Shown here: piece after piece, positions 1 to 64,000 of the stretch
Position numbering within the stretch: the stretch's first letter is position 1
Layout of the letters: each line of letters opens with the position of its first letter
Source: an uncultured Verrucomicrobiae bacterium
GTDB taxonomy: Bacteria > Verrucomicrobiota > Verrucomicrobiia > Chthoniobacterales > UBA10450
Direction: 5' to 3'
NCBI GenBank assembly: GCA_963726745.1
Contig: CAVSDR010000004.1
Coordinates: 256,001-320,000, forward strand
Length of the DNA stretch: 64,000 nucleotides
Program-made: the position numbers and the translations under genes
Notes under the pieces: model-generated
What the model saw: the letters and a program-made list of their open reading frames with translations, nothing else
Told to the model about the DNA's origin: nothing
Database searches by the model: none

Positions 1-3000
1 GGTCGCGTTCACGTTGACGCCATCGAGGCCGAGGTAGTAGGCGCTGAACGCCCGGATGCCATCCGCGGAGTACTCCGCAAAATCGCTCCCCACCCGGGCC
101 CAGCCGCCGATGAAACCATTAGCCAGCCCATTGATGAAAATGTGCGGGCCGTCGCTCCCGGTGCCGAGCGCACCGCCTAACGAGTTGAAGTTGACCGAGG
201 CGCCGCTGGTGATGGTGCCGAGGGCGGCAAAGATCAACGAGGAGCTGGTGCCAACGCCGCCCTGGTGGACCACGGTGACACTGGAAGCGCCGCTGAGGGC
301 GTTGAGCGCGCCGACTGTCTCCGTCGATCCGGTCGCATCCGAGATGAAACGAAAGGTGCCGCCGCCGAGCCGGATCGCGGCGGTATTGGAGATGCGATCC
401 GCGTGTTCCCCACCGCTGTTGTCGAGCGTCAGGGTGGTGCCGCTGTTGATCGTGAAGCTGGTCGCGCTCGCCGCGCTGCCGTTGTTCCCGGCGAGGAGCA
501 CGGCGCCCGCGTTTAACGTCACGGTGCCGCTGAAGGTATTCGCGCCGGAGAGCGTAAGCGTGCCGAAGCCGGATTTCACAAACGCACCCGTGCCGCTGAT
601 CGCGCCGGAAAACGCGGTCGAGGAATCGTCCGTCCCGGCATTCAAGGTAGCGGTCCCGAGGAGCACGCTCCCGGCGCCCGCGAGCGAGCCCACGGTTTCG
701 CTCTTGCTGTTTAGATTGAAAGTCGCGCCCGCGCCGACCGTGACGGCCGAGGTGTCGGCAATCACATTGGCCACGCCGAGCGTGAGCGTGCCGTTGCTGA
801 TCGTGGTCGCGCCGGTGTAAGTGTTCGCGCCGCTGAGGGTGAAGATCCCGCTGCCTGTTTTCGTGAGGCCGCCGCTGCCGCTGATGATGCCGGAAAAGGT
901 CGTGGCCGAATTATTCGCTCCCACGCTCAAGATTCCGCTCCCGAGCGTGACGCTGCCGCCGACTCCCGCGAGCGAGCCGATGGCTTCGTCGTAATCGTTC
1001 AGGTCGAAAATCGCCCCGGTCGAAAGCGTGACCGCGGAAGCGGCCGAGATGGAATTGTCCACGCCCGAGGCGCAACGTGCCGGCGCTGACCGTGGTCGCG
1101 CCGGTGTAGCTGTTCGCGCCGGCGAGGGTCACCACGCCGGCAGTGGTTTTCGTTAGGCCAACCGGGCCACCGAGGATGACGCCGATCGCGCCGCTGCTGA
1201 CCGCGTAGTTGGCGTTGCTCGTGAGCGTGGAGCTGCCGCTGCCGGTGATGCTGCCGCTGGTGAGCGTGACCGTGCCGACGGTGTCGCTGTGATCGGCCCC
1301 GAGATCGAGCGTGCCGCCATTGATCGTGACGCCGCCGCTGCCGAGGGCATCGCTCACTCCGTAGGCCAGGGTGCCGGCGCTCACGGTGGTGAGACCGCTA
1401 AACGTGTTTGCGTTGCTCAGCCGGACGGTTCCGCCGCCGATTTTCGTCAGGCCAAAGGCACCCGAGATGATCCCGGCGAAGTCCACTCCGCCGCCTGTCG
1501 CAGCGGTGACCGTCAGGAGATGGCTCAGGTTGATCGGGCCGGAGAAAATGTTGATCCCGGTGGTGTTCTGGCCGCCGAGCGTGAGCAATCCCGTGCTGCC
1601 GGCGCGGACGTTGATCGTGTTTGCGATCGTGCGCCCGGTCGCGGTGCCGAAAAGCAGGCTGGCCGCGTTCGAAGTCGTGATCGTGTCGCCTAAATTCACC
1701 GCCGCGGAGCCGAGCGCGCCATCGACCACGAGCGGGCCGTTCAAGAGGTCGGTCGTGCCGGTGTAGGTATTGGCGCCGCCGAGATAAAGCGTGCCCAGGC
1801 CAGTCTTGACCAACCCGCTGCTGGCGGTGCCGTCGGAGATCACGCCATTGACGATGAAATCGTTATCCCCGGTGACGGCGTTGTTGTTGATCAGGAAAGT
1901 GCGGGTGCCGTTCAAGCCCAGATTGGCGCTGACCGTGGTTACAGCGGTGGTCAAGGCGGTGGCGGTGACGTTGCCGCCGAGATCGAGCCGCCCGCTGCCG
2001 ATGATGCTGCCGCCAGTCGTGGTCAGCGCGCCGATGCGTTCGGTGAAGCTTTGCAGGTTGAGGACGCCGTCCAGCTTGAGATTGACCGTGGCCGCGTCGG
2101 GGACCTGATCGGCCGCATTCCATTGCACGATCGCGGAACCGGCCGCGCCTAACGAATCGCCGATCGTAAGCGTGGTGCTCGCAAAGGCATTGACGCCCGC
2201 GGTCTTGGCCAGGAGGAGCGTGCCATCGTTTACGATCGAGCTGCCGGAGTAGGTATTCGCCGCCGTCCCGCCGAGCGAGAGCGTGCCCGTGCCACTCTTG
2301 GTCAGGGCGAATGCTCCGCCGACCACGCCGCCGAACGCGACCGAGTTGTTGACCGTGAGCGTGACCGCTTTCGTCATCGTCACCGCGTTCGTGAAAGTGA
2401 AATCGTTCGCGCCGGAATAGGTGGTGTTACCGCCGAGGGAAACCAGGTTTCCGATCGTGCGGGCCCCGCCGCCGGCCTGGAGCGTGCCGGTGGTAAGGGT
2501 CAAGGTGCCGGTCCCGGCCGCCGCATCATTCCCCAGCACGAGCGTGCCCGCGCTCAGCGCGGTGCCCAGCGTGTAGGTGTTCGCGTTGTTCAAGACCAAG
2601 GTGCCGGCCCCGGTTTTGGTCAGTTTGCGCGCACCGCCGGATATGAGGCCATCGAAGGTCACCACGCCCGTTCCGCTCACGGTCAGCGTGCGGCTTCCGG
2701 TCATATTCACCGCCCCGCTGAAGCCGAGCGCCTCGGCCCCACTGAAGGTGGGATTGCCGGCCAGCGTAAGGGCGTTTGCGAGCGTCCGCGCCGCGCCGCC
2801 GGTATTCAACGTGGCCGTGCCGAGCGAAAGCGTCCCCGGCCCGATCGCGGAGTTGCTCCCCATGCACGAGCGTGCCCGCCGAGAGCGTCGTCGTGCCGGT
2901 GTAGCCATTAACGCCAGACAAAGTGAGCGTTCCCGTGCCGCTTTTGGTCAAGCCGCCGGCGCCGGTGATGTTTCCGGCAATGCTGGTGTTGAAGGCTCCG

Positions 3001-3477
3001 GTGAGCGTAAGCACAAACGCTCCCGTGCTCACATTGCCACCGAAAGCGAGGCCGCCGGCGCTGGCGTTCCACGTCTGCGCGCTGCCGAGCGTGAGGTTGT
3101 TGTTAATCGTCTGCGTGCTCGTGCTGCTGTTTAAAATTCCCGCCGCGGTCGTGATCGTGTAGGTCCCGGCGCCTCCGAGGGTGAAGGCAGCCGGCGGTCG
3201 CATTAAAGCTGAGCGAGCCGACCGAGAGGCTGGAAGTGAGCTGCGCCAGGAGGCTGCTGGTGCCCGCGAAAATAAGGAGGTCGCCCAGGAGCGGGCTCTG
3301 CGCCGGACTCCAATTCCCCGCGGTCGCGACGTTGCCGTCGCCGGCCGACCCGGTCCAGGTGAGCGTGGCCGCCGGCAGCGGGGAGCGCGGGAAAAAGGCG
3401 CAACAAAGCACCGCGGAGACGAAGGAAAGCTTCCTCGTCGCCGAACGATTGGCACTTCTTCTAGGCCCGCGGGACAT
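1..3477 (-). CDS. Large secreted autotransporter-associated beta-strand repeat (PATR) protein; runs off the left edge; frameshifted at ~3195, ~2865 and ~1060
   Basis: ORF pieces 3103-3477, 2526-3455 and 911-2908 plus the frame continuing to base 1 join into one protein. It has a signal-peptide-like N-terminus, 'LTWTG...NWS', and many 'LTKxGxGTLxLxxxNTYTGxTxxxAGTL' repeats. Confidence 0.85.
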
Positions 3478-3552
3478 CTCGCGTTCCTAAGCGGCTACCG
3501 TGCCATGGGGGCACGTGCCTCGGCGCCGGCCGGGGAAGAGACGGCCGCGCGG

Positions 3553-4323
3553 CTACCGTTTACTGGCCAGAGTGCTGGCTAATTTCACGTCCAGCTGGCG
3601 ATTGATTTTCGCCGCCCAGGCGCGTGAGGCCTCGGTGTTGTAGTGAATCCCGTCGCCGCCGGTCTGCCCGCGGATGTAGCTGGTTAATTCCCGCGAATCG
3701 ATCACCTCAAAGCGATTCCGCCGCGCCGCCGCCTGGATGAGTCGATGGATGCGATCCTGCCGCTTCCGGAGCGCGGCCGAATCCGGCGGAGCAATCCAGA
3801 CGATTTGCTGCACGCCGGGCGCGCGGACCGCGCGGATGAAGCGGTCGGCAAAACGGCTGATCTGCGCGTCGCTTAGATTCCGATCCATCCAATTCGTCCC
3901 GAGCTGAACCAGCACCACCGTGGGCCGGTAGCGCCGGACGAGCCCTTCCACCTTCGGCGTGAGCGTCGAGCGCGGGCGCTTGCCGTTCACGAAATCGCGG
4001 AAGACCGGGCGGCCATCCGGGGTCACTTCGCGATAGCCGCAGTGGGTGTAGAAGTTTGGCTGGTCCGCCAGCCAGTTTTCCGGCGAAGAACCGCAGGAGG
4101 CAAAGGCGGCCACGTTTTGCGGGCCGAAGCGCGTCGCCAGGTGGCGCTGCACCGCCTCGCCGAATGGCCCCGCGGAGAGCGAATCGCCAATCATAAGGAC
4201 GCGCGCGGTCGCGCGGTTGCTCGCCGCGGTGGGCGCAGCCGGGCGCGCGGTGCCACCGGCGATGAGCGCGAAGCTCCCGAGGCAAAGGGCCATGGCAAAG
4301 AGCGTGAGCAGCGGGCGGAACAT
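3553..4323 (-). CDS. SGNH/GDSL-family hydrolase or acyltransferase with N-terminal signal/TM segment
   Basis: Motifs 'IGDSL', 'LGTN' and 'DGIHY'; ATG at 4323. Confidence 0.8.
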   Translation of the reverse strand: MFRPLLTLFAMALCLGSFALIAGGTARPAAPTAASNRATARVLMIGDSLSAGPFGEAVQRHLATRFGPQNVAAFASCGSSPENWLADQPNFYTHCGYREVTPDGRPVFRDFVNGKRPRSTLTPKVEGLVRRYRPTVVLVQLGTNWMDRNLSDAQISRFADRFIRAVRAPGVQQIVWIAPPDSAALRKRQDRIHRLIQAAARRNRFEVIDSRELTSYIRGQTGGDGIHYNTEASRAWAAKINRQLDVKLASTLASKR

Positions 4324-4331
4324 CTTGCTGG

Positions 4332-5723
4332 CTAACGATGGTTCGGATGCTTCGCCAGGTCTTCCAGCGGGATGAACGGCGTGAGATTGATCTGGCCCGT
4401 CTCGTCCCGCATTTTCGCCGTGTTCCATAGCGTGCCTTCCAGCGGATGGAGCCGTAATTTATAGCGTTTGCCGAGCCGAAACTTCTCCAGCTTCTGCGGC
4501 TTGAGCCCAATGAACGCCGGGTGCATCACCAAAATCTGCGCGTCGGCATACTGCCCGCGCACGACCTTGTCCACGCGGTAGACGTAAGCCACCAGCGCCT
4601 CCTGATACGGCAGCAGCTCGCGCAATTGCATCGGCGCGGACTTGAAAACCAAGGTCGCTTTCACGATCAGCGGCTCGAATTTTTTCGGCGGCGGGGCCGG
4701 CGTGAGCACGGGCGCGGGGGTGCTCACCGGCTCCGCGCGCTGCGCCACCGGCTCGGCCCGGAGCGCGACCGCTTCCGCGCGTTGCGGCACGGGCTCGGCA
4801 CGTGCGATCGGCCCGCTCCCCTGCCCCAGCGGCTGAAGTGCGGCGATCGGCTGCTGCGCCAGATCCTGCTGGATAATGGCGTAAACTTTGTCGGCCCATT
4901 CATCCATCTGCGCGCCGAGGAAGTGCTCCTTATCCGGCTCCATGTGCTGGTAGGGATACGTGACGAGCTTGCGGCTATCGATCACCTGCACCTCGGGGCC
5001 GAGATTTTCTTGCACCTGCTGGAGGAGGAAATCCTGCACTTCCGGCGCGACCCGGCCGGAGGTAGGCGGGTTGACCCAATAGATCTTCTTGATCGGCGAA
5101 GCGCCGCTAATCGCCTTTTCCTTGAAGGGCTGGAGGTATTTCCGCAGCTCCGCGGTGTGCCGGGCCACGTGGACCGATTTCGCGTCCGGGAAAAGGCCGA
5201 AAAGGTTGCTGCCGGTTTGCACCACGAGCACGTCCGGCTTGGCCGCGTCGAGCAATTCCTCGAGCTTTGGGACAAGGTGCGCCTTGGGCACATGGCCCGG
5301 GCTCATCCCGTAGACGTCCTGCATTTCGCGCGGCTCCTGCCCGAGCGACTCGATGCTCCAGTAGCCGCACTGTGTGCGCACGTTGCTGTAGGGTTTTTCC
5401 TTCAGCCAGCTCAATGGATTCGTCCCGCAGGTCATGTAGCTGAAGGTGGCGTTGACCTTCGGGTCGTTCCGGAAAAGGAAATCGAGATGTTTCCCAAAGC
5501 CGCAGAGCGCGAGCGAATCGCCCAGGAAGAGGACGTTTAATTTTCCCGCGGGCGCTGGATTGGCCTCCGGCAAAGGCGGCGCACTCGGAGCCGGCGCGGC
5601 CGCGGGTTTGCTGCGCGCGGCGAAGGAGCTGCCGGCGAGTGCGAGCAGACTCGTTAGGCAAATAGCCCGCGTTCTCCACCGTTGCCCCCCTTTGTTCATG
5701 CGCGCGGCTTCCTTGAACCCCAT
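4332..5723 (-). CDS. SGNH-fold protein with Pro/Ala linker and C-terminal beta domain
   Basis: Motifs 'LGDSL', 'TGSN' and 'DKEHF'; signal-peptide-like N-terminus. Confidence 0.7.
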   Translation of the reverse strand: MGFKEAARMNKGGQRWRTRAICLTSLLALAGSSFAARSKPAAAPAPSAPPLPEANPAPAGKLNVLFLGDSLALCGFGKHLDFLFRNDPKVNATFSYMTCGTNPLSWLKEKPYSNVRTQCGYWSIESLGQEPREMQDVYGMSPGHVPKAHLVPKLEELLDAAKPDVLVVQTGSNLFGLFPDAKSVHVARHTAELRKYLQPFKEKAISGASPIKKIYWVNPPTSGRVAPEVQDFLLQQVQENLGPEVQVIDSRKLVTYPYQHMEPDKEHFLGAQMDEWADKVYAIIQQDLAQQPIAALQPLGQGSGPIARAEPVPQRAEAVALRAEPVAQRAEPVSTPAPVLTPAPPPKKFEPLIVKATLVFKSAPMQLRELLPYQEALVAYVYRVDKVVRGQYADAQILVMHPAFIGLKPQKLEKFRLGKRYKLRLHPLEGTLWNTAKMRDETGQINLTPFIPLEDLAKHPNHR

Positions 5724-5754
5724 CTTCCCTCCGCGTCAAGCCGGCCCCAGCGGC

Positions 5755-6784
5755 CTACTTCGCAATCGGCTGCACCACCCAGCCCTGGTCGGCCTCGGTG
5801 AAGTCGCGCGCGGCGAAGCACCAGACGACGACTTTCTTTTTCGCGAGAAAGTCCGGTTCGCTCCGGCTCCGGCGATAGAGGCTCACCCGCACCGCCGTGG
5901 CCCCGGAGCCGCGCGTGCCGATGAGATCGGGCGCGAAGCCCAGCTCGGCCGCGAGTTGATCGAGCAAGCCCGCGCGTTCCGCGAGGAACTCGTGGAAGAC
6001 GAGCGTGTGGCTGTCGCCTAACAAGAGCACCGGGCTGTTGGGATCCGGCTGCACCGGCGGCGAAATTTGCCGGATGGCGATCGGCTCCGGCGGCGGTTTG
6101 GCGCCGCCCGGGGTGAGCAGGCTCAAGTCGCCGACGATGTTGATCTCCTTCCACTCTTTGGTGTAAGGCCGGGCCGGCGCCGGCAGACTCGTTAGGCGCT
6201 CGCGGATGCGCTGCGCCACCGCCTCGCCCGCCAGCGCGCAGCCAATCCCCGACCAGTGACTGTCGGTCTTGCAATCGACGTAGCCGCGCGCGCTCTCTTT
6301 GTTGCGCGTAAAGAGCGGCGCAAGGTCGAGCACCTCGACCCCGTGGCTCGCGGAGTTCGGCATAGAACGCCTCCAGCGCAGGCATCGCCGCCGCGGGCGC
6401 ATTCGCGATGCCGATTTTCTCCGGGTAAATCCCGGCCTTTGGCGGCACTGGCACGAGCAGGAGCTCGATATTCCGCTCCTTCAGTTGGCGGTGGAAATCG
6501 AGGATCGCCGGGAGCGGATCGGCCGCGCTCGGCTGGCGCGCGCGGCTCACTTTCGCCGCCGCGTCGCCCCAGAAACGGCCCTGCGCGAGGAAGCGCAATT
6601 CGCTGGCTAAAAACAGCCAGCCTTCTCTCCCCGCGATCGCGCCGGCGTTCGCTTTCTCCGCTGCGGTCACGCGCGCCGCGAGCTCTTTCTGGAAAGCCTC
6701 CTGCTCCGGGGAAACCGCGACCTCGCCGCGCACCAGGGCCGCGGTAAGGGCAAGGAAGAGGCCGGGGAAAGTCGCGAAACGCAT
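5755..6784 (-). CDS. AlgX/AlgJ-like O-acetyltransferase (SGNH-like); frameshift at ~6345
   Basis: 'GREGWLFL' and 'VPVPPKAGIYPE' in one frame; 'KTDSHWS', 'LLGDSH' and 'VVVWCFAAR' in the next. Confidence 0.8.
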
Positions 6785-6879
6785 CGGAAACGGGAAAGGA
6801 AACCGGAAGCCGTCCGGGAGCAAATGCGAGACGCTTTTTCCCCTTTCACCCTTGCGCACTCTCCGCACTATATCGGCGC

Positions 6880-8349
6880 GTGGTTTTCAGCTCGCACATC
6901 TTTCTCTTCTACTTCCTGCCGCTGGCGCTGCTCGGTTACTACGCGCTCGTGGCCGCGCCGCAGCGCTGGCGCAATGGCTGGCTCATCCTCACCGGCTACA
7001 TTTTCTACGGCTGGGCCGAGCCGCGCTTCATCATCCTGATGTTCGCCACCACCTCGATCGACTGGCTCATGAGCCTGGTGATCGCGCGCGATTCCTGGCG
7101 CTGCTGGAAAGGCGGGAGCGTCGCCGCTTTGCCGAAGCGCGGGCCGCGCTCGCGCACCCAGCATAGCGCGATCGTCATTTCGGTGGTCTCGAATCTCGTC
7201 GTCCTCGGCTTCTTCAAGTACTTCAACTTCGGGGTCGAGAGCTACAACGACCTCGTGCAGTCGTTAGGCTGGGCCAATGTGCAGTTCGACGCTTTCTTCC
7301 GCGTGGTCCTGCCGCTCGGGATCAGCTTCTACACCTTCCAGGCGCTCAGCTACACGATCGACGTCTACCGCGGCGAGGCCGAGGCGATGGCTAATTTCGT
7401 CGACTTCTCCTGCTTCGTTTCCATGTTCCCGCACCTGGTCGCGGGGCCGATCCTGAAGTTCTCCTTTCTCGCGGAGCAGTTGAAGCACCGCACGCTCACG
7501 AGCGAAAAATTCGCGCGCGGGGTGAGCTTTTTCATGCTCGGGCTGGCCAAGAAAATCCTGCTCGCCAATCCGTGCGGGAAGATCGCCGACACTTGCTTCG
7601 ATGCCGGCGCGGTCGGGACGGTTGACTCCTGGTTTGGCGCGGTCGCTTACTCGTTCCAGATCTATTTCGACTTCAGCGGCTACTCCGACATGGCGATTGG
7701 CCTCGGCCTCATGCTTGGCTTCGTCTTCGCGAAGAATTTCGATTCGCCCTATCGCGCGGAATCGATCACCGACTTCTGGCGCCGCTGGCACATCTCGCTG
7801 TCTACCTGGCTGCGCGAATACCTTTACATTCCGCTCGGCGGGAATCGCGGCACGCTCGCCCGCACCTACGCGAACCTGATCATCACCATGATCCTCGGCG
7901 GCCTCTGGCACGGCGCCTCGTGGAATTTCGTCCTCTGGGGCGGCCTGCATGGCGGGATGCTGGCCTTCGAGCGCAGCCAGGGGCGCGAAGGGTTTTATCA
8001 CCGCCTGCCGAAGCCGCTGCGGATCGGCGTGACCTTCCTGATCGTGCTCATCGGCTGGGTCTTCTTCCGCGCCTCCGACCTCCATGCGGCCACGAGTTAT
8101 TTAGGCAGCATGTTCATGCTCCATCAGGTGCCGGCGGGCGCGGGTTTGCTCGCGGGCATCATCTACCAGCCGTATTACCTGCTCTCGTTAGGCGCGGCCG
8201 CGCTGATCGTCTGGGCCGGGCGGCAAACCTGGGAATGGACCCAGCGCATGACCTTGCCGAAGACGGCGGTTTGCTTCGGGCTCGGCTGGGTCGCGCTCAT
8301 CGTCCTCGCGACCCAGGAATACAATCCGTTCATCTATTTCATCTTCTAA
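6880..8349 (+). CDS. algI: MBOAT family O-acyltransferase, AlgI-like
   Basis: GTG start; motifs 'LPLGISFYTFQ', 'FDFSGYSDMAIG', 'DFWRRWHISLS', 'GLWHGA' and C-terminal 'NPFIYF'. Confidence 0.9.
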   Translation: MVFSSHIFLFYFLPLALLGYYALVAAPQRWRNGWLILTGYIFYGWAEPRFIILMFATTSIDWLMSLVIARDSWRCWKGGSVAALPKRGPRSRTQHSAIVISVVSNLVVLGFFKYFNFGVESYNDLVQSLGWANVQFDAFFRVVLPLGISFYTFQALSYTIDVYRGEAEAMANFVDFSCFVSMFPHLVAGPILKFSFLAEQLKHRTLTSEKFARGVSFFMLGLAKKILLANPCGKIADTCFDAGAVGTVDSWFGAVAYSFQIYFDFSGYSDMAIGLGLMLGFVFAKNFDSPYRAESITDFWRRWHISLSTWLREYLYIPLGGNRGTLARTYANLIITMILGGLWHGASWNFVLWGGLHGGMLAFERSQGREGFYHRLPKPLRIGVTFLIVLIGWVFFRASDLHAATSYLGSMFMLHQVPAGAGLLAGIIYQPYYLLSLGAAALIVWAGRQTWEWTQRMTLPKTAVCFGLGWVALIVLATQEYNPFIYFIF

Positions 8350-10074
8350 ATGGACGATCGGAAAACATCCCGCCAGGGCGCGGTCGGCACGGACGAGCCG
8401 CGGCTCCCGGAACGTTCGCTCCCGAGTTACGGCGAGCCAACGCCGGAGACGCATCGCAAACTGACCCGCGAAGAGGAAGCGGAGCTCGCGCTCAAGCGGA
8501 CCGCCTTCACCCGCTGGACGCCAGTGGTCTTGATCGCGTTTTTTCTGCTCACGATCGCTGCCGTGCCCGCGATCCAACTGGTGGCGGAACTGCGTGGGCC
8601 GCAGCGCGGGTTGCCGATGCTGAACGTCCTGAAAACGCTGCCTACTTGGGAGAAATTTCGCGGGCTGCGCCGCGTTCCCGGAGCTCACGGGACTGCTCCC
8701 ACGTGCGGAGGAGATCAAGGCCGCGGAAAAAGAACTCGAAGGCGACTCGGTGGTTTCGAAATGGCTCCTGCCGCCGGCGCAGGCGCTCCTCGCTGGGCGC
8801 CTGCGCGCGGGCACCGAGCAGGTTTACCTCGGCCGCGACGGCTGGCTTTTTTACCGGCCGGATGTGGACTACGTGACCGGCCCGCCTTTCCTCGCCCCGG
8901 CGCGCCTGCGGCATCGGGCGCACCTCGCCGCGGTCCAACCCGACCCGGTGCGCGCGATCGTGCATTTCCGCGATCAACTGGCAGCGCGCGGGATCGAGTT
9001 GGTGCTCGTGCCGGTGCCGACCAAGGCCACGCTCCAAGGCGAAATGCTGAGCGCGAAAGTGCCGGCTAACGAGTTGTTACAGAACGCATCGTTCGCAGAA
9101 TTTAAGCAGCGACTTCAGGCCGCCGGCGTGCGGCTCTTTGATCCGGCGCCGCTCTTGCTCGCGCGCAAACCAGCCCCGCTTTACCTGCGCACGGACACGC
9201 ACTGGCGCCCGGAGACGATGCAGTTCGTGGCCAAAGCGCTGGCTAATTTCCTCACGCTCCCGCCCGCCGGTGGAAGTGACGCGCAACGGCGATGCAGCCG
9301 GAGAGATCGCCGGCCAGGGCGACATCGCCCGCATGCTCAAGGCGCCGGAGGAAGCGCCGGAGCGGGTCACGATCGAACAGGTGCTGCATGGGACCGGCGT
9401 CTGGCGGCCGTCGCCGGACGCGGAGGTGCTACTTTTAGGCGACAGCTTCACCAACATTTTCTCGCTCGAGGCGCTCGGCTGGGGCGAGGCGGCCGGCTTC
9501 GCCGAGCACCTGAGCGCGGCCCTTGGCGGCCGTCCGCTCGACGCCATCCTGCGGAATAGCGATGGCGCCTTCGCCACCCGCGAAATTTTAGCCAACGAGC
9601 TTGGCCCGCGGACGCGACCGGCTCGCGGGCAAAAAGCTCGTCATCTGGGAATTCGCCGCGCGCGAGCTGGCTTTCGGGAACTGGAAGCTGCTCGATTTGA
9701 AACTCGGGAAGGCGCGGCCGACCGGCTTCCTTTCGTTAGGCAAAGGCGAGACGCTCGAGGCGTCCGGCACGGTCGCGGCCATCAGCAGCGTCCCGCGGCC
9801 GGGGACCGTGCCCTATGCCGACCACGTGCTCGCGGCGCAGCTGACCGATGTTTCCCTTCCCGGGAAAGAGCCGATGGAGGCGGTCGTCTACCTGCTCAGC
9901 ATGCGGGACAACGTCTGGACGCCCGCCGCGCGCCTGCGCCCGGGCGACCATATCCGGCTGCGCTTGCGGCCTTGGGCGGAGGCAGCGCCGGAGTTCGAGC
10001 AAATCAACCGGAGCGAACTGGACGATCCGGCGTTGCAATTGGAGGAGCCGGTCTGGGGCGAATTGCTCCCGTAG
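8350..10074 (+). CDS. AlgJ-like O-acetyltransferase with extra C-terminal domain; frameshifts at ~8680, ~9290 and ~9600
   Basis: Consecutive fragments carry a TM segment, 'GRDGWLFY', 'VPVPTK', 'RTDTHW', 'LLGDSF' and 'LVIWEFAAREL'; the gene starts immediately after the algI stop. Confidence 0.78.
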
Positions 10075-10174
10075 CGGAACGGTTGCAATTAGCTCGCTTC
10101 CGTGTTGAATATCCACCCGCTTCCCGGCTCGGCTGAGGCCGGCGCCATTCGGCGGTCATCTACCTTTCAAATCC

Positions 10175-10487
10175 ATGTTTATCCATTGCTTGCGCAAGCC
10201 GCCTCCCGCCGCCGCCGGACCAAATCCCGCTGGCTTCCTTTATCCCGATTATCCTGATCTTCGTGATCATGTATTTCCTGCTCTTCCGTCCGCAGATGAA
10301 GCGGCAGAAAGCGCAGGCCGCGATGGCTTCGGCCTTGAAGACGGGTGACCAGGTGATCACCGCTTCCGGGATTCACGGGCTGGTCTCGAACGTCAAGGAG
10401 CGGACGGTGATCGTGAAAGTCGCCGACAACGTGAAGCTCGAGATGGAAAAGTCCGCCATCACTACGGTGGTCAAAGCCGAAGCCTAA
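10175..10487 (+). CDS. yajC: Preprotein translocase subunit YajC (5' end uncertain or frameshifted)
   Basis: 'MYFLLFRPQMKRQK', 'LKTGDQVITASGIHG'; directly upstream of secDF. Confidence 0.9.
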
Positions 10488-10489
10488 GC

Positions 10490-12818
10490 ATGAATCCTCT
10501 CCTCACTTTCTTCGCCGGTCTCATCCTGCTGATTCTTTTCGGGTGGTATTTCGCGACCGATTACGGGACGCGGAAGCGGGTGCTCGCGGCGGTGCTGGCC
10601 ATTCTTCTGGTGACCGTGAGCGTGGCCACGATCTGGCCGCCGCAAAAGCGCATCGCTCTCGGTCTCGACATCCAGGGCGGCACGTCATTCCTCATCCGGC
10701 TGGTCGGCGCGGAGAAGGAAGTAACCAAGGGCATGCTCGACCAGGCGGTCGAGGTGATCCGCAAGCGGGTCGACTATTTCGGCGGCGGCGAACCGATCAT
10801 TAGCCCAGTAGGCAATGACCGCATCCTGGTGCAAATCCCCGGGCTCGATACCGCGAAGATCCAGGAAGCGCGCGAGCAACTTTCGCGCGTGGCCAAGCTC
10901 GAGTTCTCGCTGGTCCATCCGCAGAACCAGCAACTCGTGGCCCAGATCGAATCCGGCCAGGGCATCATCCCGCCGGATTACCGACTGGTGACCTACACTT
11001 TCGAAACGAACGACGGCAAGAAGCAGGAGGAAAAGCTCCTGGTCCATCGTCGTCCCGACCTGACCGGCGACCATATCACGCACGCTTACGCGGCTTACCA
11101 GAATGAATGGGAAGTCGGGCCTGGAGTTCGACGCCGTGGGCGCGAAGAAGTTCGACGACCTGGCCGCGAATCATTTCCACGAGCGCTTCGCCATCCTGCT
11201 CGATGGCGCGGTGCAGTCCGCCCCTTCGATCAACGCGAAATACTTCGGCGGCCGCGCGCAGATCAGCGGCGGACGCATGGGCGAAAAGGAAGCGCGCGAT
11301 CTTTCGAGCGTGCTCGAGAACCCGCTGCAAACGCCGGTGAGCATCGAGGAAGAGCGCAGCGTCTCGCCGACGCTCGGACTGGATAGCATTCGCTCGAGCA
11401 TCATCGCCGGTCTTATTGGTCTCGCGATCACGCTCCTCTGCGTGGTGATTTATTACCGCTTCGTCGGCCTGATCGCGAACCTTGCGCTCCTGGTTAACAT
11501 CATCCTGCTGATCGGGGCGCTTACGCTGTTTAACTTCGTGCTCACCCTGCCCGGCATCGCAGGCATTATCCTGACCGTCGGCATCGCAGTCGACGCAAGC
11601 GTGCTCATCTACGAGCGCTTGCGCGAAGAACTCGCGCTGGGCAAGTCGCTCAAGGTCGCGCTCCAGGCGGCTTACGAGAAGGCCTTCAGCTCCATCTTTG
11701 ATGCGAACGTGACCACCTTGATCACCGCGGCGATTCTCTTCTGGATGGCGAGCGGCCCGGTCAAGGGCTTCGCCATCTCGCTGACTCTCGGCATTCTCGC
11801 TTCGCTCTTCACCGCGCTCATCGTCGGCCGGAGCGTGCTCAGCTGGTTCGTCGATACCGGCAAGGTGAAGAAGATCACAATGCTGCACCTGATCTCGTCG
11901 CAGCACGTGAATTTCCTCGGCAAAGGCCCGATCGCGGTCGCGGCTTCGGTGGCCTTGATCATCGCGGGCGCGAGCGCCTTCGTGATCCGCGGCGACCGCA
12001 ATTTTGGCGTCGACTTCAAGGGCGGCGATCTCATCACCATGAGCTCGAGCCAGCCGGTAAAAGTGGCGGACGTGCGCGAAGCGATCAAGCCGCTGAAGCT
12101 CGACGACGCGCCCATCCAGGAGTCGGTGCAGGCGGGCAAGAGCTACATCACCATCCGCGGCCCGATCAACACCAGCGAGGCGATCGAGAAGCAGATCATC
12201 CAGTCGATGCCGCAGGCTAATTTCAAGGTCGAGCAGGCGGAGCGCGTGGGCGCGCTCGTCGGCGGCGAACTCGCGCGGCGTTCGCTCTGGGCACTCGGCA
12301 TCGGCATGCTCGGCATTCTCCTTTACGTCACCCTGCGCTTCGAGCTCTCCTTCGCCGTCGGCGCGATCGTAGCCGTCTTGCACGACGTCTTGATCACCAT
12401 CGGCGTCTTCTCGCTCCTCGGGCGGGAGTTGACCCTGACGATGGTCGGCGCGGTCCTGACGATTGCCGGTTACTCGATCAACGACACCATCGTGGTCTAC
12501 GACCGCATCCGCGAAGGTCTGGCCAGCGGCCGCAAGGGCACGATCGAGCAAATCATGAACGAGAGCATCAACCAGACGCTCAGCCGCACCCTGCTCACCA
12601 GTATCGTGACTTTGATCCCGATTTTCTGCCTCTTCTTCTTCGGTGGCTCGGTCCTGCGCGACTTCGCGCTCGCGATTATCATCGGCGTTGCCGTGGGCAC
12701 TTACTCGTCCATTTTCGTGGCCTCGCCGATCGTTCTTTGGTGGACCCGCGCCCGCCGCGGCAGCCTCCGCCAGGAGGTCACCCAGAAAGCGGCCGCGGCC
12801 AAAGTCCCGGTCGGCTAG
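10490..12818 (+). CDS. secDF: SecD/SecF fusion protein; frameshift at ~11118
   Basis: SecD motifs 'LGLDIQGG' and 'IAVDASVLIYER'; SecF motifs 'GVDFKGG' and 'GYSINDTIVVYDRIRE'. Confidence 0.92.
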
Positions 12819-12836
12819 GAAAGTTATTCACAGAGG

Positions 12837-12865
12837 TTGACGCCCCTTCGGCCCCCGCTTAGGAT
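12837..12865 (+). promoter_or_regulatory. Sigma70-type promoter upstream of rpsU
   Basis: TTGACG-N17-TAGGAT, about 50 nt upstream of the ATG. Confidence 0.6.
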
Positions 12866-12914
12866 CGCGTTCGCCGGCGAAGCCGGACATTTTTCCCAAA
12901 CACGGAGACACAAC

Positions 12915-13112
12915 ATGCCAGAAGTTATCGTTCGCAAAGGTGAGCCAGTCGATCGCGCGTTGAAGCGCTTGAAGAACAAGCTCGACGCCGAGGGCATTCT
13001 CGAGGAAGTGCGCCGCCTGCGCGCCTTTGAGACGCCGACGCAGAAAAGCCGCCGCAAGGCCAAGGCGAACGCCAAGCGCGGACGGACGAAATTCCGCTTT
13101 AACCCCTCGTAG
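12915..13112 (+). CDS. rpsU: 30S ribosomal protein S21
   Basis: 'MPEVIVRKGEPVDRALKRLK...FETP'; GGAG upstream. Confidence 0.93.
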   Translation: MPEVIVRKGEPVDRALKRLKNKLDAEGILEEVRRLRAFETPTQKSRRKAKANAKRGRTKFRFNPS

Positions 13113-13148
13113 ACCGAGGTTTAGACAGCGCGCTGTGCGGTGCGCGTG

Positions 13149-13541
13149 TTAGGGTTTTCGATGAGCTCCGGAGGCATAGCCCCGGAGCTTTTTTGTGACA
13201 AAACTGATCACCAACGGGCGAACCATCATTCCCACGACCTTGGCCAAGGTCATGGCCAGGCCAGCCTTCAAGACCGGCGATTCCTCGTTGTTTTTCCCGC
13301 CGCGCACGCGGATCACTTTTCGCTGCGTCGAGCTTCCAAAACGCGCCGTCAGAACCACGCCGACGATGACCGCCCCGGCGATCCAGGTGACGCTCCGGCG
13401 CTGAAAGGAACGCCGCAGTGTGCGCGGGAAATCAAGCCCGGCGCGCACCCCGCCCATGTCCCGGCCGAGGCGCATGCGCGAGAGGGCAATCTCCTGCCGC
13501 AACTCCGCTATCGATTTTCCTGCTTCGTGCTCTTGAGCCAT
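13149..13541 (-). CDS. Small membrane protein (YqjK/DUF3618-like)
   Basis: 'ELRQEIALSR' followed by a hydrophobic segment; third gene of a DUF883/holin-like trio. Confidence 0.55.
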   Translation of the reverse strand: MAQEHEAGKSIAELRQEIALSRMRLGRDMGGVRAGLDFPRTLRRSFQRRSVTWIAGAVIVGVVLTARFGSSTQRKVIRVRGGKNNEESPVLKAGLAMTLAKVVGMMVRPLVISFVTKKLRGYASGAHRKP

Positions 13542-13930
13542 TCGCGGTCCCTTTGTAATTCCGCCAGGCTGGCGGGGAAAATAGGCTTCGACATCTGCAG
13601 ACGGGCGAAAAAGCCGCAGCCGATTGCCAGGAGGATGTTCAGAAGCGCGGCCAGCAGCGCGATCCAAAGCCAGGAAATATTCGTCGCGTAGGCGATCCCG
13701 AAGATCGCCGCCACCACCAGGAAAACCCAAGCGAGGCCGAGCAGAAGAAGCGCCGCCACGAGCGCGCCCACCATGAGCACGATCTGCGTCAACCCACCCT
13801 TCGACTCGTGCGCGAAGAGCGCGATCCGGCACTCCAGCGCGCTGGCGAGCGAAGCGCCCAACGCGACCACACTGCCCACCAAGCCGGGTGGGCTGGCAGG
13901 GTTACGAAAGCGCTTCGGATCGCCAGCCAT
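13508..13930 (-). CDS. YqjE-like (phage holin family 3/6) membrane protein
   Basis: 'RIALFAHE', two TM segments, 'FPASLAELQRDREWL'. Confidence 0.75.
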   Translation of the reverse strand: MAGDPKRFRNPASPPGLVGSVVALGASLASALECRIALFAHESKGGLTQIVLMVGALVAALLLLGLAWVFLVVAAIFGIAYATNISWLWIALLAALLNILLAIGCGFFARLQMSKPIFPASLAELQRDREWLKSTKQENR

Positions 13931-13944
13931 GCGCGCGCCGGAAC

Positions 13945-14242
13945 TCAGCGACGGAAGATGATCCCGAGGACAAAGCCGATCCCGAGCGCAGTGAAGACCG
14001 CTTTCGTCGGATTATCGCGCACGTATTGCTCGCCATCTTCCTGGAAGGTCCGCACCCGGCCGGAGGCGTCTTCCCAGGACCTGCTCGGCGCGTCCGCGAT
14101 ATTCGCCCGCCATCTCCGAGGCCGCGGTCTTCAAATCCTCCGCAGCTTTGCGCGCGTGGGTGCGGCTGCTCTCGAGTTTGCCAGTGCCGCTCGCGGAGGC
14201 CGCGCCGGTGGCACCTGTTTCCTGATTCATTTCTTCAGCCAT
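13945..14242 (-). CDS. DUF883/ElaB/YqjD family tail-anchored protein; frameshift at ~14075
   Basis: Ala-rich helical N-terminus; the alternative frame ends 'RDNPTKAVFTALGIGFVLGIIFRR'. Confidence 0.75.
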
Positions 14243-14367
14243 GATTTTTTCTCCTTTGGGTTCGTTAGTCTCACTATCCCCCGCCCGCGGACGAGGGCAA
14301 GGCTGCGGCTAACTCTTCTCGATGAGAAACGAACCCCGGCGGCGCCTTGCGCTTGTGAGATCGCTCT

Positions 14368-14586
14368 CTATTTCTCGCGAAAAATAATCCGCGCCTTCGA
14401 AAGATCGTACGGCGAAAGCTCCACTTCCACCCGGTCGCCCGGCACGATGCGGATGAAATGTTTCCGCATCTTCCCCGAGATGTGCGCGAGCACGTTGCGC
14501 TTCCCCGGAAGCTCCACCCGGAACATGGTCCCGGGGAGGACCTGCGTCACGGTGCCCTCGGTTACGATCTGCTCCTCTTTCGCCAT
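14368..14586 (-). CDS. infA: Translation initiation factor IF-1
   Basis: '[11 protein letters not shown]...LAHISGKMR...[10 protein letters not shown]'. Confidence 0.97.
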
Positions 14587-14640
14587 CGCGGGAAATGCTA
14601 GCCAGTGCGAAATTTTTCTCAAGCCGCACCCGCAGTGGTC

Positions 14641-16470
14641 TCAAGGCGCCAGCGAAACCGGCCGCAAATATTCGCGCAGCTCCTCGCGCTTCCACCAATT
14701 TCCCGTTGCGCGGCGCTCCTCCGCGGTGGTGAACCGGTAGCGGTAGAGGATCGCCCGCACGTAGCGCGGCGGGCGCTCGGCGAATGGATTTTCCTCGAGC
14801 AAACCGGTAACGCTCGGGCTGCCCTCGAGCAGCCGCTGCACCAGGCCGTAGAACCAGGGGTTTCCTTGCGGACCGCCAAGCGCGGCGAACCACATTTGCC
14901 AATCGAGCCGCGGCTGGTGCGGCTGCACCCAGCGCGGCGCGCGCTCGAGCGGTCCCGGCTTCCAGCGGAAGCGATACGGCTGCCAGTCGATCCCATCCGC
15001 GCTGCCTTCGAGGATAATCTCCGGCCGCGTTCGGGTCATCACCCGGAAGAGCCCGTAGCCATTCACCGCCATGAACGGCGCGACCCGCGCGCGGACTGCC
15101 GCGAGCGGCTTTGGCCACGACCATTCCGGCCGAAGCGCGCTCCAAGTGAGGCCGGCGTTTAGCGGCAACGTAACGAGGAGAACCACGAGCGCCGGCGAGA
15201 GAATCCGCGCGCGCGGAATCCGCTCCGGACGCGCCCGCCGCAACCAGCGCGCCCAGAGCGAGTCATCAATCAACAGGAGGCAAAGCACCACCGTGAGGAG
15301 ATTGAAGAAGGCGTAGTTTCCCGTGAGCGCGATCGCGATTTGAAAGACGACCAGAAGCCCGCAGGCGCCCAGCCGCAGCCGGCGCGGCGCCCACAAAAAG
15401 AACGGCGCCACCAGTTCCACCGCGAGCGCAAAGCCCACGCCAAATTGCCGCAGCCACGCCGGCCCTTGATGCGCGAACCACGCCAGCACCGTCGGCAGCG
15501 GCTGCGTTTCGTAGTGGAAATCGAGCGAGCTTAAATCCCACCACGACAAGTCGCCGCTGGTCAGCTTCACCACGCCGGAGAGAAACATCAGCTTCCAGAG
15601 GAGCAGCTTGAGGAGAAACAAACCCGCCGGCGGCACGGGCGCGGCGCGGCGCAAACGCCAGCTCCAAGGCGCGAAAAAGATCGCCAAAAATCCCGTCTCG
15701 AGCAGGAGGATATCCCACTGGAAACTGAGGAATTCCTGACCTGCGATCGTGAGCGAGAGATAACTCCCATACAAAATAGCCAGCGAGATCGCTGGCAGCA
15801 GGCCGGCAATCAGGAGCAGCGAGAAGAGCACGCCCGTGCCGCAGAGGAATTGCAGGAAAAAATCGCTCGCATTTAGCCAGCACAATGTCGGCAGCAGCCA
15901 GGTCGCCCGCGCTCCCACCTGCTCGCGCGCCTGCTGGAGAAACGGTTCCACTGGCGAGATCCCCCCGCTCCCCACGAGCCCGTCGATTTGCACCCAAAGG
16001 GAAACGAAGGCGACCAGGAAAACCAGGCCGAGCGCGCGCAGGAAAACGTTGCGCGTGATTCCATAGGTCGGCCGACGCACCTCCGCACCCCAGAGCGCGC
16101 GCGAAAAAAACGAAGCCAGGCCGCGATTTCGCGCGACCAATGCGTAAGCCGCTTCCGCTGGACCGGGCAGAAGCTCATAGGCCCAGAGCGGGAACTTCCG
16201 CCCGCCTTGCCGCAGGCTGCGCGCCACCGCTTCCGCGCCGCGCGAAATCCGGCCATCCGGCTCCACCAAATAGACTGCGCGTTCATACTCCGCGGGCGCG
16301 ATTTCCGGAAAGCGATCCCTCACTTCTTGCGAAGGCTCGTAGTCCACCGCGTCGCCGGTCGAGTCCCGCCAGCGCTCGATCCACGCAGTGCAAAAGTGGC
16401 AGTCGCGATCGAAGATCATGAGCGGCTTCGCCGGCGGCTGGGCCACGCGACGGAGGGAAACGCGCTCCAT
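14641..16470 (-). CDS. DCC1-like thiol-disulfide oxidoreductase domain fused to a lipase maturation factor (LMF1) domain
   Basis: N-terminal 'FDRDCHFC'; LMF motifs 'FQWDILLLETG', 'HYETQPLP', 'NGYGLF', 'PHQPRLDWQMWFAAL'. Confidence 0.85.
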   Translation of the reverse strand: MERVSLRRVAQPPAKPLMIFDRDCHFCTAWIERWRDSTGDAVDYEPSQEVRDRFPEIAPAEYERAVYLVEPDGRISRGAEAVARSLRQGGRKFPLWAYELLPGPAEAAYALVARNRGLASFFSRALWGAEVRRPTYGITRNVFLRALGLVFLVAFVSLWVQIDGLVGSGGISPVEPFLQQAREQVGARATWLLPTLCWLNASDFFLQFLCGTGVLFSLLLIAGLLPAISLAILYGSYLSLTIAGQEFLSFQWDILLLETGFLAIFFAPWSWRLRRAAPVPPAGLFLLKLLLWKLMFLSGVVKLTSGDLSWWDLSSLDFHYETQPLPTVLAWFAHQGPAWLRQFGVGFALAVELVAPFFLWAPRRLRLGACGLLVVFQIAIALTGNYAFFNLLTVVLCLLLIDDSLWARWLRRARPERIPRARILSPALVVLLVTLPLNAGLTWSALRPEWSWPKPLAAVRARVAPFMAVNGYGLFRVMTRTRPEIILEGSADGIDWQPYRFRWKPGPLERAPRWVQPHQPRLDWQMWFAALGGPQGNPWFYGLVQRLLEGSPSVTGLLEENPFAERPPRYVRAILYRYRFTTAEERRATGNWWKREELREYLRPVSLAP

Positions 16471-16474
16471 AAAG

Positions 16475-17245
16475 TTACCGGCTAAAACGCGCCCAGATCG
16501 GCGCATGATCCGAAGGCTCCTTGCCCTTCCGCATCTCGCGCTCTACCCCCGCTTCCACGCAGCGCGCGCCTAACGAGTGGCTCGCCAGGACCGCGTCGAT
16601 CCGCAGCCCGCGATTCTTTGGAAAGGAAAGCATCCGGTAATCCCACCAGGTAAAGATGCCGCCTTCCGGCCGGCAGAGTCGCAAAGTGTCGGCTAAACCC
16701 GCGGCGCAGAGTTCCCGGAAAGCCGCCCGTTCACCCTCCGAGCACATGATCGACCCGCGCCAAAGCTCCGGGTCGTGCACATCCACGTCTTCCGGCGCGA
16801 CGTTGAAATCGCCGCAAACCGCGAGGTCGCTCGAGAGATCTTCATGCCTCGCAAGGCAGCGCCGCAGCCGCGCATACCAGCGCATCTTGTAGTCGTAGGC
16901 CGGCGAGCCGACCGCCTGGCCGTTGGGCGCGTAAACCGAGACGATGCGGACGCCGCCGACCGTTCCGGCAAGCACCCGCGCCTGCGGATCCTCCTCCTCA
17001 TCGCAGAGCGCTGCGCGCACGTCGGTGATCTCGCGGCGCGCGAGAATGGCCACGCCGTTATACGATTTCTGCCCGTGAAAGGCCGAGAAATAGCCGGCGC
17101 TTTGCAATTCCTCGGCGGGGAATTGTTCGTCGGTGCATTTCGTTTCCTGGAGGCAAACCACGTCCGGCTGCGTCTCCGCCAGCCAACCGAGCAATCGCTC
17201 CTGCCGCTTGCGCAGCGAGTTGATGTTCCAGGAGACGATTTTCAA
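16475..17245 (-). CDS. xth: Exodeoxyribonuclease III
   Basis: TTG start; 'SWNINS', 'LQETK', 'GDFN', 'GLRID', 'SDHAP'. Confidence 0.93.
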   Translation of the reverse strand: MKIVSWNINSLRKRQERLLGWLAETQPDVVCLQETKCTDEQFPAEELQSAGYFSAFHGQKSYNGVAILARREITDVRAALCDEEEDPQARVLAGTVGGVRIVSVYAPNGQAVGSPAYDYKMRWYARLRRCLARHEDLSSDLAVCGDFNVAPEDVDVHDPELWRGSIMCSEGERAAFRELCAAGLADTLRLCRPEGGIFTWWDYRMLSFPKNRGLRIDAVLASHSLGARCVEAGVEREMRKGKEPSDHAPIWARFSR

Positions 17246-17258
17246 AGTGGGCGCGCCG

Positions 17259-18629
17259 CTAGAGCTCCAGCTCCACGCCGGGCGTGGGAATGATGATCTC
17301 GGATTCCGGCAGCGCCGCGGCCAGCTCGGCCCGCACCCACGCCACCGCCGCCGGGTCTCCATGGACCAGCACCACCTTCTTCGGCGCGAGCTTCTTCGTG
17401 TATTCCACGATCGATTCCCGCGACGCATGCGCGCTGAATTGGAACTTCTCGATCTGGCAGCGCAACTCCTGCGCCGGCTCCTCCGGGTCTAACGAGACCA
17501 AAGTTCCGGGTGCGGCCTCGCGCAGGATGCCCGCAGGCGAGATCGGGTCGGCATAGCCGACGAAGAAGATCGAATGCCGCGGGTCCTCGAGCACGCGGCG
17601 CGCGAAGATATTAGACAGCGTCTTCGGGGTCATCATTCCGCTGGAAAGCGCGTAGATCCGGCCCGGTTTCGCAGGCGCGTCGGCGATCGTCTGCCCATTG
17701 AGCACGAAGGGCTCGAGCTCCTGGAGCAATTGCAGGCGCGGGAAATTCCGCCGGCTGTTGAGCGCGAAACGGTCGTAGATTTCCGTCATCTTCATGCTCA
17801 AGCCGCCGATGTAGAGCGGGAAATCACCGAGCAATTTCTCCTTCCGGAAACGGTGGATCATGGCCAGCGCTTCCTGTGTTTTCCCGAGCGCAAAGACCGG
17901 CATGAGCACGCAGCCGCCGCGCTCGAAAGCCTTCGCGATCGCCTCGGCGAGCCGCGCTTCCTCGCCTTCGCGGGTGAAACCCGGCGGCTCCGGATGATCG
18001 CCGCGCGTCGTCTCCATGATGAGCACGTCGACTCCGCTCTCGGGAAAGGTCGCGCCCTTCGAGATCGTCTGGTCGGCAAAGTTCACGTCGCCGCTGTAGA
18101 ACACCGTCTGCCCTTCGCCGCGCAGGAGCACGCCGGCGGAGCCGAGCACGTGCCCGGCATCGACGAACTCGAAGGTCACGCCGCCGCGCGGCCCGCCGCG
18201 TTCGCCCGCGAGCGTGATCGGCTGACGGTAGCGGCAGGAACGCCAGAGATCGCTCGCGCGATTCGCCTCCTTGTGGGTGAAAAGCGGGTAGAGCGTGGTC
18301 CCGAGTTCCTCGCGCTGCCGCGTCATCACGTTCACGGAATTGTGCAACAAAGTGCTGCCTATTTCCGCGGTCGCCTCGGTCATGAAAACGCGCGCGTCCG
18401 GCTGCCGCCGCATCAAGACCGGGAGCGTCCCGAAGTGGTCCTGGTGCGCATGCGAGACGATGATCGCATCCACTTCGCGCCCGCCGAGCGCGGCGAAATT
18501 AGGCAGCGCATTGTCCCCTTCCATCTTCGGGTGCATCCCGCTGTCCAGGATCAGGCCCTCGTCGCCAAATTGGAGGTAATAGCAGTTCGCCCCGATCTCG
18601 ATCTGCCGTGTGAGATTGATGAATTTCAC
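17259..18629 (-). CDS. MBL-fold beta-CASP ribonuclease
   Basis: 'SHAHQDH', 'AGHVLGS', 'SGD', 'FSAHA', 'LVHGD'. Confidence 0.88.
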   Translation of the reverse strand: MKFINLTRQIEIGANCYYLQFGDEGLILDSGMHPKMEGDNALPNFAALGGREVDAIIVSHAHQDHFGTLPVLMRRQPDARVFMTEATAEIGSTLLHNSVNVMTRQREELGTTLYPLFTHKEANRASDLWRSCRYRQPITLAGERGGPRGGVTFEFVDAGHVLGSAGVLLRGEGQTVFYSGDVNFADQTISKGATFPESGVDVLIMETTRGDHPEPPGFTREGEEARLAEAIAKAFERGGCVLMPVFALGKTQEALAMIHRFRKEKLLGDFPLYIGGLSMKMTEIYDRFALNSRRNFPRLQLLQELEPFVLNGQTIADAPAKPGRIYALSSGMMTPKTLSNIFARRVLEDPRHSIFFVGYADPISPAGILREAAPGTLVSLDPEEPAQELRCQIEKFQFSAHASRESIVEYTKKLAPKKVVLVHGDPAAVAWVRAELAAALPESEIIIPTPGVELEL

Positions 18630-18644
18630 GGCGCAAAAGATTCG

Positions 18645-19889
18645 TTAGGCGAGGGGAGGCGGGATGCTGGCCTCGCGCGCCGCCTCGGCCGGGGCGCGGA
18701 AAAAGAAGGCCGCCGCGATCGCGAGCCAAAGCGCGCCCAGCGGGAGCACACCGGGCAGCCAGAGATGCCAGGTGGCGATCGTGCCCATGCTGGCCAGGCA
18801 ATAGGCCGCGGTCACCGCGATGCCGAGGAGAAACAAGTCGATGCGGTCGATTCGCCGGAAGAAGGGCCAGAGTCCGGCGATCACCAGGAGCACAAGGAAA
18901 TCGAAAAGCCGCGAGACCCGGTGGAGATAAGCGCCCGCCTGGATGGTCGCGATCGTGGCCGCGAAAACGTCCGGTGGCGAAAGCGGATTTTCCGGGGTGC
19001 GCGCGAGCACCAAGTGGTCGCGGATGTCGGCATACTCCTGCGCTTCGGGGTGGCCGCTCTCGCGTTGCTGGGCCGCGAGCAGGAGCTCGTTGAGGCCGAT
19101 GCGGCGCGCGCGCTTGGCCATGTTCGGATCGATCAAGAGGGTGCCGTCGCGCGCGATCGGGATGCGGCGGTTCTGTGGGAGGACGATTTCTTTCCCCAGG
19201 TCGACTTTCACTTCTGCCGGAGTCACGCGCAGCCAGAGGAGGATCGCCTGCAAGGGAAACGACGGGATCACTTCGCCACGGTAGAGGAAAAGCAGCGGCA
19301 CCCGCACGCTGGAAGAAGCTTCCTCCGGCAGGTTGATGAAGCCCTGCTGCGCAATCAGCCGCAAGTCTTCGTTAGGCTGCCGCGCGACGCCGGCGAAAGG
19401 CGCAAGGTCGCCACGCCGGCCGGTCACCTGCGTGATCCCGCGGATATCGGCCCATGGCGCATCCGGGTCCGAGTTGTCGCCTAATTCCGCCGCGAGCAAA
19501 AGCCGCGGCACGCGCATCGCCTGGTCCAGGAAAACCTGCTCCTGGTCCTTGTCGCGCTCGCGCCACTTGAGGATGTTTTCGAACGCGATCACCTGCGGTT
19601 GGAACTCGAGCACGGATTGCAGGAAGAGCGCGAACTCGAGCGGCGAGATCGCCACGGCCGAGGCCGACTGCGGCGCGGCGGCCGCCTTGTCGTCCCTGGT
19701 CGCGTCTGTCAGCGAGCTGCGCGCGATCTCGACGACGGTCAGCGGTACTGCCGGGCCGGATTGCACATGCGAGTGGCGCAGGAGCCAGCCGAGGAAACGG
19801 TCTTCCACCTGCGCAAAACGCGGCTCCCGCAAAAGCAGCGCGCCAAGCAAGAGCGCGACAAGCATGAGCCAGGGTGAAGGTCGCCGCAT
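18645..19889 (-). CDS. Membrane protein with CHASE2-like extracellular domain and no output domain
   Basis: N-terminal TM; 'LTVVEI', 'QPQVIAFE', 'GFINL', 'RVPLLF...PSFPLQ'; three C-terminal TM segments. Confidence 0.6.
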   Translation of the reverse strand: MRRPSPWLMLVALLLGALLLREPRFAQVEDRFLGWLLRHSHVQSGPAVPLTVVEIARSSLTDATRDDKAAAAPQSASAVAISPLEFALFLQSVLEFQPQVIAFENILKWRERDKDQEQVFLDQAMRVPRLLLAAELGDNSDPDAPWADIRGITQVTGRRGDLAPFAGVARQPNEDLRLIAQQGFINLPEEASSSVRVPLLFLYRGEVIPSFPLQAILLWLRVTPAEVKVDLGKEIVLPQNRRIPIARDGTLLIDPNMAKRARRIGLNELLLAAQQRESGHPEAQEYADIRDHLVLARTPENPLSPPDVFAATIATIQAGAYLHRVSRLFDFLVLLVIAGLWPFFRRIDRIDLFLLGIAVTAAYCLASMGTIATWHLWLPGVLPLGALWLAIAAAFFFRAPAEAAREASIPPPLA

Positions 19890-19958
19890 CGCGGCAGAAA
19901 GTAGAAAGCCTCGCGGCAAAGACAAACACTTATGCGCCGCGGCCCGACGCGCGGAGCG

Positions 19959-20909
19959 CTACTGGCTCAGCTCGAGCATGCGCAGGATCGGCGCCTCCGC
20001 CCTCTTCCGGATCGGCTCCGGAATCACGATCTCCGGCGACAGGTTCAGGAGCGCCGCGTGCGCTTTCTCCAGCGTGTTCATCTTCATGAAACGGCACTCG
20101 CCGCAGAAGCAATTGTCCGTCGGCCCGGGGATGAATTTCTTCCCGGGAATCTCGCGCTCCAGGCGATGGAGCATGCCCGCTTCCGTGACCACGATGATCT
20201 CCTGCGCGGGGCTTTGCCGGCAATACGTGACCATCTTTTCGGTCGAGCAAACTTCATCGGCCAGCATCCGCACCGCCGCGGTGCACTCCGGGTGCGCCAC
20301 CACCGGCGCGTGCGGGTATTCCTCGCGGATCCGCCCGATCGAGCGCGCGGTAAATTCCACGTGCACGTAACAATTCCCCTGCCACAGGTCCATCTTCCGC
20401 CCGGTCCGCTCCATCACCCAGGCGCCCAGGTTTTGATCGGGCACAAAGAGGATGTTCCGGTCCGCCGGCGCGGCCTGCACGATCCGGTCGGCGTTGCCGC
20501 TGGTGCAGATGACGTCGCTTAGCGCTTTCACCCCGGCGCTGCAGTTGATGTAAGCGATGACGTAGTAATTTTTCTCCGCGTGCTCCTGGAGGAAGGCCGC
20601 GAGCTTCTCCGGCGGGCAGGACTCGGAGAGCGAGCAGCCGGCGTCGAGATCGGGGAGAAGCACGCGTTTCCGCGGGTTCAGGATCTTGGCCGTCTCGGCC
20701 ATGAAATGGACCCCGCAGAACAGGATTACTTCCGCCTCGGTGTCGCGCGCCTGGAAGCTCAAGCCTAACGAGTCGCCCACGTAGTCCGCCACTTCCTGCA
20801 GCTCGCGAATCTGGTAGTTATGCGCCAGGATGACCGCGTTCCGCTCGCGCTTGAGCTCCGCGATTTCCGCGACCAGATCGACCCCAAAGTTTACACCGCT
20901 GCTCACCAT
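19959..20909 (-). CDS. nadA: Quinolinate synthase A
   Basis: 'ILAHNYQ', 'GDSL', 'CGVHFMAETAK', 'AGCSL', 'YINCSA', 'HPEC', 'CRFMK'. Confidence 0.96.
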   Translation of the reverse strand: MVSSGVNFGVDLVAEIAELKRERNAVILAHNYQIRELQEVADYVGDSLGLSFQARDTEAEVILFCGVHFMAETAKILNPRKRVLLPDLDAGCSLSESCPPEKLAAFLQEHAEKNYYVIAYINCSAGVKALSDVICTSGNADRIVQAAPADRNILFVPDQNLGAWVMERTGRKMDLWQGNCYVHVEFTARSIGRIREEYPHAPVVAHPECTAAVRMLADEVCSTEKMVTYCRQSPAQEIIVVTEAGMLHRLEREIPGKKFIPGPTDNCFCGECRFMKMNTLEKAHAALLNLSPEIVIPEPIRKRAEAPILRMLELSQ

Positions 20910-20930
20910 CGCTTAACGTCCCGCATTCTG

Positions 20931-21737
20931 ATGCAGACTCAAACCACGCTTGGTTTCATCGGCGCGGGCAAGCTCGCCGGCTCCGTCATTCGCGGCTTAC
21001 TCCGCGCGCAGTTTTGCGCGGCTAACGAGATCATCGCCGCGGAGCCTTCGCCGGAGTTGCGCGAGAAATTGCGCGCCGAGACCGGCGTGCGCGTGACCGC
21101 AGAGAACGCCGAGGTCGCGGAGAAGTCGTCGTTTATTTTCCTGGGGGTAAAGCCGGGTGTGGTCCTGCCGGTGCTGCGGGAATTAGGCAGCAAGCTGGAG
21201 GGCAAGGTGGTCGTCTCGCTCGCGGCGGGAATTCGGGTCGCCAGCATGGAGGAAACGGCTGGCGCGCGGTTTCTCCGCGCGATGACGAACACGCCTTCGG
21301 CAATTTGTGCGGCCGCGACCGCGGTCGCGCGCGGCGCCCGCGCGACGGACGATGACCTCGCGAAGTTGCTGGCTATTTTCCGCGCCGTCGGCGTGGCCGT
21401 GGAAGTGGAGGAAGGCCAAATCGACGCCGTGACCGCGCTTTCCGGTAGCGGCCCGGCTTTCGTTTACAGCGTCATCGAAGCGCTCGCCGATGGCGGGAAA
21501 GCCACCGGCTTGCCCGCCGAGGTCGCGCTCGCCCTGGCCACGCAAACGGTCCTTGGTGCCGCGCAACTCGCGACGGAAACCCAGCTACCGCCTGAGGAAT
21601 TGCGCCGCATGGTGATCACGCCGGGCGGCACCACCGCCGCCGGCCTGGCGAAGATGGAAGAGCACGGAACTGCCGCCGGCCTCATCGCCGCCGTCGAAGC
21701 CGCCGCCAGGCGCGGGCAGGAATTGGCGAGCAGCTAA
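20931..21737 (+). CDS. proC: Pyrroline-5-carboxylate reductase
   Basis: 'GFIGAG', 'SLAAG', 'TALSGSGPAF', 'ITPGGTT'. Confidence 0.93.
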   Translation: MQTQTTLGFIGAGKLAGSVIRGLLRAQFCAANEIIAAEPSPELREKLRAETGVRVTAENAEVAEKSSFIFLGVKPGVVLPVLRELGSKLEGKVVVSLAAGIRVASMEETAGARFLRAMTNTPSAICAAATAVARGARATDDDLAKLLAIFRAVGVAVEVEEGQIDAVTALSGSGPAFVYSVIEALADGGKATGLPAEVALALATQTVLGAAQLATETQLPPEELRRMVITPGGTTAAGLAKMEEHGTAAGLIAAVEAAARRGQELASS

Positions 21738-22633
21738 AGCGCGAGCGCGGCGCGCATCGCGGCGAGCGGCGCTTCGCGGTCGAACCAATGTTCGAAGGAA
21801 AGCGCGCCCTGGTGCAGCAGCATCGAGAGCCCGCCGGCGACGCGCGCGCCGGCTTCCTCGGCTGCGACCACGAAGGGCGTGCGACCGTCGCGATAGACCG
21901 TGTCGTAAACCAGCAGGTGCGGCGCAAGCCAGGAGGCGGGTATCGGCGAGGCCTCACCACGATGCAGGCCGAGCGGAGTGGCATTGATCACGAGGTCGGA
22001 GTTCGCGATTTGAAAGCGCAGCGCCGCCTCGCTCCACGCCACGGCCTCGAGCCGGGCGACCGGCCCAAGCACGCGCGCCTCGCGAAAGAACGCCGCCAAT
22101 TCGTCGGCTAATTTCTGCGCCTTCGCGAGGTCGCGATTGGCCAGCACCAGGCGTTCGCAGCCTTCGCTTGCGCATTGCTGCGCGATCGCGCGCGCGGCCC
22201 CGCCGGCGCCTAACAAGAGCACGCGCAAATCGCGCAGGTCGACCGAAAACTCCGCGCGGATCGCGCGCGAGAAGCCGGGCCCGTCGGTATTGGAGCCGAT
22301 CATTTCCCCGGCCGCAAAACGCACGCAATTCACCGCACCGCAGCGCTGGGCGAAATCGTCGACCTGCGTCATCAAGGGCAAGGCCGCGGCCTTGTGCGGA
22401 ATGGTCAGGTTCACCCCGACGAAGTCGTTCTCCGCCATTAATCGCAACGCTTTCACCAGCTCGTCCGGCGCGATCTGGAAACGCGCGTATTCCATCTCCA
22501 AGCCGCAGGCTTGCAGCGCGGCCTGCATCATCTGCGGCGAACGCGAGTGCGCCACCGGATCGCCGAGCACGCCGAGACGGATGGCGGGCTCGATTCCCTG
22601 CTCCAGGTCCGCCAGCGAGTAGACTTCCTTCAC
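21734..22633 (-). CDS. aroE: Shikimate dehydrogenase
   Basis: GTG start overlapping the upstream TGA; 'PVAHSRSP', 'NLTIPHK', 'NTDGPG', 'GAGGAARA', 'MLLHQG'. Confidence 0.92.
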
Positions 22634-23581
22634 TTCGTTTGCGTGGAGAGGAACCAGTCGACAAACTTCGGCAAGCCCACGGCGAGCGGGGTGGTCGGGT
22701 GGTAGCCGAGAAGCTTCTTCGCCTTGGAGATATCCGCGCAGGTTAGCGGGACGTCGCCGGGTTGCTCGGGCAAGTTGCTCGATCCGGGCTTTTTTGCCTA
22801 ACGAGTGCTCGATCCCGGCGATCAGTTCCCGCAGCTCGACGGTTTGGCTTTCGCCAAGGTTAAAGACGTCGAAGCGCGGGCCCTGATAATCGAAAGCGGC
22901 CATGACTCCCTGGATGATGTCGTCGATGTAGGTGTAATCGCGCCGGGTCGAGCCGTCGCCGAATTGCTGGATCGCCTGGCCCGCGTGGATCCGCCGGGTG
23001 AACTGGTGGATCGCCAGATCGGGCCGTTGGCGCGCGCCGTAGACGGTGAAAAAGCGGAGCGCGACGACGCGCAAATCGTAGAGATGCGAGTAAGTCGAGC
23101 AGAGGAACTCGCCGGCTATTTTGCTCGCGGCATACGGGCTGATCGTCTGCGTGAGATGCTCGCTTTCGGAGAACGGGACGGTCTTGCAGATGCCGTAGAC
23201 CGAGGAGCTGGAGGCGAAGATGAAGCGCTCGATTCCGGTGGCGCGCGCGGCTTCCAGGAGGTGGAGCGTGCCGTCGACGTTGGTGTCGAAATAAAGCTGC
23301 GGCTGCGCGATCGACGGCCGCACTCCGGCGCGCGCCGCGAGATGCGCGATGGCGTCGAATTTCTCCCGGTGAAAAAGCGCGCGCACCCCGGCGCTGTCGC
23401 GCAAGTCGAGCCGATGGAGCTGCACCTGGCCGGCGACAGCCGCGAGGTTGGCCTGTTTGATCGCCGGATCGTAAAAGTCGTTGAAGTCGTCGAGAATTGA
23501 GACTTCGTGACCGGCAGCGAGCAACTTCTCCACGAGGTGCGAACCGATAAAGCCCGCGCCGCCGGTGACCAGTGTTCGCAT
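22630..23581 (-). CDS. NAD-dependent nucleotide-sugar epimerase/dehydratase (UDP-glucuronate 4-epimerase-like); frameshift at ~22770
   Basis: 'TGGAGFIGS', 'AARAGVRPS', 'YAASK', 'FFTVYG'; the C-terminus '[15 protein letters not shown]...FVDWF' lies in a shifted frame ending at TGA 22630. Confidence 0.88.
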
Positions 23582-23597
23582 CGCGGCGACCGTAAAG

Positions 23598-24242
23598 ATG
23601 AAGCCCCAGACGAGCAAGGCCCGAACCGTGATCGCCTTCCTGGCGGTCTTCCTCCTGGCCATGTCGCTGGCTATTTTCCTGCGCGCGCCCTGGCGGGAAT
23701 GGCCGCGCGTCCCGGGCTTGCAGCTTCCGTCGGCCTTGGAGTTGGCGGCGCTGCCGACCGCGACGGGTTTCGATTACCCGTTAGGGAACCGCGACGGCGC
23801 GCTGGCTTACAACGCGCAGCCGTTCACCGAAAACCGGCATTTAGGCGACGACTTGAATGGCATCGGCGGCGAGAACAGCGACCTGGGCGATCCGGTCTAC
23901 GCGATCGCCGACGGCCGGGTGTTGCTCGCGACCGAAGGCGGGCCCGGCTGGGGCAATGTCCTCATCCTCCTGCATGCTTACGACGAGGGCGGGACGCGGC
24001 GTTACCTGCAATCGTTCTACGCACATCTCGATGCTTTCAAGGTCGCGCCCGGCGCGGTCGTCCGGCGCGGCCAGGAGATCGCCACAGTCGGGAATGCGCA
24101 CGGGAAATACCTGGCGCATCTCCATCTCGAGCTGCGCGAATTTCTCACGCCCTACATCGGGCCGGGCTATCGGGCGGAGACAAGCGGCTGGCTAAATCCG
24201 AGCGGCTTTATCGCCGGGCATCGGCCGGCTAACCGCGATTAG
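23598..24242 (+). CDS. M23 family metallopeptidase
   Basis: 'HLGDD', 'YAHL', 'HLHLE'; N-terminal TM segment. Confidence 0.85.
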   Translation: MKPQTSKARTVIAFLAVFLLAMSLAIFLRAPWREWPRVPGLQLPSALELAALPTATGFDYPLGNRDGALAYNAQPFTENRHLGDDLNGIGGENSDLGDPVYAIADGRVLLATEGGPGWGNVLILLHAYDEGGTRRYLQSFYAHLDAFKVAPGAVVRRGQEIATVGNAHGKYLAHLHLELREFLTPYIGPGYRAETSGWLNPSGFIAGHRPANRD

Positions 24243-24876
24243 CGCCGGGCGTGGGGGCATCGAGCGCGCGCCAGAAATACCACGCGGCCACGGAACGATA
24301 GGGCCGCCATTTTTCGCCGATGGCCTCGAGCTTTTTCGGCGGCGGGAGCTCGCGCTTCCCGAAAGTTTTGGCGTAGCCTTTGCGCACCCCGAGATCGTGC
24401 ACCGGCCAGACATCCAGCCGCCCGAGCTCGAAAAGCAGGAGCATTTCCACCGTCCAGCGGCCGATGCCGCGCACCGCGGTCAGCCGCTCGATGATCTCCT
24501 CCTCGCTCAGGCCCGCGAGGGCCTTTGCCGGCGGAACGGTGCCATCGAGAGTTTTGGCAGCGAGATCACGCAGCGCGACGGTCTTCGCCCCGGAGAGTCC
24601 GCAGGCGCGCAAGGTCTCGATCGGCGTGGCCAGGACCTGCGCCGGGTCGAGCCATTTCCGTTTCGGATAAAGCGCGCGCACCCGGCCCCAGATGGTGGCC
24701 GCGGCTTTGCCGCTGAGTTGCTGGTAAGCGATCGACTCCGCGAGCGCATCGAACGGCCGCACGAAGACGGCAGCCCGCGGGACGAAGCGCGGGGCCCGCG
24801 CGATCAGCGCCGCGAAACGCGGGTCGCTCGCGGACAAATGCGCCAGGGCGTCGGCAATCGGATCGTCGGCGCTCAT
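24229..24876 (-). CDS. alkA: DNA-3-methyladenine glycosylase II (AlkA-like, HhH-GPD)
   Basis: 'IAYQQLS', 'VRGIGRWT', 'WRPYRS'. Confidence 0.85.
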   Translation of the reverse strand: MSADDPIADALAHLSASDPRFAALIARAPRFVPRAAVFVRPFDALAESIAYQQLSGKAAATIWGRVRALYPKRKWLDPAQVLATPIETLRACGLSGAKTVALRDLAAKTLDGTVPPAKALAGLSEEEIIERLTAVRGIGRWTVEMLLLFELGRLDVWPVHDLGVRKGYAKTFGKRELPPPKKLEAIGEKWRPYRSVAAWYFWRALDAPTPGANRG

Positions 24877-24987
24877 CCCAGTGAAAAAAAGTTTCGCAGC
24901 ATAGAGCTAAAAGCGGGGCAGCCTCCGAATCTCCATCGACGTATCTGCTTCCGCAAAACCGAACGCTCGCTACACTCGCACCTATCC

Positions 24988-25911
24988 ATGAAGACCACCT
25001 TCGCCCTTCTCTCGGCCGCCCTGGTCGCCGGCGCCACGGCTTTCGCCCAGGACGCTTCCGATAAACAGCTCACGAGCACACGTTATCGTGAAGTGGCCAC
25101 CACGGAGGAGCGGACCGCACTCGACCTTTTCCAGGTCGACGGCTCCTACGTCTTCGGGAGTGACGTGAAGCGCGACGGGATCAACTATGGCGAGCAGGAA
25201 GCGGTCGACAGTTCGATCGATTACTCCCATCGCTTCTTTCTCGCGGGGAAAATTTACCTGCGTCTCGGCGGCGCTTACGGACGCTTCGATTTCGGCGAGA
25301 CCGCCGCACCCATCCCGGATTCGCTGCAATACGTGAACGCCCGGGTCGCCCTGGAATACATGGTCGGGAACGACATTGGCGCTTTCCTCCAATTCAACCC
25401 CGGCTTCTACACCGAGCGCGCCTTCAATATTTCTTCCTTCGACATCCCGATCACCGCCGGGCGCGTTTTCGTCCTCCAGCCGCGAAAGCTCTTCCTCTTC
25501 GTAGGCGTGAATACGGCCTTCCTCCGCGGCGAGTATCCGGTGCTTCCGCTCGTTGGGCTTGTCTGGCGGCCGAATCCGCAGTGGACCCTGAACCTGCTCC
25601 CGCCCGATCCGCGGGTCATCTATTCGCCAAATAAGAACCTCGATTTCTGGGTTGGCGGCCAACTCGTCGGCTGGTCTTTCCGCACCGATCGCGAGAACGC
25701 AATCGTCCCGCAGCGCCTGAACGGAGCGCAGATTGATTATTCGGAATATCGCGGGGCGCTCGGCATCACTTTCCACCCGTCGGAGCACGTCGCGGTGGAT
25801 CTCGGCGGCGGTTACGTTTTCCAGCGTCGCTTCAATTTCGAGCGTGCGGGGGTGGAGTATAAGGCCGACGGCGCCCCGTTTGTGCGGGCTTCGCTCAAGG
25901 CGGAGTTTTAG
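24988..25911 (+). CDS. Outer-membrane beta-barrel protein (DUF6268-like)
   Basis: Signal peptide, amphipathic strands, 'PLVGLVWRPNPQWTL', C-terminal Phe. Confidence 0.7.
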   Translation: MKTTFALLSAALVAGATAFAQDASDKQLTSTRYREVATTEERTALDLFQVDGSYVFGSDVKRDGINYGEQEAVDSSIDYSHRFFLAGKIYLRLGGAYGRFDFGETAAPIPDSLQYVNARVALEYMVGNDIGAFLQFNPGFYTERAFNISSFDIPITAGRVFVLQPRKLFLFVGVNTAFLRGEYPVLPLVGLVWRPNPQWTLNLLPPDPRVIYSPNKNLDFWVGGQLVGWSFRTDRENAIVPQRLNGAQIDYSEYRGALGITFHPSEHVAVDLGGGYVFQRRFNFERAGVEYKADGAPFVRASLKAEF

Positions 25912-25920
25912 CCAGCGCTT

Positions 25921-27114
25921 TCACTGCTCGATGCGGCGCAAGAGAAAGGCCGCGCCGACGAACGTAACCACCGTTCCAGCGCACAACGCGAGCAGACTTG
26001 GCCCGTAGTAAGCGAAGCCGGCATCGTAGAGATTCACCAGGCGAAACGCCCGGCAAAAATAGGTCAGCGGGAAGAACTCCGAGATCCAGCGGATGCCGGC
26101 CGGTAATTGCTCCAGCGGCGCAAACGCGCCCGACAAAACAAAGACCGGCAGCAAAAAGAAAACCGAGAACTGGATCGCCTGCGTCTGGCTGCGCGAGATC
26201 GCGGAGATGATCAATCCCAGGCCTAACGAGCAAAGAAGGAAGACCAGGCAGATGACCGCGAGCACGAAGGGGTGCCGGAAGGTGACGCCAAAATGCCAGC
26301 CCGCCAGGGCGACGATCATCGCGATCAACCCAAGCGAAATCGCCAGATACGGAATCACTTTGCCGATCACGATCTCGCTGCGGCGGAGCGACGTGACCAT
26401 CAGTTGAAAAAGCGTCCCGGACTCGCGCTCGCGCGCAATCGTGCAAGCCATGAGCGTGACCGTGATCAACTGCAGGATCAGTCCGATGACGCCGGGGATG
26501 ACGTAATCGATGAAGCGCTCCTTCGGGTTATAGAGCAGCGTTTGCCGGATCGTCCACGGCTCCATCGCGGAGACAAATTGCTTCCGCACTTCCACCGGAA
26601 TCTTCTCCGCGAGGTCGAAAACCTCCTGCGGCAGGGCGTCGATCATCTCCTGCCGTTCGCCCAGCTGAAATTCGCCTAACGACTCCTGCACGCTCCCGAA
26701 AAGTTGCGGCGCGATATTGGTGTCGCTGGCGTCGAGGTAGAGCCGCAGCGGGACCGGTTTGCCATCGGCCAGTCCCGCGCTCCAGCCGGCCGGAATCACC
26801 AGCGCGGCCTGCACGCCCTGGTGGAGCAGGTCAATCTGCGCCTCGGTGCCGCTGGCTTCGCGCGTGCGCCAGCGGAAGGTCTTGTTGGTGGAAATTTTGT
26901 CGACGAAACGCTGCGTCTGCGGTGTGGCATCGGCGTTGATCAGGAGCGCGGGCACATCGGTCATTTCCCCGGCCTCGAAAGCGTGTCCGAAGACGAGCGT
27001 GAAAATAGGCGGCAGGATGACCAGGAGCAGGAGGACCCGGCGATCGCGCCAGATGTGGAGAAATTCCTTCCGCGCCACGCTGGCGACTGCTGCGACAAAA
27101 CCGGAACGCATCAT
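25921..27114 (-). CDS. ABC-2 type transporter permease (YbhR/YbhS-like)
   Basis: 'KEFLHIWRDRR', 'YNP', 'IARERESGT', 'LSGAFAP'. Confidence 0.9.
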   Translation of the reverse strand: MMRSGFVAAVASVARKEFLHIWRDRRVLLLLVILPPIFTLVFGHAFEAGEMTDVPALLINADATPQTQRFVDKISTNKTFRWRTREASGTEAQIDLLHQGVQAALVIPAGWSAGLADGKPVPLRLYLDASDTNIAPQLFGSVQESLGEFQLGERQEMIDALPQEVFDLAEKIPVEVRKQFVSAMEPWTIRQTLLYNPKERFIDYVIPGVIGLILQLITVTLMACTIARERESGTLFQLMVTSLRRSEIVIGKVIPYLAISLGLIAMIVALAGWHFGVTFRHPFVLAVICLVFLLCSLGLGLIISAISRSQTQAIQFSVFFLLPVFVLSGAFAPLEQLPAGIRWISEFFPLTYFCRAFRLVNLYDAGFAYYGPSLLALCAGTVVTFVGAAFLLRRIEQ

Positions 27115-28058
27115 GGCAAAGGTGCGAGCAGCGCGGTGTAGCCCTGCGAGTAGGCGGTGAAAACGTCCTCCATATCCGGCTCGACCCAACGCTCCCCGCG
27201 CCAGCGCAGTTCCGGGAAAGGCCAGGCCGCGCGCCAGCGCTCCAGCAAGTTCTCCGGCTCGGCCGCGTAGAGCCGGAGTGCGCCGCTGCGCAGCGAAACT
27301 CCGAGGACGCCCGGCTCTTCCCGCAGCCGCACGAGTGCCGGCATTACCGGGTCCACGTCCAGCTCGAGCAGGCGGGTCTTGAAGCTCGACTTGAAAGCCC
27401 GCGGCGCAGCCCGCGCGAGCAGCCGTCCCTGGTCGATGAAGCCCACATCGGTGCAGCGCTCGGCTTCGTCCATGTAATGCGTGGTGATGAAAATCGTGAT
27501 CCCGCCATGGCTCAGATCGTAGAGTAAATTCCACATCTGCTGCCGGTGCACCGGGTCGAGGCCGGAAGTCGGTTCATCGAGAAAAAGCAGCGGCGGCTCA
27601 TGGATGAGCGCGCAGGCAATCGCGAGCAACTGCCGCACGCCACCCGAGAGACTGCCGGCCGGCGCATGGCGCTTCCGCTCGAGATCGGTCAACGCCAGCA
27701 GCCGGGTGATCCGGCTGTCTAATTCCCGCCCGGGCACGCGCGAGGCGCCGCCAAAGAAGCGCATGTTCTCATCCACCGTGAGGTCGCGGTAGAGGCTGAA
27801 ACGCTGGGCGACGTAGCCGAATTTCGTCCGCGCCAGGTGCCGCTCCCGCCAGACATCGGACCCGGCGATGGTCGCGCGACCACTGGTCGGCCGGACCAAA
27901 CCACAGAGCATGCGCATGGTGGTGGTCTTGCCGGCGCCATTCGCGCCCAGAAAACCGAAGATCGCGCCGCGCTCCACGGTCAACGAGAGCTCACGCACGG
28001 CCTGCGTCTCGCCGTAGTGCTTGCTCAATTTCTCCAGGAGGATGACCGGTTCCTTCAT
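27111..28058 (-). CDS. ABC transporter ATP-binding protein
   Basis: Walker A 'GANGAGKTT', signature 'LSGG', 'LDEPTSGLDP', 'THYMDEAE'. Confidence 0.93.
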   Translation of the reverse strand: MKEPVILLEKLSKHYGETQAVRELSLTVERGAIFGFLGANGAGKTTTMRMLCGLVRPTSGRATIAGSDVWRERHLARTKFGYVAQRFSLYRDLTVDENMRFFGGASRVPGRELDSRITRLLALTDLERKRHAPAGSLSGGVRQLLAIACALIHEPPLLFLDEPTSGLDPVHRQQMWNLLYDLSHGGITIFITTHYMDEAERCTDVGFIDQGRLLARAAPRAFKSSFKTRLLELDVDPVMPALVRLREEPGVLGVSLRSGALRLYAAEPENLLERWRAAWPFPELRWRGERWVEPDMEDVFTAYSQGYTALLAPLP

Positions 28059-28144
28059 CAGCAGAGCGTCACTATGGCCAGCTTTGCGCGGAGCGAAACC
28101 CGGGAGCCCGTTTGCAAAGCCTCGAGCGGACGCAAAATTACCGC

Positions 28145-29074
28145 ATGCGCATCTCCTCTTCGCCGGCCCGAATTTTAGCCGGCGTTATCGTGCTCGCGGG
28201 AGCCGCAACGCTCCGCGCGGATCCCGTCGCCGAGCTGGCGAGCTTCTCGGTTTTCAACGCGGTCGACCTCGCGCAGCTCAAAGGCGAAGCAAAGACCCAG
28301 CGCGGCGAACGCATGAGCAACCCGCGTTTTCTTTCCGTGCAAAGTGTCTGGGTTTCGCCCGGCTCGCCGCAGGAGCTCGCAGCCGCGCTGCGTGGTTTCA
28401 ATCCCGCGCGCCATCCGGAAATGCACGTCCTGCTGCATCAAAACGGCAACAACTTCTCCTCGTTAGGCAAGCTGCCCGCGGGCGCGCCGGTTGATTGGCT
28501 CCGGCAGGCCACGGAGAGCCGCTCGAAGGAATTGCAGATCAGCCAGGAAGAAGCGGCGAAGAGCGGTGCGTTTGCTGATTTTTGGAGCGCAATCCTGAGC
28601 GCCCGCGCCGCCACGGGAGTCTTCGGCCAGCCGTCTTACAGCCACACGGGGAGCAACCTCAAACCGAGCGAACAGATCAACGCGCTCCTCGCGCAGCAGC
28701 CGAAACTTCGGAAGCAATTCGACGGCCTCATCGGCGACAAGGGCGAGACTTACTGGGAGCTGCTGGAGGTGGAACGGAAGGGCGTGCTCACGCTCGGCGC
28801 CTCTTTCAATCGCACCGCCAGCGGTGGCGCCGCGCTTCAGGCCGCCGACGTCTTGTATTACGCCAGCGGCGGCTACGATGCCGCGATCACGCTCTATCAA
28901 ATGTGGCCGGTGACGGTGGACGGAAAGCCAGCGACGCTCGTCTGGCGCGGCGATCTCATCTCGTCTTCCGAGCTCGCCGGGCTCGCCGGGGTGGAGCGGC
29001 TCGGGTCGGAGTCGGCGATGATGAAAGATGTCGGCCGCTCGATCCGCTTTTTCCGTGGCGACACGGGTCGTTAG
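28145..29074 (+). CDS. Secreted hypothetical protein
   Basis: Signal peptide ending 'TLRA-D'; codon-typical ORF upstream of the second barrel gene. Confidence 0.7.
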   Translation: MRISSSPARILAGVIVLAGAATLRADPVAELASFSVFNAVDLAQLKGEAKTQRGERMSNPRFLSVQSVWVSPGSPQELAAALRGFNPARHPEMHVLLHQNGNNFSSLGKLPAGAPVDWLRQATESRSKELQISQEEAAKSGAFADFWSAILSARAATGVFGQPSYSHTGSNLKPSEQINALLAQQPKLRKQFDGLIGDKGETYWELLEVERKGVLTLGASFNRTASGGAALQAADVLYYASGGYDAAITLYQMWPVTVDGKPATLVWRGDLISSSELAGLAGVERLGSESAMMKDVGRSIRFFRGDTGR

Positions 29075-29097
29075 GCGCTAACCTCCGCCGCTCGTCC

Positions 29098-29961
29098 ATG
29101 AAAAAACGTCTCCTGCTCGCCCTTGCCATCTCGCTGTCTGCCGGCTCGCTCCGCGCCGGACCAATCCCGTTCGAAGTCGATGTGCAGACTTCGCTCTCGA
29201 GCGATTCCGAGCTTGCCCGTGGCGGCCGGAAGGTCAGCGGCCTCGACGAAGATTACCTGGCCGCGCGCTTCATTTACACGCCGCGGGTTAGCTTTGGCAT
29301 TCTGCGCTTGGGCGCGGCCTATGAGCGCTTTGGGTTCCGCGCGCCGGCCATGTTCGAGGTCCCGCGCGGCCTGCAATCCCTGACTGCGGTGGTGGGGCTG
29401 GACACGCAGTTTTCCGATTCCATCCTGGTGCGCTTCGAGGCGCAGCCTGGTCTCTACAGCGGCACGCGACTAAGCGGGGGCGACTTCCATGCGCCTTTCA
29501 TCCTCGGCGGCACCTACATCTACAGCCCGGATCTCCAGTTCATCTTCGGCGTGAGCGTCGATTACGAACGCAGCTATCCGGTCTTCCCGGGGCTCGGGGT
29601 GCGTTGGCGGCTCGGGCGGCAGTGGGTCCTCAACGCGGTCCTTCCCACTCCGCGGCTCGAATACGAAATTGCCGACGGCTTCACCCTCTACGCCGGGGCC
29701 GAACTCAAAGGCTCGACCTTCCGGGTAGACGACAACTTCGGAAACGCGCGCGGGAATCGCCGCCTGAACGACGCCGTCATCACCTATAGCGAGGTGCGCA
29801 CCGGCGCCGGCTTCGAGTGGAAGCTCGCCCCGCAGGTGAAGTTCGCGCTCGAGGGCGGTTTCGTGCCGTATCGCAATTTCGATTTCCACCGCACCGACGT
29901 GCGCTACCACCAGGAAAGCGGCGGCGCTTACTTCTCGGCCTCGATCGGCGCGGCTTTCTAG
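29098..29961 (+). CDS. Outer-membrane beta-barrel protein (DUF6268-like), paralogue of 24988-25911
   Basis: Signal peptide, 'PVFPGLGVRWR...WVLNAVLPTPRL', 'YSEVRTG', C-terminal Phe. Confidence 0.72.
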   Translation: MKKRLLLALAISLSAGSLRAGPIPFEVDVQTSLSSDSELARGGRKVSGLDEDYLAARFIYTPRVSFGILRLGAAYERFGFRAPAMFEVPRGLQSLTAVVGLDTQFSDSILVRFEAQPGLYSGTRLSGGDFHAPFILGGTYIYSPDLQFIFGVSVDYERSYPVFPGLGVRWRLGRQWVLNAVLPTPRLEYEIADGFTLYAGAELKGSTFRVDDNFGNARGNRRLNDAVITYSEVRTGAGFEWKLAPQVKFALEGGFVPYRNFDFHRTDVRYHQESGGAYFSASIGAAF

Positions 29962-31373
29962 GCGAGGTGCCGATCGAGCGCGCCGATCTTGCGCGTTTCC
30001 GGCCAGCGCCAGGCCACTCCGAGCACGACCAGGATCGTGCCGATGCCGCCGCCGACCACGCTCACCACCGGGCCGAAAAAGGCCGCGGTCAATCCCGACT
30101 CGAGCGCGCCAAGTTCGTTCGAGGTGCCGATGAAAATGTTGTTTACCGCCGAGATGCGGCCGCGCATTTCATCCGGCGTGAGCAGTTGGATGATCGTATG
30201 CCGCACGACCACGCTCACGCTGTCGAAGACGCCGGTCATGAAGAGCATCGCCAGCGAAAGCCAGAGCGAGCGCGAAAGCCCAAAGAGAATCGTGGCCACG
30301 CCAAAGCCCGCGACGCACCAGAGCAGCGTCCGGCCCGCGCGCCGCATCGGCGGCAGGTAAGCGATCAGGATTGCCATGACCAATCCGCCCGCGCCCGGCG
30401 CCGCCCGCAGCCAGCCCAGACCAACTGGGCCCGCATGCAGGATCTTGTCGGCAAAAATCGGCAGCAACGCGGTCGCCCCACCGAGAAGCACGGCAAACAT
30501 ATCCAGCGTGATCGTGGCGAGGATGACCTTCTTGCTCAGGACAAAGCGCAGCCCGCTCGCGAGACTGCGCAGCGCGCCGCCTTCCACCCGTCCGCCCTGG
30601 TCGCCGCTCTGGATCGGGAGCACGAGCGCGAAAAACGTGAGCGCACAGACCGCATCGAGGAAGTAGAGGAAGTGAAAGCTGGTGCGCACGAGCAGCAAAC
30701 CGGCGAGCGCCGGCCCCGCGATCGAGCCGATCTGGAACATGCTCGAGTTCCACGTGACCGCGTTGGCAAATTGATCGCGCGGCACCAGCTTTGGAAAATA
30801 AGCCGAGCGCGCGGCCCAGCCGAACGTCCGGCCGCAAGCCGCGACGAAGAGAATCAGGTAAATCAGCGGCACCGAGAGATCGTCGAAATGATACGTCGCG
30901 TGGCGTTCAAAGACGGCGGCGACGGCCGAGAGCCCACGATTCCCCGCGGTGAGAAAACGCCATGCCGGCAGGGCGAGGTGTTGCCACGAGACCAGCATCA
31001 GGGCGAGCGAGCAAAGCGCACTCAGCGCCTGCGAGACCAGGATGATGTATTTGCGATTATAGCGGTCGGCGATGTGCCCGGCGGGCAGCGAGAGCACCAG
31101 CACCGGAAGCGCGATCGCCAGGCCCACCAGGCCAAGCGCGGTCGCGGAATGAGTGCGCTGGTAAATCTCCCACTCGACCGCAACCACCAGCATCTGCCGG
31201 CCGACCACGGAAACGAGATTGCCTAACGAGTAAAAGCTGAAGGCGCGGATGCGAAAAGCCGCATACGGATCGTGCCGCGCTTTCCCGTTTGTCGGCAGCG
31301 TGCCCTCGGCCGTGGCCGGACGGTTCACCACCGGGCGCTCATACGCCGGCTCGTCGCCTTTCCCCTCGGCCAT
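29958..31373 (-). CDS. MFS transporter (EntS/DUF894-like)
   Basis: 'GHIADRYNRK', multiple TM segments, 'TPDEMRGRI'. Confidence 0.88.
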   Translation of the reverse strand: MAEGKGDEPAYERPVVNRPATAEGTLPTNGKARHDPYAAFRIRAFSFYSLGNLVSVVGRQMLVVAVEWEIYQRTHSATALGLVGLAIALPVLVLSLPAGHIADRYNRKYIILVSQALSALCSLALMLVSWQHLALPAWRFLTAGNRGLSAVAAVFERHATYHFDDLSVPLIYLILFVAACGRTFGWAARSAYFPKLVPRDQFANAVTWNSSMFQIGSIAGPALAGLLLVRTSFHFLYFLDAVCALTFFALVLPIQSGDQGGRVEGGALRSLASGLRFVLSKKVILATITLDMFAVLLGGATALLPIFADKILHAGPVGLGWLRAAPGAGGLVMAILIAYLPPMRRAGRTLLWCVAGFGVATILFGLSRSLWLSLAMLFMTGVFDSVSVVVRHTIIQLLTPDEMRGRISAVNNIFIGTSNELGALESGLTAAFFGPVVSVVGGGIGTILVVLGVAWRWPETRKIGALDRHLA

Positions 31374-31382
31374 GACGCGCGG

Positions 31383-31785
31383 TTAGCGCACGTAGATCGC
31401 GCTGCCCTCGAGCACGCGGTTTTCCCCCAGCGGCGCAGCGTAGCCCACGCTGGTCCCGTAGCCGTAGGCGCTGTGCCGCCCGTATTCCACCTGCGAACTC
31501 CCAAGGCCGATGCCGATGGTCGCGGAAGGCCGCGTGGCGACCCGCTGGATGAGCACGCCGTTCGCGCCCACCCTCGCCGCCTGCTGGCGCAGATTCCTCC
31601 ACCGTCCGCCCGTCGATCAAGGCAATGCGTTCGAATTGCCGCGGCGGTTGTTCGTAGACCCGCACCGCCGCGGGGCTAATCGCGCGGCGCGGCGTGCCGA
31701 TGACCGTGCGTCCGCCGCCCGCGCCGGTGATGCAGCCGGAAAGGAGCGAAGCGCAGAGCAGCGAGAGCAAAAACGAGCGAATCAT
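31383..31785 (-). CDS. Small lipoprotein; frameshift at ~31590
   Basis: Lipobox 'LLSGC'; 'VRVYEQPP' then '(V)GANGVLI' in the second frame. Confidence 0.65.
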
Positions 31786-34121
31786 GGCAGACGGTAAACC
31801 TCCAGGAGCGCAACGCCACTGCCGCCATCGGCGCCGTGCACCACGGCGGTGTAAGCGCCGGGAGTTGCTTCGAGCACGACCGCCGCCTCGCGCTCGTCCG
31901 CAGGCGCGAGCGCGGTCGCGAGAATGCTGGCTATTTCTCCGTCGCGCCAGTTGTCGTTTGCCGCCACCACCGAGCCGTAGGGATCGCGCAACTCCAGCGC
32001 CGGGTCGGCCAGCGGCGCGGAAATTCCCGCGCCCGCGAGCGACGGCCCCAGCGCGCGCACCAGCAACCGCGCGCTTCCGTTTCCGCGCACGATGAATCCG
32101 CCGATGAGAACCGCGTCGCCTTCACCGACAAACCCGCGCGCGCTCAGGTTTACGATCCGTGTCGCCGGGTCGCCATCGACGTCGAAAATCTCCAGCAAGC
32201 CGACGCCCTGCCCGCCACCCATGATCGCGGTGTAGGCACCGGGCGCGAGCACTTGCCGCAGGGCCGCCTCGCGCTCATCCGCCGGCGTGAGCGTGCCTAA
32301 CGAGTCCGGCGGGAGATCGCGCCAATCATCGTTTGCCGCGAAGACTGCGCCAGCCGCGTTGTGCAGCGCGATCGCAGGATTAGCCAGCACCTTGGCCAGG
32401 CCGGCCACGCTGAGCGACGGCCCCAGGCCGCGCACGATGATGCTCTTCGCCCCCTCGCCCGCGATGATGAAACCGCCAATCGCCCCCTGCTCGCCTTCCC
32501 CCACGCGCAAGCGCACGGAGATGTTCGCCAGCTCCGCGGTCGCCGCCGTCAGCGCCGCGAAAATAGGCAGCGCGATGGGCGCGAACCGGGTTACGCCATT
32601 CGGGTCGCGCGGGAATTTCGCATACGGCAGCCGCAGATCCTCGAAAGAGAATTGATCCGCGCGGACTGCTTCCGGCGCCGGGAAAAGCGCCGCCCCGGAG
32701 GCGCCCACGATATCGTCCTGGTCGACGCCGTCGCCGCTGATCCCGATCGCGCCGATGAGTTCGCCGTTGCGATAAAGCGGGAAGCCGCCAGGGAAAATCG
32801 TGATCCCGTTCGGGAACGTCGTGCTCGGCGGGAAGAACGGAGGAGTCGTTAGGCTGGCTGTGGGCACGAGCGCAGGCAGGGAGGCGCGGACGAAACCGGA
32901 AAGCTCTTCCTGCATCCCGAAGAACGGCCCCGGACCTTCCGGGTCGATCCCGGGCGGGTAGTGCAATTGCGCCAGAAACCCGACCGTGCGCGTGCTGTAA
33001 GCCGCGGGGTTGCGCGAGAAGCCAAGCGCGGTCCGCGCCTTTTGCACGGCGACGTCCCAGCTGAACATGGTCGCGTCGCCCGTGCGAAAAGTAGCCAGCA
33101 CTTTCGGCGGCACGCCAGGGATGCCTGGGTTGTTGACCACGCTGATGAAGGCTTCCATCCGCAGCCCGATGGGCAGCCGGATGGCCGCGCGCGTAGTCCG
33201 CACGCGGTCAGCCGCGGCCTCGATGATCGCGGCCACCTCGGCACTCGTTAGGCGCGGCTGGCCGTTGATCGTGCCCGGGAGCGGGTCGCCCATGATCGGC
33301 TGGCGGATTTGCCCGGTGACCCCGCCGAAGGTCGCGACCGGATAGGGAAAGGCGGGCGGCGACGCGAGCACCGGATAGCCGGCCGCGGCCTTGCCCGGCA
33401 CGCCCGCGCCGCTGGTCGCGCCGGTCGTGCTTTGCACATAAGGCAGCGAGATGCCGGCGATGAAAACATTGCTCGCGCGGATCGACTCCGGCGGCTCGAA
33501 ACCTTTTTGCCCTGCGAGCGCGATGTCTTCGTCTTTCGTGTAGCCGTCGATAAACGTGGTCGGCGGAAACTCCACGCCCGATCCGGTGACGCCGAGGCCG
33601 CCGACGAGCACGCCGTTTTTATAGAGCGGGACGCCGCCGGGGATGCCATTGAGCGAGGTGAGCGGAACGGCGGAGCCGAGCGTGCCGGGCGAGGCGCTGC
33701 CCGGCAGGAAGTCGGGCTTCTTGAAGCGGTTCACATCGGAGAACGGCAGGCTGGAAAAGCCGACGCCGACGAGCGGGCCGGGCGGCTGATTCCGCACCTG
33801 CGGAGGAAAATGCGGTTGGATGATGAAGCCCGCGGTGCGGCTGGTGAAGGCGTTCGAGTTGCTGCTTAAAAACGCAGCCGTGCCCGCTTTCCCGACCGCG
33901 CTGGCGATCTCGAGCGCGTCCGGCTCGCCGCCGCGCACGCTCCAGACGCCGAGGACGTAGCCTTCGCGATCGGTTACCGCGATCACGCTCTGCGGCGCGA
34001 GCTGGCCCGCGCGCCGTGCGGCTTGATCGATCGCGCGCTGCACGTCGCCCGTGGTCAGCTGCGCCCGCACCGGGCCCACGCCGAGGAGGCACGCGAAAAA
34101 AACCAGAAACCATGGCCGCAT
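31782..34121 (-). CDS. Secreted protein with two GlcG/HbpS-like (DUF336) haem-binding domains plus a tandem 'NLSTR'-type C-terminal domain
   Basis: 'VIAVTDREG..KAGTAAF..GGVPLYKNGVLVGGLGVTG' and 'KARTA..GGFPLYRNGELIGAIGISGDGVDQDD'; C-terminal 'LANISVR..GGFII' and 'VNLSARG..IGGFIV'. Confidence 0.8.
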   Translation of the reverse strand: MRPWFLVFFACLLGVGPVRAQLTTGDVQRAIDQAARRAGQLAPQSVIAVTDREGYVLGVWSVRGGEPDALEIASAVGKAGTAAFLSSNSNAFTSRTAGFIIQPHFPPQVRNQPPGPLVGVGFSSLPFSDVNRFKKPDFLPGSASPGTLGSAVPLTSLNGIPGGVPLYKNGVLVGGLGVTGSGVEFPPTTFIDGYTKDEDIALAGQKGFEPPESIRASNVFIAGISLPYVQSTTGATSGAGVPGKAAAGYPVLASPPAFPYPVATFGGVTGQIRQPIMGDPLPGTINGQPRLTSAEVAAIIEAAADRVRTTRAAIRLPIGLRMEAFISVVNNPGIPGVPPKVLATFRTGDATMFSWDVAVQKARTALGFSRNPAAYSTRTVGFLAQLHYPPGIDPEGPGPFFGMQEELSGFVRASLPALVPTASLTTPPFFPPSTTFPNGITIFPGGFPLYRNGELIGAIGISGDGVDQDDIVGASGAALFPAPEAVRADQFSFEDLRLPYAKFPRDPNGVTRFAPIALPIFAALTAATAELANISVRLRVGEGEQGAIGGFIIAGEGAKSIIVRGLGPSLSVAGLAKVLANPAIALHNAAGAVFAANDDWRDLPPDSLGTLTPADEREAALRQVLAPGAYTAIMGGGQGVGLLEIFDVDGDPATRIVNLSARGFVGEGDAVLIGGFIVRGNGSARLLVRALGPSLAGAGISAPLADPALELRDPYGSVVAANDNWRDGEIASILATALAPADEREAAVVLEATPGAYTAVVHGADGGSGVALLEVYRLP

Positions 34122-34210
34122 CTCCTGCTTTTTAAACGCGGGGCCGCGTCGACACCAGTCCGCGATGAGCTTGCAGATCGCGCCGCGCCTCGCGCATTCT
34201 CCCCGCCGGA

Positions 34211-36211
34211 ATGCGACGCCTCATCCTGCTGGCTATTTTCCTCGCCGGAGCCGCGCTCGCCTTCGCGCAGGACGAGCGCCCGCGCATCGCCTGGATGACC
34301 TCGGAGGAAAACGTCGAGCCGCTCGAGCCGCCCCTGCCGCCTAACGAGTTCAATCCCGATCCCGGCGGCCGCGAACCGGCCGAGCCGGTGCCGCCGCCCG
34401 ATCTCTTCCCGCCGATCCTCCCCCAGCTCCCCGATTACGGGACCGAGGACGTGCCGCGCTCGCTCGAGTTGCCGCGCCGCGGCGTGCGCGAAGTGGTGCC
34501 GCGCCGGCGGAAGCTGGAATACCCGGAGTATCCGGAGCCGGCCGATGGCCGTGGCCTGCCGCCGGGCGCGCAGGCGGTGCCGAACCGCTGGTTCATCGGC
34601 TTCGGCCGCTGGCAACGCTACGCCGATCCGACCGCGGAGACGCCTTACCAAGGCGGCCCGCTGCACCTGTGGCATCCCTACTTGCAGAGCCTGCTCAAGG
34701 GCGACGCGCCGGTGATCGGGCAGGATATTTTCCTCAACCTCACCGTGAGCGATTTCGCGCAATTCGAGGCGCGGCGGCTGCCGGTCCCGAGCGGGGTGAG
34801 CACAGTGCGGCCGAACAGCTCCGAGTTCTTCGGGCGGAGCGAACAGCTTTTTGCCTCCAACGATTTCCAGATCGGCATCGATCTTTTCCGCGGCGAGACC
34901 GCTTTCAAGCCGGTCGAGTGGGCCGTGCGCTTTCTCGGCGTCTACAACACGAACTATCTCGCGGTGCAGGAAGCGAACGTGCTCGATCCCGATCCGCGCG
35001 GGCCGGAGCGGCAGCGAACGGTGCGGCAGAAAGATTTCTTCGCGCTCCAGGAAGCGTTCGTCGAGCTGCACCTGCGCGACCTCTCGCAGAACTACGACTT
35101 CATCTCCTCGCGCCTGGGGATTCAGCCGTTCGTGAGCGATTTCCGAGGCTTTATCTTCAACGATTCCAACCTGGGCGTGCGCGTCTTCGGGAACTACGAC
35201 AACAATCGGCTGCAATATAACCTGGCCGCCTTCGACATGCGCGAGAAGGACACCTACTCGGACCTGAATGAGTTCGGCTCGCGCGAGCAGGTCGTGCTCG
35301 TGGCCAACATTTACCGGCAGGATTTCTTCGTGAAGGGCTACACCGCGCAGTTGAGTTTTCACGCCAACTTCGACCAGGCCAGCCGGCATTATGACGAGAA
35401 CGGTTTCCTCGTTAGACCGGCGCTCCTGGGCGACGTGCGCGATCACTATCTGCAGGCCTACTACCTCGGCTGGAGCGGCGACGGGCACATCGGCCGGCTG
35501 AACATTTCGCACGCGGCCTACCAGGTTTTCGGCGAGGACAGCCATAACGGGATCGCCGGGCGGCGGGTGGACATCTTCGCGCAGATGGCCGCGCTCGAGC
35601 TCTCGATCGACCAGGACTGGCTGCGCCATAAGCTCTCCTTCTTCTACGCCAGCGGCGACGACGATCCGAAGAACGGCCAGGCCTCCGGCTTCGATACCAT
35701 CCTCGACCGGCCGTTCTTCGTCGGCGGCCCGTTTAGCTACTACGTGCACCAGGGCTTCAACCTCGCCGGCACGGCGGTGAACTTTAAGCAGCGCGACAGC
35801 CTGGTGATCGATTTCCGCAGCAGCAAGACCGAGGGACAGGCGAACTTCGTCAATCCCGGCGCGGTCATCCTCGGTTACGGCGCCGACGCGGAGATCACGC
35901 CGAAGCTGCGCGCTTTCCTGAACGTGAACTACATCTGGATGGTCACGACCGAGCCCGTGCGGCAGGTGCTCTTCACGAACAACGCCAGCCACGAAGTCGG
36001 GCTCGATTGCTCGTTAGGCGTCCAATGGCGCCCGTTGCTCACGGACAACATCGTCGTCTCCGCCGGCGCCGGCTTCCTCGTCCCGGGCGCAGGCTACGAG
36101 GACATCTACCGCGCCAACACGCGCCCCGTGCCCGGCTTTCGGCAGGAGCACGTGGGAAAGGTGGACGACTTCTTGTTCAGCGGGATTCTGACGGTAACGC
36201 TGGTTTACTGA
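34211..36211 (+). CDS. Putative outer-membrane beta-barrel (porin-like) protein
   Basis: Signal peptide, Pro-rich N-region, many alternating aromatic strands, 'YASGDDDP', C-terminal 'LTVTLVY'; its TGA overlaps the next ATG. Confidence 0.72.
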   Translation: MRRLILLAIFLAGAALAFAQDERPRIAWMTSEENVEPLEPPLPPNEFNPDPGGREPAEPVPPPDLFPPILPQLPDYGTEDVPRSLELPRRGVREVVPRRRKLEYPEYPEPADGRGLPPGAQAVPNRWFIGFGRWQRYADPTAETPYQGGPLHLWHPYLQSLLKGDAPVIGQDIFLNLTVSDFAQFEARRLPVPSGVSTVRPNSSEFFGRSEQLFASNDFQIGIDLFRGETAFKPVEWAVRFLGVYNTNYLAVQEANVLDPDPRGPERQRTVRQKDFFALQEAFVELHLRDLSQNYDFISSRLGIQPFVSDFRGFIFNDSNLGVRVFGNYDNNRLQYNLAAFDMREKDTYSDLNEFGSREQVVLVANIYRQDFFVKGYTAQLSFHANFDQASRHYDENGFLVRPALLGDVRDHYLQAYYLGWSGDGHIGRLNISHAAYQVFGEDSHNGIAGRRVDIFAQMAALELSIDQDWLRHKLSFFYASGDDDPKNGQASGFDTILDRPFFVGGPFSYYVHQGFNLAGTAVNFKQRDSLVIDFRSSKTEGQANFVNPGAVILGYGADAEITPKLRAFLNVNYIWMVTTEPVRQVLFTNNASHEVGLDCSLGVQWRPLLTDNIVVSAGAGFLVPGAGYEDIYRANTRPVPGFRQEHVGKVDDFLFSGILTVTLVY

Positions 36212-39200
36212 TGAAGAAGCGGCTGGCTACTAATTCGCTTCGTCACGGGCATCCGAAGCGCGGCGGGAGACTTTGGATCACGGCAGCTTCCCTGCTCCTA
36301 GCGACCGCCACCGTCGCCAGCGCCCAGGATCTCCCGCCGACCTCCGTTTCGCCAGATGCCGACGTGACCCACCCGGCGCCGGCTCCGCGCCGCAACTGGA
36401 TCGACCAGACCCAAGCCCAAGCCGACGGCAAAAGCAGCGGCTGCCTCCAATGCCACGCGGGCGTGGAGCCGATGCACGCCTCGCCCGCGGTTGTGCTCGG
36501 CTGCGTCGATTGCCATGGCGGCAATCCCGCGCGTGGCCTGGCGAAAGAGCAGGCGCATGTCCTCCCGAAGAACGCCGAGTTTTGGAAGTCGTCGGCTAAT
36601 CCGCCGAACTCGCACGCCTGGTTGAACCACGAATCGCCCGAGTTCATCCGTTTCATCAATCCCGGCGACCTGCGTGTCGCCGACAAATCCTGCGGCCTGT
36701 GCCACGGCGAGATCATCCGCAACGTCCATCACAGCATGATGCGCCACGGCGCGATGCTTTGGGGCGCAGCGCTCTATAACAACGGCGGCTACAACCAAAA
36801 GAATTACCGCTTTGGCCAAGCCTACGGCGCGAGCGGGGTGCCGCTGCGCCTCGAGAGTTACGAGCCGGTCACGGCCAACGAAACGAGGACGCGCGGGCTG
36901 CTGCCGTTCCTCGATCCGCTCCCGCGCTTCAACCTGAGCAATCCCGGGAACATCCTGCGCATCTTCGAGAAGGGCGGCGAGAAGCCGCTCTCGTTAGGCA
37001 ACCCGACGATCAACGAGCCGCCCGGCCGGCCGGCGCGCCGCCTTTCCGAGCGCGGCCTCGGCACCTCGAACCGCACCGACCCGGTCTTCCTCGGCCTGCA
37101 GAAAACGCGGCTGCACGATCCGTTGCTCGACTTCCTCGGCTCGAACGATCACCCCGGCGATTACCGCTCGAGCGGCTGCTCCGCCTGCCACGTGGTCTAC
37201 GCGAACGATCGCTCACCGAGCAACTCCGGCTGGTGGAGCAAATATGGGCACCAAGGGCTGAGCTTCACCGCGGACAAAACGATCCCGAAGAACGAGCCGG
37301 GACACCCGGTGCTGCACCAATTCACCCGCTCGATCCCCTCGAGCCAGTGCATGAACTGCCACATGCACCAGGGCAACCTCTTCGTGAACCCGTTCCTCGG
37401 TTACACCTGGTGGGACCAGGAAACAGACGGCGAGTTCATGTATCCAAAGGAACAGCGGGACCCGACCGACGCAGAGCTCGCGCAGGCGGTGCAGAAGAAT
37501 CCCGAGGCCGCAGCGGCGCGCGGACTTTGGGGCGACCCGGATTTCGTGGCGAAAGTCGCGGAGTTAAATCCGCAACTGAAGCACACGCAATTTGCCGATT
37601 ACCATGGGCACGGCTGGGTCTTTCGCGCGGTCTTCAAGAAGGACCGGAAGGGCAACCTGCGGGATTTAGCCGACAACTTGATCGCGCACGACGACCCGGA
37701 AAAGTTCAAGAAGGCGGTGCACTTGAAGGATGTCCACCTCGCGAAAGGGATGCAGTGCGTCGACTGCCATTTCGACCTCGACGTGCACGGCAACGGCAAC
37801 CTCTACGGCGAGGCGCGCAACGCCACCAGCATCACCTGCGTGGATTGCCACGGGACGATCCGGCAACGGCCCACGCTGGTCACGAGCGGCAACGCGGGCG
37901 CGATCGACCTCGCCCAAACCAGCAACACGCCCTTCGGTCCGCGCTTCCGCTGGGAGGGGACGCGGCTCTGGCAGCAATCGACCATGTCGCCGGATGTCCG
38001 CTGGGAAATCCCGCAAACGATCGACACGGTTGATCCGCTCTCGGCGCACTACAACGCGAAGTCGGCCTATGCCAAGACGCTCCAGCGCGACGGCCAAAGC
38101 TGGGGCGGCAGCCGCGCGCGCGATGCGAACGGCGGCCCGCACCTGGCGCACGACAACGAGAAGATGGATTGCCAGATCTGCCACACCTCCTGGGCGACCA
38201 GTTGTTTTGGCTGCCACCTGCCGATGAAGGCAAACGTGCGCGCGGCGCAGAACAAGTTCGAAGGCGTGACCGACCGCAACTTCACCACCTACAACCCGCA
38301 GGTGGTGCGCGACGACGTCTTCATGCTCGGGATCGATGGGACGGTGAAGGGCAACCGGATGGCGGTGATCCGTTCCTCCAGCGCGGTCGTGGTCAGCTCG
38401 CAAAACGCCAACCGCGAGTGGGTCTACTCACAGGCGCAGACGATCTCGGCCGAGGGCTACAGCGGGCAGGCGTTCAACCCGCACTTCGCGCATACCACCA
38501 GCGGCGTCGGGACAACCAAAGGCTGCACCGATTGCCACCTCTCACAGGCGAACGACAACAACGCCTGGATGACGCAGCTCCTCGGGTTCGGCACCGGGCT
38601 GATGAACTTCTTCGGCCGCTACGCCTACGTCGGCGAAGGACCGGATGGCTTCCACGCGGTCGCCTGGACGGAAGCGGAGGAGCCGCAGGCGGCGCTCGGC
38701 AGCCACCTTCATCGTCTCGCCTACCCGGCCAATTTTAAGCAGCACCTTGAGCGCGGCGGAAGACTGGAAGAGGCGCACGAACATTCCGGGAAAAACATCC
38801 AGGACCTCGTGCTCCGCGGCGAATACCTCTACACCGCAAACGGGCCCGGCGGGCTGGAGGTGTTCGACGTGGCGAACATCGACCAGAAAGGTTTCTCCGA
38901 GCGGATCGTGACCTCGCCGGTTTCGCCGCTCGGGCAACGGACTTACGTGCCCACGAAGTTCGCCACCAGCGTGGCGCTGCCGGCGACCGTGGCGCTCGAT
39001 CCCGCGCGGGTCCGCCGGCCCGAAAACGAAGAGCAACCGATCGACCCATTCTACGGCTACGTCTTTGTCTCCGATCTCGAGGAAGGCCTGGTGATCGTGA
39101 ACGTGGCGTCGCTGGTCGATGGCGATCCGAACAATAATTTCCTGAAGAAGGATGCGGTCTTCAATCCCGACGGCCTTCTCGCGCGGCGCCAGCTTCGTGG

Positions 39201-40039
39201 CCGCGGCCGGCCATCGTCTTTACCTGACCACGCCGCGCGGACTCTTCGTGGTCAACGTGGCCGACCCGCTCCATCCGCGCCTGGAGGGAAGCCTCACGAA
39301 CGGTTTCCTGCGCAATCCACGCTGCGTTTCCATCCAGTTCCGCTACGCCTTCGTGACCGACGACGAAGGCCTGAAAGTGCTGGATATTTCCGAACCGGCG
39401 CGACCGGTGCCGGTGCGTGGCGGCGTGGTGCGCTTGAAGCAAGCCGGCCGGCTCTACGTCGCGCGCACGTATGCCTACGTGGCCAATGGCGCGGAGGGCC
39501 TTGCGATTGTCGACGTCGAGAACCCGGAGCAACCGCGGCTGGAGCAGATGTTCAATGCCGGCGGCGCGCTTAATGACACGCGCGCGGTGCAGGTAGGCGC
39601 AGTGAGCGCGTCGATGTTCGCGCTGGTCGCCGATGGGAAGAACGGCCTGCGGGTGGTGCAGTTGATCTCGCCGGATACGGTCCCGGGCGCGCAAGGTTTC
39701 AGTCCGCGCCCGAACCCCAAGTTGATCGCCACCTTTCCCACGCACGGCGAAGCGATCGCCGTCTCGCGCGGGCTCGATCGCGACCGGGTGGTCGACGAGA
39801 CCGGCGGGCAGACGGTGGTCTTCGGCCGGCGCGGCGCGCGGCCTTTCCATCTCAGCGAGCTCTCGCGTTTTTTCCGCAAGAGCGATGGGAGCGGCGCACT
39901 TTTCCGGGTGGAAGACGTCGAGGCGCGCGAGGGAAAACTACGCACGCGCAGCGGTGTTTTGCTCGCCCCCCTGCCGACTCCCACGCCCTCACCCACTCCG
40001 CCGCCAGTGGAGCCGACGCCTTTGCCGGATTTGCGGTAG
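36211..40039 (+). CDS. Large decahaem c-type cytochrome with C-terminal LVIVD beta-propeller repeats; frameshift at ~39180
   Basis: Signal peptide; ten CxxCH motifs (CLQCH, CVDCH, CGLCH, CSACH, CMNCH, CVDCH, CVDCH, CQICH, CFGCH, CTDCH); repeats such as 'YAYVANGAEGLAIVDVENPEQP'. Confidence 0.85.
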
Positions 40040-40075
40040 GCGTAAAGGGCGGGGCGCGCCCGAATCCATTGCGAG

Positions 40076-41210
40076 ATGGAACCGACTCCTGCCGACGAAG
40101 CACCGCCAGCCGCCGCATCCGAGGAGATGATCGCCGTGCCGCGGAGGCGCATGCCGGACCTGCTCCAGCGGCCCTTCGACATCCGGTCGTTCGCGCTCAG
40201 CGGGCTGTTTATTCTCGCGCTCTTTTACACCTTCTACTTCACCCGCGCGCTGCTCCTCCCGATCGTGCTCGCCTTGCTCCTGAGTTTCTCTGCTCGCGCC
40301 TTTCGTACGCGGCCTGGCCAAGGTGCGCATCCCGGCGCCGGTCAGCGCAGTAGTGCTCCTGGTCGCGATTATCGGCACGCTCGGCTACGGGGTTTCCTTC
40401 CTTGCGGCGCCCGCGGCTGGCTGGCTGGAGAATGCGCCCTACGGGATGCAGCAACTGCAGCAGCGCCTGGTGCCGTTGCGCAAACCGATGGAGAAAGTCG
40501 CCCAGGCCAGCGGGGAGATCGAAAACCTGACTGCGCCCACAGCCAAGCAGCCGGTCCCGACGGTGGAGGTGAAACAGCATCACATGAGCGAGATGATCCT
40601 CGGCCGGACGCCGGAGTTTATCGCCAGTGTGGTCTTGCTCCTGATCCTGCTCTACTTCCTCCTGGCTTACGACGGCGTCTTTCTCGGCAAGGTGATCAAA
40701 ATGATGCCGCGCCTGAAGGACAAGAAGCGCGCGGTCTCGATCGCGCATGACATCGAGCGCCACGTCTCGCGCTATCTGCTCACGGTCACCTTGATTAACG
40801 TCTCGTTAGGAGCGGCGGTCGGCTTGAGCGTGGGCCTGCTGGGTTTGAAGAACCCGGTGATGTGGGGAGTGCTCGTGGCGGTGTTAAACTTCGTGCCCTA
40901 CCTCGGCCCGCTCGTGGGCATTGCTTGCATGACCATTGGCGCGGTCCTGAGTTATCCCAGCCTCGGCTACGCCATGATCTTTCCCGGGATTTACCTCGCG
41001 ATTGCCACGATCGAGGGGAACTTCATCACCCCAATGGTCATGGGCCGGTCGCTGACGCTCAATCCCGTGCTCATCCTGCTCTCGATCACCTTCTGGGGGT
41101 GGCTCTGGGGAATCGTCGGGATCATCGTCGCGGTGCCGATCCTGGCCTCGTTTAAGATCTTCTGTGAGCACATCGAACCGATGGAGCCGATCGCGGAATT
41201 TCTCAGTTGA
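40076..41210 (+). CDS. AI-2E family transporter; frameshift at ~40290
   Basis: 'LLYFLL', 'NFVPYLGP', 'EGNFITP', 'FWGWLWGIVG...AVP'. Confidence 0.85.
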
Positions 41211-41254
41211 GCTCGTGGCCTTGCCTGCGGCAGGCAATTTGCTGAAGGTGAAGC

Positions 41255-41488
41255 ATGGCCGATAGAAACAGCAAACAGCCCGAAAATGTCCCGGGGCCCT
41301 GGTATGTCGATACCACTTGCTCGCCTTGCCGTGTCTGCCTGGACGAGGCGCCGACTCTCCTGAAGTACAACGACGACGAGACCTACGTTTACTTCCACAA
41401 GCAGCCCGAAGGCGATGAAGAGACCCAGGCGGCCCAACGCGCGCTCGAAGTTTGCCCCACGCTCGCGATCGGGAACGATGGGGAATAA
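41255..41488 (+). CDS. Ferredoxin (single 4Fe-4S/3Fe-4S cluster type)
   Basis: 'CSPCRVC...CPTLAIG'. Confidence 0.85.
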   Translation: MADRNSKQPENVPGPWYVDTTCSPCRVCLDEAPTLLKYNDDETYVYFHKQPEGDEETQAAQRALEVCPTLAIGNDGE

Positions 41489-41495
41489 CCGGCAG

Positions 41496-42032
41496 CTACC
41501 TGGCGGTCAAGACGTGCTCCGCATAGCGCGCCAGGAGCCAGCAGAGATCGGAAAGCCGATTCAGGTAGCGGAGGACTTCCCCGTTCGTCATCTCGCCGCC
41601 TAACGAGGCCACGCGCCGCTCGGCCCGCCGGCAGGTGGTGCGGCAGACGTCGAGGGTCGCGGAAACCATGGTGTTTCCGGGAATGGCCCAGCCCTTGTAA
41701 TGGAGCAGCTTGTCCTTCTCCAAGTCGTCGACTAATTCCGTGAGCCGGTCGACCATCGCCGTGGTCGTTAGGGAATAGCCATCGCCTTGGTAGCGGGCGA
41801 GGTCCTCGGGCGCGGTCGCGAGCTCGCCCATGACCGTGATCAGTTCCTTTTGGATCGCGAGCAGCGTCTCGGCGATGAAGCCGACACCAGCGGTGACGCG
41901 CGCTACGCCGAGCGCAGCATTGAGTTCATCTACCGAACCGTAAGCCTCGACCCGCGGGTGGCTCTTCGGCACCCGGCGGCCATACATCAACGCGGTCTCG
42001 CCGGCGTCGCCGGTCTTGGTGGCAATAGACAT
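41496..42032 (-). CDS. pduO: PduO-type cob(I)alamin adenosyltransferase
   Basis: 'TKTGDAGET', 'YGSVDELN', 'RRAERR', 'YLNRLSD'. Confidence 0.9.
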   Translation of the reverse strand: MSIATKTGDAGETALMYGRRVPKSHPRVEAYGSVDELNAALGVARVTAGVGFIAETLLAIQKELITVMGELATAPEDLARYQGDGYSLTTTAMVDRLTELVDDLEKDKLLHYKGWAIPGNTMVSATLDVCRTTCRRAERRVASLGGEMTNGEVLRYLNRLSDLCWLLARYAEHVLTAR

Positions 42033-42045
42033 CAATCTCTCCCGG

Positions 42046-42089
42046 AGAAAACACGAACGCCGGACTTCCTTGCGGGAGCCCGGCGTTCG
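42046..42089 (-). terminator. Intrinsic terminator after rpoC
   Basis: CGAACGCCGG...CCGGCGTTCG stem followed by TGTTTT on the minus strand. Confidence 0.75.
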
Positions 42090-42116
42090 GTTGTTACAAG
42101 TCTTCTAAGCCTCTCG

Positions 42117-46241
<4,125 letters not shown>

Positions 46242-46265
46242 TTAGATAATCTTTCGTTCCGAAAC

Positions 46266-49200
46266 TTAGGCAATGTTCTCCAACAGCGCCGCCGGGGCCT
46301 GGCCGCCAACTTTGACGTCGAGACCTAACGACTGCATTTCCTTGATGAGCACGTTGAAGCTTTCAGGCGTGCCCGCCTCGAGCGAGTTATCGCCCTTCAC
46401 AATCGACTCGTAGATGCGCGTGCGTCCTTGCACGTCATCCGATTTCACGGTCAGCAATTCCTGCAAGGTATAGGCTGCGCCATAGGCCTCGAGCGCCCAG
46501 ACCTCCATCTCGCCGAAGCGTTGGCCGCCATACTGCGCTTTACCGCCCAGCGGCTGCTGGGTCACGAGCGAGTAAGGTCCAACCGCGCGGGCGTGAATCT
46601 TGTCGGCCACCAAGTGGCCGAGCTTAAGCATGTAGATGTAACCGACTACGACTTCCTGGTCGAAGGTGTCACCGGTGCGACCGTCGTAGAGTCGGGCCTT
46701 GCCGGTTTCCTGCACCCAGGTAAAGCCGTCCACCTTCTTCGCCTCCTTGAGGTATTCGCGAATCTTGGTTTCGGGAATGCCGTCAAACACAGGCGTCGCC
46801 ACCTTGAAGCCGAGCGCTTTCGCGGCCACGCCAAGGTGAGTCTCGAGAACCTGGCCGACGTTCATGCGGCTGGGCACGCCCAGCGGGTTAAGCACGATTT
46901 CCACCGGCGTTCCATCCGCGAGGAAAGGCATGTCTTCTTCCGGCACAATCCGGGCGACGACGCCCTTGTTGCCGTGACGGCCGGCCATCTTGTCACCTAC
47001 CGACAGCTTGCGCTTCGAGGCGATGTAAACCTTCACCTGCTTGATAATGCCGGGGTCAATGTCGTCGCCGCTTTCGACGCGATCCATCGAGCGTTCCCGC
47101 TCGAGTTCGAGCTCGGCGAACTTGTGTTCGTAGGAGGCAATGATCTCGCGGATCTTGTTGCGGATCGGAGACGGATCGATCTCGATGTGATCGTAAACGT
47201 TGGCCAGCTTGCGCAGGAGCGTCTTGGTGATCTTGCGATTCGCCGGGATGATGATCTCGCCGGTCTCGGCGTTGACCACGTCGAGCGGGATTTTTTCACC
47301 CAGCAAGATGTTGGAGAGCGAGTCAGTCAGTTGCTCGGTCAGCTCTTCCTTCTTCTTCTTGTTGTCTTCCGTGATCGTCTTGAGCTGACGCTTCGTCTCC
47401 GTCGGCGTGAGCTTTTCGCGCGAACCGACTTCACGGCGCGACGAAACTTTCACGTCCATCACGATGCCGTAAGTGCCCGAGGGAACCGTGAGCGAGGTGT
47501 CCTTCACGTCGGCGGCTTTTTCGCCGAAAATGGCGCGCAGGAGGCGCTCTTCCGGCGCGAGTTCGGTCTCGCTCTTCGGTGTGATCTTGCCGACTAAAAT
47601 ATCGCCGGGCTTCACTTCCGCACCGACGCGCACAACGCCGTCCGTGCCGAGGTTGCGCAGCGCTTCTTCGGAAACGTTCGGGATGTCACGCGTGATCTCT
47701 TCCGGCCCCAGCTTGGTGTCACGGGCGCCGATCTCGAACTCGTCGATGTGGATCGAAGTGTAGATATCTTCCTTCACGACCTTCTCGGAGATCATGATGG
47801 CGTCCTCGAAGTTGTAGCCGTTCCACGGCATGAAGGCGACGAGGACATTCCGGCCAAGCGCGAGCTCGCCCTTGTCGGTGTTCGGGCCGTCCGCGATGAC
47901 TTGACCTTTCTTCACGTGCTGGCCTTTCTTCACGATCGGCTTCTGGTTCACACAGGTGCCGGCGTTCGAGCGCATGAACTTTCGCAGCTCATAGACGTGA
48001 ATGCCCGCTTCGTGGTCAGTCTTAAGCTTCTTCCGACTTTCCGGGAGGTGGCCGTCCTTCGTGACCACGATCTGGTCGGCGGTCACAGAAGCGACCTTGC
48101 CGGCTTCGATTGAAACCACGACTGCGTGCGAATCGCGCGCGACTTTGCCTTCAAGACCAGTGCCGACAAGCGGTGACTCGCTGACGATCAGCGGCACGCC
48201 CTGGCGCTGCATGTTCGAACCCATGAGCGCGCGGTTGGCGTCATCGTGTTCGAGGAACGGAATCAAGCCGGCGGCGACGGAGACAAGCTGCTTTGGCGAA
48301 ACGTCCATGTAGTGGACCTTGGAAGGTTCCACTTCGAGGAAGTCGCCCCGGTAACGCACCGAGACTTTCTCCTGCGTGAGATGACCCTTCGCGTCCATGG
48401 TCGCGTTCGCCTGCGCCACGAGGAAGTTTTCCTCGCGATCGCCAGTGAGGTAATCGACTTCGTCGGTCACGCGGCCGTTGGTTACCTTGCGGTAAGGCGT
48501 TTCGATGAAGCCGAATTCGTTGATCCGGGCAAAAGTAGACATCGAGCTGATGAGACCGATGTTCGGACCTTCCGGCGTCTCGATCGGACAAATGCGACCG
48601 TAGTGCGACGGATGCACGTCGCGGACTTCAAAGCCGGCGCGATCGCGCGAGAGGCCGCCCGGCCCGAGGGCCGAGAGACGACGCTTGTGCGTCAACTCCG
48701 CGAGCGGATTCGTCTGATCCATGAACTGCGACAGCTGCGAGCGGCCGAAGAAATCGCGAATGACGGCGCTGAGCGCTTTCGGATTGATCAACTTCTGCGG
48801 CGTCATGCCATCGATGTTGATGTCAAACAAGGTCATGCGCTCCTTCACCAGACGCTCGGTGCGGGCAAGGCCTACGCGGCACTGGTTAGCCAGCAACTCG
48901 CCGACGGTGCGGACGCGACGGCTGCCAAGGTGATCGATGTCGTCCAGCGTGCCTTCGCCGCGGCGGAGACTAATGAGATACTTGATCGCGCCGATGAAAT
49001 CCTTGTCGGTCACGATGCGCTCGCCGAGATCGACGTCGATGCTCAGTTTCTGGTTGATCTTGTAACGACCCACGCGCCCGAGATCGTATTTCTTCGGATC
49101 GAAGAAGAGCCGCTTTGAGGAGCGCCTTGGCATTCGCCACCGTAGGCGGATCGCCAGGGCGGAGCTTGCGGTAAATATCCTTGAGCGCTTCTTCCTGGTC

Positions 49201-50079
49201 GTGCGCCGGGTCTTTCTTCAGCGCCTTGACCACGGTGTCGTCGTTCGAGATGTCGATCACCTTCACCTCTTTTTGCCCAAGGGTCATGATTTGGCGCACG
49301 GTCGCGGCAGTCAGCGGCTCAAAGGCGCGCGCCACGGTCGCCTCGCCGTCGAGCACGTCGGCAATCAGCACTTTGGTGGCGAGCTCTTCCTCACCGAGCT
49401 TCTCGCTCAGCTTGAGCGTCTCGATGTTATAGAAAAGTTTGATCACCTCTTCATCCGAACCGTAGCCGAGAGCGCGGAGGAAAGTGGTGGCGAGGAATTT
49501 CCGCCGGCGTTTGCGCCGATCGAGATAGATGTAAAGCAAATCACTGGTGTCGAACTGCACTTCGATCCAGGAGCCGCGATCCGGAATGATCCGGAAGCTG
49601 TAGAGCACCTTGCCGTTTAAGTGAATGCTCGACTCAAAAGCGATGCCTGGGGACCGATGGAGCTGCGAAACGACGACGCGCTCGGCGCCGTTGATCACAA
49701 AAGTGCCCTGCGGCGTCATGAGCGGGATTTCGCCCATGTAAACTTTCTCTTCCTTGGTTCCCTTCTCCTCGCGGAGCTGGAAAGTGACGTGCAGCGGCGC
49801 GCTAAAGGTCTGGCCTTCGCGCTGGGCCTCGAGCGCGCTCAGCTTCGGCTCGCCGATTTCGTAATGGCTGAAATCGAGCGTGGCCTTCTCGTCGTAGCTC
49901 TCGATCGGGAAAACTTCCTTGAACACGGCTTGCAGGCCGGACATTTTCCGCTTCGAAGCGGGCACGTCCTTCTGGAGGAAATCGACGTAGGAATTGAGCT
50001 GGACCTCGATGAGGTTCGGCGGCTCGATCGCCTCTTTGATGGTGCCGAAGTGGATACGTTCTGCGTTGCGTTCTGACAT
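46266..50079 (-). CDS. rpoB: RNA polymerase beta subunit; single apparent frameshift at ~49115
   Basis: N-terminal part '[17 protein letters not shown]'; C-terminal part '[12 protein letters not shown]' and '[17 protein letters not shown]'; removing one base restores '[16 protein letters not shown]'. Confidence 0.98.
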
Positions 50080-50164
50080 AAACGTGGGACCTGCAATCGT
50101 GAATCCGTCGGCAGGAGAGCCGCGGACTCTGGGGTTTATCGCATCGACCGGATGCGAAGACGAC

Positions 50165-50220
50165 AAAACTGGCAGCGAAACAGCAGGGTGTCAAATTGAC
50201 CACCGCTGTCCCGTTGCCAG
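50165..50220 (-). promoter_or_regulatory. Long stem-loop followed by a short U-tract in the rpoB leader
   Basis: Minus strand CTGGCAACG-GGACAGCGG...CTGCTGTTT-CGCTGCCAG-TTTT. Confidence 0.5.
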
Positions 50221-50292
50221 TTCTGATTTAAACCGTCTTGGAGAGTGCTAAAAATAGCGATTCGCTGACTTCTAACGAAGACAACCTTGGGC

Positions 50293-50339
50293 CAGACGCA
50301 AACGGCGCGCAAGGATTTTCTTGCGCGCCGCTGTGTCTG
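50293..50339 (-). terminator. Hairpin/terminator downstream of rplL
   Basis: CGGCGCGCAAG-N6-CTTGCGCGCCG with an extended CAGAC/GTCTG stem. Confidence 0.65.
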
Positions 50340-50349
50340 AAAGCGTTTG

Positions 50350-50733
50350 TTACTTGATCTCGACCTTGGCGCCGGCAGCCTCGATCTTCTTCTTGATCTC
50401 GTCGGCTTCGGCCTTGGTAACACCTTCCTTGATCGTCTTGGGAGCGCCCTCGACCAAAGCCTTCGCTTCGGCCAACCCGAGCCCGGGAACTGCGCCACGC
50501 ACTTCCTTGATGACTCCGATTTTGTTCGAGCCCATGTCGGTCAGGATGACGTCAAAAGCTGTCTTCTCTTCAGCTGCGGGAGCCGCAGCGCCACCGCCGC
50601 CAGCAGGTGCGGCCATCGCGACCGGAGCCGCGGCGCTCACGCCCCATTTTTCCTCGAGCTGTTTCACCAGGCCCGCGATTTCCAAAACGGTCAATCCGCT
50701 GAGCTGGTCCACCAATGCGTTTGTATCTGCCAT
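50350..50733 (-). CDS. rplL: 50S ribosomal protein L7/L12
   Basis: '[12 protein letters not shown]', 'EEKTAFDV', 'LGLAEAK'. Confidence 0.98.
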
Positions 50734-50859
50734 GTTCTTGTTTTTCCTCAGTTTGCCGCCTCCGGAAGCCTCCGGAGAATTGAACCCGGTAGCCACCGGG
50801 TCGGACAGTTGTTCTTGGTTGCTCGCCCCGCATCGGCAGGACGAAAGTCATTAAAGTCG

Positions 50860-51402
50860 TTAGGCTGCAGCCGCGGCTTCGGCGGGCTGGCCGCCACCCT
50901 GGTCGGCCTTGGCCTGCAGGACGCGGGCAAGCGCGGAAGCAGGTTCGTTCAAGACGCGCACAAGCTGCGTTGCCGGCATCTGGAAAAGTCCCAAGAGCTG
51001 GCCCAGGAGCACGTCTCGCGCGGGCAATTCTGCCAGCGCTTCCACGTCTGCGGTTGAGAGCACCTCTTTGTCAACCACGCCCACCTTGAGCGCCGCGATC
51101 TTAAATTCAGCGGCGAAGGTCTTGAGGATCTTTGCCACCGGCGCGACGTCGTTCTCGCCGATCACGACCGCCGTCTGGCCGGTCAATTGCCCGGCGACAT
51201 CCGGCATTCCGCTGTCGGCCATGGCGCGCTTCAGGAAGCTGTTCTTGACCACGCGCAGTTCGGCACCGGCCGGCATCAGGCGGCTGCGAAGTTCGCCAAA
51301 TTGGGTCACCTTCATCTTCTGGTAGTCGGTCACCAGCATAAACGGCGACTTCGCCAGTTTCTCGGAAAGGTCCGCGACGATGTTTGCTTTTTCAGGTCTC
51401 AT
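50860..51402 (-). CDS. rplJ: 50S ribosomal protein L10
   Basis: 'MRPEK', 'RVVKNS'; located between rplA and rplL. Confidence 0.95.
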   Translation of the reverse strand: MRPEKANIVADLSEKLAKSPFMLVTDYQKMKVTQFGELRSRLMPAGAELRVVKNSFLKRAMADSGMPDVAGQLTGQTAVVIGENDVAPVAKILKTFAAEFKIAALKVGVVDKEVLSTADVEALAELPARDVLLGQLLGLFQMPATQLVRVLNEPASALARVLQAKADQGGGQPAEAAAAA

Positions 51403-51417
51403 GTTTGCTCTCTCCGA

Positions 51418-52119
51418 TTAAATGCTGAGGTAAGGCGAAGGATCCACCGCGAGGCCGGGCGACATCGTCGCGCTGAGCGACATGCCCTCGACGAAGCGGC
51501 CCTTGGCTGTTGCTGGACGGGCGCGCACCACGGCTTCGATCACCGCGGTGCCGTTCTCGACCAGTTGGTCTTCCGCGAAAGAAAATTTACCCAGCGGGAC
51601 GGCGATATTGCCGTTCTTGTCGAGCTTAAATTCCACGCGGCCAGCCTTCACTTCGCGCACCGCGGTCGCGGTATCGTCGGTCACCGTGCCCGTCTTCGGG
51701 TTGGGCATCAGACCACGAGGACCGAGCACTTTGCCGAGCTTGCGCACTTCCGCCATCGCAGCCGGGGTCGCCACGGCGACGTCAAAATCTTGGAAGCCTT
51801 CCTGGCATTTCGCGATCATGTCCTTATAGCCGACATATTCAGCGCCGGCGTTCCGGGCCGCGGTCGCCGCGTCGCCTTCGGCGAAAACCAGCACTCGGAC
51901 CTGTTTGCCGCTGCCGTGTGGGAGCGGGCAAGTGCCGCGCACCATCTGGTCGGACTGCTTCGGATCCACCCCGAGGCGGAAAGACATGGTCACAGTCTGG
52001 TCGAACTTCGGCGCCGGAAGTTTCTTCAGCGTAGAGATGGCTTCCGGAAGATTGTAAGCCTTGGTGCGGTCGACTTGCTCGGCGGCCGCGCGATAACGTT
52101 TGCTGCGATTGTTTTGCAT
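51418..52119 (-). CDS. rplA: 50S ribosomal protein L1
   Basis: 'LGVDPKQSDQMVRG', 'LGPRGLMPNPKTGTVT'. Confidence 0.98.
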   Translation of the reverse strand: MQNNRSKRYRAAAEQVDRTKAYNLPEAISTLKKLPAPKFDQTVTMSFRLGVDPKQSDQMVRGTCPLPHGSGKQVRVLVFAEGDAATAARNAGAEYVGYKDMIAKCQEGFQDFDVAVATPAAMAEVRKLGKVLGPRGLMPNPKTGTVTDDTATAVREVKAGRVEFKLDKNGNIAVPLGKFSFAEDQLVENGTAVIEAVVRARPATAKGRFVEGMSLSATMSPGLAVDPSPYLSI

Positions 52120-52305
52120 AATGAAATCAGTCCGAACGAGCGGGATTGCTCTCCTGAAAAGGCCTGCTCCGGGAGGAGCGGGACGTGGAAAGTAGCGGGC
52201 CCTCCCTGATTGTCAAAACCGTTTTATGTCCCGGAGCGGGAAAGAAGAGAACCCGCGCGAAAGCATTGCCAAGGACGATCTGACTTTATAAAAACTGGAC
52301 ACACT

Positions 52306-53139
52306 ATGAACTCCCAGATCAAAACCCTCCTTGCCATAGCCGCGACTTCCGCCGGACTCACCTTCCCCTCCTTTGCGGCGCCGATCGATTTCGGCGAAGT
52401 CTCCCTGCTGGTGCGCGCCGGCGAGAGCCAGCCAGCCATCGCCCGCGAAGTTTCCCGTCGGAAACTCACCCATCCGCTCACCACCCAGGAAGAAACCAAG
52501 CTGAAAGCCCAAGGCGCGAGCGACTCGTTAGTCCAGCAGCTGCGGCAACCGGAAAACGCTCTCCCATCCGCAGAGGCTGCGGCCTACGACGCGCAACGCG
52601 AGCAACGCCGCGAAGCCGCGCGCACAAACGCGAACGACGAAAACGCCTCCACCCGGGGACCCCAGGTGCACGTCTTCAACGTTGCCTTCGGCCACCCGAT
52701 TAATCTCAGCCAATGGGGCGGCTACGACTACGAGATCGCCTTCCAATCCTTCCGCTACGCGGGCGAAACCCAGATCATCCCGGTGATGCTCGATCCCTAT
52801 CGCAGCATCACGGAAATTAGCCGACCAGTTCGCTTCACCAGCGAAGACGAAGCCTTCGCGAGCGATTACTTCCTCACCAACAGCGTGCGCAACAAGCGCT
52901 TCACTCCCTACAGTGCGCAGGGCGATTTCCGCGACCCGCGTCTGCAAAACAGCGACACCGTTTCGGTCAGCTCCACCAGCGCCTCGCGACCGCTCCCGAT
53001 CGATTGGCAAAACCCTACCTTCATCAAAGGCCAACCCTATGCCTTCTATCCGGTCTACGGCGCCGGCCAGGTCGCGCTCTATTACATCGGGCAGGCTAAC
53101 GACCGCACCGCGCGCGTGGCTATTGTCACGCGGCGGTGA
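52306..53139 (+). CDS. Secreted hypothetical protein
   Basis: Signal peptide ending 'PSFA-A'; small helical N-domain followed by a beta-rich region. Confidence 0.7.
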   Translation: MNSQIKTLLAIAATSAGLTFPSFAAPIDFGEVSLLVRAGESQPAIAREVSRRKLTHPLTTQEETKLKAQGASDSLVQQLRQPENALPSAEAAAYDAQREQRREAARTNANDENASTRGPQVHVFNVAFGHPINLSQWGGYDYEIAFQSFRYAGETQIIPVMLDPYRSITEISRPVRFTSEDEAFASDYFLTNSVRNKRFTPYSAQGDFRDPRLQNSDTVSVSSTSASRPLPIDWQNPTFIKGQPYAFYPVYGAGQVALYYIGQANDRTARVAIVTRR

Positions 53140-53154
53140 GGTCGCACCTTCGAG

Positions 53155-56100
53155 CTACGGCCGGACGATCGCAGTCGGCGGTGTGCTTGCACTCGTTAGG
53201 GCGAAGACCTCTACGATGCCCACCCCGGTGCCTCCGTTTTTCCCGCGCACGATTGCAGTCGAGGGGCCAGGCATGAAGTTGAAGATCAGCGCCGACTCGC
53301 GGTCGTCGGTTGGCGCCAGTCCGGTGCCTTCAATGTCTGCCTGCGCGACATCCTTCCAGTCGTCGTTCGAGGCGATGACGTCGCCAGCCGCGTTGTAGAC
53401 TTGCATCGTGGGATCTGCCAGGAGGCCGGTGAGCCCTGAGCTGGCGAGTGATGGGCCGCGCGCACGCAGGATTACCTTGGAAACGCCGCTACCGCCGGGC
53501 CCCACGATCAACCCAGCGATCAGCACTTCATCGCCGCTGCCGACGAAGCAACGTGTGCTGATGTTGCTCAAGCGGGCGCTGCTCGCCGTGCCCAGGTCGA
53601 AGACCTCCACCAGCCCGATGCCGGTAGTGTTGTGCGCCCCGGAAAGCACCGCGGTGTAAGCGCCAGGATCGAGCGTGGCCACGATCGCCGACTCGGAGTC
53701 GTGCGTCGGCGCGAGCATCGAATTTTCGATCTCAAGTTGCTGGCTGTCTTTCCAGTTATCGTTCATCGCCACGAGGGTGCCGCCGGCGTAGAGCTTGAGC
53801 AGCGGATCGGCCAGCACCGTGGAAAGGCCGCGTCCGCTCAGGGTCTGGCCCAGGCCGCGGATGATCACCTTCTTCGGTTCGCCGCCGGTGATGATGAAGC
53901 CGCCGATGCCCACCTTGTCTGCCGTGAGCACGCACAGGCGGCTGGAGAGATTAAGCAACGGCGCGCCCTGCACGATGGTGGCCTCGGCGACAAAAAAGCC
54001 GTCGATCAAGGTGGCGACCTCGCCGCCGGTGGTGAGCAGGATGCTGCGGAAGCCAATGGCTGCGCCGGAAGCGATCGAGATGCGCACCTTCGCATGCGTC
54101 GCATCCGTCACCGTGACCGAGAGCACCGTGATCCCATCGCCGAACGAGGCGGTGGTGGTGCCGTTGACGAAGCTCGTGTTCGAGCCGGTCACATCGACGT
54201 CGAGCACCTGGCCGCGCTCGCCGGCATTCGGAAGCGCGCCGATTAACTGCGGCACGACCGCCACGCTGCTATTCACAAAGAGCGCCCGCTGCTTGTCCTC
54301 CGTGGCGCCGTCGGTGGTCACATCCGCAGCGCGGAAACCGATTCGCGCCGACGGGTCCACTTCCACCATCGCCTCGATCAAGGTGGGCGAGAGGACCGTG
54401 CGTGACGTAATCGTGATCCCGTCGCCTAACGAGAGCATGGAAGTGTCCTTCCAGGCGGTGTTGATCCCGCGGACGGTGACTTTTTGCGCGGTGTTTTGGC
54501 TAACCGCGTTTGGTTCCACGCTTAATAGCGTGGGCGCGGTGATCTCCGGCACGATCTCGACCAGGTCGCGGCCCGCAGCAGTTTCGGTGGCGGAGCCGAG
54601 CGGAGTCTGCACGGTCACGTCGCGGAAGCCGAGCGTGGCGCTGGCATCGACATTCACCAAAACGGTAAGCCGCGTGGCGGTGGAGACCGTGACCGAGACG
54701 ACATCGATGCCCGTCCCGGCAAAGCTCACGGTGCTGCCCGTCCGCCAGTTCGTCCCGCGGCCGACGAGCTCGATCGCGAGCATCGTGCCCTGCGGCAGAT
54801 TATCGGAATCTGCCTGCAGCACGCTCGGTCCGAGGGTGCTCGACATGATGTTGAAGAGAGCGGCTTCGTATTCCGTGCGCGCGCCGGTATTCACGTCGTC
54901 GCGCACGATGAAAGCGCCGCCTGTTTCCGCCGACATGGTCGAGAAGAGCTGCACCGCCGAGGTCAGGAAAGCGAAGGCATCCTCCGCGACCTTGAGCCGA
55001 TAAGCCGAGGGTGTGCTGCTCGTGGAGCGCGTAACCGCGACGAAATAATCTCCCGAAACCGTCGGCCGGAAGGTCAATTGCGCCGGCCGGCTGCTAAATG
55101 GAGATCCACTTGTAATGAAGGTCGTCCCGTCGGTGTCGTAGAGCGTCACCAGCGGAGTCGTTCCGCCCTCGAGGAAAGCGGTCACAGCGTAGGGCCGGCC
55201 AGCTTCCAGATGCACCTGGAAATAGTCCGCCGCATCCGGTGCCAGGCCCACTAACCCGCGCACTTCCTCCTGGTTCACCAGCAGGGTGGTGGCAGTCGCC
55301 GGCGTGTCGCCGCCTTCATCCGGCGGCGGCTGGCCGGGGTCCACGATCGGGTCCTGGCCCGGGTCGTCATCGCCTGGTTTCGAGGGATAGATCCCGAAGC
55401 GCGTGGCGCCGGCGCCGCTAACGAACTGGATCTGCGGCGTGGCCGGGGCTGCATCCTCCGCCTGTGGCGGGTTCAGCGTGGCGCCGGCCATGATGCCAAC
55501 GCAATCGCCGGAAAGCACCGTGTTCATGGTCACGCGCTTGGCCCGCAATTGCGCCACGACCGCGCCATTATCCACGCCTGGCTGCGAGGAGGCGTCGGTC
55601 GCGAAAAGGATCGTGCCTCCCGGAGAGATGTTGCCGGCTGCCACCTGCAGCGCCTGCGCGCCCGCTTCCGGGCAATCGCCGCCGCCCGAGGCAAAGAGCG
55701 CGGCCACCGCGGAGCGCACGGCATCGAGGTTGTTCGAGGTGATCCGGGTGGTCACGTTATCCTTGAAGGTGATCAACTGAATCGTCGGCGGCGTGCCACC
55801 ACGCGCCGCGACCGCATCGATGAAGCTTTGCAGCGCACTCCGGACGCCGGCGATTTCTTCGCCCATGCTGCCGGTATCATCGATCACGAAGATGATCGAG
55901 ATGCCGCCGATGCTCCGCGCCCGGCTCCAATAATGGTCGAGCGTGCCGCCCGGCGTCACCGGCGCGCTGGTGTTCTTCCCTTCCACGACCCACTTCACCA
56001 CGCTGTCGCCTCCCACGATCGTGGCCCATTCAGCCATCGAAGGCGTGAAGGTGGTGACGTTCCCGAGTTCCTTCTCGAAGATGATCGAGCTGAAGTCGTT

Positions 56101-58074
56101 TTTGTAGAATCGGATCCGGAAATCATTCAACGGATTGGGCGGGCCGCCGCCATTGCGCGTCCACGTGAAGGCGGGCGGCGTCGCGCCCGCGTTGAAATTA
56201 TCCGCCGGCGCCGTCAACTCCGGCGCGATCATCGCCTGGCCGAAGAGCCCGCCCACGACGGTTTTTTGCTGCGTGCTCAAGGTGGCGGCGATCGCTTCCC
56301 AGGCTGCGCCGATCGTCTTCACGGCCGCGCTCTTGAAAGCGTTAAAGAGGAACTTGTCGCCAAAAGTCGACTGGTCGGCGCCGTCGCCGGCTGCGTCGAA
56401 CAAATCCCAAAGCGACGACATCGTGGAGACCTCGTCGTCCTCGCCGACGCCCGCGTTCGTCTCGAGGTCGATGTTGTTCGTCGAATCTTCCGTGTCGGTG
56501 TATCTTGTGTCGCCCACGTTCGGCACCATCAAGCCGGCTGCGCCCGAGACGTTCTGCCCCGAGGTCCCGAAAAATGTCGGCCAGCCTTCGCCCCAGGCGA
56601 GGCGAACGCCCACGTCTTTGCTCCCGCGGGTCTGCGCGAGGTGGGTATTGAAGGAGTGCCGGCCGCCGGGATTCGCCTGGAAGCCGTGGATGTTTTGGAA
56701 GTAATGCCCGTACTCGTGGTGGATCACATCCCAGTCGAAGCGATCGAGCTTCAGGATGTGGAGCTGCTTTACCCCGGAATCGAAGAGCGAGGTCGAGCGC
56801 GTCGTCGGGAAACGCACGTCCACCTGCGATGGCGCCGTGCCTGCGAGGCCGCCGGCGTAGCTCCCGATCATCACCAGCGCGTGGTGCACCCCGAAGACGG
56901 TCTCGTTATCGGCCGCGTTCCCCGCGGTCAGATTGATCGTTAGGCTGGAGCCGTCCGCGACTTCGTTTGTCGTCGGCGAAGTCATCGCGTAGGTCTCGGC
57001 CCCGGCCGCGTCGGGCTTGATGTCGCCGATCGGCGAACGCGCGAGCACGCGCACGAAGATGTCCGGATTGCCCTGCAGGGGGCCGTCGTCGTGGGTGAAG
57101 GTTGCTGTGTAATTGCCCGCCGCATTCGTCATCACCGTAGTGATCAACTCCGAGCCGACGACGTCTTCATCGCGGATCTCGACCGTCGCCATCGGCACGC
57201 CGTGAGTCTTCCCGCCCTTGTCGGTCCAGAGCACTTTGCCGCTCACCGTGATCGTGACCGGCGCCGCGGGCGAGGCGCTGGTTTTTGGCGGCGCCACCGC
57301 GCTCGCCGGCAAAGCCGAGGGGATCACGGCGATCGCCTGCTGCAGGCGTTCTTCGGCCACGGTCATCCGTTCGCGGCTCAAGGGCCGCGCGTCCGCCGGC
57401 ACCGCCGCGGTCACCACCGCCTCCATCGCTGCGCGCGCGCCCACGGCATCGAGTTCGCCAGTCGCGGCCAGCGTTTGCGCGCGCCAGAGAAGCAGGTCGG
57501 TGTAGCTCGAGTAGCTCCCCCACAGACGCCGGCCCTCGGCCAGCGCGTAAAGATCCACCCGCCGCAAGTGCAGCACGTTGCCTTTCACATCCAGCGCCTC
57601 GGCAATGATCTGCGCGCGGCCGTTGCCTGCACCGCGTATCGGCAAGGCGGCCTGCACCGTGCGCGTGGCCCCGGCGGTCCAGGGTCCGCCTAACGAGAGG
57701 ACGCGCTCGCCATTGGCCAGCACCCCTTCGCCGCTGGTCCGGATGCGCACCGAAGCGGCGTCGGCGTCCAACGCCACGGTCAAGGAGGCCGGCAATTCCC
57801 CCCTCTCCACCGCCCCGTCCCACGAGGCTTCCACCTGAAGCGAGAGCGGGCCCTTGGCCGAGCAATCGATCGATTCGTTAGGCAAATGCGGCCGTGCACT
57901 CGTTAGGCCTGGACCCGGCGGACGCGGCGGCGGCGGGGCGGCAGCAGCTGATGGCAGCGTGGCGAGAACGAGACCCAATGGGAGCAGTGCTACCAGGCAG
58001 CGCTGCGCGCGAGTTGACCGACGGGCGCGAAACAGGAAGAGACCCAACGCCCACGAAACCGGGGGGAGTTTCAT
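53155..58074 (-). CDS. Large secreted multidomain protein: zinc-metalloprotease-like domain, vWA, PPC-like, three Ig/IPT-like repeats, tandem NLSTR-type C-terminal domain
   Basis: 'HHEYGH' plus 'WGEGW'; 'FVIDDTGSM' and 'GGGDCPE'; 'DAADYFQV'; three 'G.GI.V.S..V...T...V.V...A..GFR' repeats; 'LLNLSSR' and 'LSNISTR'. Confidence 0.8.
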   Translation of the reverse strand: MKLPPVSWALGLFLFRARRSTRAQRCLVALLPLGLVLATLPSAAAAPPPPRPPGPGLTSARPHLPNESIDCSAKGPLSLQVEASWDGAVERGELPASLTVALDADAASVRIRTSGEGVLANGERVLSLGGPWTAGATRTVQAALPIRGAGNGRAQIIAEALDVKGNVLHLRRVDLYALAEGRRLWGSYSSYTDLLLWRAQTLAATGELDAVGARAAMEAVVTAAVPADARPLSRERMTVAEERLQQAIAVIPSALPASAVAPPKTSASPAAPVTITVSGKVLWTDKGGKTHGVPMATVEIRDEDVVGSELITTVMTNAAGNYTATFTHDDGPLQGNPDIFVRVLARSPIGDIKPDAAGAETYAMTSPTTNEVADGSSLTINLTAGNAADNETVFGVHHALVMIGSYAGGLAGTAPSQVDVRFPTTRSTSLFDSGVKQLHILKLDRFDWDVIHHEYGHYFQNIHGFQANPGGRHSFNTHLAQTRGSKDVGVRLAWGEGWPTFFGTSGQNVSGAAGLMVPNVGDTRYTDTEDSTNNIDLETNAGVGEDDEVSTMSSLWDLFDAAGDGADQSTFGDKFLFNAFKSAAVKTIGAAWEAIAATLSTQQKTVVGGLFGQAMIAPELTAPADNFNAGATPPAFTWTRNGGGPPNPLNDFRIRFYKNDFSSIIFEKELGNVTTFTPSMAEWATIVGGDSVVKWVVEGKNTSAPVTPGGTLDHYWSRARSIGGISIIFVIDDTGSMGEEIAGVRSALQSFIDAVAARGGTPPTIQLITFKDNVTTRITSNNLDAVRSAVAALFASGGGDCPEAGAQALQVAAGNISPGGTILFATDASSQPGVDNGAVVAQLRAKRVTMNTVLSGDCVGIMAGATLNPPQAEDAAPATPQIQFVSGAGATRFGIYPSKPGDDDPGQDPIVDPGQPPPDEGGDTPATATTLLVNQEEVRGLVGLAPDAADYFQVHLEAGRPYAVTAFLEGGTTPLVTLYDTDGTTFITSGSPFSSRPAQLTFRPTVSGDYFVAVTRSTSSTPSAYRLKVAEDAFAFLTSAVQLFSTMSAETGGAFIVRDDVNTGARTEYEAALFNIMSSTLGPSVLQADSDNLPQGTMLAIELVGRGTNWRTGSTVSFAGTGIDVVSVTVSTATRLTVLVNVDASATLGFRDVTVQTPLGSATETAAGRDLVEIVPEITAPTLLSVEPNAVSQNTAQKVTVRGINTAWKDTSMLSLGDGITITSRTVLSPTLIEAMVEVDPSARIGFRAADVTTDGATEDKQRALFVNSSVAVVPQLIGALPNAGERGQVLDVDVTGSNTSFVNGTTTASFGDGITVLSVTVTDATHAKVRISIASGAAIGFRSILLTTGGEVATLIDGFFVAEATIVQGAPLLNLSSRLCVLTADKVGIGGFIITGGEPKKVIIRGLGQTLSGRGLSTVLADPLLKLYAGGTLVAMNDNWKDSQQLEIENSMLAPTHDSESAIVATLDPGAYTAVLSGAHNTTGIGLVEVFDLGTASSARLSNISTRCFVGSGDEVLIAGLIVGPGGSGVSKVILRARGPSLASSGLTGLLADPTMQVYNAAGDVIASNDDWKDVAQADIEGTGLAPTDDRESALIFNFMPGPSTAIVRGKNGGTGVGIVEVFALTSASTPPTAIVRP

Positions 58075-58188
58075 AGCCCCGCCATGTTGCAGCCGAGGCC
58101 CCTTCACCTGACAAGCTAATTTTTCGCGCCGCCGCCGCGCGGTCCATGCTTAGCGGGAGAAGCTAGAAATTTCCGCAAAGAACTCCGC

Positions 58189-58707
58189 CTAGGGCCGCGG
58201 AAAATACGCCAGCGAGACCGACGCCGCCTTTTGACCCGCCAGCCGGCTCAGTTCCCGCAGGAGCGGGTCCACCTTGCTCTCGTTAGTCAAAGGCGTCTCC
58301 CACTGCACCGCGGTGCGCGCAGCCGCCCCGCCCGCGACGATCTCCAGCCGCCGCTCGCCAAAATCGAAGACCTGTCCCTCGCGTTTTGCGGGCTGGAAAT
58401 GTTGCAGGTTATTTGCCCGCACGATCTCCCAAAGCTTCCGATATTCCGCTTCCGAAAGCATCGCCTGCGCTTCCTCCGCGACGGCGCCTTCGCTCCCCCG
58501 CCGGACCGCGAGGGTGCCGCTCTTGCCATCCCAACTCGCTTTCACCGTCTCCGTCGGTGCCCCGGGTTTGCCCGGCGTAATGCTGGCCACGATCTCCGCC
58601 GGCACCGGCAACGCCGCGTCGTCGCCAAATCCACAGGAAGGCAGCAACAAAAGCGCGGCGGCCAGCGCAGCGAGCCGACAATCAGCGCGACGTGTGGTGT
58701 GATGCAT
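58189..58707 (-). CDS. Putative lipoprotein
   Basis: Lipobox-like 'LLLPSC'; lies immediately upstream of the protease/vWA gene. Confidence 0.6.
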   Translation of the reverse strand: MHHTTRRADCRLAALAAALLLLPSCGFGDDAALPVPAEIVASITPGKPGAPTETVKASWDGKSGTLAVRRGSEGAVAEEAQAMLSEAEYRKLWEIVRANNLQHFQPAKREGQVFDFGERRLEIVAGGAAARTAVQWETPLTNESKVDPLLRELSRLAGQKAASVSLAYFPRP

Positions 58708-58788
58708 CGGAGCCTCCCCGATCCTGCCTCTTCCCGCGCCCCGTGGTAAAGGACAGACTTCGGCGGCCTCGCGCACCGCCCTGTCGGC

Positions 58789-60087
58789 TCAGCGCGCTGT
58801 CTGTTTTTCCACTCGGCCCGCTTTCATGACAAAGGCGACGCGCTCGGTCACGGTGATGTCGCTCGTGGGATCGCCCGGGAGCGCGATGATGTCGGCTGTT
58901 TTTCCTTTCTCAAGCGTGCCGGTGGTGGCGGCGATGCCTAACAAGTCAGCGGCGACGGAGGTGGCCGCGCGGAGGGCATCGATCGGCGTCATCCCAAAGC
59001 TGGTCATGAGCGCGAATTCCTTCGCGTTTTCTCCATGCGGGAAGACGCCGGCATCCGTCCCGAAAGCAATCTTCACCCCCAGCTGGACCGCGTTGCGAAA
59101 CATCTCGCTGCGCGCGGCCGCGGCGGCTTTCGCCTTTTCCTGGATCGCGGGCGGATAGGCAGCAATCTTGCCCATGATGTATTCCGTCGCCTCGAGCGTG
59201 GCCACGAGGTAGGTCCCTTTCGCTTTCATTAGGGCGAGCGTGTCCTTCTTCAAAAACGAGCCGTGCTCGATCGAGTCCACGCCGGCGTTGATCGCTTCCT
59301 TGGCCGCGCTGTCGCCGTGGCAATGCACCGCCACCTTCTTCCGCAGCCGGTGCGTCTCGCTCACCAACATCGCGATTTCATCCGGCGCAAGCTGCGGCAC
59401 GTCGACCTCGTCCTTCATCGAGAGGACGCCGCCAGAGACCGCCGCCTTGATCACATCCGCGCCGTTCTTGATCTGGTAGCGCACGGCCTTGCGGATCGCC
59501 TCGGGGCCGTCGGCAATGCCATCGAGCTCATTCGGCTCGCGGCCGAAGAGCGCGTCGCGGAAGCCGTTGGTGTCGTCAAAGTGGCCGCCGGTGGCGCCGA
59601 TCCCCTTGGTCGCGGCGAGCATGCGCGGTCCGCGCACGAGGCCCTTCTCAATCGCGTCGCGCAGGGCCACGTCGAGGAACGCCTTGCTTCCGACATCGCG
59701 CACGGTGGTGAAGCCGGCCTCCAGCGTTTTCGCCGCGTTCGGGATCGCCTCAAACGCGGAGAGCGGCACGCTCGTCTCGAGCTCGTTCAGGCGGCGCTCG
59801 TTGTAGGGGCGCGAGAAGTCGGAAGTGAGATGCGTGTGCGCATCGATGAAGCCAGGCGAAAGCGTGGCGTCGCCGAGGTCGATCACTTGCGCGCCCGGCG
59901 GAATGGCGAGATTCGCGCCGGCGTCCACGATCTTGCCGTTCTCCACCAGGACAACCGCGTTCTGCACCAGCCCGGGCGATTTGCCGTCAAACATCCGCGC
60001 CGCTTTCAGCGCAATCACGTCGGCTGCGCGAGCCGTTGGAAGCTGGAGGAGCAAAGTGAGAGCGACGAGGCTGGTGGCGATTTTCAT
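58789..60087 (-). CDS. Secreted metal-dependent amidohydrolase (Xaa-Pro dipeptidase-like)
   Basis: 'PGFIDAHTH', 'GFTTVRD', 'HCHG', 'SIEHG', 'FGTDAG'. Confidence 0.9.
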   Translation of the reverse strand: MKIATSLVALTLLLQLPTARAADVIALKAARMFDGKSPGLVQNAVVLVENGKIVDAGANLAIPPGAQVIDLGDATLSPGFIDAHTHLTSDFSRPYNERRLNELETSVPLSAFEAIPNAAKTLEAGFTTVRDVGSKAFLDVALRDAIEKGLVRGPRMLAATKGIGATGGHFDDTNGFRDALFGREPNELDGIADGPEAIRKAVRYQIKNGADVIKAAVSGGVLSMKDEVDVPQLAPDEIAMLVSETHRLRKKVAVHCHGDSAAKEAINAGVDSIEHGSFLKKDTLALMKAKGTYLVATLEATEYIMGKIAAYPPAIQEKAKAAAAARSEMFRNAVQLGVKIAFGTDAGVFPHGENAKEFALMTSFGMTPIDALRAATSVAADLLGIAATTGTLEKGKTADIIALPGDPTSDITVTERVAFVMKAGRVEKQTAR

Positions 60088-60179
60088 GTGCGCAATACAA
60101 TCGGGCGCCAACGGGACGGCGCGTGGATTTTGTCGCTCGCCATTTCCGGCCGGAAGCAGTTCGATGCCTCCTTTCGTCC

Positions 60180-61835
60180 ATGAAAACCTTCCTCTGTTCT
60201 CTCCTCCTGGCGCTTTCCTTGGTCTCGTTAGGGCAGGCGACGCCGGACAAAGCGCTGGCTAAATTAGCCGACGACTTCTGGACCTGGCGCGTGGCGACCG
60301 CGCCCTTCAGCGGCGACGACGTTAACCGCATGGAGCGCCCCGGCGGCCCGCGCGATTGGTCGGCCGCGGCGATCGCGCAACGGAAGGCGAAGCTGGCGGA
60401 ATTTGACGCGCGCTGGAAGCAGCTCGAGCCCGCCAGCTGGCCCATCCCTGAGCAGGTCGACTATCGCCTGATCGGCTCGGCCCTCGCGCGGGTGCGCTGG
60501 GAACTGGAGATCAATCCGCGCTGGCAGCGCGACCCGCTGTTCTATCTCGACCAGACACTGACCGCGCTGGCCGAGGCGCTCACGGTCCCGGCGCCGTTCG
60601 ATGAAACCCGCAGCCGCGAGGTGCTTGCACGTCTGGAGAACATCCCCGCGATCCTGGCGGATGGGAGGGCGAACTTGCAGGATCCGCCCGCGCCTTTCGC
60701 CCGCTCCGCAATCGCCGCGCTCGAGGGCGTGACCGCGCGCCTGACCGAAGGAGTGCGCGCGCTGCAGCCTGCAACCACGCTCTCAGGCGATCGGCTAACG
60801 AGTGCTGCTGCCAAAGCGGCCGACGCGCTCGAGCAATACCGCGCCCACCTGCAGGAGCTGCTGCCGTCGTTGCCCGAAAGAACCGCAGTTGGCCGCGAGG
60901 CCTACCTGTTCTTCCTGCGCAACGTCGCGCTCTATCCATTCACCCCGGAGGAGATCCTGGCGATGGGCCGGCAGGAATGGAATCGCGCGGTCGCTTTCGA
61001 AACCTACGAGCGCGAGCGCAACCGCGCCGTCCCGCCGCTGAAAATAGCCGACAACCTGGAGAAGTGGATCAAGGAAACGGCCGCCCGCGAAGAGCAGATC
61101 CGCGCATTCCTCCCGGCGCACAACCTTCTCACGGTGCCGGAGTGGATGCAGCACTACACCCTGCGCCCGATGCCCGCCTATCTGCGCCTCCTGAACCAGA
61201 CGGAAGCGGACGACTTCACCGGGCCGACGCGGCTCTCGGAAAATTGCGTGCGCTACGTCGAGCCGCCCTCGGGGAAGATGGGCTACTTCATGCGCGCGAC
61301 CGCGCAGGATCCGCGGCCGTTGATCGTGCACGAGGGCATTCCCGGGCACTACTTCCAGCTCGCGCTCTCGTGGAAACACGAGGACCCGATTCGTCGCCAT
61401 TATTACGACTCCGGCGCGAACGAAGGGATCGGCTTCTACGCCGAGGAGATGATGCTGCAGGCGGGGCTCTTCGACGACAGCCCGCACACGCGCGAGATCA
61501 TCTACAACTTCGCCCGGCTGCGCGCGCTCCGGGTGGAAATAGACGTCAAGCTGGCGCTCGGCGAGTTCACGCTCGAGCAGGCGGCAAAGTATCTCGAGGA
61601 GAAGGTGCCGATGGATCCTGCGACCGCCCGCAGCGAGGCGATTGCCTTTGCCTCCGGTCCCGGCCAGGCGCTCACCTACCAGATCGGGAAGCTGCAGATC
61701 ATCGGCTTCCTGGCGGACGCGAAGCTAAAGGAAGGCGAGAAGTTCAACCTGCGCGCCTTCCACGATTTCGTGTGGAAGAATGGGAACGTCCCAATCCAGC
61801 TGCAGCGCTGGGAATACCTCGGCGAAAAGCCCTGA
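60180..61835 (+). CDS. DUF885 family protein (metallopeptidase-like)
   Basis: 'HEGIPGHYFQ', 'EGIGFYAE', 'PGQALTYQIG', 'FHD'. Confidence 0.88.
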   Translation: MKTFLCSLLLALSLVSLGQATPDKALAKLADDFWTWRVATAPFSGDDVNRMERPGGPRDWSAAAIAQRKAKLAEFDARWKQLEPASWPIPEQVDYRLIGSALARVRWELEINPRWQRDPLFYLDQTLTALAEALTVPAPFDETRSREVLARLENIPAILADGRANLQDPPAPFARSAIAALEGVTARLTEGVRALQPATTLSGDRLTSAAAKAADALEQYRAHLQELLPSLPERTAVGREAYLFFLRNVALYPFTPEEILAMGRQEWNRAVAFETYERERNRAVPPLKIADNLEKWIKETAAREEQIRAFLPAHNLLTVPEWMQHYTLRPMPAYLRLLNQTEADDFTGPTRLSENCVRYVEPPSGKMGYFMRATAQDPRPLIVHEGIPGHYFQLALSWKHEDPIRRHYYDSGANEGIGFYAEEMMLQAGLFDDSPHTREIIYNFARLRALRVEIDVKLALGEFTLEQAAKYLEEKVPMDPATARSEAIAFASGPGQALTYQIGKLQIIGFLADAKLKEGEKFNLRAFHDFVWKNGNVPIQLQRWEYLGEKP

Positions 61836-61852
61836 GCTTGCTGTCTAAAAAC

Positions 61853-61893
61853 GAAAAAGCCGGTCAGGCTTGCGCGTGACCGGCTTTCGAAAA
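61853..61893. terminator. Probably bidirectional terminator between the DUF885 gene and rplK
   Basis: AAAGCCGGTCA-N10-TGACCGGCTTT flanked by A/T runs, between convergent genes. Confidence 0.8.
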
Positions 61894-61912
61894 TTTTGGT
61901 GTGACCCGCAGT

Positions 61913-62338
61913 TTAGTCGACGACTTCGAGGCCCATCTGCCGGGCGGTGCCGGCGATGATCCGGAAGCCCGCTTCGTCGGAACGCGAGTTCAGGTCTTTG
62001 CCCTTGGTCTTGACGATCTCCATGATCTGCTTGCGCGTGACTTTGCCGACCTTGGTCTTGTTCGGCTCTTTCGAACCGGCGGCAATATTCGCAGCCTTCT
62101 TCAAGAGGATCGCGGCGGGCGGGCTCTTGGTGATGAAGGTGAAGCTCTTGTCCTTGAAGACGGTGATCACGACCGGGAGGATGTCGCCGGCCTGCTTCTG
62201 GGTAGCGGCGTTAAATTCCTTGCAGAACGCCATGATGTTGACGCCCCGAGGCCCGAGCGCGGTGCCGACGGGAGGCGCCGGGTTGGCTTGGCCTGCAGGG
62301 ATCTGCAGTTTGATGTGAGCTACGATTTCTTTGGCCAT
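61913..62338 (-). CDS. rplK: 50S ribosomal protein L11
   Basis: '[16 protein letters not shown]', 'FCKEFNA'. Confidence 0.98.
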
Positions 62339-62378
62339 TTTCTTAGAAGTTGCTGGTTAAAATTTGTCCCGCGGAGTT

Positions 62379-62948
62379 CTAGCCGCGTTCGACCTGCCAA
62401 TACTCCAGCTCCACCGGGGTGGCGCGGCCGAAGATGGTCACGGACACCCGCAGCTTGCCGCGGGTCGGGTCGATTTCCTCGACGATGCCGTTCTGATTCT
62501 GGAAGGGGCCATCGGCCACTTTGACCGTCTCGCCCACTTCGAAGCTGACCTTCGGCTTGACGTTCTCTTCCCGCTCCCGCATTTGCGCGAGCATGCTCTC
62601 GACTTCCGAGGTGCGCATCGGGATCGGCTTGTCCTTGGTCCCGGCGAAACCGATCACGCCCGGGGTGTCGCGGACGAAATACCAGGTGCGGCCGACGAGC
62701 TGGTTGTCCTCGTCGAGCAGGTGCATGTTCGCGATCAGGTAGCCGGGAAAAAACTTCCGCGTGGTCTCGCTCTTCTTGCCGCGCTTAATCTCGGAGACGC
62801 GCTCCGTGGGCACGAGGACCTCGAAGACGACGTCGCTCATCTCCTCGGTCTTGACGCGCTTGACCAGGTTGTCGCGCACCTTGTTCTCCTGTCCGGAGAG
62901 CACGTGGATGACGTACCACTGATCTTTGGGGGCAAGGACGTTGGCCAT
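62379..62948 (-). CDS. nusG: Transcription termination/antitermination factor NusG
   Basis: 'WYVIHVLSGQE', 'KFFPGY', KOW motif 'GPF', 'IFGRATPVEL'. Confidence 0.97.
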   Translation of the reverse strand: MANVLAPKDQWYVIHVLSGQENKVRDNLVKRVKTEEMSDVVFEVLVPTERVSEIKRGKKSETTRKFFPGYLIANMHLLDEDNQLVGRTWYFVRDTPGVIGFAGTKDKPIPMRTSEVESMLAQMREREENVKPKVSFEVGETVKVADGPFQNQNGIVEEIDPTRGKLRVSVTIFGRATPVELEYWQVERG

Positions 62949-62951
62949 GGG

Positions 62952-63170
62952 TCAGCTCAGGCGGGTGAAAAAGTGAATGACGTTCACGAGCACGAAGTCG
63001 AACAAGGCCACGTAGCCGCCGAGCAGGAGCATCGCGATGATGACGACGAGGGTGGAATCAGTCAGCTCCTTGTAGCGCTTCATCCCTTTTTCCTTGGGAT
63101 CCCACGGCCAGGAAGCTTTCTGCAGCTCCACCTTCACTTCGTTGAAGAAGTTTTTCGATTTGGTGATCAT
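62952..63170 (-). CDS. secE: Preprotein translocase subunit SecE
   Basis: 'FFNEVKVELQKASWP' plus one TM segment; between tRNA-Trp and nusG. Confidence 0.92.
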   Translation of the reverse strand: MITKSKNFFNEVKVELQKASWPWDPKEKGMKRYKELTDSTLVVIIAMLLLGGYVALFDFVLVNVIHFFTRLS

Positions 63171-63203
63171 CTGCTGTGTTTTGCGAAAAGTGGGGAGGAA
63201 GCA

Positions 63204-63276
63204 CACGCCAGGAGGGACTCGAACCCCCAACCGACGGTTTTGGAGACCGCTACTCTACCAATTGAGCTACTGGCGT
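63204..63276 (-). tRNA. tRNA-Trp (CCA)
   Basis: ACGCCAG acceptor stem, D-arm AGCTCAATTGGTAGAG, anticodon loop CTCCAAA, T-loop GTTCGAG; 3' CCA not encoded. Confidence 0.95.
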
Positions 63277-63300
63277 AAAACTTTGGCTCCGAATGGTAAC

Positions 63301-63331
63301 GCGCTCCTGCCCGCTTGGCGAACAGGAGCGC
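63301..63331 (-). terminator. Hairpin downstream of tuf
   Basis: GCGCTCCTG...CAGGAGCGC inverted repeat; weak U-tract. Confidence 0.5.
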
Positions 63332-63344
63332 GCACCAAATTAAA

Positions 63345-64000
<656 letters not shown>

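What the first reader, a model, noticed from the sequence alone, without database searches (positions are those of the whole stretch)
175..60802. Highly iterated non-palindromic 10-mer GCCTAACGAG embedded in coding sequence (uptake-sequence- or binding-site-like)
Seen in sequence: GCCTAACGAG starts at 175, 16568, 20763, 22796, 26221, 31221, 32295, 34339, 41598, 54424 and 57688. Its reverse complement CTCGTTAGGC starts at 5650, 6188, 8184, 28459, 33244, 36010, 36990 and 57899. That is 19 exact copies by manual count. About 30 more keep the CTAACGA core (e.g. 1149, 2147, 7260, 9064, 9732, 18641, 19368, 21020, 26674, 32845, 35408, 46323, 56936, 57874, 60224, 60793). My rough zero-order expectation at ~65% GC is ~0.1-0.2 exact copies per 64 kb. 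The motif fits genes in three different ways, using A/T-ending codons that are otherwise rare here: TCG-TTA-GGC (Ser-Leu-Gly, 14 of 19, including the conserved GDSLG of NadA), CTA-ACG-AGT (Leu-Thr-Ser, 4 of 19) and CCT-AAC-GAG (Pro-Asn-Glu, 1 of 19). Both orientations occur with no obvious strand skew. Established knowledge: this frame-accommodated pattern is how the Pasteurellaceae and Neisseria DNA uptake sequences behave, whereas Chi and KOPS are replichore-polarised and cyanobacterial HIP1 is palindromic. Inference: this is a DNA-level signal (uptake sequence, nucleoid/condensin-protein site, or methylation/repair-driven motif). I know of no such description for this lineage.
Basis: partly seen in the sequence, partly recalled or inferred. 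Interest (0 to 1): 0.9.

Follow-up and report, generated by a model that had tools for sequence, protein, structure and literature searches.

The report
Two iterated DNA words, uptake-signal-like
A soil Verrucomicrobium writes two short DNA words thousands of times into its genes, stop codons and spacers, much as Haemophilus and Neisseria do with their DNA-uptake signals, which suggests, but does not prove, that this uncultured family recognises its own DNA.

Summary
GCCTAACGAG (M1) occurs 19 times in the window (0.04 expected) and 820 times in the 3.41-Mb genome. It is the commonest 10-mer there. Genes hold 639 copies against 7 after synonymous-codon shuffling.

M1 sits in all four stop-free frames, on 108 stop codons and in spacers. 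It has no replichore polarity (863 vs 863). It avoids itself below about 200 bp and arises in place by point substitution. It is scarce in low-GC accessory or mobile DNA.

M1 exceeds its reversed control in most of 36 genera of the family. It is not enriched in 16 genomes of other families.

A second, longer word (M2, consensus S-A-W-S-K-Y-G-Y-Y-G-K-C-T-A-A-W-T-Y) has 3669 sites against 26 for the control. It is essentially confined to this species. Contigs of two other soil runs, which look like short-read data, confirm three M2 sites.

Best reading, about 0.4: uptake-sequence-like self-DNA tags kept by biased recombination. No reader protein was found, and uptake is untested. Searches of the literature found no description. 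This scan noted similar words earlier on other DNA, but not these.

The parts
175..184 (+). M1 exact GCCTAACGAG
5650..5659 (-). M1 exact
6188..6197 (-). M1 exact
8184..8193 (-). M1 exact
16568..16577 (+). M1 exact
20763..20772 (+). M1 exact, in GDSLG of NadA
22796..22805 (+). M1 exact
26221..26230 (+). M1 exact
28459..28468 (-). M1 exact
31221..31230 (+). M1 exact
32295..32304 (+). M1 exact
33244..33253 (-). M1 exact
34339..34348 (+). M1 exact
36010..36019 (-). M1 exact
36990..36999 (-). M1 exact
41598..41607 (+). M1 exact
54424..54433 (+). M1 exact
57688..57697 (+). M1 exact
57899..57908 (-). M1 exact
1149..1158 (-). M1 variant (SNCTAACRAV)
2147..2156 (+). M1 variant
6016..6025 (+). M1 variant
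7260..7269 (-). M1 variant
9064..9073 (+). M1 variant
9732..9741 (-). M1 variant
14261..14270 (-). M1 variant
17487..17496 (+). M1 variant
18641..18650 (-). M1 variant
19368..19377 (-). M1 variant
21020..21029 (+). M1 variant
22208..22217 (+). M1 variant
26674..26683 (+). M1 variant
29067..29076 (-). M1 variant
32845..32854 (-). M1 variant
35408..35417 (-). M1 variant
41764..41773 (-). M1 variant
42113..42122 (-). M1 variant
45207..45216 (+). M1 variant
50856..50865 (-). M1 variant
52524..52533 (-). M1 variant
53094..53103 (+). M1 variant
53192..53201 (-). M1 variant
55416..55425 (+). M1 variant
57874..57883 (-). M1 variant
58279..58288 (-). M1 variant
58936..58945 (+). M1 variant
60224..60233 (-). 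M1 variant
60793..60802 (+). M1 variant
116..133 (-). M2 site 15.8 bits
844..861 (+). M2 site 17.5 bits
1679..1696 (+). M2 site 23.9 bits
3120..3137 (+). M2 site 15.0 bits
3568..3585 (+). M2 site 25.1 bits
3673..3690 (+). M2 site 17.9 bits
5526..5543 (+). M2 site 15.1 bits
6596..6613 (+). M2 site 17.7 bits
6610..6627 (-). M2 site 15.9 bits
7380..7397 (+). M2 site 18.5 bits
8098..8115 (-). M2 site 19.5 bits
9099..9116 (-). M2 site 23.2 bits
9232..9249 (+). M2 site 26.9 bits
9432..9449 (-). M2 site 15.6 bits
9585..9602 (-). M2 site 17.5 bits
12000..12017 (-). M2 site 17.5 bits
12206..12223 (+). M2 site 17.8 bits
13118..13135 (-). M2 site 16.0 bits
13578..13595 (-). M2 site 17.0 bits
15773..15790 (-). 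M2 site 20.7 bits
15870..15887 (-). M2 site 20.7 bits
16267..16284 (-). M2 site 14.7 bits
16682..16699 (+). M2 site 17.1 bits
17087..17104 (-). M2 site 19.2 bits
17608..17625 (-). M2 site 22.1 bits
18348..18365 (+). M2 site 22.7 bits
18496..18513 (-). M2 site 23.4 bits
19470..19487 (+). M2 site 19.5 bits
21122..21139 (+). M2 site 22.3 bits
21180..21197 (-). M2 site 22.3 bits
21362..21379 (+). M2 site 27.3 bits
22097..22114 (+). M2 site 25.6 bits
23105..23122 (+). M2 site 22.6 bits
23660..23677 (+). M2 site 25.6 bits
23838..23855 (-). M2 site 17.7 bits
24181..24198 (+). M2 site 16.9 bits
24550..24567 (-). M2 site 19.9 bits
25905..25922 (-). M2 site 21.4 bits
27002..27019 (-). M2 site 21.8 bits
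27708..27725 (+). M2 site 19.3 bits
28172..28189 (-). M2 site 20.6 bits
29665..29682 (-). M2 site 15.4 bits
30441..30458 (+). M2 site 19.9 bits
30496..30513 (-). M2 site 14.5 bits
31920..31937 (+). M2 site 22.2 bits; unchanged in a contig of run X2
32377..32394 (-). M2 site 22.3 bits
32560..32577 (-). M2 site 22.6 bits
33088..33105 (-). M2 site 21.2 bits; unchanged in a contig of run X1
34222..34239 (+). M2 site 23.5 bits
34714..34731 (+). M2 site 15.6 bits
36585..36602 (+). M2 site 17.5 bits; unchanged in a contig of run X2
37420..37437 (-). M2 site 20.1 bits
37663..37680 (-). M2 site 26.2 bits
38732..38749 (-). M2 site 20.2 bits
39373..39390 (+). M2 site 19.1 bits
40198..40215 (+). M2 site 14.8 bits
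41721..41738 (+). M2 site 22.2 bits
42022..42039 (-). M2 site 15.3 bits
43162..43179 (-). M2 site 14.0 bits
47583..47600 (+). M2 site 20.6 bits
48532..48549 (-). M2 site 16.8 bits
51026..51043 (-). M2 site 14.9 bits
52814..52831 (-). M2 site 19.7 bits
54910..54927 (+). M2 site 19.2 bits
56350..56367 (+). M2 site 15.5 bits
58790..58807 (+). M2 site 16.4 bits
58885..58902 (+). M2 site 17.9 bits
60248..60265 (+). M2 site 24.3 bits (face-to-face pair)
60261..60278 (-). M2 site 24.9 bits (face-to-face pair)
61041..61058 (-). M2 site 23.1 bits
61536..61553 (-). M2 site 19.0 bits
61834..61851 (+). M2 site 17.7 bits
61910..61927 (-). M2 site 18.0 bits
62346..62363 (+). M2 site 20.6 bits
63055..63072 (-). 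M2 site 14.5 bits

Best explanation
The genome carries two DNA-level words that share a [G/C]CTAA core.

M1 is GCCTAACGAG(T). Its tolerant form SNCTAACRAV has 2015 copies, and it is common to a whole family of soil Verrucomicrobia. M2 has the consensus S-A-W-S-K-Y-G-Y-Y-G-K-C-T-A-A-W-T-Y, about 3700 copies, and is essentially confined to this species.

Shown here: both words are created in place by point substitution. They appear wherever the sequence allows: silent codon positions, tolerated amino-acid changes, stop codons and the first bases after genes. They sit on either strand without regard to replication direction. Copies of one word keep apart from each other. Recently acquired DNA lacks them.

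Inferred: the words are self-DNA tags of the DNA-uptake-sequence kind (USS of Pasteurellaceae, DUS of Neisseriaceae). A surface or periplasmic component of the type IV pilus / ComEC uptake route would bind DNA that carries a word. Such fragments would then enter and recombine more often. Alleles that gain a word would replace alleles without it (molecular drive) until coding cost stops the spread.

Also inferred: M2 is a newer 'dialect' that arose in this lineage from the shared core, while M1 is still kept.
For: Over-representation at the DNA level:
- M1 is the commonest 10-mer, with 820 copies.
- Genes hold 639 exact M1 against 7.0 after synonymous shuffling, 1499 against 108 for the tolerant form, and 3084 against 155 for M2.
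- The M2 matrix finds 3669 sites against 26 for its reversed control.

Frame accommodation:
- The 820 exact M1 copies split as 357 S-L-G, 127 P-N-E, 102 L-T-S/R and 45 L-V-R. A further 109 straddle a gene end, 108 of these supplying the gene's own stop codon, and 80 are intergenic.
- The two remaining frames contain a stop.

Effect on proteins:
- 454 of 783 S-L-G tripeptides use TCG-TTA-GGC, although TTA is a 3% Leu codon.
- S-L-G is 1.63 times and P-N-E 2.33 times commoner than composition predicts. Their reversed tripeptides give 0.91 and 1.32.
- Uptake sequences roughly double their cognate tripeptides (PMC2817400, abstract).

No polarity: M1 lies 863 vs 863 and M2 1572 vs 1550 on the G-rich vs C-rich strand.

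Self-avoidance: the nearest M1 copy is within 100 bp for 3.3% of sites against 11.5% at random. For M2 the figures are 13.7% against 19.4%.

Origin in place: in a 12-kb syntenic alignment at about 71% identity, M1-family sites number 12 in G000, 23 in G078, 24 in G154, 22 in G024 and 1 in G002. Five of the 12 G000 sites are shared at the same column with another species. Elsewhere the orthologous bases are ordinary codons. M2 has 15 sites in G000 against 0 to 2 in the others.

Native-DNA marker:
- 25 of 678 5-kb windows hold 2 sites or fewer, and most are lower in GC.
- They include an O-antigen-type cluster and dockerin/kelch secreted proteins.
- They also include segments 97-99% identical to a congener that is otherwise about 75% identical.

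Family-wide with dialect-like variants:
- M1 exceeds its control in most of the 36 genera. It is not enriched (0 to 6 copies; 14 clustered copies in G028, below its control) in 16 genomes of other families.
- M2 is confined to G000, and a related word GYCGGCTAAC to G046.

Gene ends: 276 of 444 non-coding M1 sites and 242 of 480 non-coding M2 sites lie within 60 bp after a stop. Only 24% of non-coding bases do.

Uptake machinery is encoded:
- Full-length ComEC (DUF4131 + Competence + Lactamase_B).
- DprA.
- A PilM-to-secretin operon.
- A secretin beside a PilB/GspE-type ATPase.
- Pilin-like genes.
Against: - No uptake, binding or transformation data exist for this uncultured lineage.
- The competence genes are common in bacteria without uptake sequences, as the tool's control genomes show. 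ComEC is found in 142 of 151 family genomes whatever their M1 density.
- No ComP_DUS receptor homologue reaches its cut-off. The two hits, at 21.9 and 19.1 bits, cover only generic pilin N-termini.
- Known uptake sequences often form inverted pairs in terminators (bioRxiv 10.1101/2025.10.24.684340, passages). M1 does not: only 6 opposite-strand neighbours lie within 60 bp. The 73 face-to-face M2 pairs are mostly inside genes (63 of 73).
- Two abundant words in one genome that do not avoid each other have no precedent among known uptake systems.
- One-off variants at the M1 core are at or below Markov expectation. A strongly selected protein-binding site would show the same.
- Earlier notes of this scan report similar words in giant viruses, which do not transform (AI notes, unchecked). 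Such words therefore need not be uptake signals.
Confidence: 0.4

Rival explanations
1. The words are binding sites for lineage-specific chromosomal DNA-binding proteins, such as a nucleoid-associated or loading factor. Selection on a chromosome function keeps them numerous, and DNA uptake plays no part.
For: - The core is sharply invariant: variants at M1 positions 3-7 and 9 occur 0 to 28 times against 820 exact copies.
- Copies of one word are spaced apart.
- Density is even along contigs, including across the GC-skew switch on contig C2.
- The two words are independent of each other.
- Similar words are reported in giant viruses (unchecked notes).
Against: - No candidate protein was identified.
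- I know of no chromosomal protein that needs thousands of exact sites written into coding sequence at the cost of rare codons and amino-acid changes. That is my own knowledge, not a test.
- Density varies more than 30-fold among sister species with similar genomes, from 51 to 1749 copies in one genus. An essential architectural role is hard to square with that.
- Known high-copy chromosomal signals are replichore-polarised (my own knowledge); this one is not.
Confidence: 0.22
2. The words are by-products of a sequence-specific repair or methylation system, as proposed for HIP1 of cyanobacteria. Near-cognate sequences are converted to the word by biased mismatch correction.
For: - HIP1 is a comparable hyper-abundant word linked to orphan methyltransferases (PMC4390886, abstract start in a search listing).
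- Several one-off variants of M1 are depleted below expectation, for example C3>G at 1 vs 11.6 and A9>C at 1 vs 9.9.
- The genome encodes an N6_N4 methyltransferase found in 142 of 151 family genomes.
Against: - No Vsr-type endonuclease was found in the 94.7%-complete genome.
- The C5 methyltransferase is patchy (31 of 151 genomes), was not found in G046, and has 84-89% identical copies in genomes without M2.
- The conserved N6_N4 enzyme is also present in M1-poor genomes. It occurs in 7 of 56 genomes outside the family; the five checked hold 6 to 54 CCTAACGA against 90 to 174 for the control.
- The N6_Mtase hits lie at contig ends or in mobile DNA shared with G002, which lacks M2.
- Depletion affects many positions and both kinds of substitution, not one mismatch type.
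- A site-by-site conversion process does not predict self-avoidance over 200 bp.
- The words are not palindromic.
Confidence: 0.13
3. The words are Chi-, KOPS- or other replication-oriented signals.
For: The density of about one exact M1 per 4.2 kb is, by my recollection, like that of E. coli Chi.
Against: There is no orientation bias relative to GC skew: 863 vs 863 for M1 and 1572 vs 1550 for M2. The contigs do carry a consistent, if weak, skew. By my recollection, enrichment of about 90-fold for a 10-mer is far above that of known Chi or KOPS words.
Confidence: 0.02
4. The words are an artefact (systematic base-calling error), or remnants of a miniature mobile element, or reflect selection on the peptides.
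For: M2 is seen in only one assembly of 151. That assembly has just 7 contigs, which suggests long reads.
Against: - M1 is enriched over its reversed control in most of the 150 other assemblies searched.
- Three M2 sites are identical in contigs of two other soil runs that look like short-read data and differ elsewhere from the window.
- The flanks of the copies are unrelated, and orthologous positions align without insertions, so no element was inserted.
- The words occur in four frames, on stop codons and in spacers, so no peptide is the target.
Confidence: 0.02

Closest known systems
Uptake signal sequences (USS) of Pasteurellaceae
   Same: - A short non-palindromic core with weaker flanks, AT-rich in M2.
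- Hundreds to thousands of copies on both strands.
- Most copies lie inside genes in the permitted frames. USS: 65% and 49% in ORFs (PMC2817400, table heading). Here: 77% in frames plus 13% on stop codons.
- Cognate tripeptides are roughly doubled (PMC2817400 abstract).
- Genes without homologues in relatives lack them (PMC2817400 abstract).
- Family-wide distribution.
   Different: - A different phylum and an unrelated sequence.
- Uptake preference is untested, and no receptor is known.
- No inverted-repeat terminator pairs.
- Two abundant words coexist in one genome.
- About a tenth of all genes (314 of 3181) use the word as their stop codon.
DNA uptake sequence (DUS) of Neisseriaceae and its dialects
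   Same: - A 10-12-mer word.
- A conserved core with lineage-specific variants ('dialects'; PMC3630211, title and abstract start in a listing; passages of bioRxiv 10.1101/2025.10.24.684340).
- Here M1, the G046 word and M2 share [G/C]CTAA and differ in their flanks.
- Scarce in mobile DNA (PMC7371117, title and abstract start).
   Different: - The ComP_DUS receptor domain was not found above its cut-off.
- DUS often occur as inverted pairs in terminators; these words do not.
- M2 is far longer and more degenerate than any DUS dialect.
HIP1 (GCGATCGC) of cyanobacteria
   Same: A hyper-abundant word written into coding DNA with lineage-specific abundance and unknown function (PMC4390886, abstract start).
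   Different: HIP1 is a palindrome tied to orphan methyltransferases. M1 and M2 are asymmetric, and no co-distributed methyltransferase was found.
Chi and KOPS-type polar chromosome words
   Same: Over-represented short words at kilobase spacing.
   Different: Those are replichore-polarised (my own knowledge). M1 and M2 are not.

Membership tests
DNA uptake enhancing sequences (USS/DUS) | Short word in hundreds to thousands of copies on both strands, far above chance | tested here: met
   820 exact M1 copies, the top 10-mer. Genes hold 639 against 7.0 after codon-preserving shuffling. M2 has 3669 sites against 26 for its control.
DNA uptake enhancing sequences (USS/DUS) | Sits in coding DNA in every stop-free frame and raises the cognate tripeptides | tested here: met
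   Four frames are used. S-L-G is 1.63 times and P-N-E 2.33 times commoner than expected. Compare the PMC2817400 abstract.
DNA uptake enhancing sequences (USS/DUS) | Shared by a bacterial family, with dialects between lineages | tested here: met
   M1 exceeds its control in most of 36 genera and is not enriched in 16 genomes of other families. Variant words occur in G000 and G046 (G046 is unpublished).
DNA uptake enhancing sequences (USS/DUS) | Lacking in recently acquired DNA | tested here: met
   Word-poor windows are lower in GC and hold accessory clusters or near-identical mobile segments.
DNA uptake enhancing sequences (USS/DUS) | Inverted-repeat pairs within transcription terminators | tested here: not met
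   Six opposite-strand M1 neighbours lie within 60 bp. Of the M2 face-to-face pairs, 63 of 73 are inside genes. Single sites are nevertheless enriched just after stop codons.
DNA uptake enhancing sequences (USS/DUS) | Host encodes type IV pilus, ComEC and DprA uptake machinery | tested here: met
   This is permissive only: ComEC is in 142 of 151 family genomes irrespective of word density.
DNA uptake enhancing sequences (USS/DUS) | Known receptor (ComP_DUS domain, PF16732) | tested here: not met
   The best hits score 21.9 and 19.1 bits against a cut-off of 27.3, and they cover pilin N-termini.
DNA uptake enhancing sequences (USS/DUS) | Fragments carrying the word are taken up preferentially by competent cells | not testable with these tools
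   This needs a cultured strain and an uptake assay.
HIP1-type words linked to methyltransferases | Palindromic word containing the site of a co-distributed orphan methyltransferase | tested here: not met
   The words are asymmetric. The methyltransferases found are either mobile and patchy, or conserved but not co-distributed. No Vsr was found. The methylation state itself was not tested.
Chi / KOPS polar words | Orientation bias with the direction of replication | tested here: not met
   M1 863 vs 863 and M2 1572 vs 1550, in 50-kb windows with |GC skew| of at least 0.008.
REP / MITE-type dispersed repeats | Copies share extended flanks or structure, are inserted, and lie between genes | tested here: not met
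   The flanks are unrelated. Copies arise by substitution at aligned orthologous positions. 77% of exact M1 copies are in reading frames.

The most novel reading that the evidence does not exclude
This genome is caught midway through a change of DNA-uptake 'dialect'.

The ancestral family word M1 is still kept but is thinner here than in sister species. G000 has 820 copies against 1404 to 1749 in G013, G024, G078 and G154. Orthologous sites have been lost by reversion to ordinary codons.

A new, longer word built on the same [G/C]CTAA core has meanwhile spread to about 3700 sites in this species alone. An intermediate word has spread independently in one species of another genus.

If so, the reader protein has duplicated or shifted specificity very recently. 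It could then be identified by comparing this genome and G046 with their word-poor relatives. That would give the first uptake-sequence system outside Proteobacteria, and a natural experiment on how such specificity evolves.
Probability: 0.2. Interest if true: 0.9.

Novelty: new variant of a known kind. Interest (0 to 1): 0.78.

Why it matters
Sequence-specific DNA uptake is described for only two families of Proteobacteria (bioRxiv 10.1101/2025.10.24.684340, passages). A comparable genomic imprint in a large family of uncultured soil Verrucomicrobia would imply that self-biased natural transformation, or another unknown reader of genomic words, operates in a large family of uncultured soil bacteria.

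There are practical uses:
- The words mark native against recently acquired DNA, which helps binning and island detection.
- If they are uptake signals, adding them to donor DNA could make these bacteria genetically tractable.
- Two related words in one genome, one of them species-specific, give an unusually sharp comparative handle for finding the reader protein.

The words together occupy about 2.5% of the genome. That figure is my arithmetic from 2015 sites of 10 bp and 3669 sites of 18 bp. They have also reshaped codon use, tripeptide frequencies and stop-codon choice.

Tried and rejected
Gene calling:
- My first home-made gene caller rejected real genes whose stop-to-stop frames overlapped neighbours. 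Examples are an ABC-2 permease and a 1093-aa protein. A synonymous-only score was worse.
- The early figure of '30% intergenic, twofold enriched' is therefore withdrawn.
- With the better set (3183 genes, 88.7% coding), M1 density between genes equals the genome mean (0.57-0.64 vs 0.59 per kb). The real excess is at stop codons and just after them.

Searches for variants and relatives:
- Another dialect in the M1-poor congeners G002 and G005: none. The same core is weakly enriched, 7- to 33-fold, in 190-kb samples.
- A private second word in G024 or G015: none clear.
- A fixed M1-M2 arrangement: the peak of 60 at offset -8 is a set of hybrid sites matching both loose patterns. With the matrix, only 2 sites coincide.
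- Recent transfer between G000 and G046: no segment above 86% identity in a 242-kb sample, about a tenth of that genome.
- Closer relatives carrying M2: 80 metagenome loci with at most 81% protein identity show 0.03-0.06 M2 per kb.

Searches for a reader protein:
- ComP_DUS gave only sub-threshold hits.
- No Vsr was found.
- Three methyltransferase families were searched in the genome, and two enzymes were profiled across the family and the order. None tracks the words.
- ComEC presence does not track M1 density.

Sequencing runs:
- The runs hold only 5-11% of the sampled words.
- Uncovered parts of the stretch, and run X3 (short, poorly matching pieces), say nothing.

Earlier findings and unused tools:
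- A look-up of earlier findings by sequence returned nothing.
- No protein structure, complex prediction or large protein search was run, because no candidate justified one.

Full report
**1. The observation**

Dinucleotide-preserving shuffles give 0.04 copies on average and never more than 1. The CTAACGA core occurs 49 times against 3.44 expected.

The window is contig C4:256001-320000 of a 3,406,779-bp, 7-contig genome of about 64% G+C. Earlier notes of this scan call it a soil Verrucomicrobium (I did not test that).

Genome-wide there are 820 copies (445 on the + strand, 375 on the - strand). This makes M1 the most abundant 10-mer, ahead of all G+C-only words. Markov models of order 1 to 3 expect 4 to 6 copies.

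**2. Extent of the word**

With CTAACGA fixed (2025 sites), the flanks read G (87%) and C (75%) upstream and G (64%) downstream. There is a weak A/T preference two and five bases further on.

The one-off table shows which positions tolerate change:
- Positions 3-7 (CTAAC) and 9 (A) are intolerant. Their variants occur 0 to 28 times, at or below an order-3 expectation.
- Position 1 tolerates C (99 copies).
- Position 2 tolerates G, A and T (166, 81 and 54).
- Position 8 tolerates A (93).
- Position 10 tolerates A and C (226 and 237).

The tolerant form SNCTAACRAV has 2015 copies.

**3. Relation to genes**

My first gene caller was faulty (see Tried and rejected). The improved one gives 3183 genes and 88.7% coding. 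It is home-made: 3' ends are exact stop codons, but starts are approximate.

The 820 exact copies are placed as follows:

| Placement | Copies |
|---|---|
| nnC-TCG-TTA-GGC (S-L-G) | 357 |
| nnG-CCT-AAC-GAG (P-N-E) | 127 |
| nGC-CTA-ACG-AGn (L-T-S/R) | 102 |
| CTC-GTT-AGG-Cnn (L-V-R) | 45 |
| Straddling a gene end | 109 |
| Intergenic | 80 |

The two other frames contain TAA or TAG. Those frames are used as the genes' own stop codons: 57 genes end on the TAA and 51 on the TAG of an exact copy. For the tolerant form the numbers are 187 and 127 of 3181 genes. Stop-codon usage is TGA 35%, TAG 35% and TAA 30%.

Shuffling synonymous codons within each gene leaves 7.0 exact copies against 639 observed, and 108 against 1499 for the tolerant form (10 shuffles).

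Of 783 S-L-G tripeptides, 454 are written TCG-TTA-GGC, although TTA is a 3% Leu codon. S-L-G is 1.63 times and P-N-E 2.33 times commoner than amino-acid composition predicts. Their reversed tripeptides give 0.91 and 1.32.

In the window, 14 of 19 copies are S-L-G, 1 is P-N-E and 2 are L-T-S. The other 2 fall in 5' parts of frames that my gene starts exclude. The GDSLG copy lies in NadA.

**4. A second word**

While ranking over-represented 8-mers I found a second family around GGCTAA. It has conserved bases upstream and an A/T run downstream.
- The strict pattern AWNNNGYYGGCTAWW occurs 870 times, against 13 for its reversed control.
- An iteratively refined matrix has the consensus S-A-W-S-K-Y-G-Y-Y-G-K-C-T-A-A-W-T-Y. 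It finds 3669 sites at 14 bits or more, against 26 for the reversed matrix.
- The window holds 75 such sites.
- Like M1, this word (M2) occupies several frames, with 8.8% intergenic and 8.0% at gene ends.
- It supplies stop codons: 225 genes end on TAGCCRRC and 96 on GGCTAA.
- It survives synonymous shuffling, 3084 against 155.

Both words share [G/C]CTAA.

**5. Polarity and spacing**

The contigs carry a weak but consistent GC skew. In 50-kb windows with |skew| of at least 0.008:
- M1 lies 863 times on the G-rich and 863 times on the C-rich strand.
- M2 lies 1572 and 1550 times.
- Genes lie 1356 and 1320 times.

Copies of one word avoid each other:
- The nearest M1 is within 100 bp for 3.3% of sites (11.5% at random) and within 200 bp for 9.8% (21.6%).
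- For M2 the figures are 13.7% against 19.4%, and 26.9% against 34.8%.

M1 and M2 do not avoid each other (22.0% against 19.4% within 100 bp).

There are no inverted M1 pairs to speak of. The 73 face-to-face M2 pairs are mostly inside genes, 63 of 73.

Non-coding sites concentrate within 60 bp after stop codons: 276 of 444 for M1 and 242 of 480 for M2, where only 24% of non-coding bases lie.

**6. Origin in place**

A 12-kb stretch (window 26000-38000) is syntenic in four congeners at about 71% nucleotide identity (57% for G024).
- M1-family sites number 12 in G000, 23 in G078, 24 in G154, 22 in G024 and 1 in G002. These are my counts from the table.
- Five of the 12 G000 sites share their alignment column with a site in another species. 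The rest face ordinary codons, for example CAGCTCGGC opposite TCTCGTTAGGC.
- At four columns (3160, 6621, 7423, 15337) other species have the word where G000 has 2 to 3 changes in TAA.
- M2 has 15 sites in G000 against 0 to 2 in the orthologous stretches. They are made from partly matching ancestors, mainly by creating CTA.

No insertions are involved.

**7. Word-poor DNA**

Only 25 of 678 5-kb windows hold two sites or fewer, and most are lower in G+C. Their contents:
- An O-antigen-type polysaccharide cluster.
- A set of dockerin, kelch and beta-helix secreted proteins.
- Unknown genes.

Segments 97-99% identical to congener G002, which is otherwise about 75% identical, all fall in such windows. 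One of them overlaps an HsdM-like methyltransferase hit.

**8. Distribution**
- Among 24 congeners M1 ranges from 51 to 1549 copies, with reversed controls of 11 to 57. The family draw adds G154 with 1749.
- In 150 other genomes of 36 genera of the family, most exceed the control. Examples are g41 with 331-1338, g34 with 351-908 and g19 with 487-714.
- A few genera sit at control level: g22, g29, g39, g47 and g49.
- Sixteen genomes of 15 other families of the order hold 0 to 6 copies. One holds 14 clustered copies.
- M1-poor congeners still show the same core as their most enriched dispersed word.

M2 is different:
- Of the 150 other genomes, only G046 (145), G015 (49) and perhaps G171 (25) exceed control.
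- Matrix hits in samples of G024, G015, G002 and G005 are 36-94 per Mb, against about 1070 per Mb in G000.
- G046 belongs to another genus but is equally distant from G000. It has its own related word, GYCGGCTAAC: 216 against 22 for the control, and no other genome of its genus shares it.
- Eighty metagenome loci related to a window gene (51-81% protein identity) carry M1 at 0.04-0.41 per kb and M2 at 0.03-0.06 per kb.

Statements on G046, and the counts for G001, G008, G042, G053 and G169, rest on unpublished genomes.

**9. Not an artefact**

M1 is enriched over its reversed control in most of the other assemblies. For M2, two soil runs of another study hold 151-384-nt contigs that are 95-100% identical to the window. 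Some have loose ends that look like a Nextera adapter, by my recollection.

Three M2 sites (31920, 33088, 36585) lie in pieces whose differences are all listed, and none falls in the site. M1 at 36010 is covered with no listed difference inside it, although 2 of the 6 differences in that piece are unlisted. These runs may come from the same campaign as the assembly. Their contigs differ from it, so they represent sister strains.

**10. Looking for a reader**

The genome encodes the following:
- Full-length ComEC.
- DprA.
- A weak ComEA-like HHH motif.
- A PilM-to-secretin operon.
- A secretin beside a PilB/GspE-type ATPase.
- Pilin-like proteins.

This is only permissive. ComEC is in 142 of 151 family genomes regardless of M1 density.

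Other results:
- ComP_DUS gives only sub-threshold hits on pilin N-termini.
- No Vsr was found.
- The C5 methyltransferase is patchy (31 of 151) and was not found in G046.
- The N6_N4 methyltransferase is in 142 of 151 family genomes, M1-poor ones included. It is also in 7 of 56 genomes of other families. The five of these that I checked have no CCTAACGA excess.

**11. Reading**

The shown facts define a genome-wide, strand-symmetric force that acts on DNA sequence itself. It is strong enough to override codon preference and to change proteins. It saturates at about one copy per few hundred bases for each word. It depends on residence time in the lineage.

This is the imprint described for uptake sequences:
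- PMC2817400, abstract.
- PMC1939737, abstract.
- bioRxiv 10.1101/2025.10.24.684340, passages.

I take it as the best explanation, at about 0.4. Three points weigh against it: the lack of any functional test, the lack of terminator pairs and of a receptor, and the presence of two independent words. A selected protein-binding role (0.22) and a repair or methylation drive (0.13) remain open. Polar signals, artefact, mobile element and peptide selection are excluded.

**12. Literature**

Four searches returned nothing that describes these words:
- 'DNA uptake sequence' with Verrucomicrobia gave 3 papers, none on the subject.
- The 10-mer itself or its complement appeared in 38 papers. The 15 listed are eukaryotic or medical studies by title, where such strings are presumably primers; the other 23 were not shown.
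- Udaeobacter with natural competence gave 1 paper, off topic by its abstract.
- Abundant or iterated words with Verrucomicrobia or Chthoniobacter gave no relevant title among the 15 listed of 449.

Subscription journals and supplements were not searched.

Earlier notes of this scan report uptake-signal-like or HIP1-like words in other lineages, and in giant viruses. They do not report these words, and they are unchecked.

Noticed in passing
genome-wide; window sites listed under parts (75 sites): A second iterated word, M2 (consensus S-A-W-S-K-Y-G-Y-Y-G-K-C-T-A-A-W-T-Y), was not part of the given finding. It has 3669 sites against 26 for the control and is essentially specific to this species.
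   Followed up: yes
genome-wide (3181 gene ends); e.g. window gene ends: Stop-codon usage is TGA 35%, TAG 35% and TAA 30% in a 64% G+C genome. 314 genes end on a stop inside an M1-family word, and at least 225 end on TAGCCRRC of M2.
   Followed up: partly
G000 C1:5127-5258, C3:82903-83070, C3:731719-731832, C4:146754-146855, C6:313696-313929, C6:1027519-1027668 (outside the window): Tandem arrays of the hexamer GCCAAC, 17 to 39 units each. CCGACT-type arrays also appear among the top 14-mers.
   Followed up: no
G000 C6:22961-23494, C2:175-752, C2:5922-6294, C4:371399-372430: Segments 97-99% identical to congener G002, which is otherwise about 75% identical. This is shared mobile DNA. The last segment overlaps an HsdM-like N6_Mtase hit.
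   Followed up: partly
G000 C3:981317-982012: An N6_N4 DNA methyltransferase is conserved in 142 of 151 family genomes at 60-80% identity for full-length matches. It is patchy (7 of 56) in other families of the order, and its target is unknown.
   Followed up: partly
G005 C12:409293-409950 and C4:285924-286617: In congener G005, both ComEC and the conserved methyltransferase are split over two frames. This could be real frameshifts or assembly indels.
   Followed up: no
G000 C2:219351-219458 (L062:351-458): A TPP riboswitch lies upstream of a short ThiC-like open frame, inside a word-poor, low-GC 10-kb stretch.
   Followed up: no
window 60248-60278, 6596-6627; 73 pairs genome-wide: Face-to-face M2 pairs share an A/T centre, with core centres 5-9 bp apart. 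63 of the 73 pairs lie inside genes.
   Followed up: partly
window 36292-39570 (+): A 1093-aa protein with a weak multihaem Cytochrom_c3_2 match. It is conserved in congeners at 77-79% nucleotide identity.
   Followed up: no

Follow-up and report, generated by a model that had tools for sequence, protein, structure and literature searches.

Three neighbouring genes at positions 31782 to 40039 of the window, the whole 64,000-nucleotide stretch of DNA analysed from an uncultured Verrucomicrobiae bacterium, encode a conserved module made up of a secreted GlcG/DUF336 protein, a candidate outer-membrane barrel and a decahaem cytochrome c fused to a β-propeller. This module is not a chance arrangement: exactly ten CxxCH motifs are found in 117 of 119 homologues of the cytochrome, and the order of the triad is kept in 51 of the 57 loci having enough flank. 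We propose, with about an even chance of being right, that the triad forms the conserved outer end of an envelope redox chain of seven genes, which would reduce a small substrate via a haem wire.

Gene layout and the broken cytochrome frame

The module comprises the following features.

31782..34121, minus strand: secreted tandem DUF336 (GlcG/HbpS/EfgA-fold) protein, 779 aa, with a signal peptide, two DUF336 domains and a ~250-aa C-terminal domain
31785..32531, minus strand: C-terminal domain of the GlcG protein, with no Pfam match
34122..34210, no strand: 89-bp divergent intergenic region between the GlcG and barrel genes
34211..36211, plus strand: outer-membrane β-barrel candidate, 666 aa, from ~18 amphipathic strands read by hand and language-model features
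36211..40039, plus strand: secreted decahaem cytochrome c with a seven-bladed β-propeller fused to it, ~1275 aa, with a +1 frameshift near 39183 in the assembly
36442..38538, plus strand: haem domain spanning residues 78-776, in line with the haem motif order of ExtM-like 12-haem proteins
38610..39850, plus strand: LVIVD-repeat seven-bladed β-propeller with approximate boundaries, crossing the frameshift, from a model of the intact homologue L026

As the original prediction had it, the 666-aa ORF, which has a signal peptide and a terminal Tyr, is coupled to the cytochrome gene by the stop/start overlap TGATG at 36209-36213, and a divergent secreted protein with two GlcG domains lies ~90 bp away; no sigma-70-like site was found in the intergenic region. 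The two coupled genes are adjacent in 65 of 70 loci, and the GlcG or the cytochrome gene is absent within the flank in 6 of 57. Many relatives show a fourth gene separating the barrel and cytochrome genes; it is an insert of the 23S rRNA-IVP four-helix-bundle type and does not belong to the module.

The predicted ~1275-aa secreted protein with ten CxxCH motifs and LVIVD repeats was recovered, but not as a single open frame: the +1 shift divides it into ORFs 36211-39573 and 39152-40039, and its span corresponds to 1276.33 codons. The frameshift is likely an assembly error because 114 of 119 close homologues are at least 1200 aa long and frameshifts occur at other positions in 8 of 80 homologous loci. 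A genuine frameshift, with the module decaying in this strain, has only a slim chance of being correct. The frame is indeed broken in the assembly, and site 39183 is covered by no read (one DNA run, share 0.11); however, further ORFs of the window are shifted too, one at base 40290, missing from a short-read contig, the shifts of the eight other loci fall elsewhere, and the partner genes are intact.

Cytochrome, barrel candidate and GlcG protein

The ten CxxCH motifs lie at residues 78, 98, 161, 323, 380, 516, 543, 654, 665 and 772 of the cytochrome. Counting from alignments, we found ten near-invariant distal-ligand candidates for the ten haems (H89, H116, M177, H369, H386, H504, H509, H526, H647 and H761). 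The haems are accordingly predicted to be six-coordinate, and a ligand candidate for each of them would fit a wire; by this count, no open catalytic haem is needed. Two spare histidines, H465 and H467, are kept in 20 and 21 of 23 sequences, respectively, and the region of Lys298 is invariant; against our preferred reading, these residues could give the catalytic role to the cytochrome itself. The haem domain aligns colinearly with two ExtM-like proteins, including the position of the Met ligand (probability 99.8, E 6e-29, 464 columns), although these proxies themselves score below the ExtM cut-off; haem 4 of the ExtM-like proteins is lost and haem 12 is replaced by the propeller. We place the cytochrome with the ExtM-like 12-haem proteins, as a colinear relative, and not with MtrA. 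The model of the intact homologue L026 has 6nau_A as its best structure match (Z 30.3, rmsd 2.6, 299 aligned), structure searches with the full model returned propellers only, and the haem domain modelled without an alignment was discarded at a pLDDT of 29. In keeping with the original expectation that no characterised enzyme would match over the full length, PDB sequence searches with the cytochrome gave no significant match.

In the barrel candidate, a Pro-rich N-terminal extension precedes the ~18 hand-read strands, 12 of which have an alternation score above 1.3, while automatic peaks number 23; Arg, Lys, Asp and Glu residues are invariant among its homologues. A barrel of ~18 strands, as read here, would likely be too narrow for an MtrA-type insert. 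A PDB sequence search with it found no match, and its predicted complex with the GlcG protein scored 0.01.

The GlcG protein matches PF03928 in two stretches with 81.7 bits (cut-off 25). R346, K361, S462 and D469 of its second domain, which correspond to R42, K57, S114 and D121 of EfgA, are each found in 55 of 55 homologues, S462 and D469 having belonged to the pattern by which these sequences were selected. The first domain keeps only the Lys of the EfgA pocket residues. His18 is the essential haem ligand of PduOC (PMC4923194); its position is occupied by Q28 in the first domain, and neither domain has a conserved His in the His18 helix among the 55 homologues, the only near-conserved His being H104 (53/55). 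The protein had been called haem-binding by its family label, which was not borne out because the His18 ligand is lost; from its residues it looks like a small-ligand binder. Its C-terminal domain occurs in 35 ORFs of this genome, at the C terminus in 32 of them, and is missing from many homologues; its likely role is in sorting or anchoring, specific to this lineage. Proteobacterial homologues carry a lipoprotein-type signal, as read from the sequence.

The proposed seven-gene chain and its possible functions

Conservation of the three-gene set elsewhere, as originally anticipated, extends to two further genes. Among 121 genomes of one Chthoniobacterales family, which are kin and hence not independent, the cytochrome is present in 53, the barrel in 52, the GlcG protein in 53, a c554-type cytochrome in 56 and a membrane-anchored decahaem in 55; all five occur in 52 genomes and none of the five in 63. 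The latter two genes are unlinked to the triad, lying on another contig here and in many other genomes, and another multihaem gene of this genome, taken as a control, fails to track the triad (2/14). Relatives in Sphingomonadales and metagenome contigs supply the remaining parts, namely an NAD(P)H flavoprotein, a cNMP-binding 2x[4Fe-4S] protein and a dihaem membrane protein, and most or all parts of the chain stand in a single cluster in Sphingobium, in metagenome loci L089 and L091 and in several family members. The membrane protein, whose gene lies outside the window on contig C6, has SGxxG and both WX3HX13H motifs in 4 of 4 cases checked; He et al. 2017 (PMC5566968) read such a protein as a dihaem cytochrome b. 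The NAD(P)H modules at the inner end vary, being either a fusion of the cNMP protein with a pyridine-nucleotide oxidoreductase or a NuoEFG-like diaphorase, and 19 of the 20 genomes with the diaphorase carry the decahaem cytochrome. In this genome the diaphorase is absent and the cNMP protein is without a flavin domain, which runs against our preferred reading. Cytochrome c maturation genes are represented by three PF01578 matches. Hosts of the triad include Planctomycetota and other phyla besides the Chthoniobacterales family and Sphingomonadales, with aerobes among them and with cultured Sphingobium and Sphingopyxis strains. The MFS, AI-2E and DUF6268 neighbours in the window track close kin only.

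From gene content, gene order, co-occurrence, homologies and conserved residues, we infer the order and an outward direction of electron flow. Electrons would start from cytoplasmic NAD(P)H, pass via the cNMP-binding iron-sulfur protein and the dihaem membrane protein, and then cross two periplasmic cytochromes to reach the ten-haem propeller protein, the putative final wire that reduces the small substrate. The narrow barrel candidate may let this substrate in, the GlcG protein likely holds it and would have a ligand-binding or catalytic role, and the chain is probably cNMP-regulated. Our best guess for the substrate is a small anionic or carbonyl compound; nothing in the analysis points to humics, metals or haem, which had been suggested originally.

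It is unlikely that the decahaem-propeller protein is itself the enzyme, comparable to propeller-plus-cytochrome enzymes or octahaem tetrathionate reductase (OTR), with its site at the lost ExtM haem 4 or the spare His pair and the GlcG protein as an accessory. Where the haem was lost, an insert with many invariant R, K, D, N and Y residues is now found, further invariant residues occur in a β-sheet (Y694, Q697, R700, R721 and Q741) and at 22 positions of the propeller, and hhalign (probability 91, E 9e-7) sets K298 and haem 4 on what we take to be the Lys/catalytic-haem region of OTR-family proteins. However, the OTR family TIGR04315 is matched by just 4 of 33 cytochrome members with a best E of 0.0014, weak for CxxCH-rich proteins and far below the ExtM-like match, and the ten haems are already covered by ligand candidates. 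We consider unlikely an Mtr-like extracellular conduit, in which the cytochrome would sit in or on the barrel and deliver electrons to humics, metal oxides or electrodes. Such a conduit would suit the coupling and adjacency of the two genes as well as the all-six-coordinate ligand count, and He et al. and Elbon et al. proposed that the sister PCC4/ptd clusters work in this way. It is at odds with ~18 hand-counted strands instead of the 26 of MtrB, with 70 residues per haem instead of the 26-30 of PCC3 wires, and with the lack of an MtrB-family match among 69 barrel members, of a lipobox and of a second surface cytochrome; it also leaves the near-obligate GlcG protein unexplained.

Redox sensing or signalling, in which the GlcG protein would be a ligand sensor like HbpS and EfgA and the chain would report envelope redox to or from cyclic-nucleotide signalling, is very unlikely in our estimate. 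Sensors are known among characterised DUF336 proteins, cNMP domains are found within the chain, and a CHASE2 cyclase and FecR/TPR/barrel genes stand beside the module in loci L087, L056 and L108. Yet more than 20 c-type haems and NAD(P)H modules would be a heavy investment for a sensor, and the CHASE2 genes of this genome lie >100 kb from the module or on another contig.

Should the redox-chain reading hold, the triad would provide the unexplained PCC4/ptd chain with a second end-piece. A bolder and rather doubtful extension is that a swappable end-piece, either the ptd pentahaem-porin or the triad, sits on a common cNMP-gated line that carries electrons from NAD(P)H to the outer membrane in aerobic soil and aquatic bacteria, and that a cofactor-free DUF336 protein, supplied by an ExtM-derived haem wire, serves as the head that catalyses the reaction or presents the substrate, an undescribed enzyme architecture in ~44% of a dominant soil Verrucomicrobia family. 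The hosts are mostly organisms not considered electroactive, and the seven genes with optional donors make a complete, testable parts list. Once the substrate is found, three orphan families, namely the ExtM-like cytochromes, the secreted DUF336 proteins and this barrel, would gain a function, and an overlooked NAD(P)H-consuming envelope reaction could come to light in abundant soil bacteria. The module also cautions that not every porin-multihaem pair should be scored as metal respiration.

Comparison with known systems

We found no paper on the triad; the supplements of the PCC4/ptd papers, which possibly list triad clusters, lay outside the search. A Verrucomicrobia porin-octahaem cluster (PMC5615132) was rejected as a counterpart, having eight haems against ten, and identity with Uet was rejected on architecture.

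The GlcG protein shares its fold family with EfgA (PMC8153426), PduOC and HbpS, with 6bws as the best PDB match (E 3e-6), and retains the EfgA ligand pocket in its second domain, but differs in having two domains per secreted chain, long inserts and a tie to a cytochrome chain. The barrel candidate is nearest in language-model features to the Alginate export family (match 0.95, 198 of 256 features). AlgE has 18 strands, and the similar size and hand-counted strand number are shared, whereas PF13372 is matched by just 1 of 69 barrel members (E 0.4) and polysaccharide synthesis genes were not found near the triad.

MtrAB, MtoAB and PioAB likewise combine a barrel gene with an adjoining secreted decahaem, yet neither partner is related above noise, the barrel here being smaller and the cytochrome much larger, haem-sparse and equipped with a propeller. 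No MtrB-type Pfam match was found in any of the 69 barrels at E<=1, and TIGR03508, the small decahaem family of MtrA/DmsE, is matched by 6 of 33 cytochrome members (best E 5e-5), against 31 of 33 with ExtM as best family match (best E 3e-28). The original view that this is no Mtr homologue therefore stands. ExtM (GSU2935, Geobacter extHIJKLMNOPQS; Jahan et al. 2018, PMC5877670) also belongs to a cluster with a small porin, and ExtM and the two ExtM-like proxies adjoin small porins or sulfur-handling genes; rhodanese, Rieske and ExtKL genes were found in none of the triad clusters examined. Compared with twelve-haem ExtM, the cytochrome has ten haems, a propeller fusion and several swapped ligand positions, and at 64-97 bits it falls outside the family (NF040943, cut-off 800).

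The closest system is PCC4 of He et al., equivalent to the ptdABCDEFG-type cluster of Elbon et al. (bioRxiv 10.1101/2023.11.21.568154); its function is, as here, a proposal. Its inner half is common to the triad chain: PtdE, a cNMP-binding 2x[4Fe-4S] protein, PtdF, ferric-reductase-like with WX3HX13H, the decahaem PtdG, the tetrahaem PtdD and an NAD(P)-binding flavoprotein. The ptd-type pentahaem is distributed separately from the triad, and this genome carries a separate ptd-type cluster at 264-283 kb of contig C3, both systems occurring together in just 2 of 14 genomes. The clusters also include a porin, against which the barrel profile gave a probability of 0.04 using the porin of this genome's own cluster, a proxy assigned by gene content and not by published sequences. 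The idea of a distinct conduit class thus survives as a conserved non-Mtr module, but not as a stand-alone class, since the triad appears to be the outer end of a PCC4/ptd-related seven-gene chain in which the pentahaem PtdA and the porin PtdB are replaced by the decahaem-propeller cytochrome, an unrelated barrel and the GlcG protein.

The three-gene locus and its conservation

The three open reading frames that had been predicted as a porin–cytochrome–haem-binding module were found again at the same places in the window. The source genome has 3.4 Mb and is 94.7% complete, and its named relatives belong to Chthoniobacterales.

31782-34121, minus strand: GlcG protein
34211-36211, plus strand: barrel candidate
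36211-40039, plus strand: decahaem-propeller cytochrome

The ten CxxCH motifs of the cytochrome stand (all within residues 78-776, where there is no further Cys), but its reading frame is broken by a +1 shift near 39183. We take this shift as a likely assembly error, because cytochrome homologues read through (at least 1200 aa in 114/119, exactly ten CxxCH in 117/119), 8 of 80 related loci have their shifts at different positions, and another shift within the window is corrected by a short-read contig. Other apparent frameshifts lie at ~40280-40290 (AI-2E transporter; one base at 40290 is absent from the short-read contig) and 31339-31785 (small lipoprotein-like ORF). Three PF01578 genes for cytochrome c maturation were found in the source genome. 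At 24982-29961, an ABC transporter and a secreted protein of unknown kind are framed by two DUF6268-like small barrels; only in close relatives does this group stay close to the module.

Relatives were found for the cytochrome in 8000 of 8000 scored proteins and for the barrel in 3688 of 7999. Among the distant relatives, those with a name belong to Planctomycetota, Pseudomonadota and Ca. Xenobia, to which Atlas clusters add Acidobacteriota; occurrence was 4/251 genomes in the phylum sample versus 53/121 in the family sample. Gene order was counted in 80 loci kept out of 113, with loci having enough flank as denominators. The cytochrome follows the barrel in 65/70, GlcG precedes the barrel in 57/62, and the order GlcG-barrel-cytochrome is kept in 51/57. 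In many relatives, a translationally coupled 23S rRNA-IVP four-helix-bundle gene is wedged between barrel and cytochrome (L001:9863-10336 and L004:11827-12333 in two homologous loci), flanked by repeated peptide-coding motifs, and looks like a mobile insert.

Partner genes of the larger module

Sphingobium herbicidovorans has the triad in one run together with a c554-type gene. Convergent to it is a second run, for a FAD/NAD(P)-cNMP-4Fe4S protein, an FHA-decahaem and a membrane protein resembling cytochrome b. In metagenome loci L089 and L091, the triad and partner genes are all on one strand; the source genome has the partners on contig C6, apart from the triad. Counts over 121 family genomes covered the cytochrome (53), barrel (52), GlcG (53), c554 gene (56) and membrane-anchored decahaem (55). 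All five occur together in 52 genomes and are absent altogether from 63, the remaining six being mixed, mostly fragments. In the 8 clustered regions examined, the decahaem has the membrane protein and cNMP protein as neighbours. The pentahaem of a different multihaem cluster served as control; it occurs in 14/121 genomes and shares only 2 with the triad (Fisher p 0.02, overstated since kin genomes are not independent).

A NuoEFG-like diaphorase is clustered with these genes in 20/121 genomes, 19 of them with the cytochrome; at L106:8898-13399, a NuoEF-like diaphorase accompanies a cNMP-FeS protein to which a NuoG-like domain is fused. A search with the L106 query did not find it in the source genome. 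There, and in three relatives (G275, G277, G328), a CysJ-like FAD/NAD-binding protein (L093:7998-9383; contig C6 in the source genome) follows the c554 gene and is a possible electron donor in the source genome. CHASE2 cyclase, FecR/TPR and barrel genes adjoin the module in three lineages (L087:1-9620, L056:3665-7770, L108:3-4971), the cyclase being a possible source of cyclic nucleotide.

The cytochrome, the GlcG protein and the barrel

An AlphaFold2 model of an intact cytochrome homologue (145 sequences, pLDDT 83.3, pTM 0.87) has a C-terminal seven-bladed propeller (Z 30.3, rmsd 2.6 over 299 residues to 6nau_A). The haem part matched NCBIfam ExtM best in 31/33 members, far below cut-off, and hhalign aligned it end to end with two ExtM-like proteins (probability 99.8, E 6e-29). 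All ten haems pair with ExtM-like haems; a conserved insert stands where ExtM-like haem 4 has been lost, and the propeller takes the position of haem 12. The available text on ExtM (PMC5877670, PMC11976967) reports no activity for it. One homologue, P0254, carries an 18-haem N-terminal extension (28 CxxCH in all), suggesting fusion with an upstream carrier. ExtM-like 11-12-haem genes occur in two Verrucomicrobia genomes (L114, L115), one adjoining a molybdo-enzyme/NrfD/rhodanese-YeeE cluster.

The GlcG protein has the two PF03928 domains expected of GlcG/HbpS-like proteins, but the haem-binding part of that prediction fares less well: PduOC His18, which binds haem according to the accessible part of PMC4923194, corresponds to Gln, and there is no invariant His. 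K57, S114, D121 and possibly R42 are the residues with which EfgA binds formaldehyde hydrate or formate (PMC8153426, available text; numbering offset of 20 verified against its alleles). These correspond to K361, S462, D469 and R346, each present in 55/55 homologues, the Ser/Asp motif having been among the selection criteria. From its sequence, the protein is likely envelope-anchored, because its homologues in proteobacteria have a lipoprotein-type signal at the start, in place of which the source-genome protein has a C-terminal domain common to 35 ORFs. This ~250-aa domain, a candidate lineage-specific sorting domain without a Pfam match, ends many large secreted proteins of the genome (window 31785-32531, 53155-58107).

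Pfam, NCBIfam and PDB searches gave no assignment for the barrel, and Alginate export clusters were nearest in language-model features (0.95). Its Arg, Lys, Asp and Glu residues that are invariant at 40% identity point to a pore with selectivity or to a docking face.

Proposed electron path, alternatives and known systems

We propose, with even confidence for and against, that NAD(P)H or ferredoxin would donate electrons to the cNMP-2x[4Fe-4S] protein, from which they would pass through the dihaem membrane protein, the membrane-anchored decahaem, the c554-type cytochrome and the decahaem-propeller to a small substrate that would enter through the barrel and be bound by GlcG. The order follows from localisation, and the outward direction from the potentials that NAD(P)H and c-type haems typically have.

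Among 23 divergent full-length cytochromes, ten candidate haem ligands outside the CxxCH motifs hardly vary (H89 21/23, H116 22/23; M177, H369, H386, H504, H509, H526, H647 and H761 23/23), leaving H465 (20/23), H467 (21/23) and H365 (18/23). Ten candidates for ten haems suggest, at the level of sequence, six-coordinate haems and a cytochrome acting as a wire. That the cytochrome is itself the enzyme seems unlikely; in its favour, a weaker alignment with the octahaem tetrathionate reductase (OTR) family (probability 91) places K298 and haem 4 on its Lys/catalytic-haem region. An Mtr-like conduit is slightly more doubtful still. The barrel may have 18 amphipathic strands by a provisional hand count, most of them backed by the alternation score, against 23 peaks, loops included, in an automatic count; MtrB has 26 according to the available text of bioRxiv 10.1101/2022.05.06.490989. 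A sensor is improbable.

The inner half of the proposed chain is that of PCC4 (PMC5566968) and ptdDEFG (bioRxiv 10.1101/2023.11.21.568154), both predicted systems, as far as the available texts describe them. There, the pentahaem and porin PtdA/PtdB stand where this module has the triad; the triad is predicted to work like PtdA/PtdB, yet is no member, because it replaces them. Next to maturation genes of system II, the source genome also holds a complete ptdABCDEFG-type cluster (L095, contig C3:264000-283500: porin, pentahaem, tetrahaem, cNMP-FeS, membrane protein, decahaem, FAD/NAD/2Fe-2S reductase). The porin of this cluster is unrelated to the barrel, and its pentahaem, present in 14/121 genomes, coincides with the triad in only 2 of them. 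The literature searched, which lacks most subscription papers, gave no description of the triad. New here are the family-wide co-occurrence with a control, the finding that the triad and ptd nearly exclude each other, the matching of each haem to those of ExtM-like proteins together with the ligand count, and the EfgA pocket. The module is real, widespread and uncharacterised, and is probably a variant envelope electron chain of the PCC4/ptd kind.
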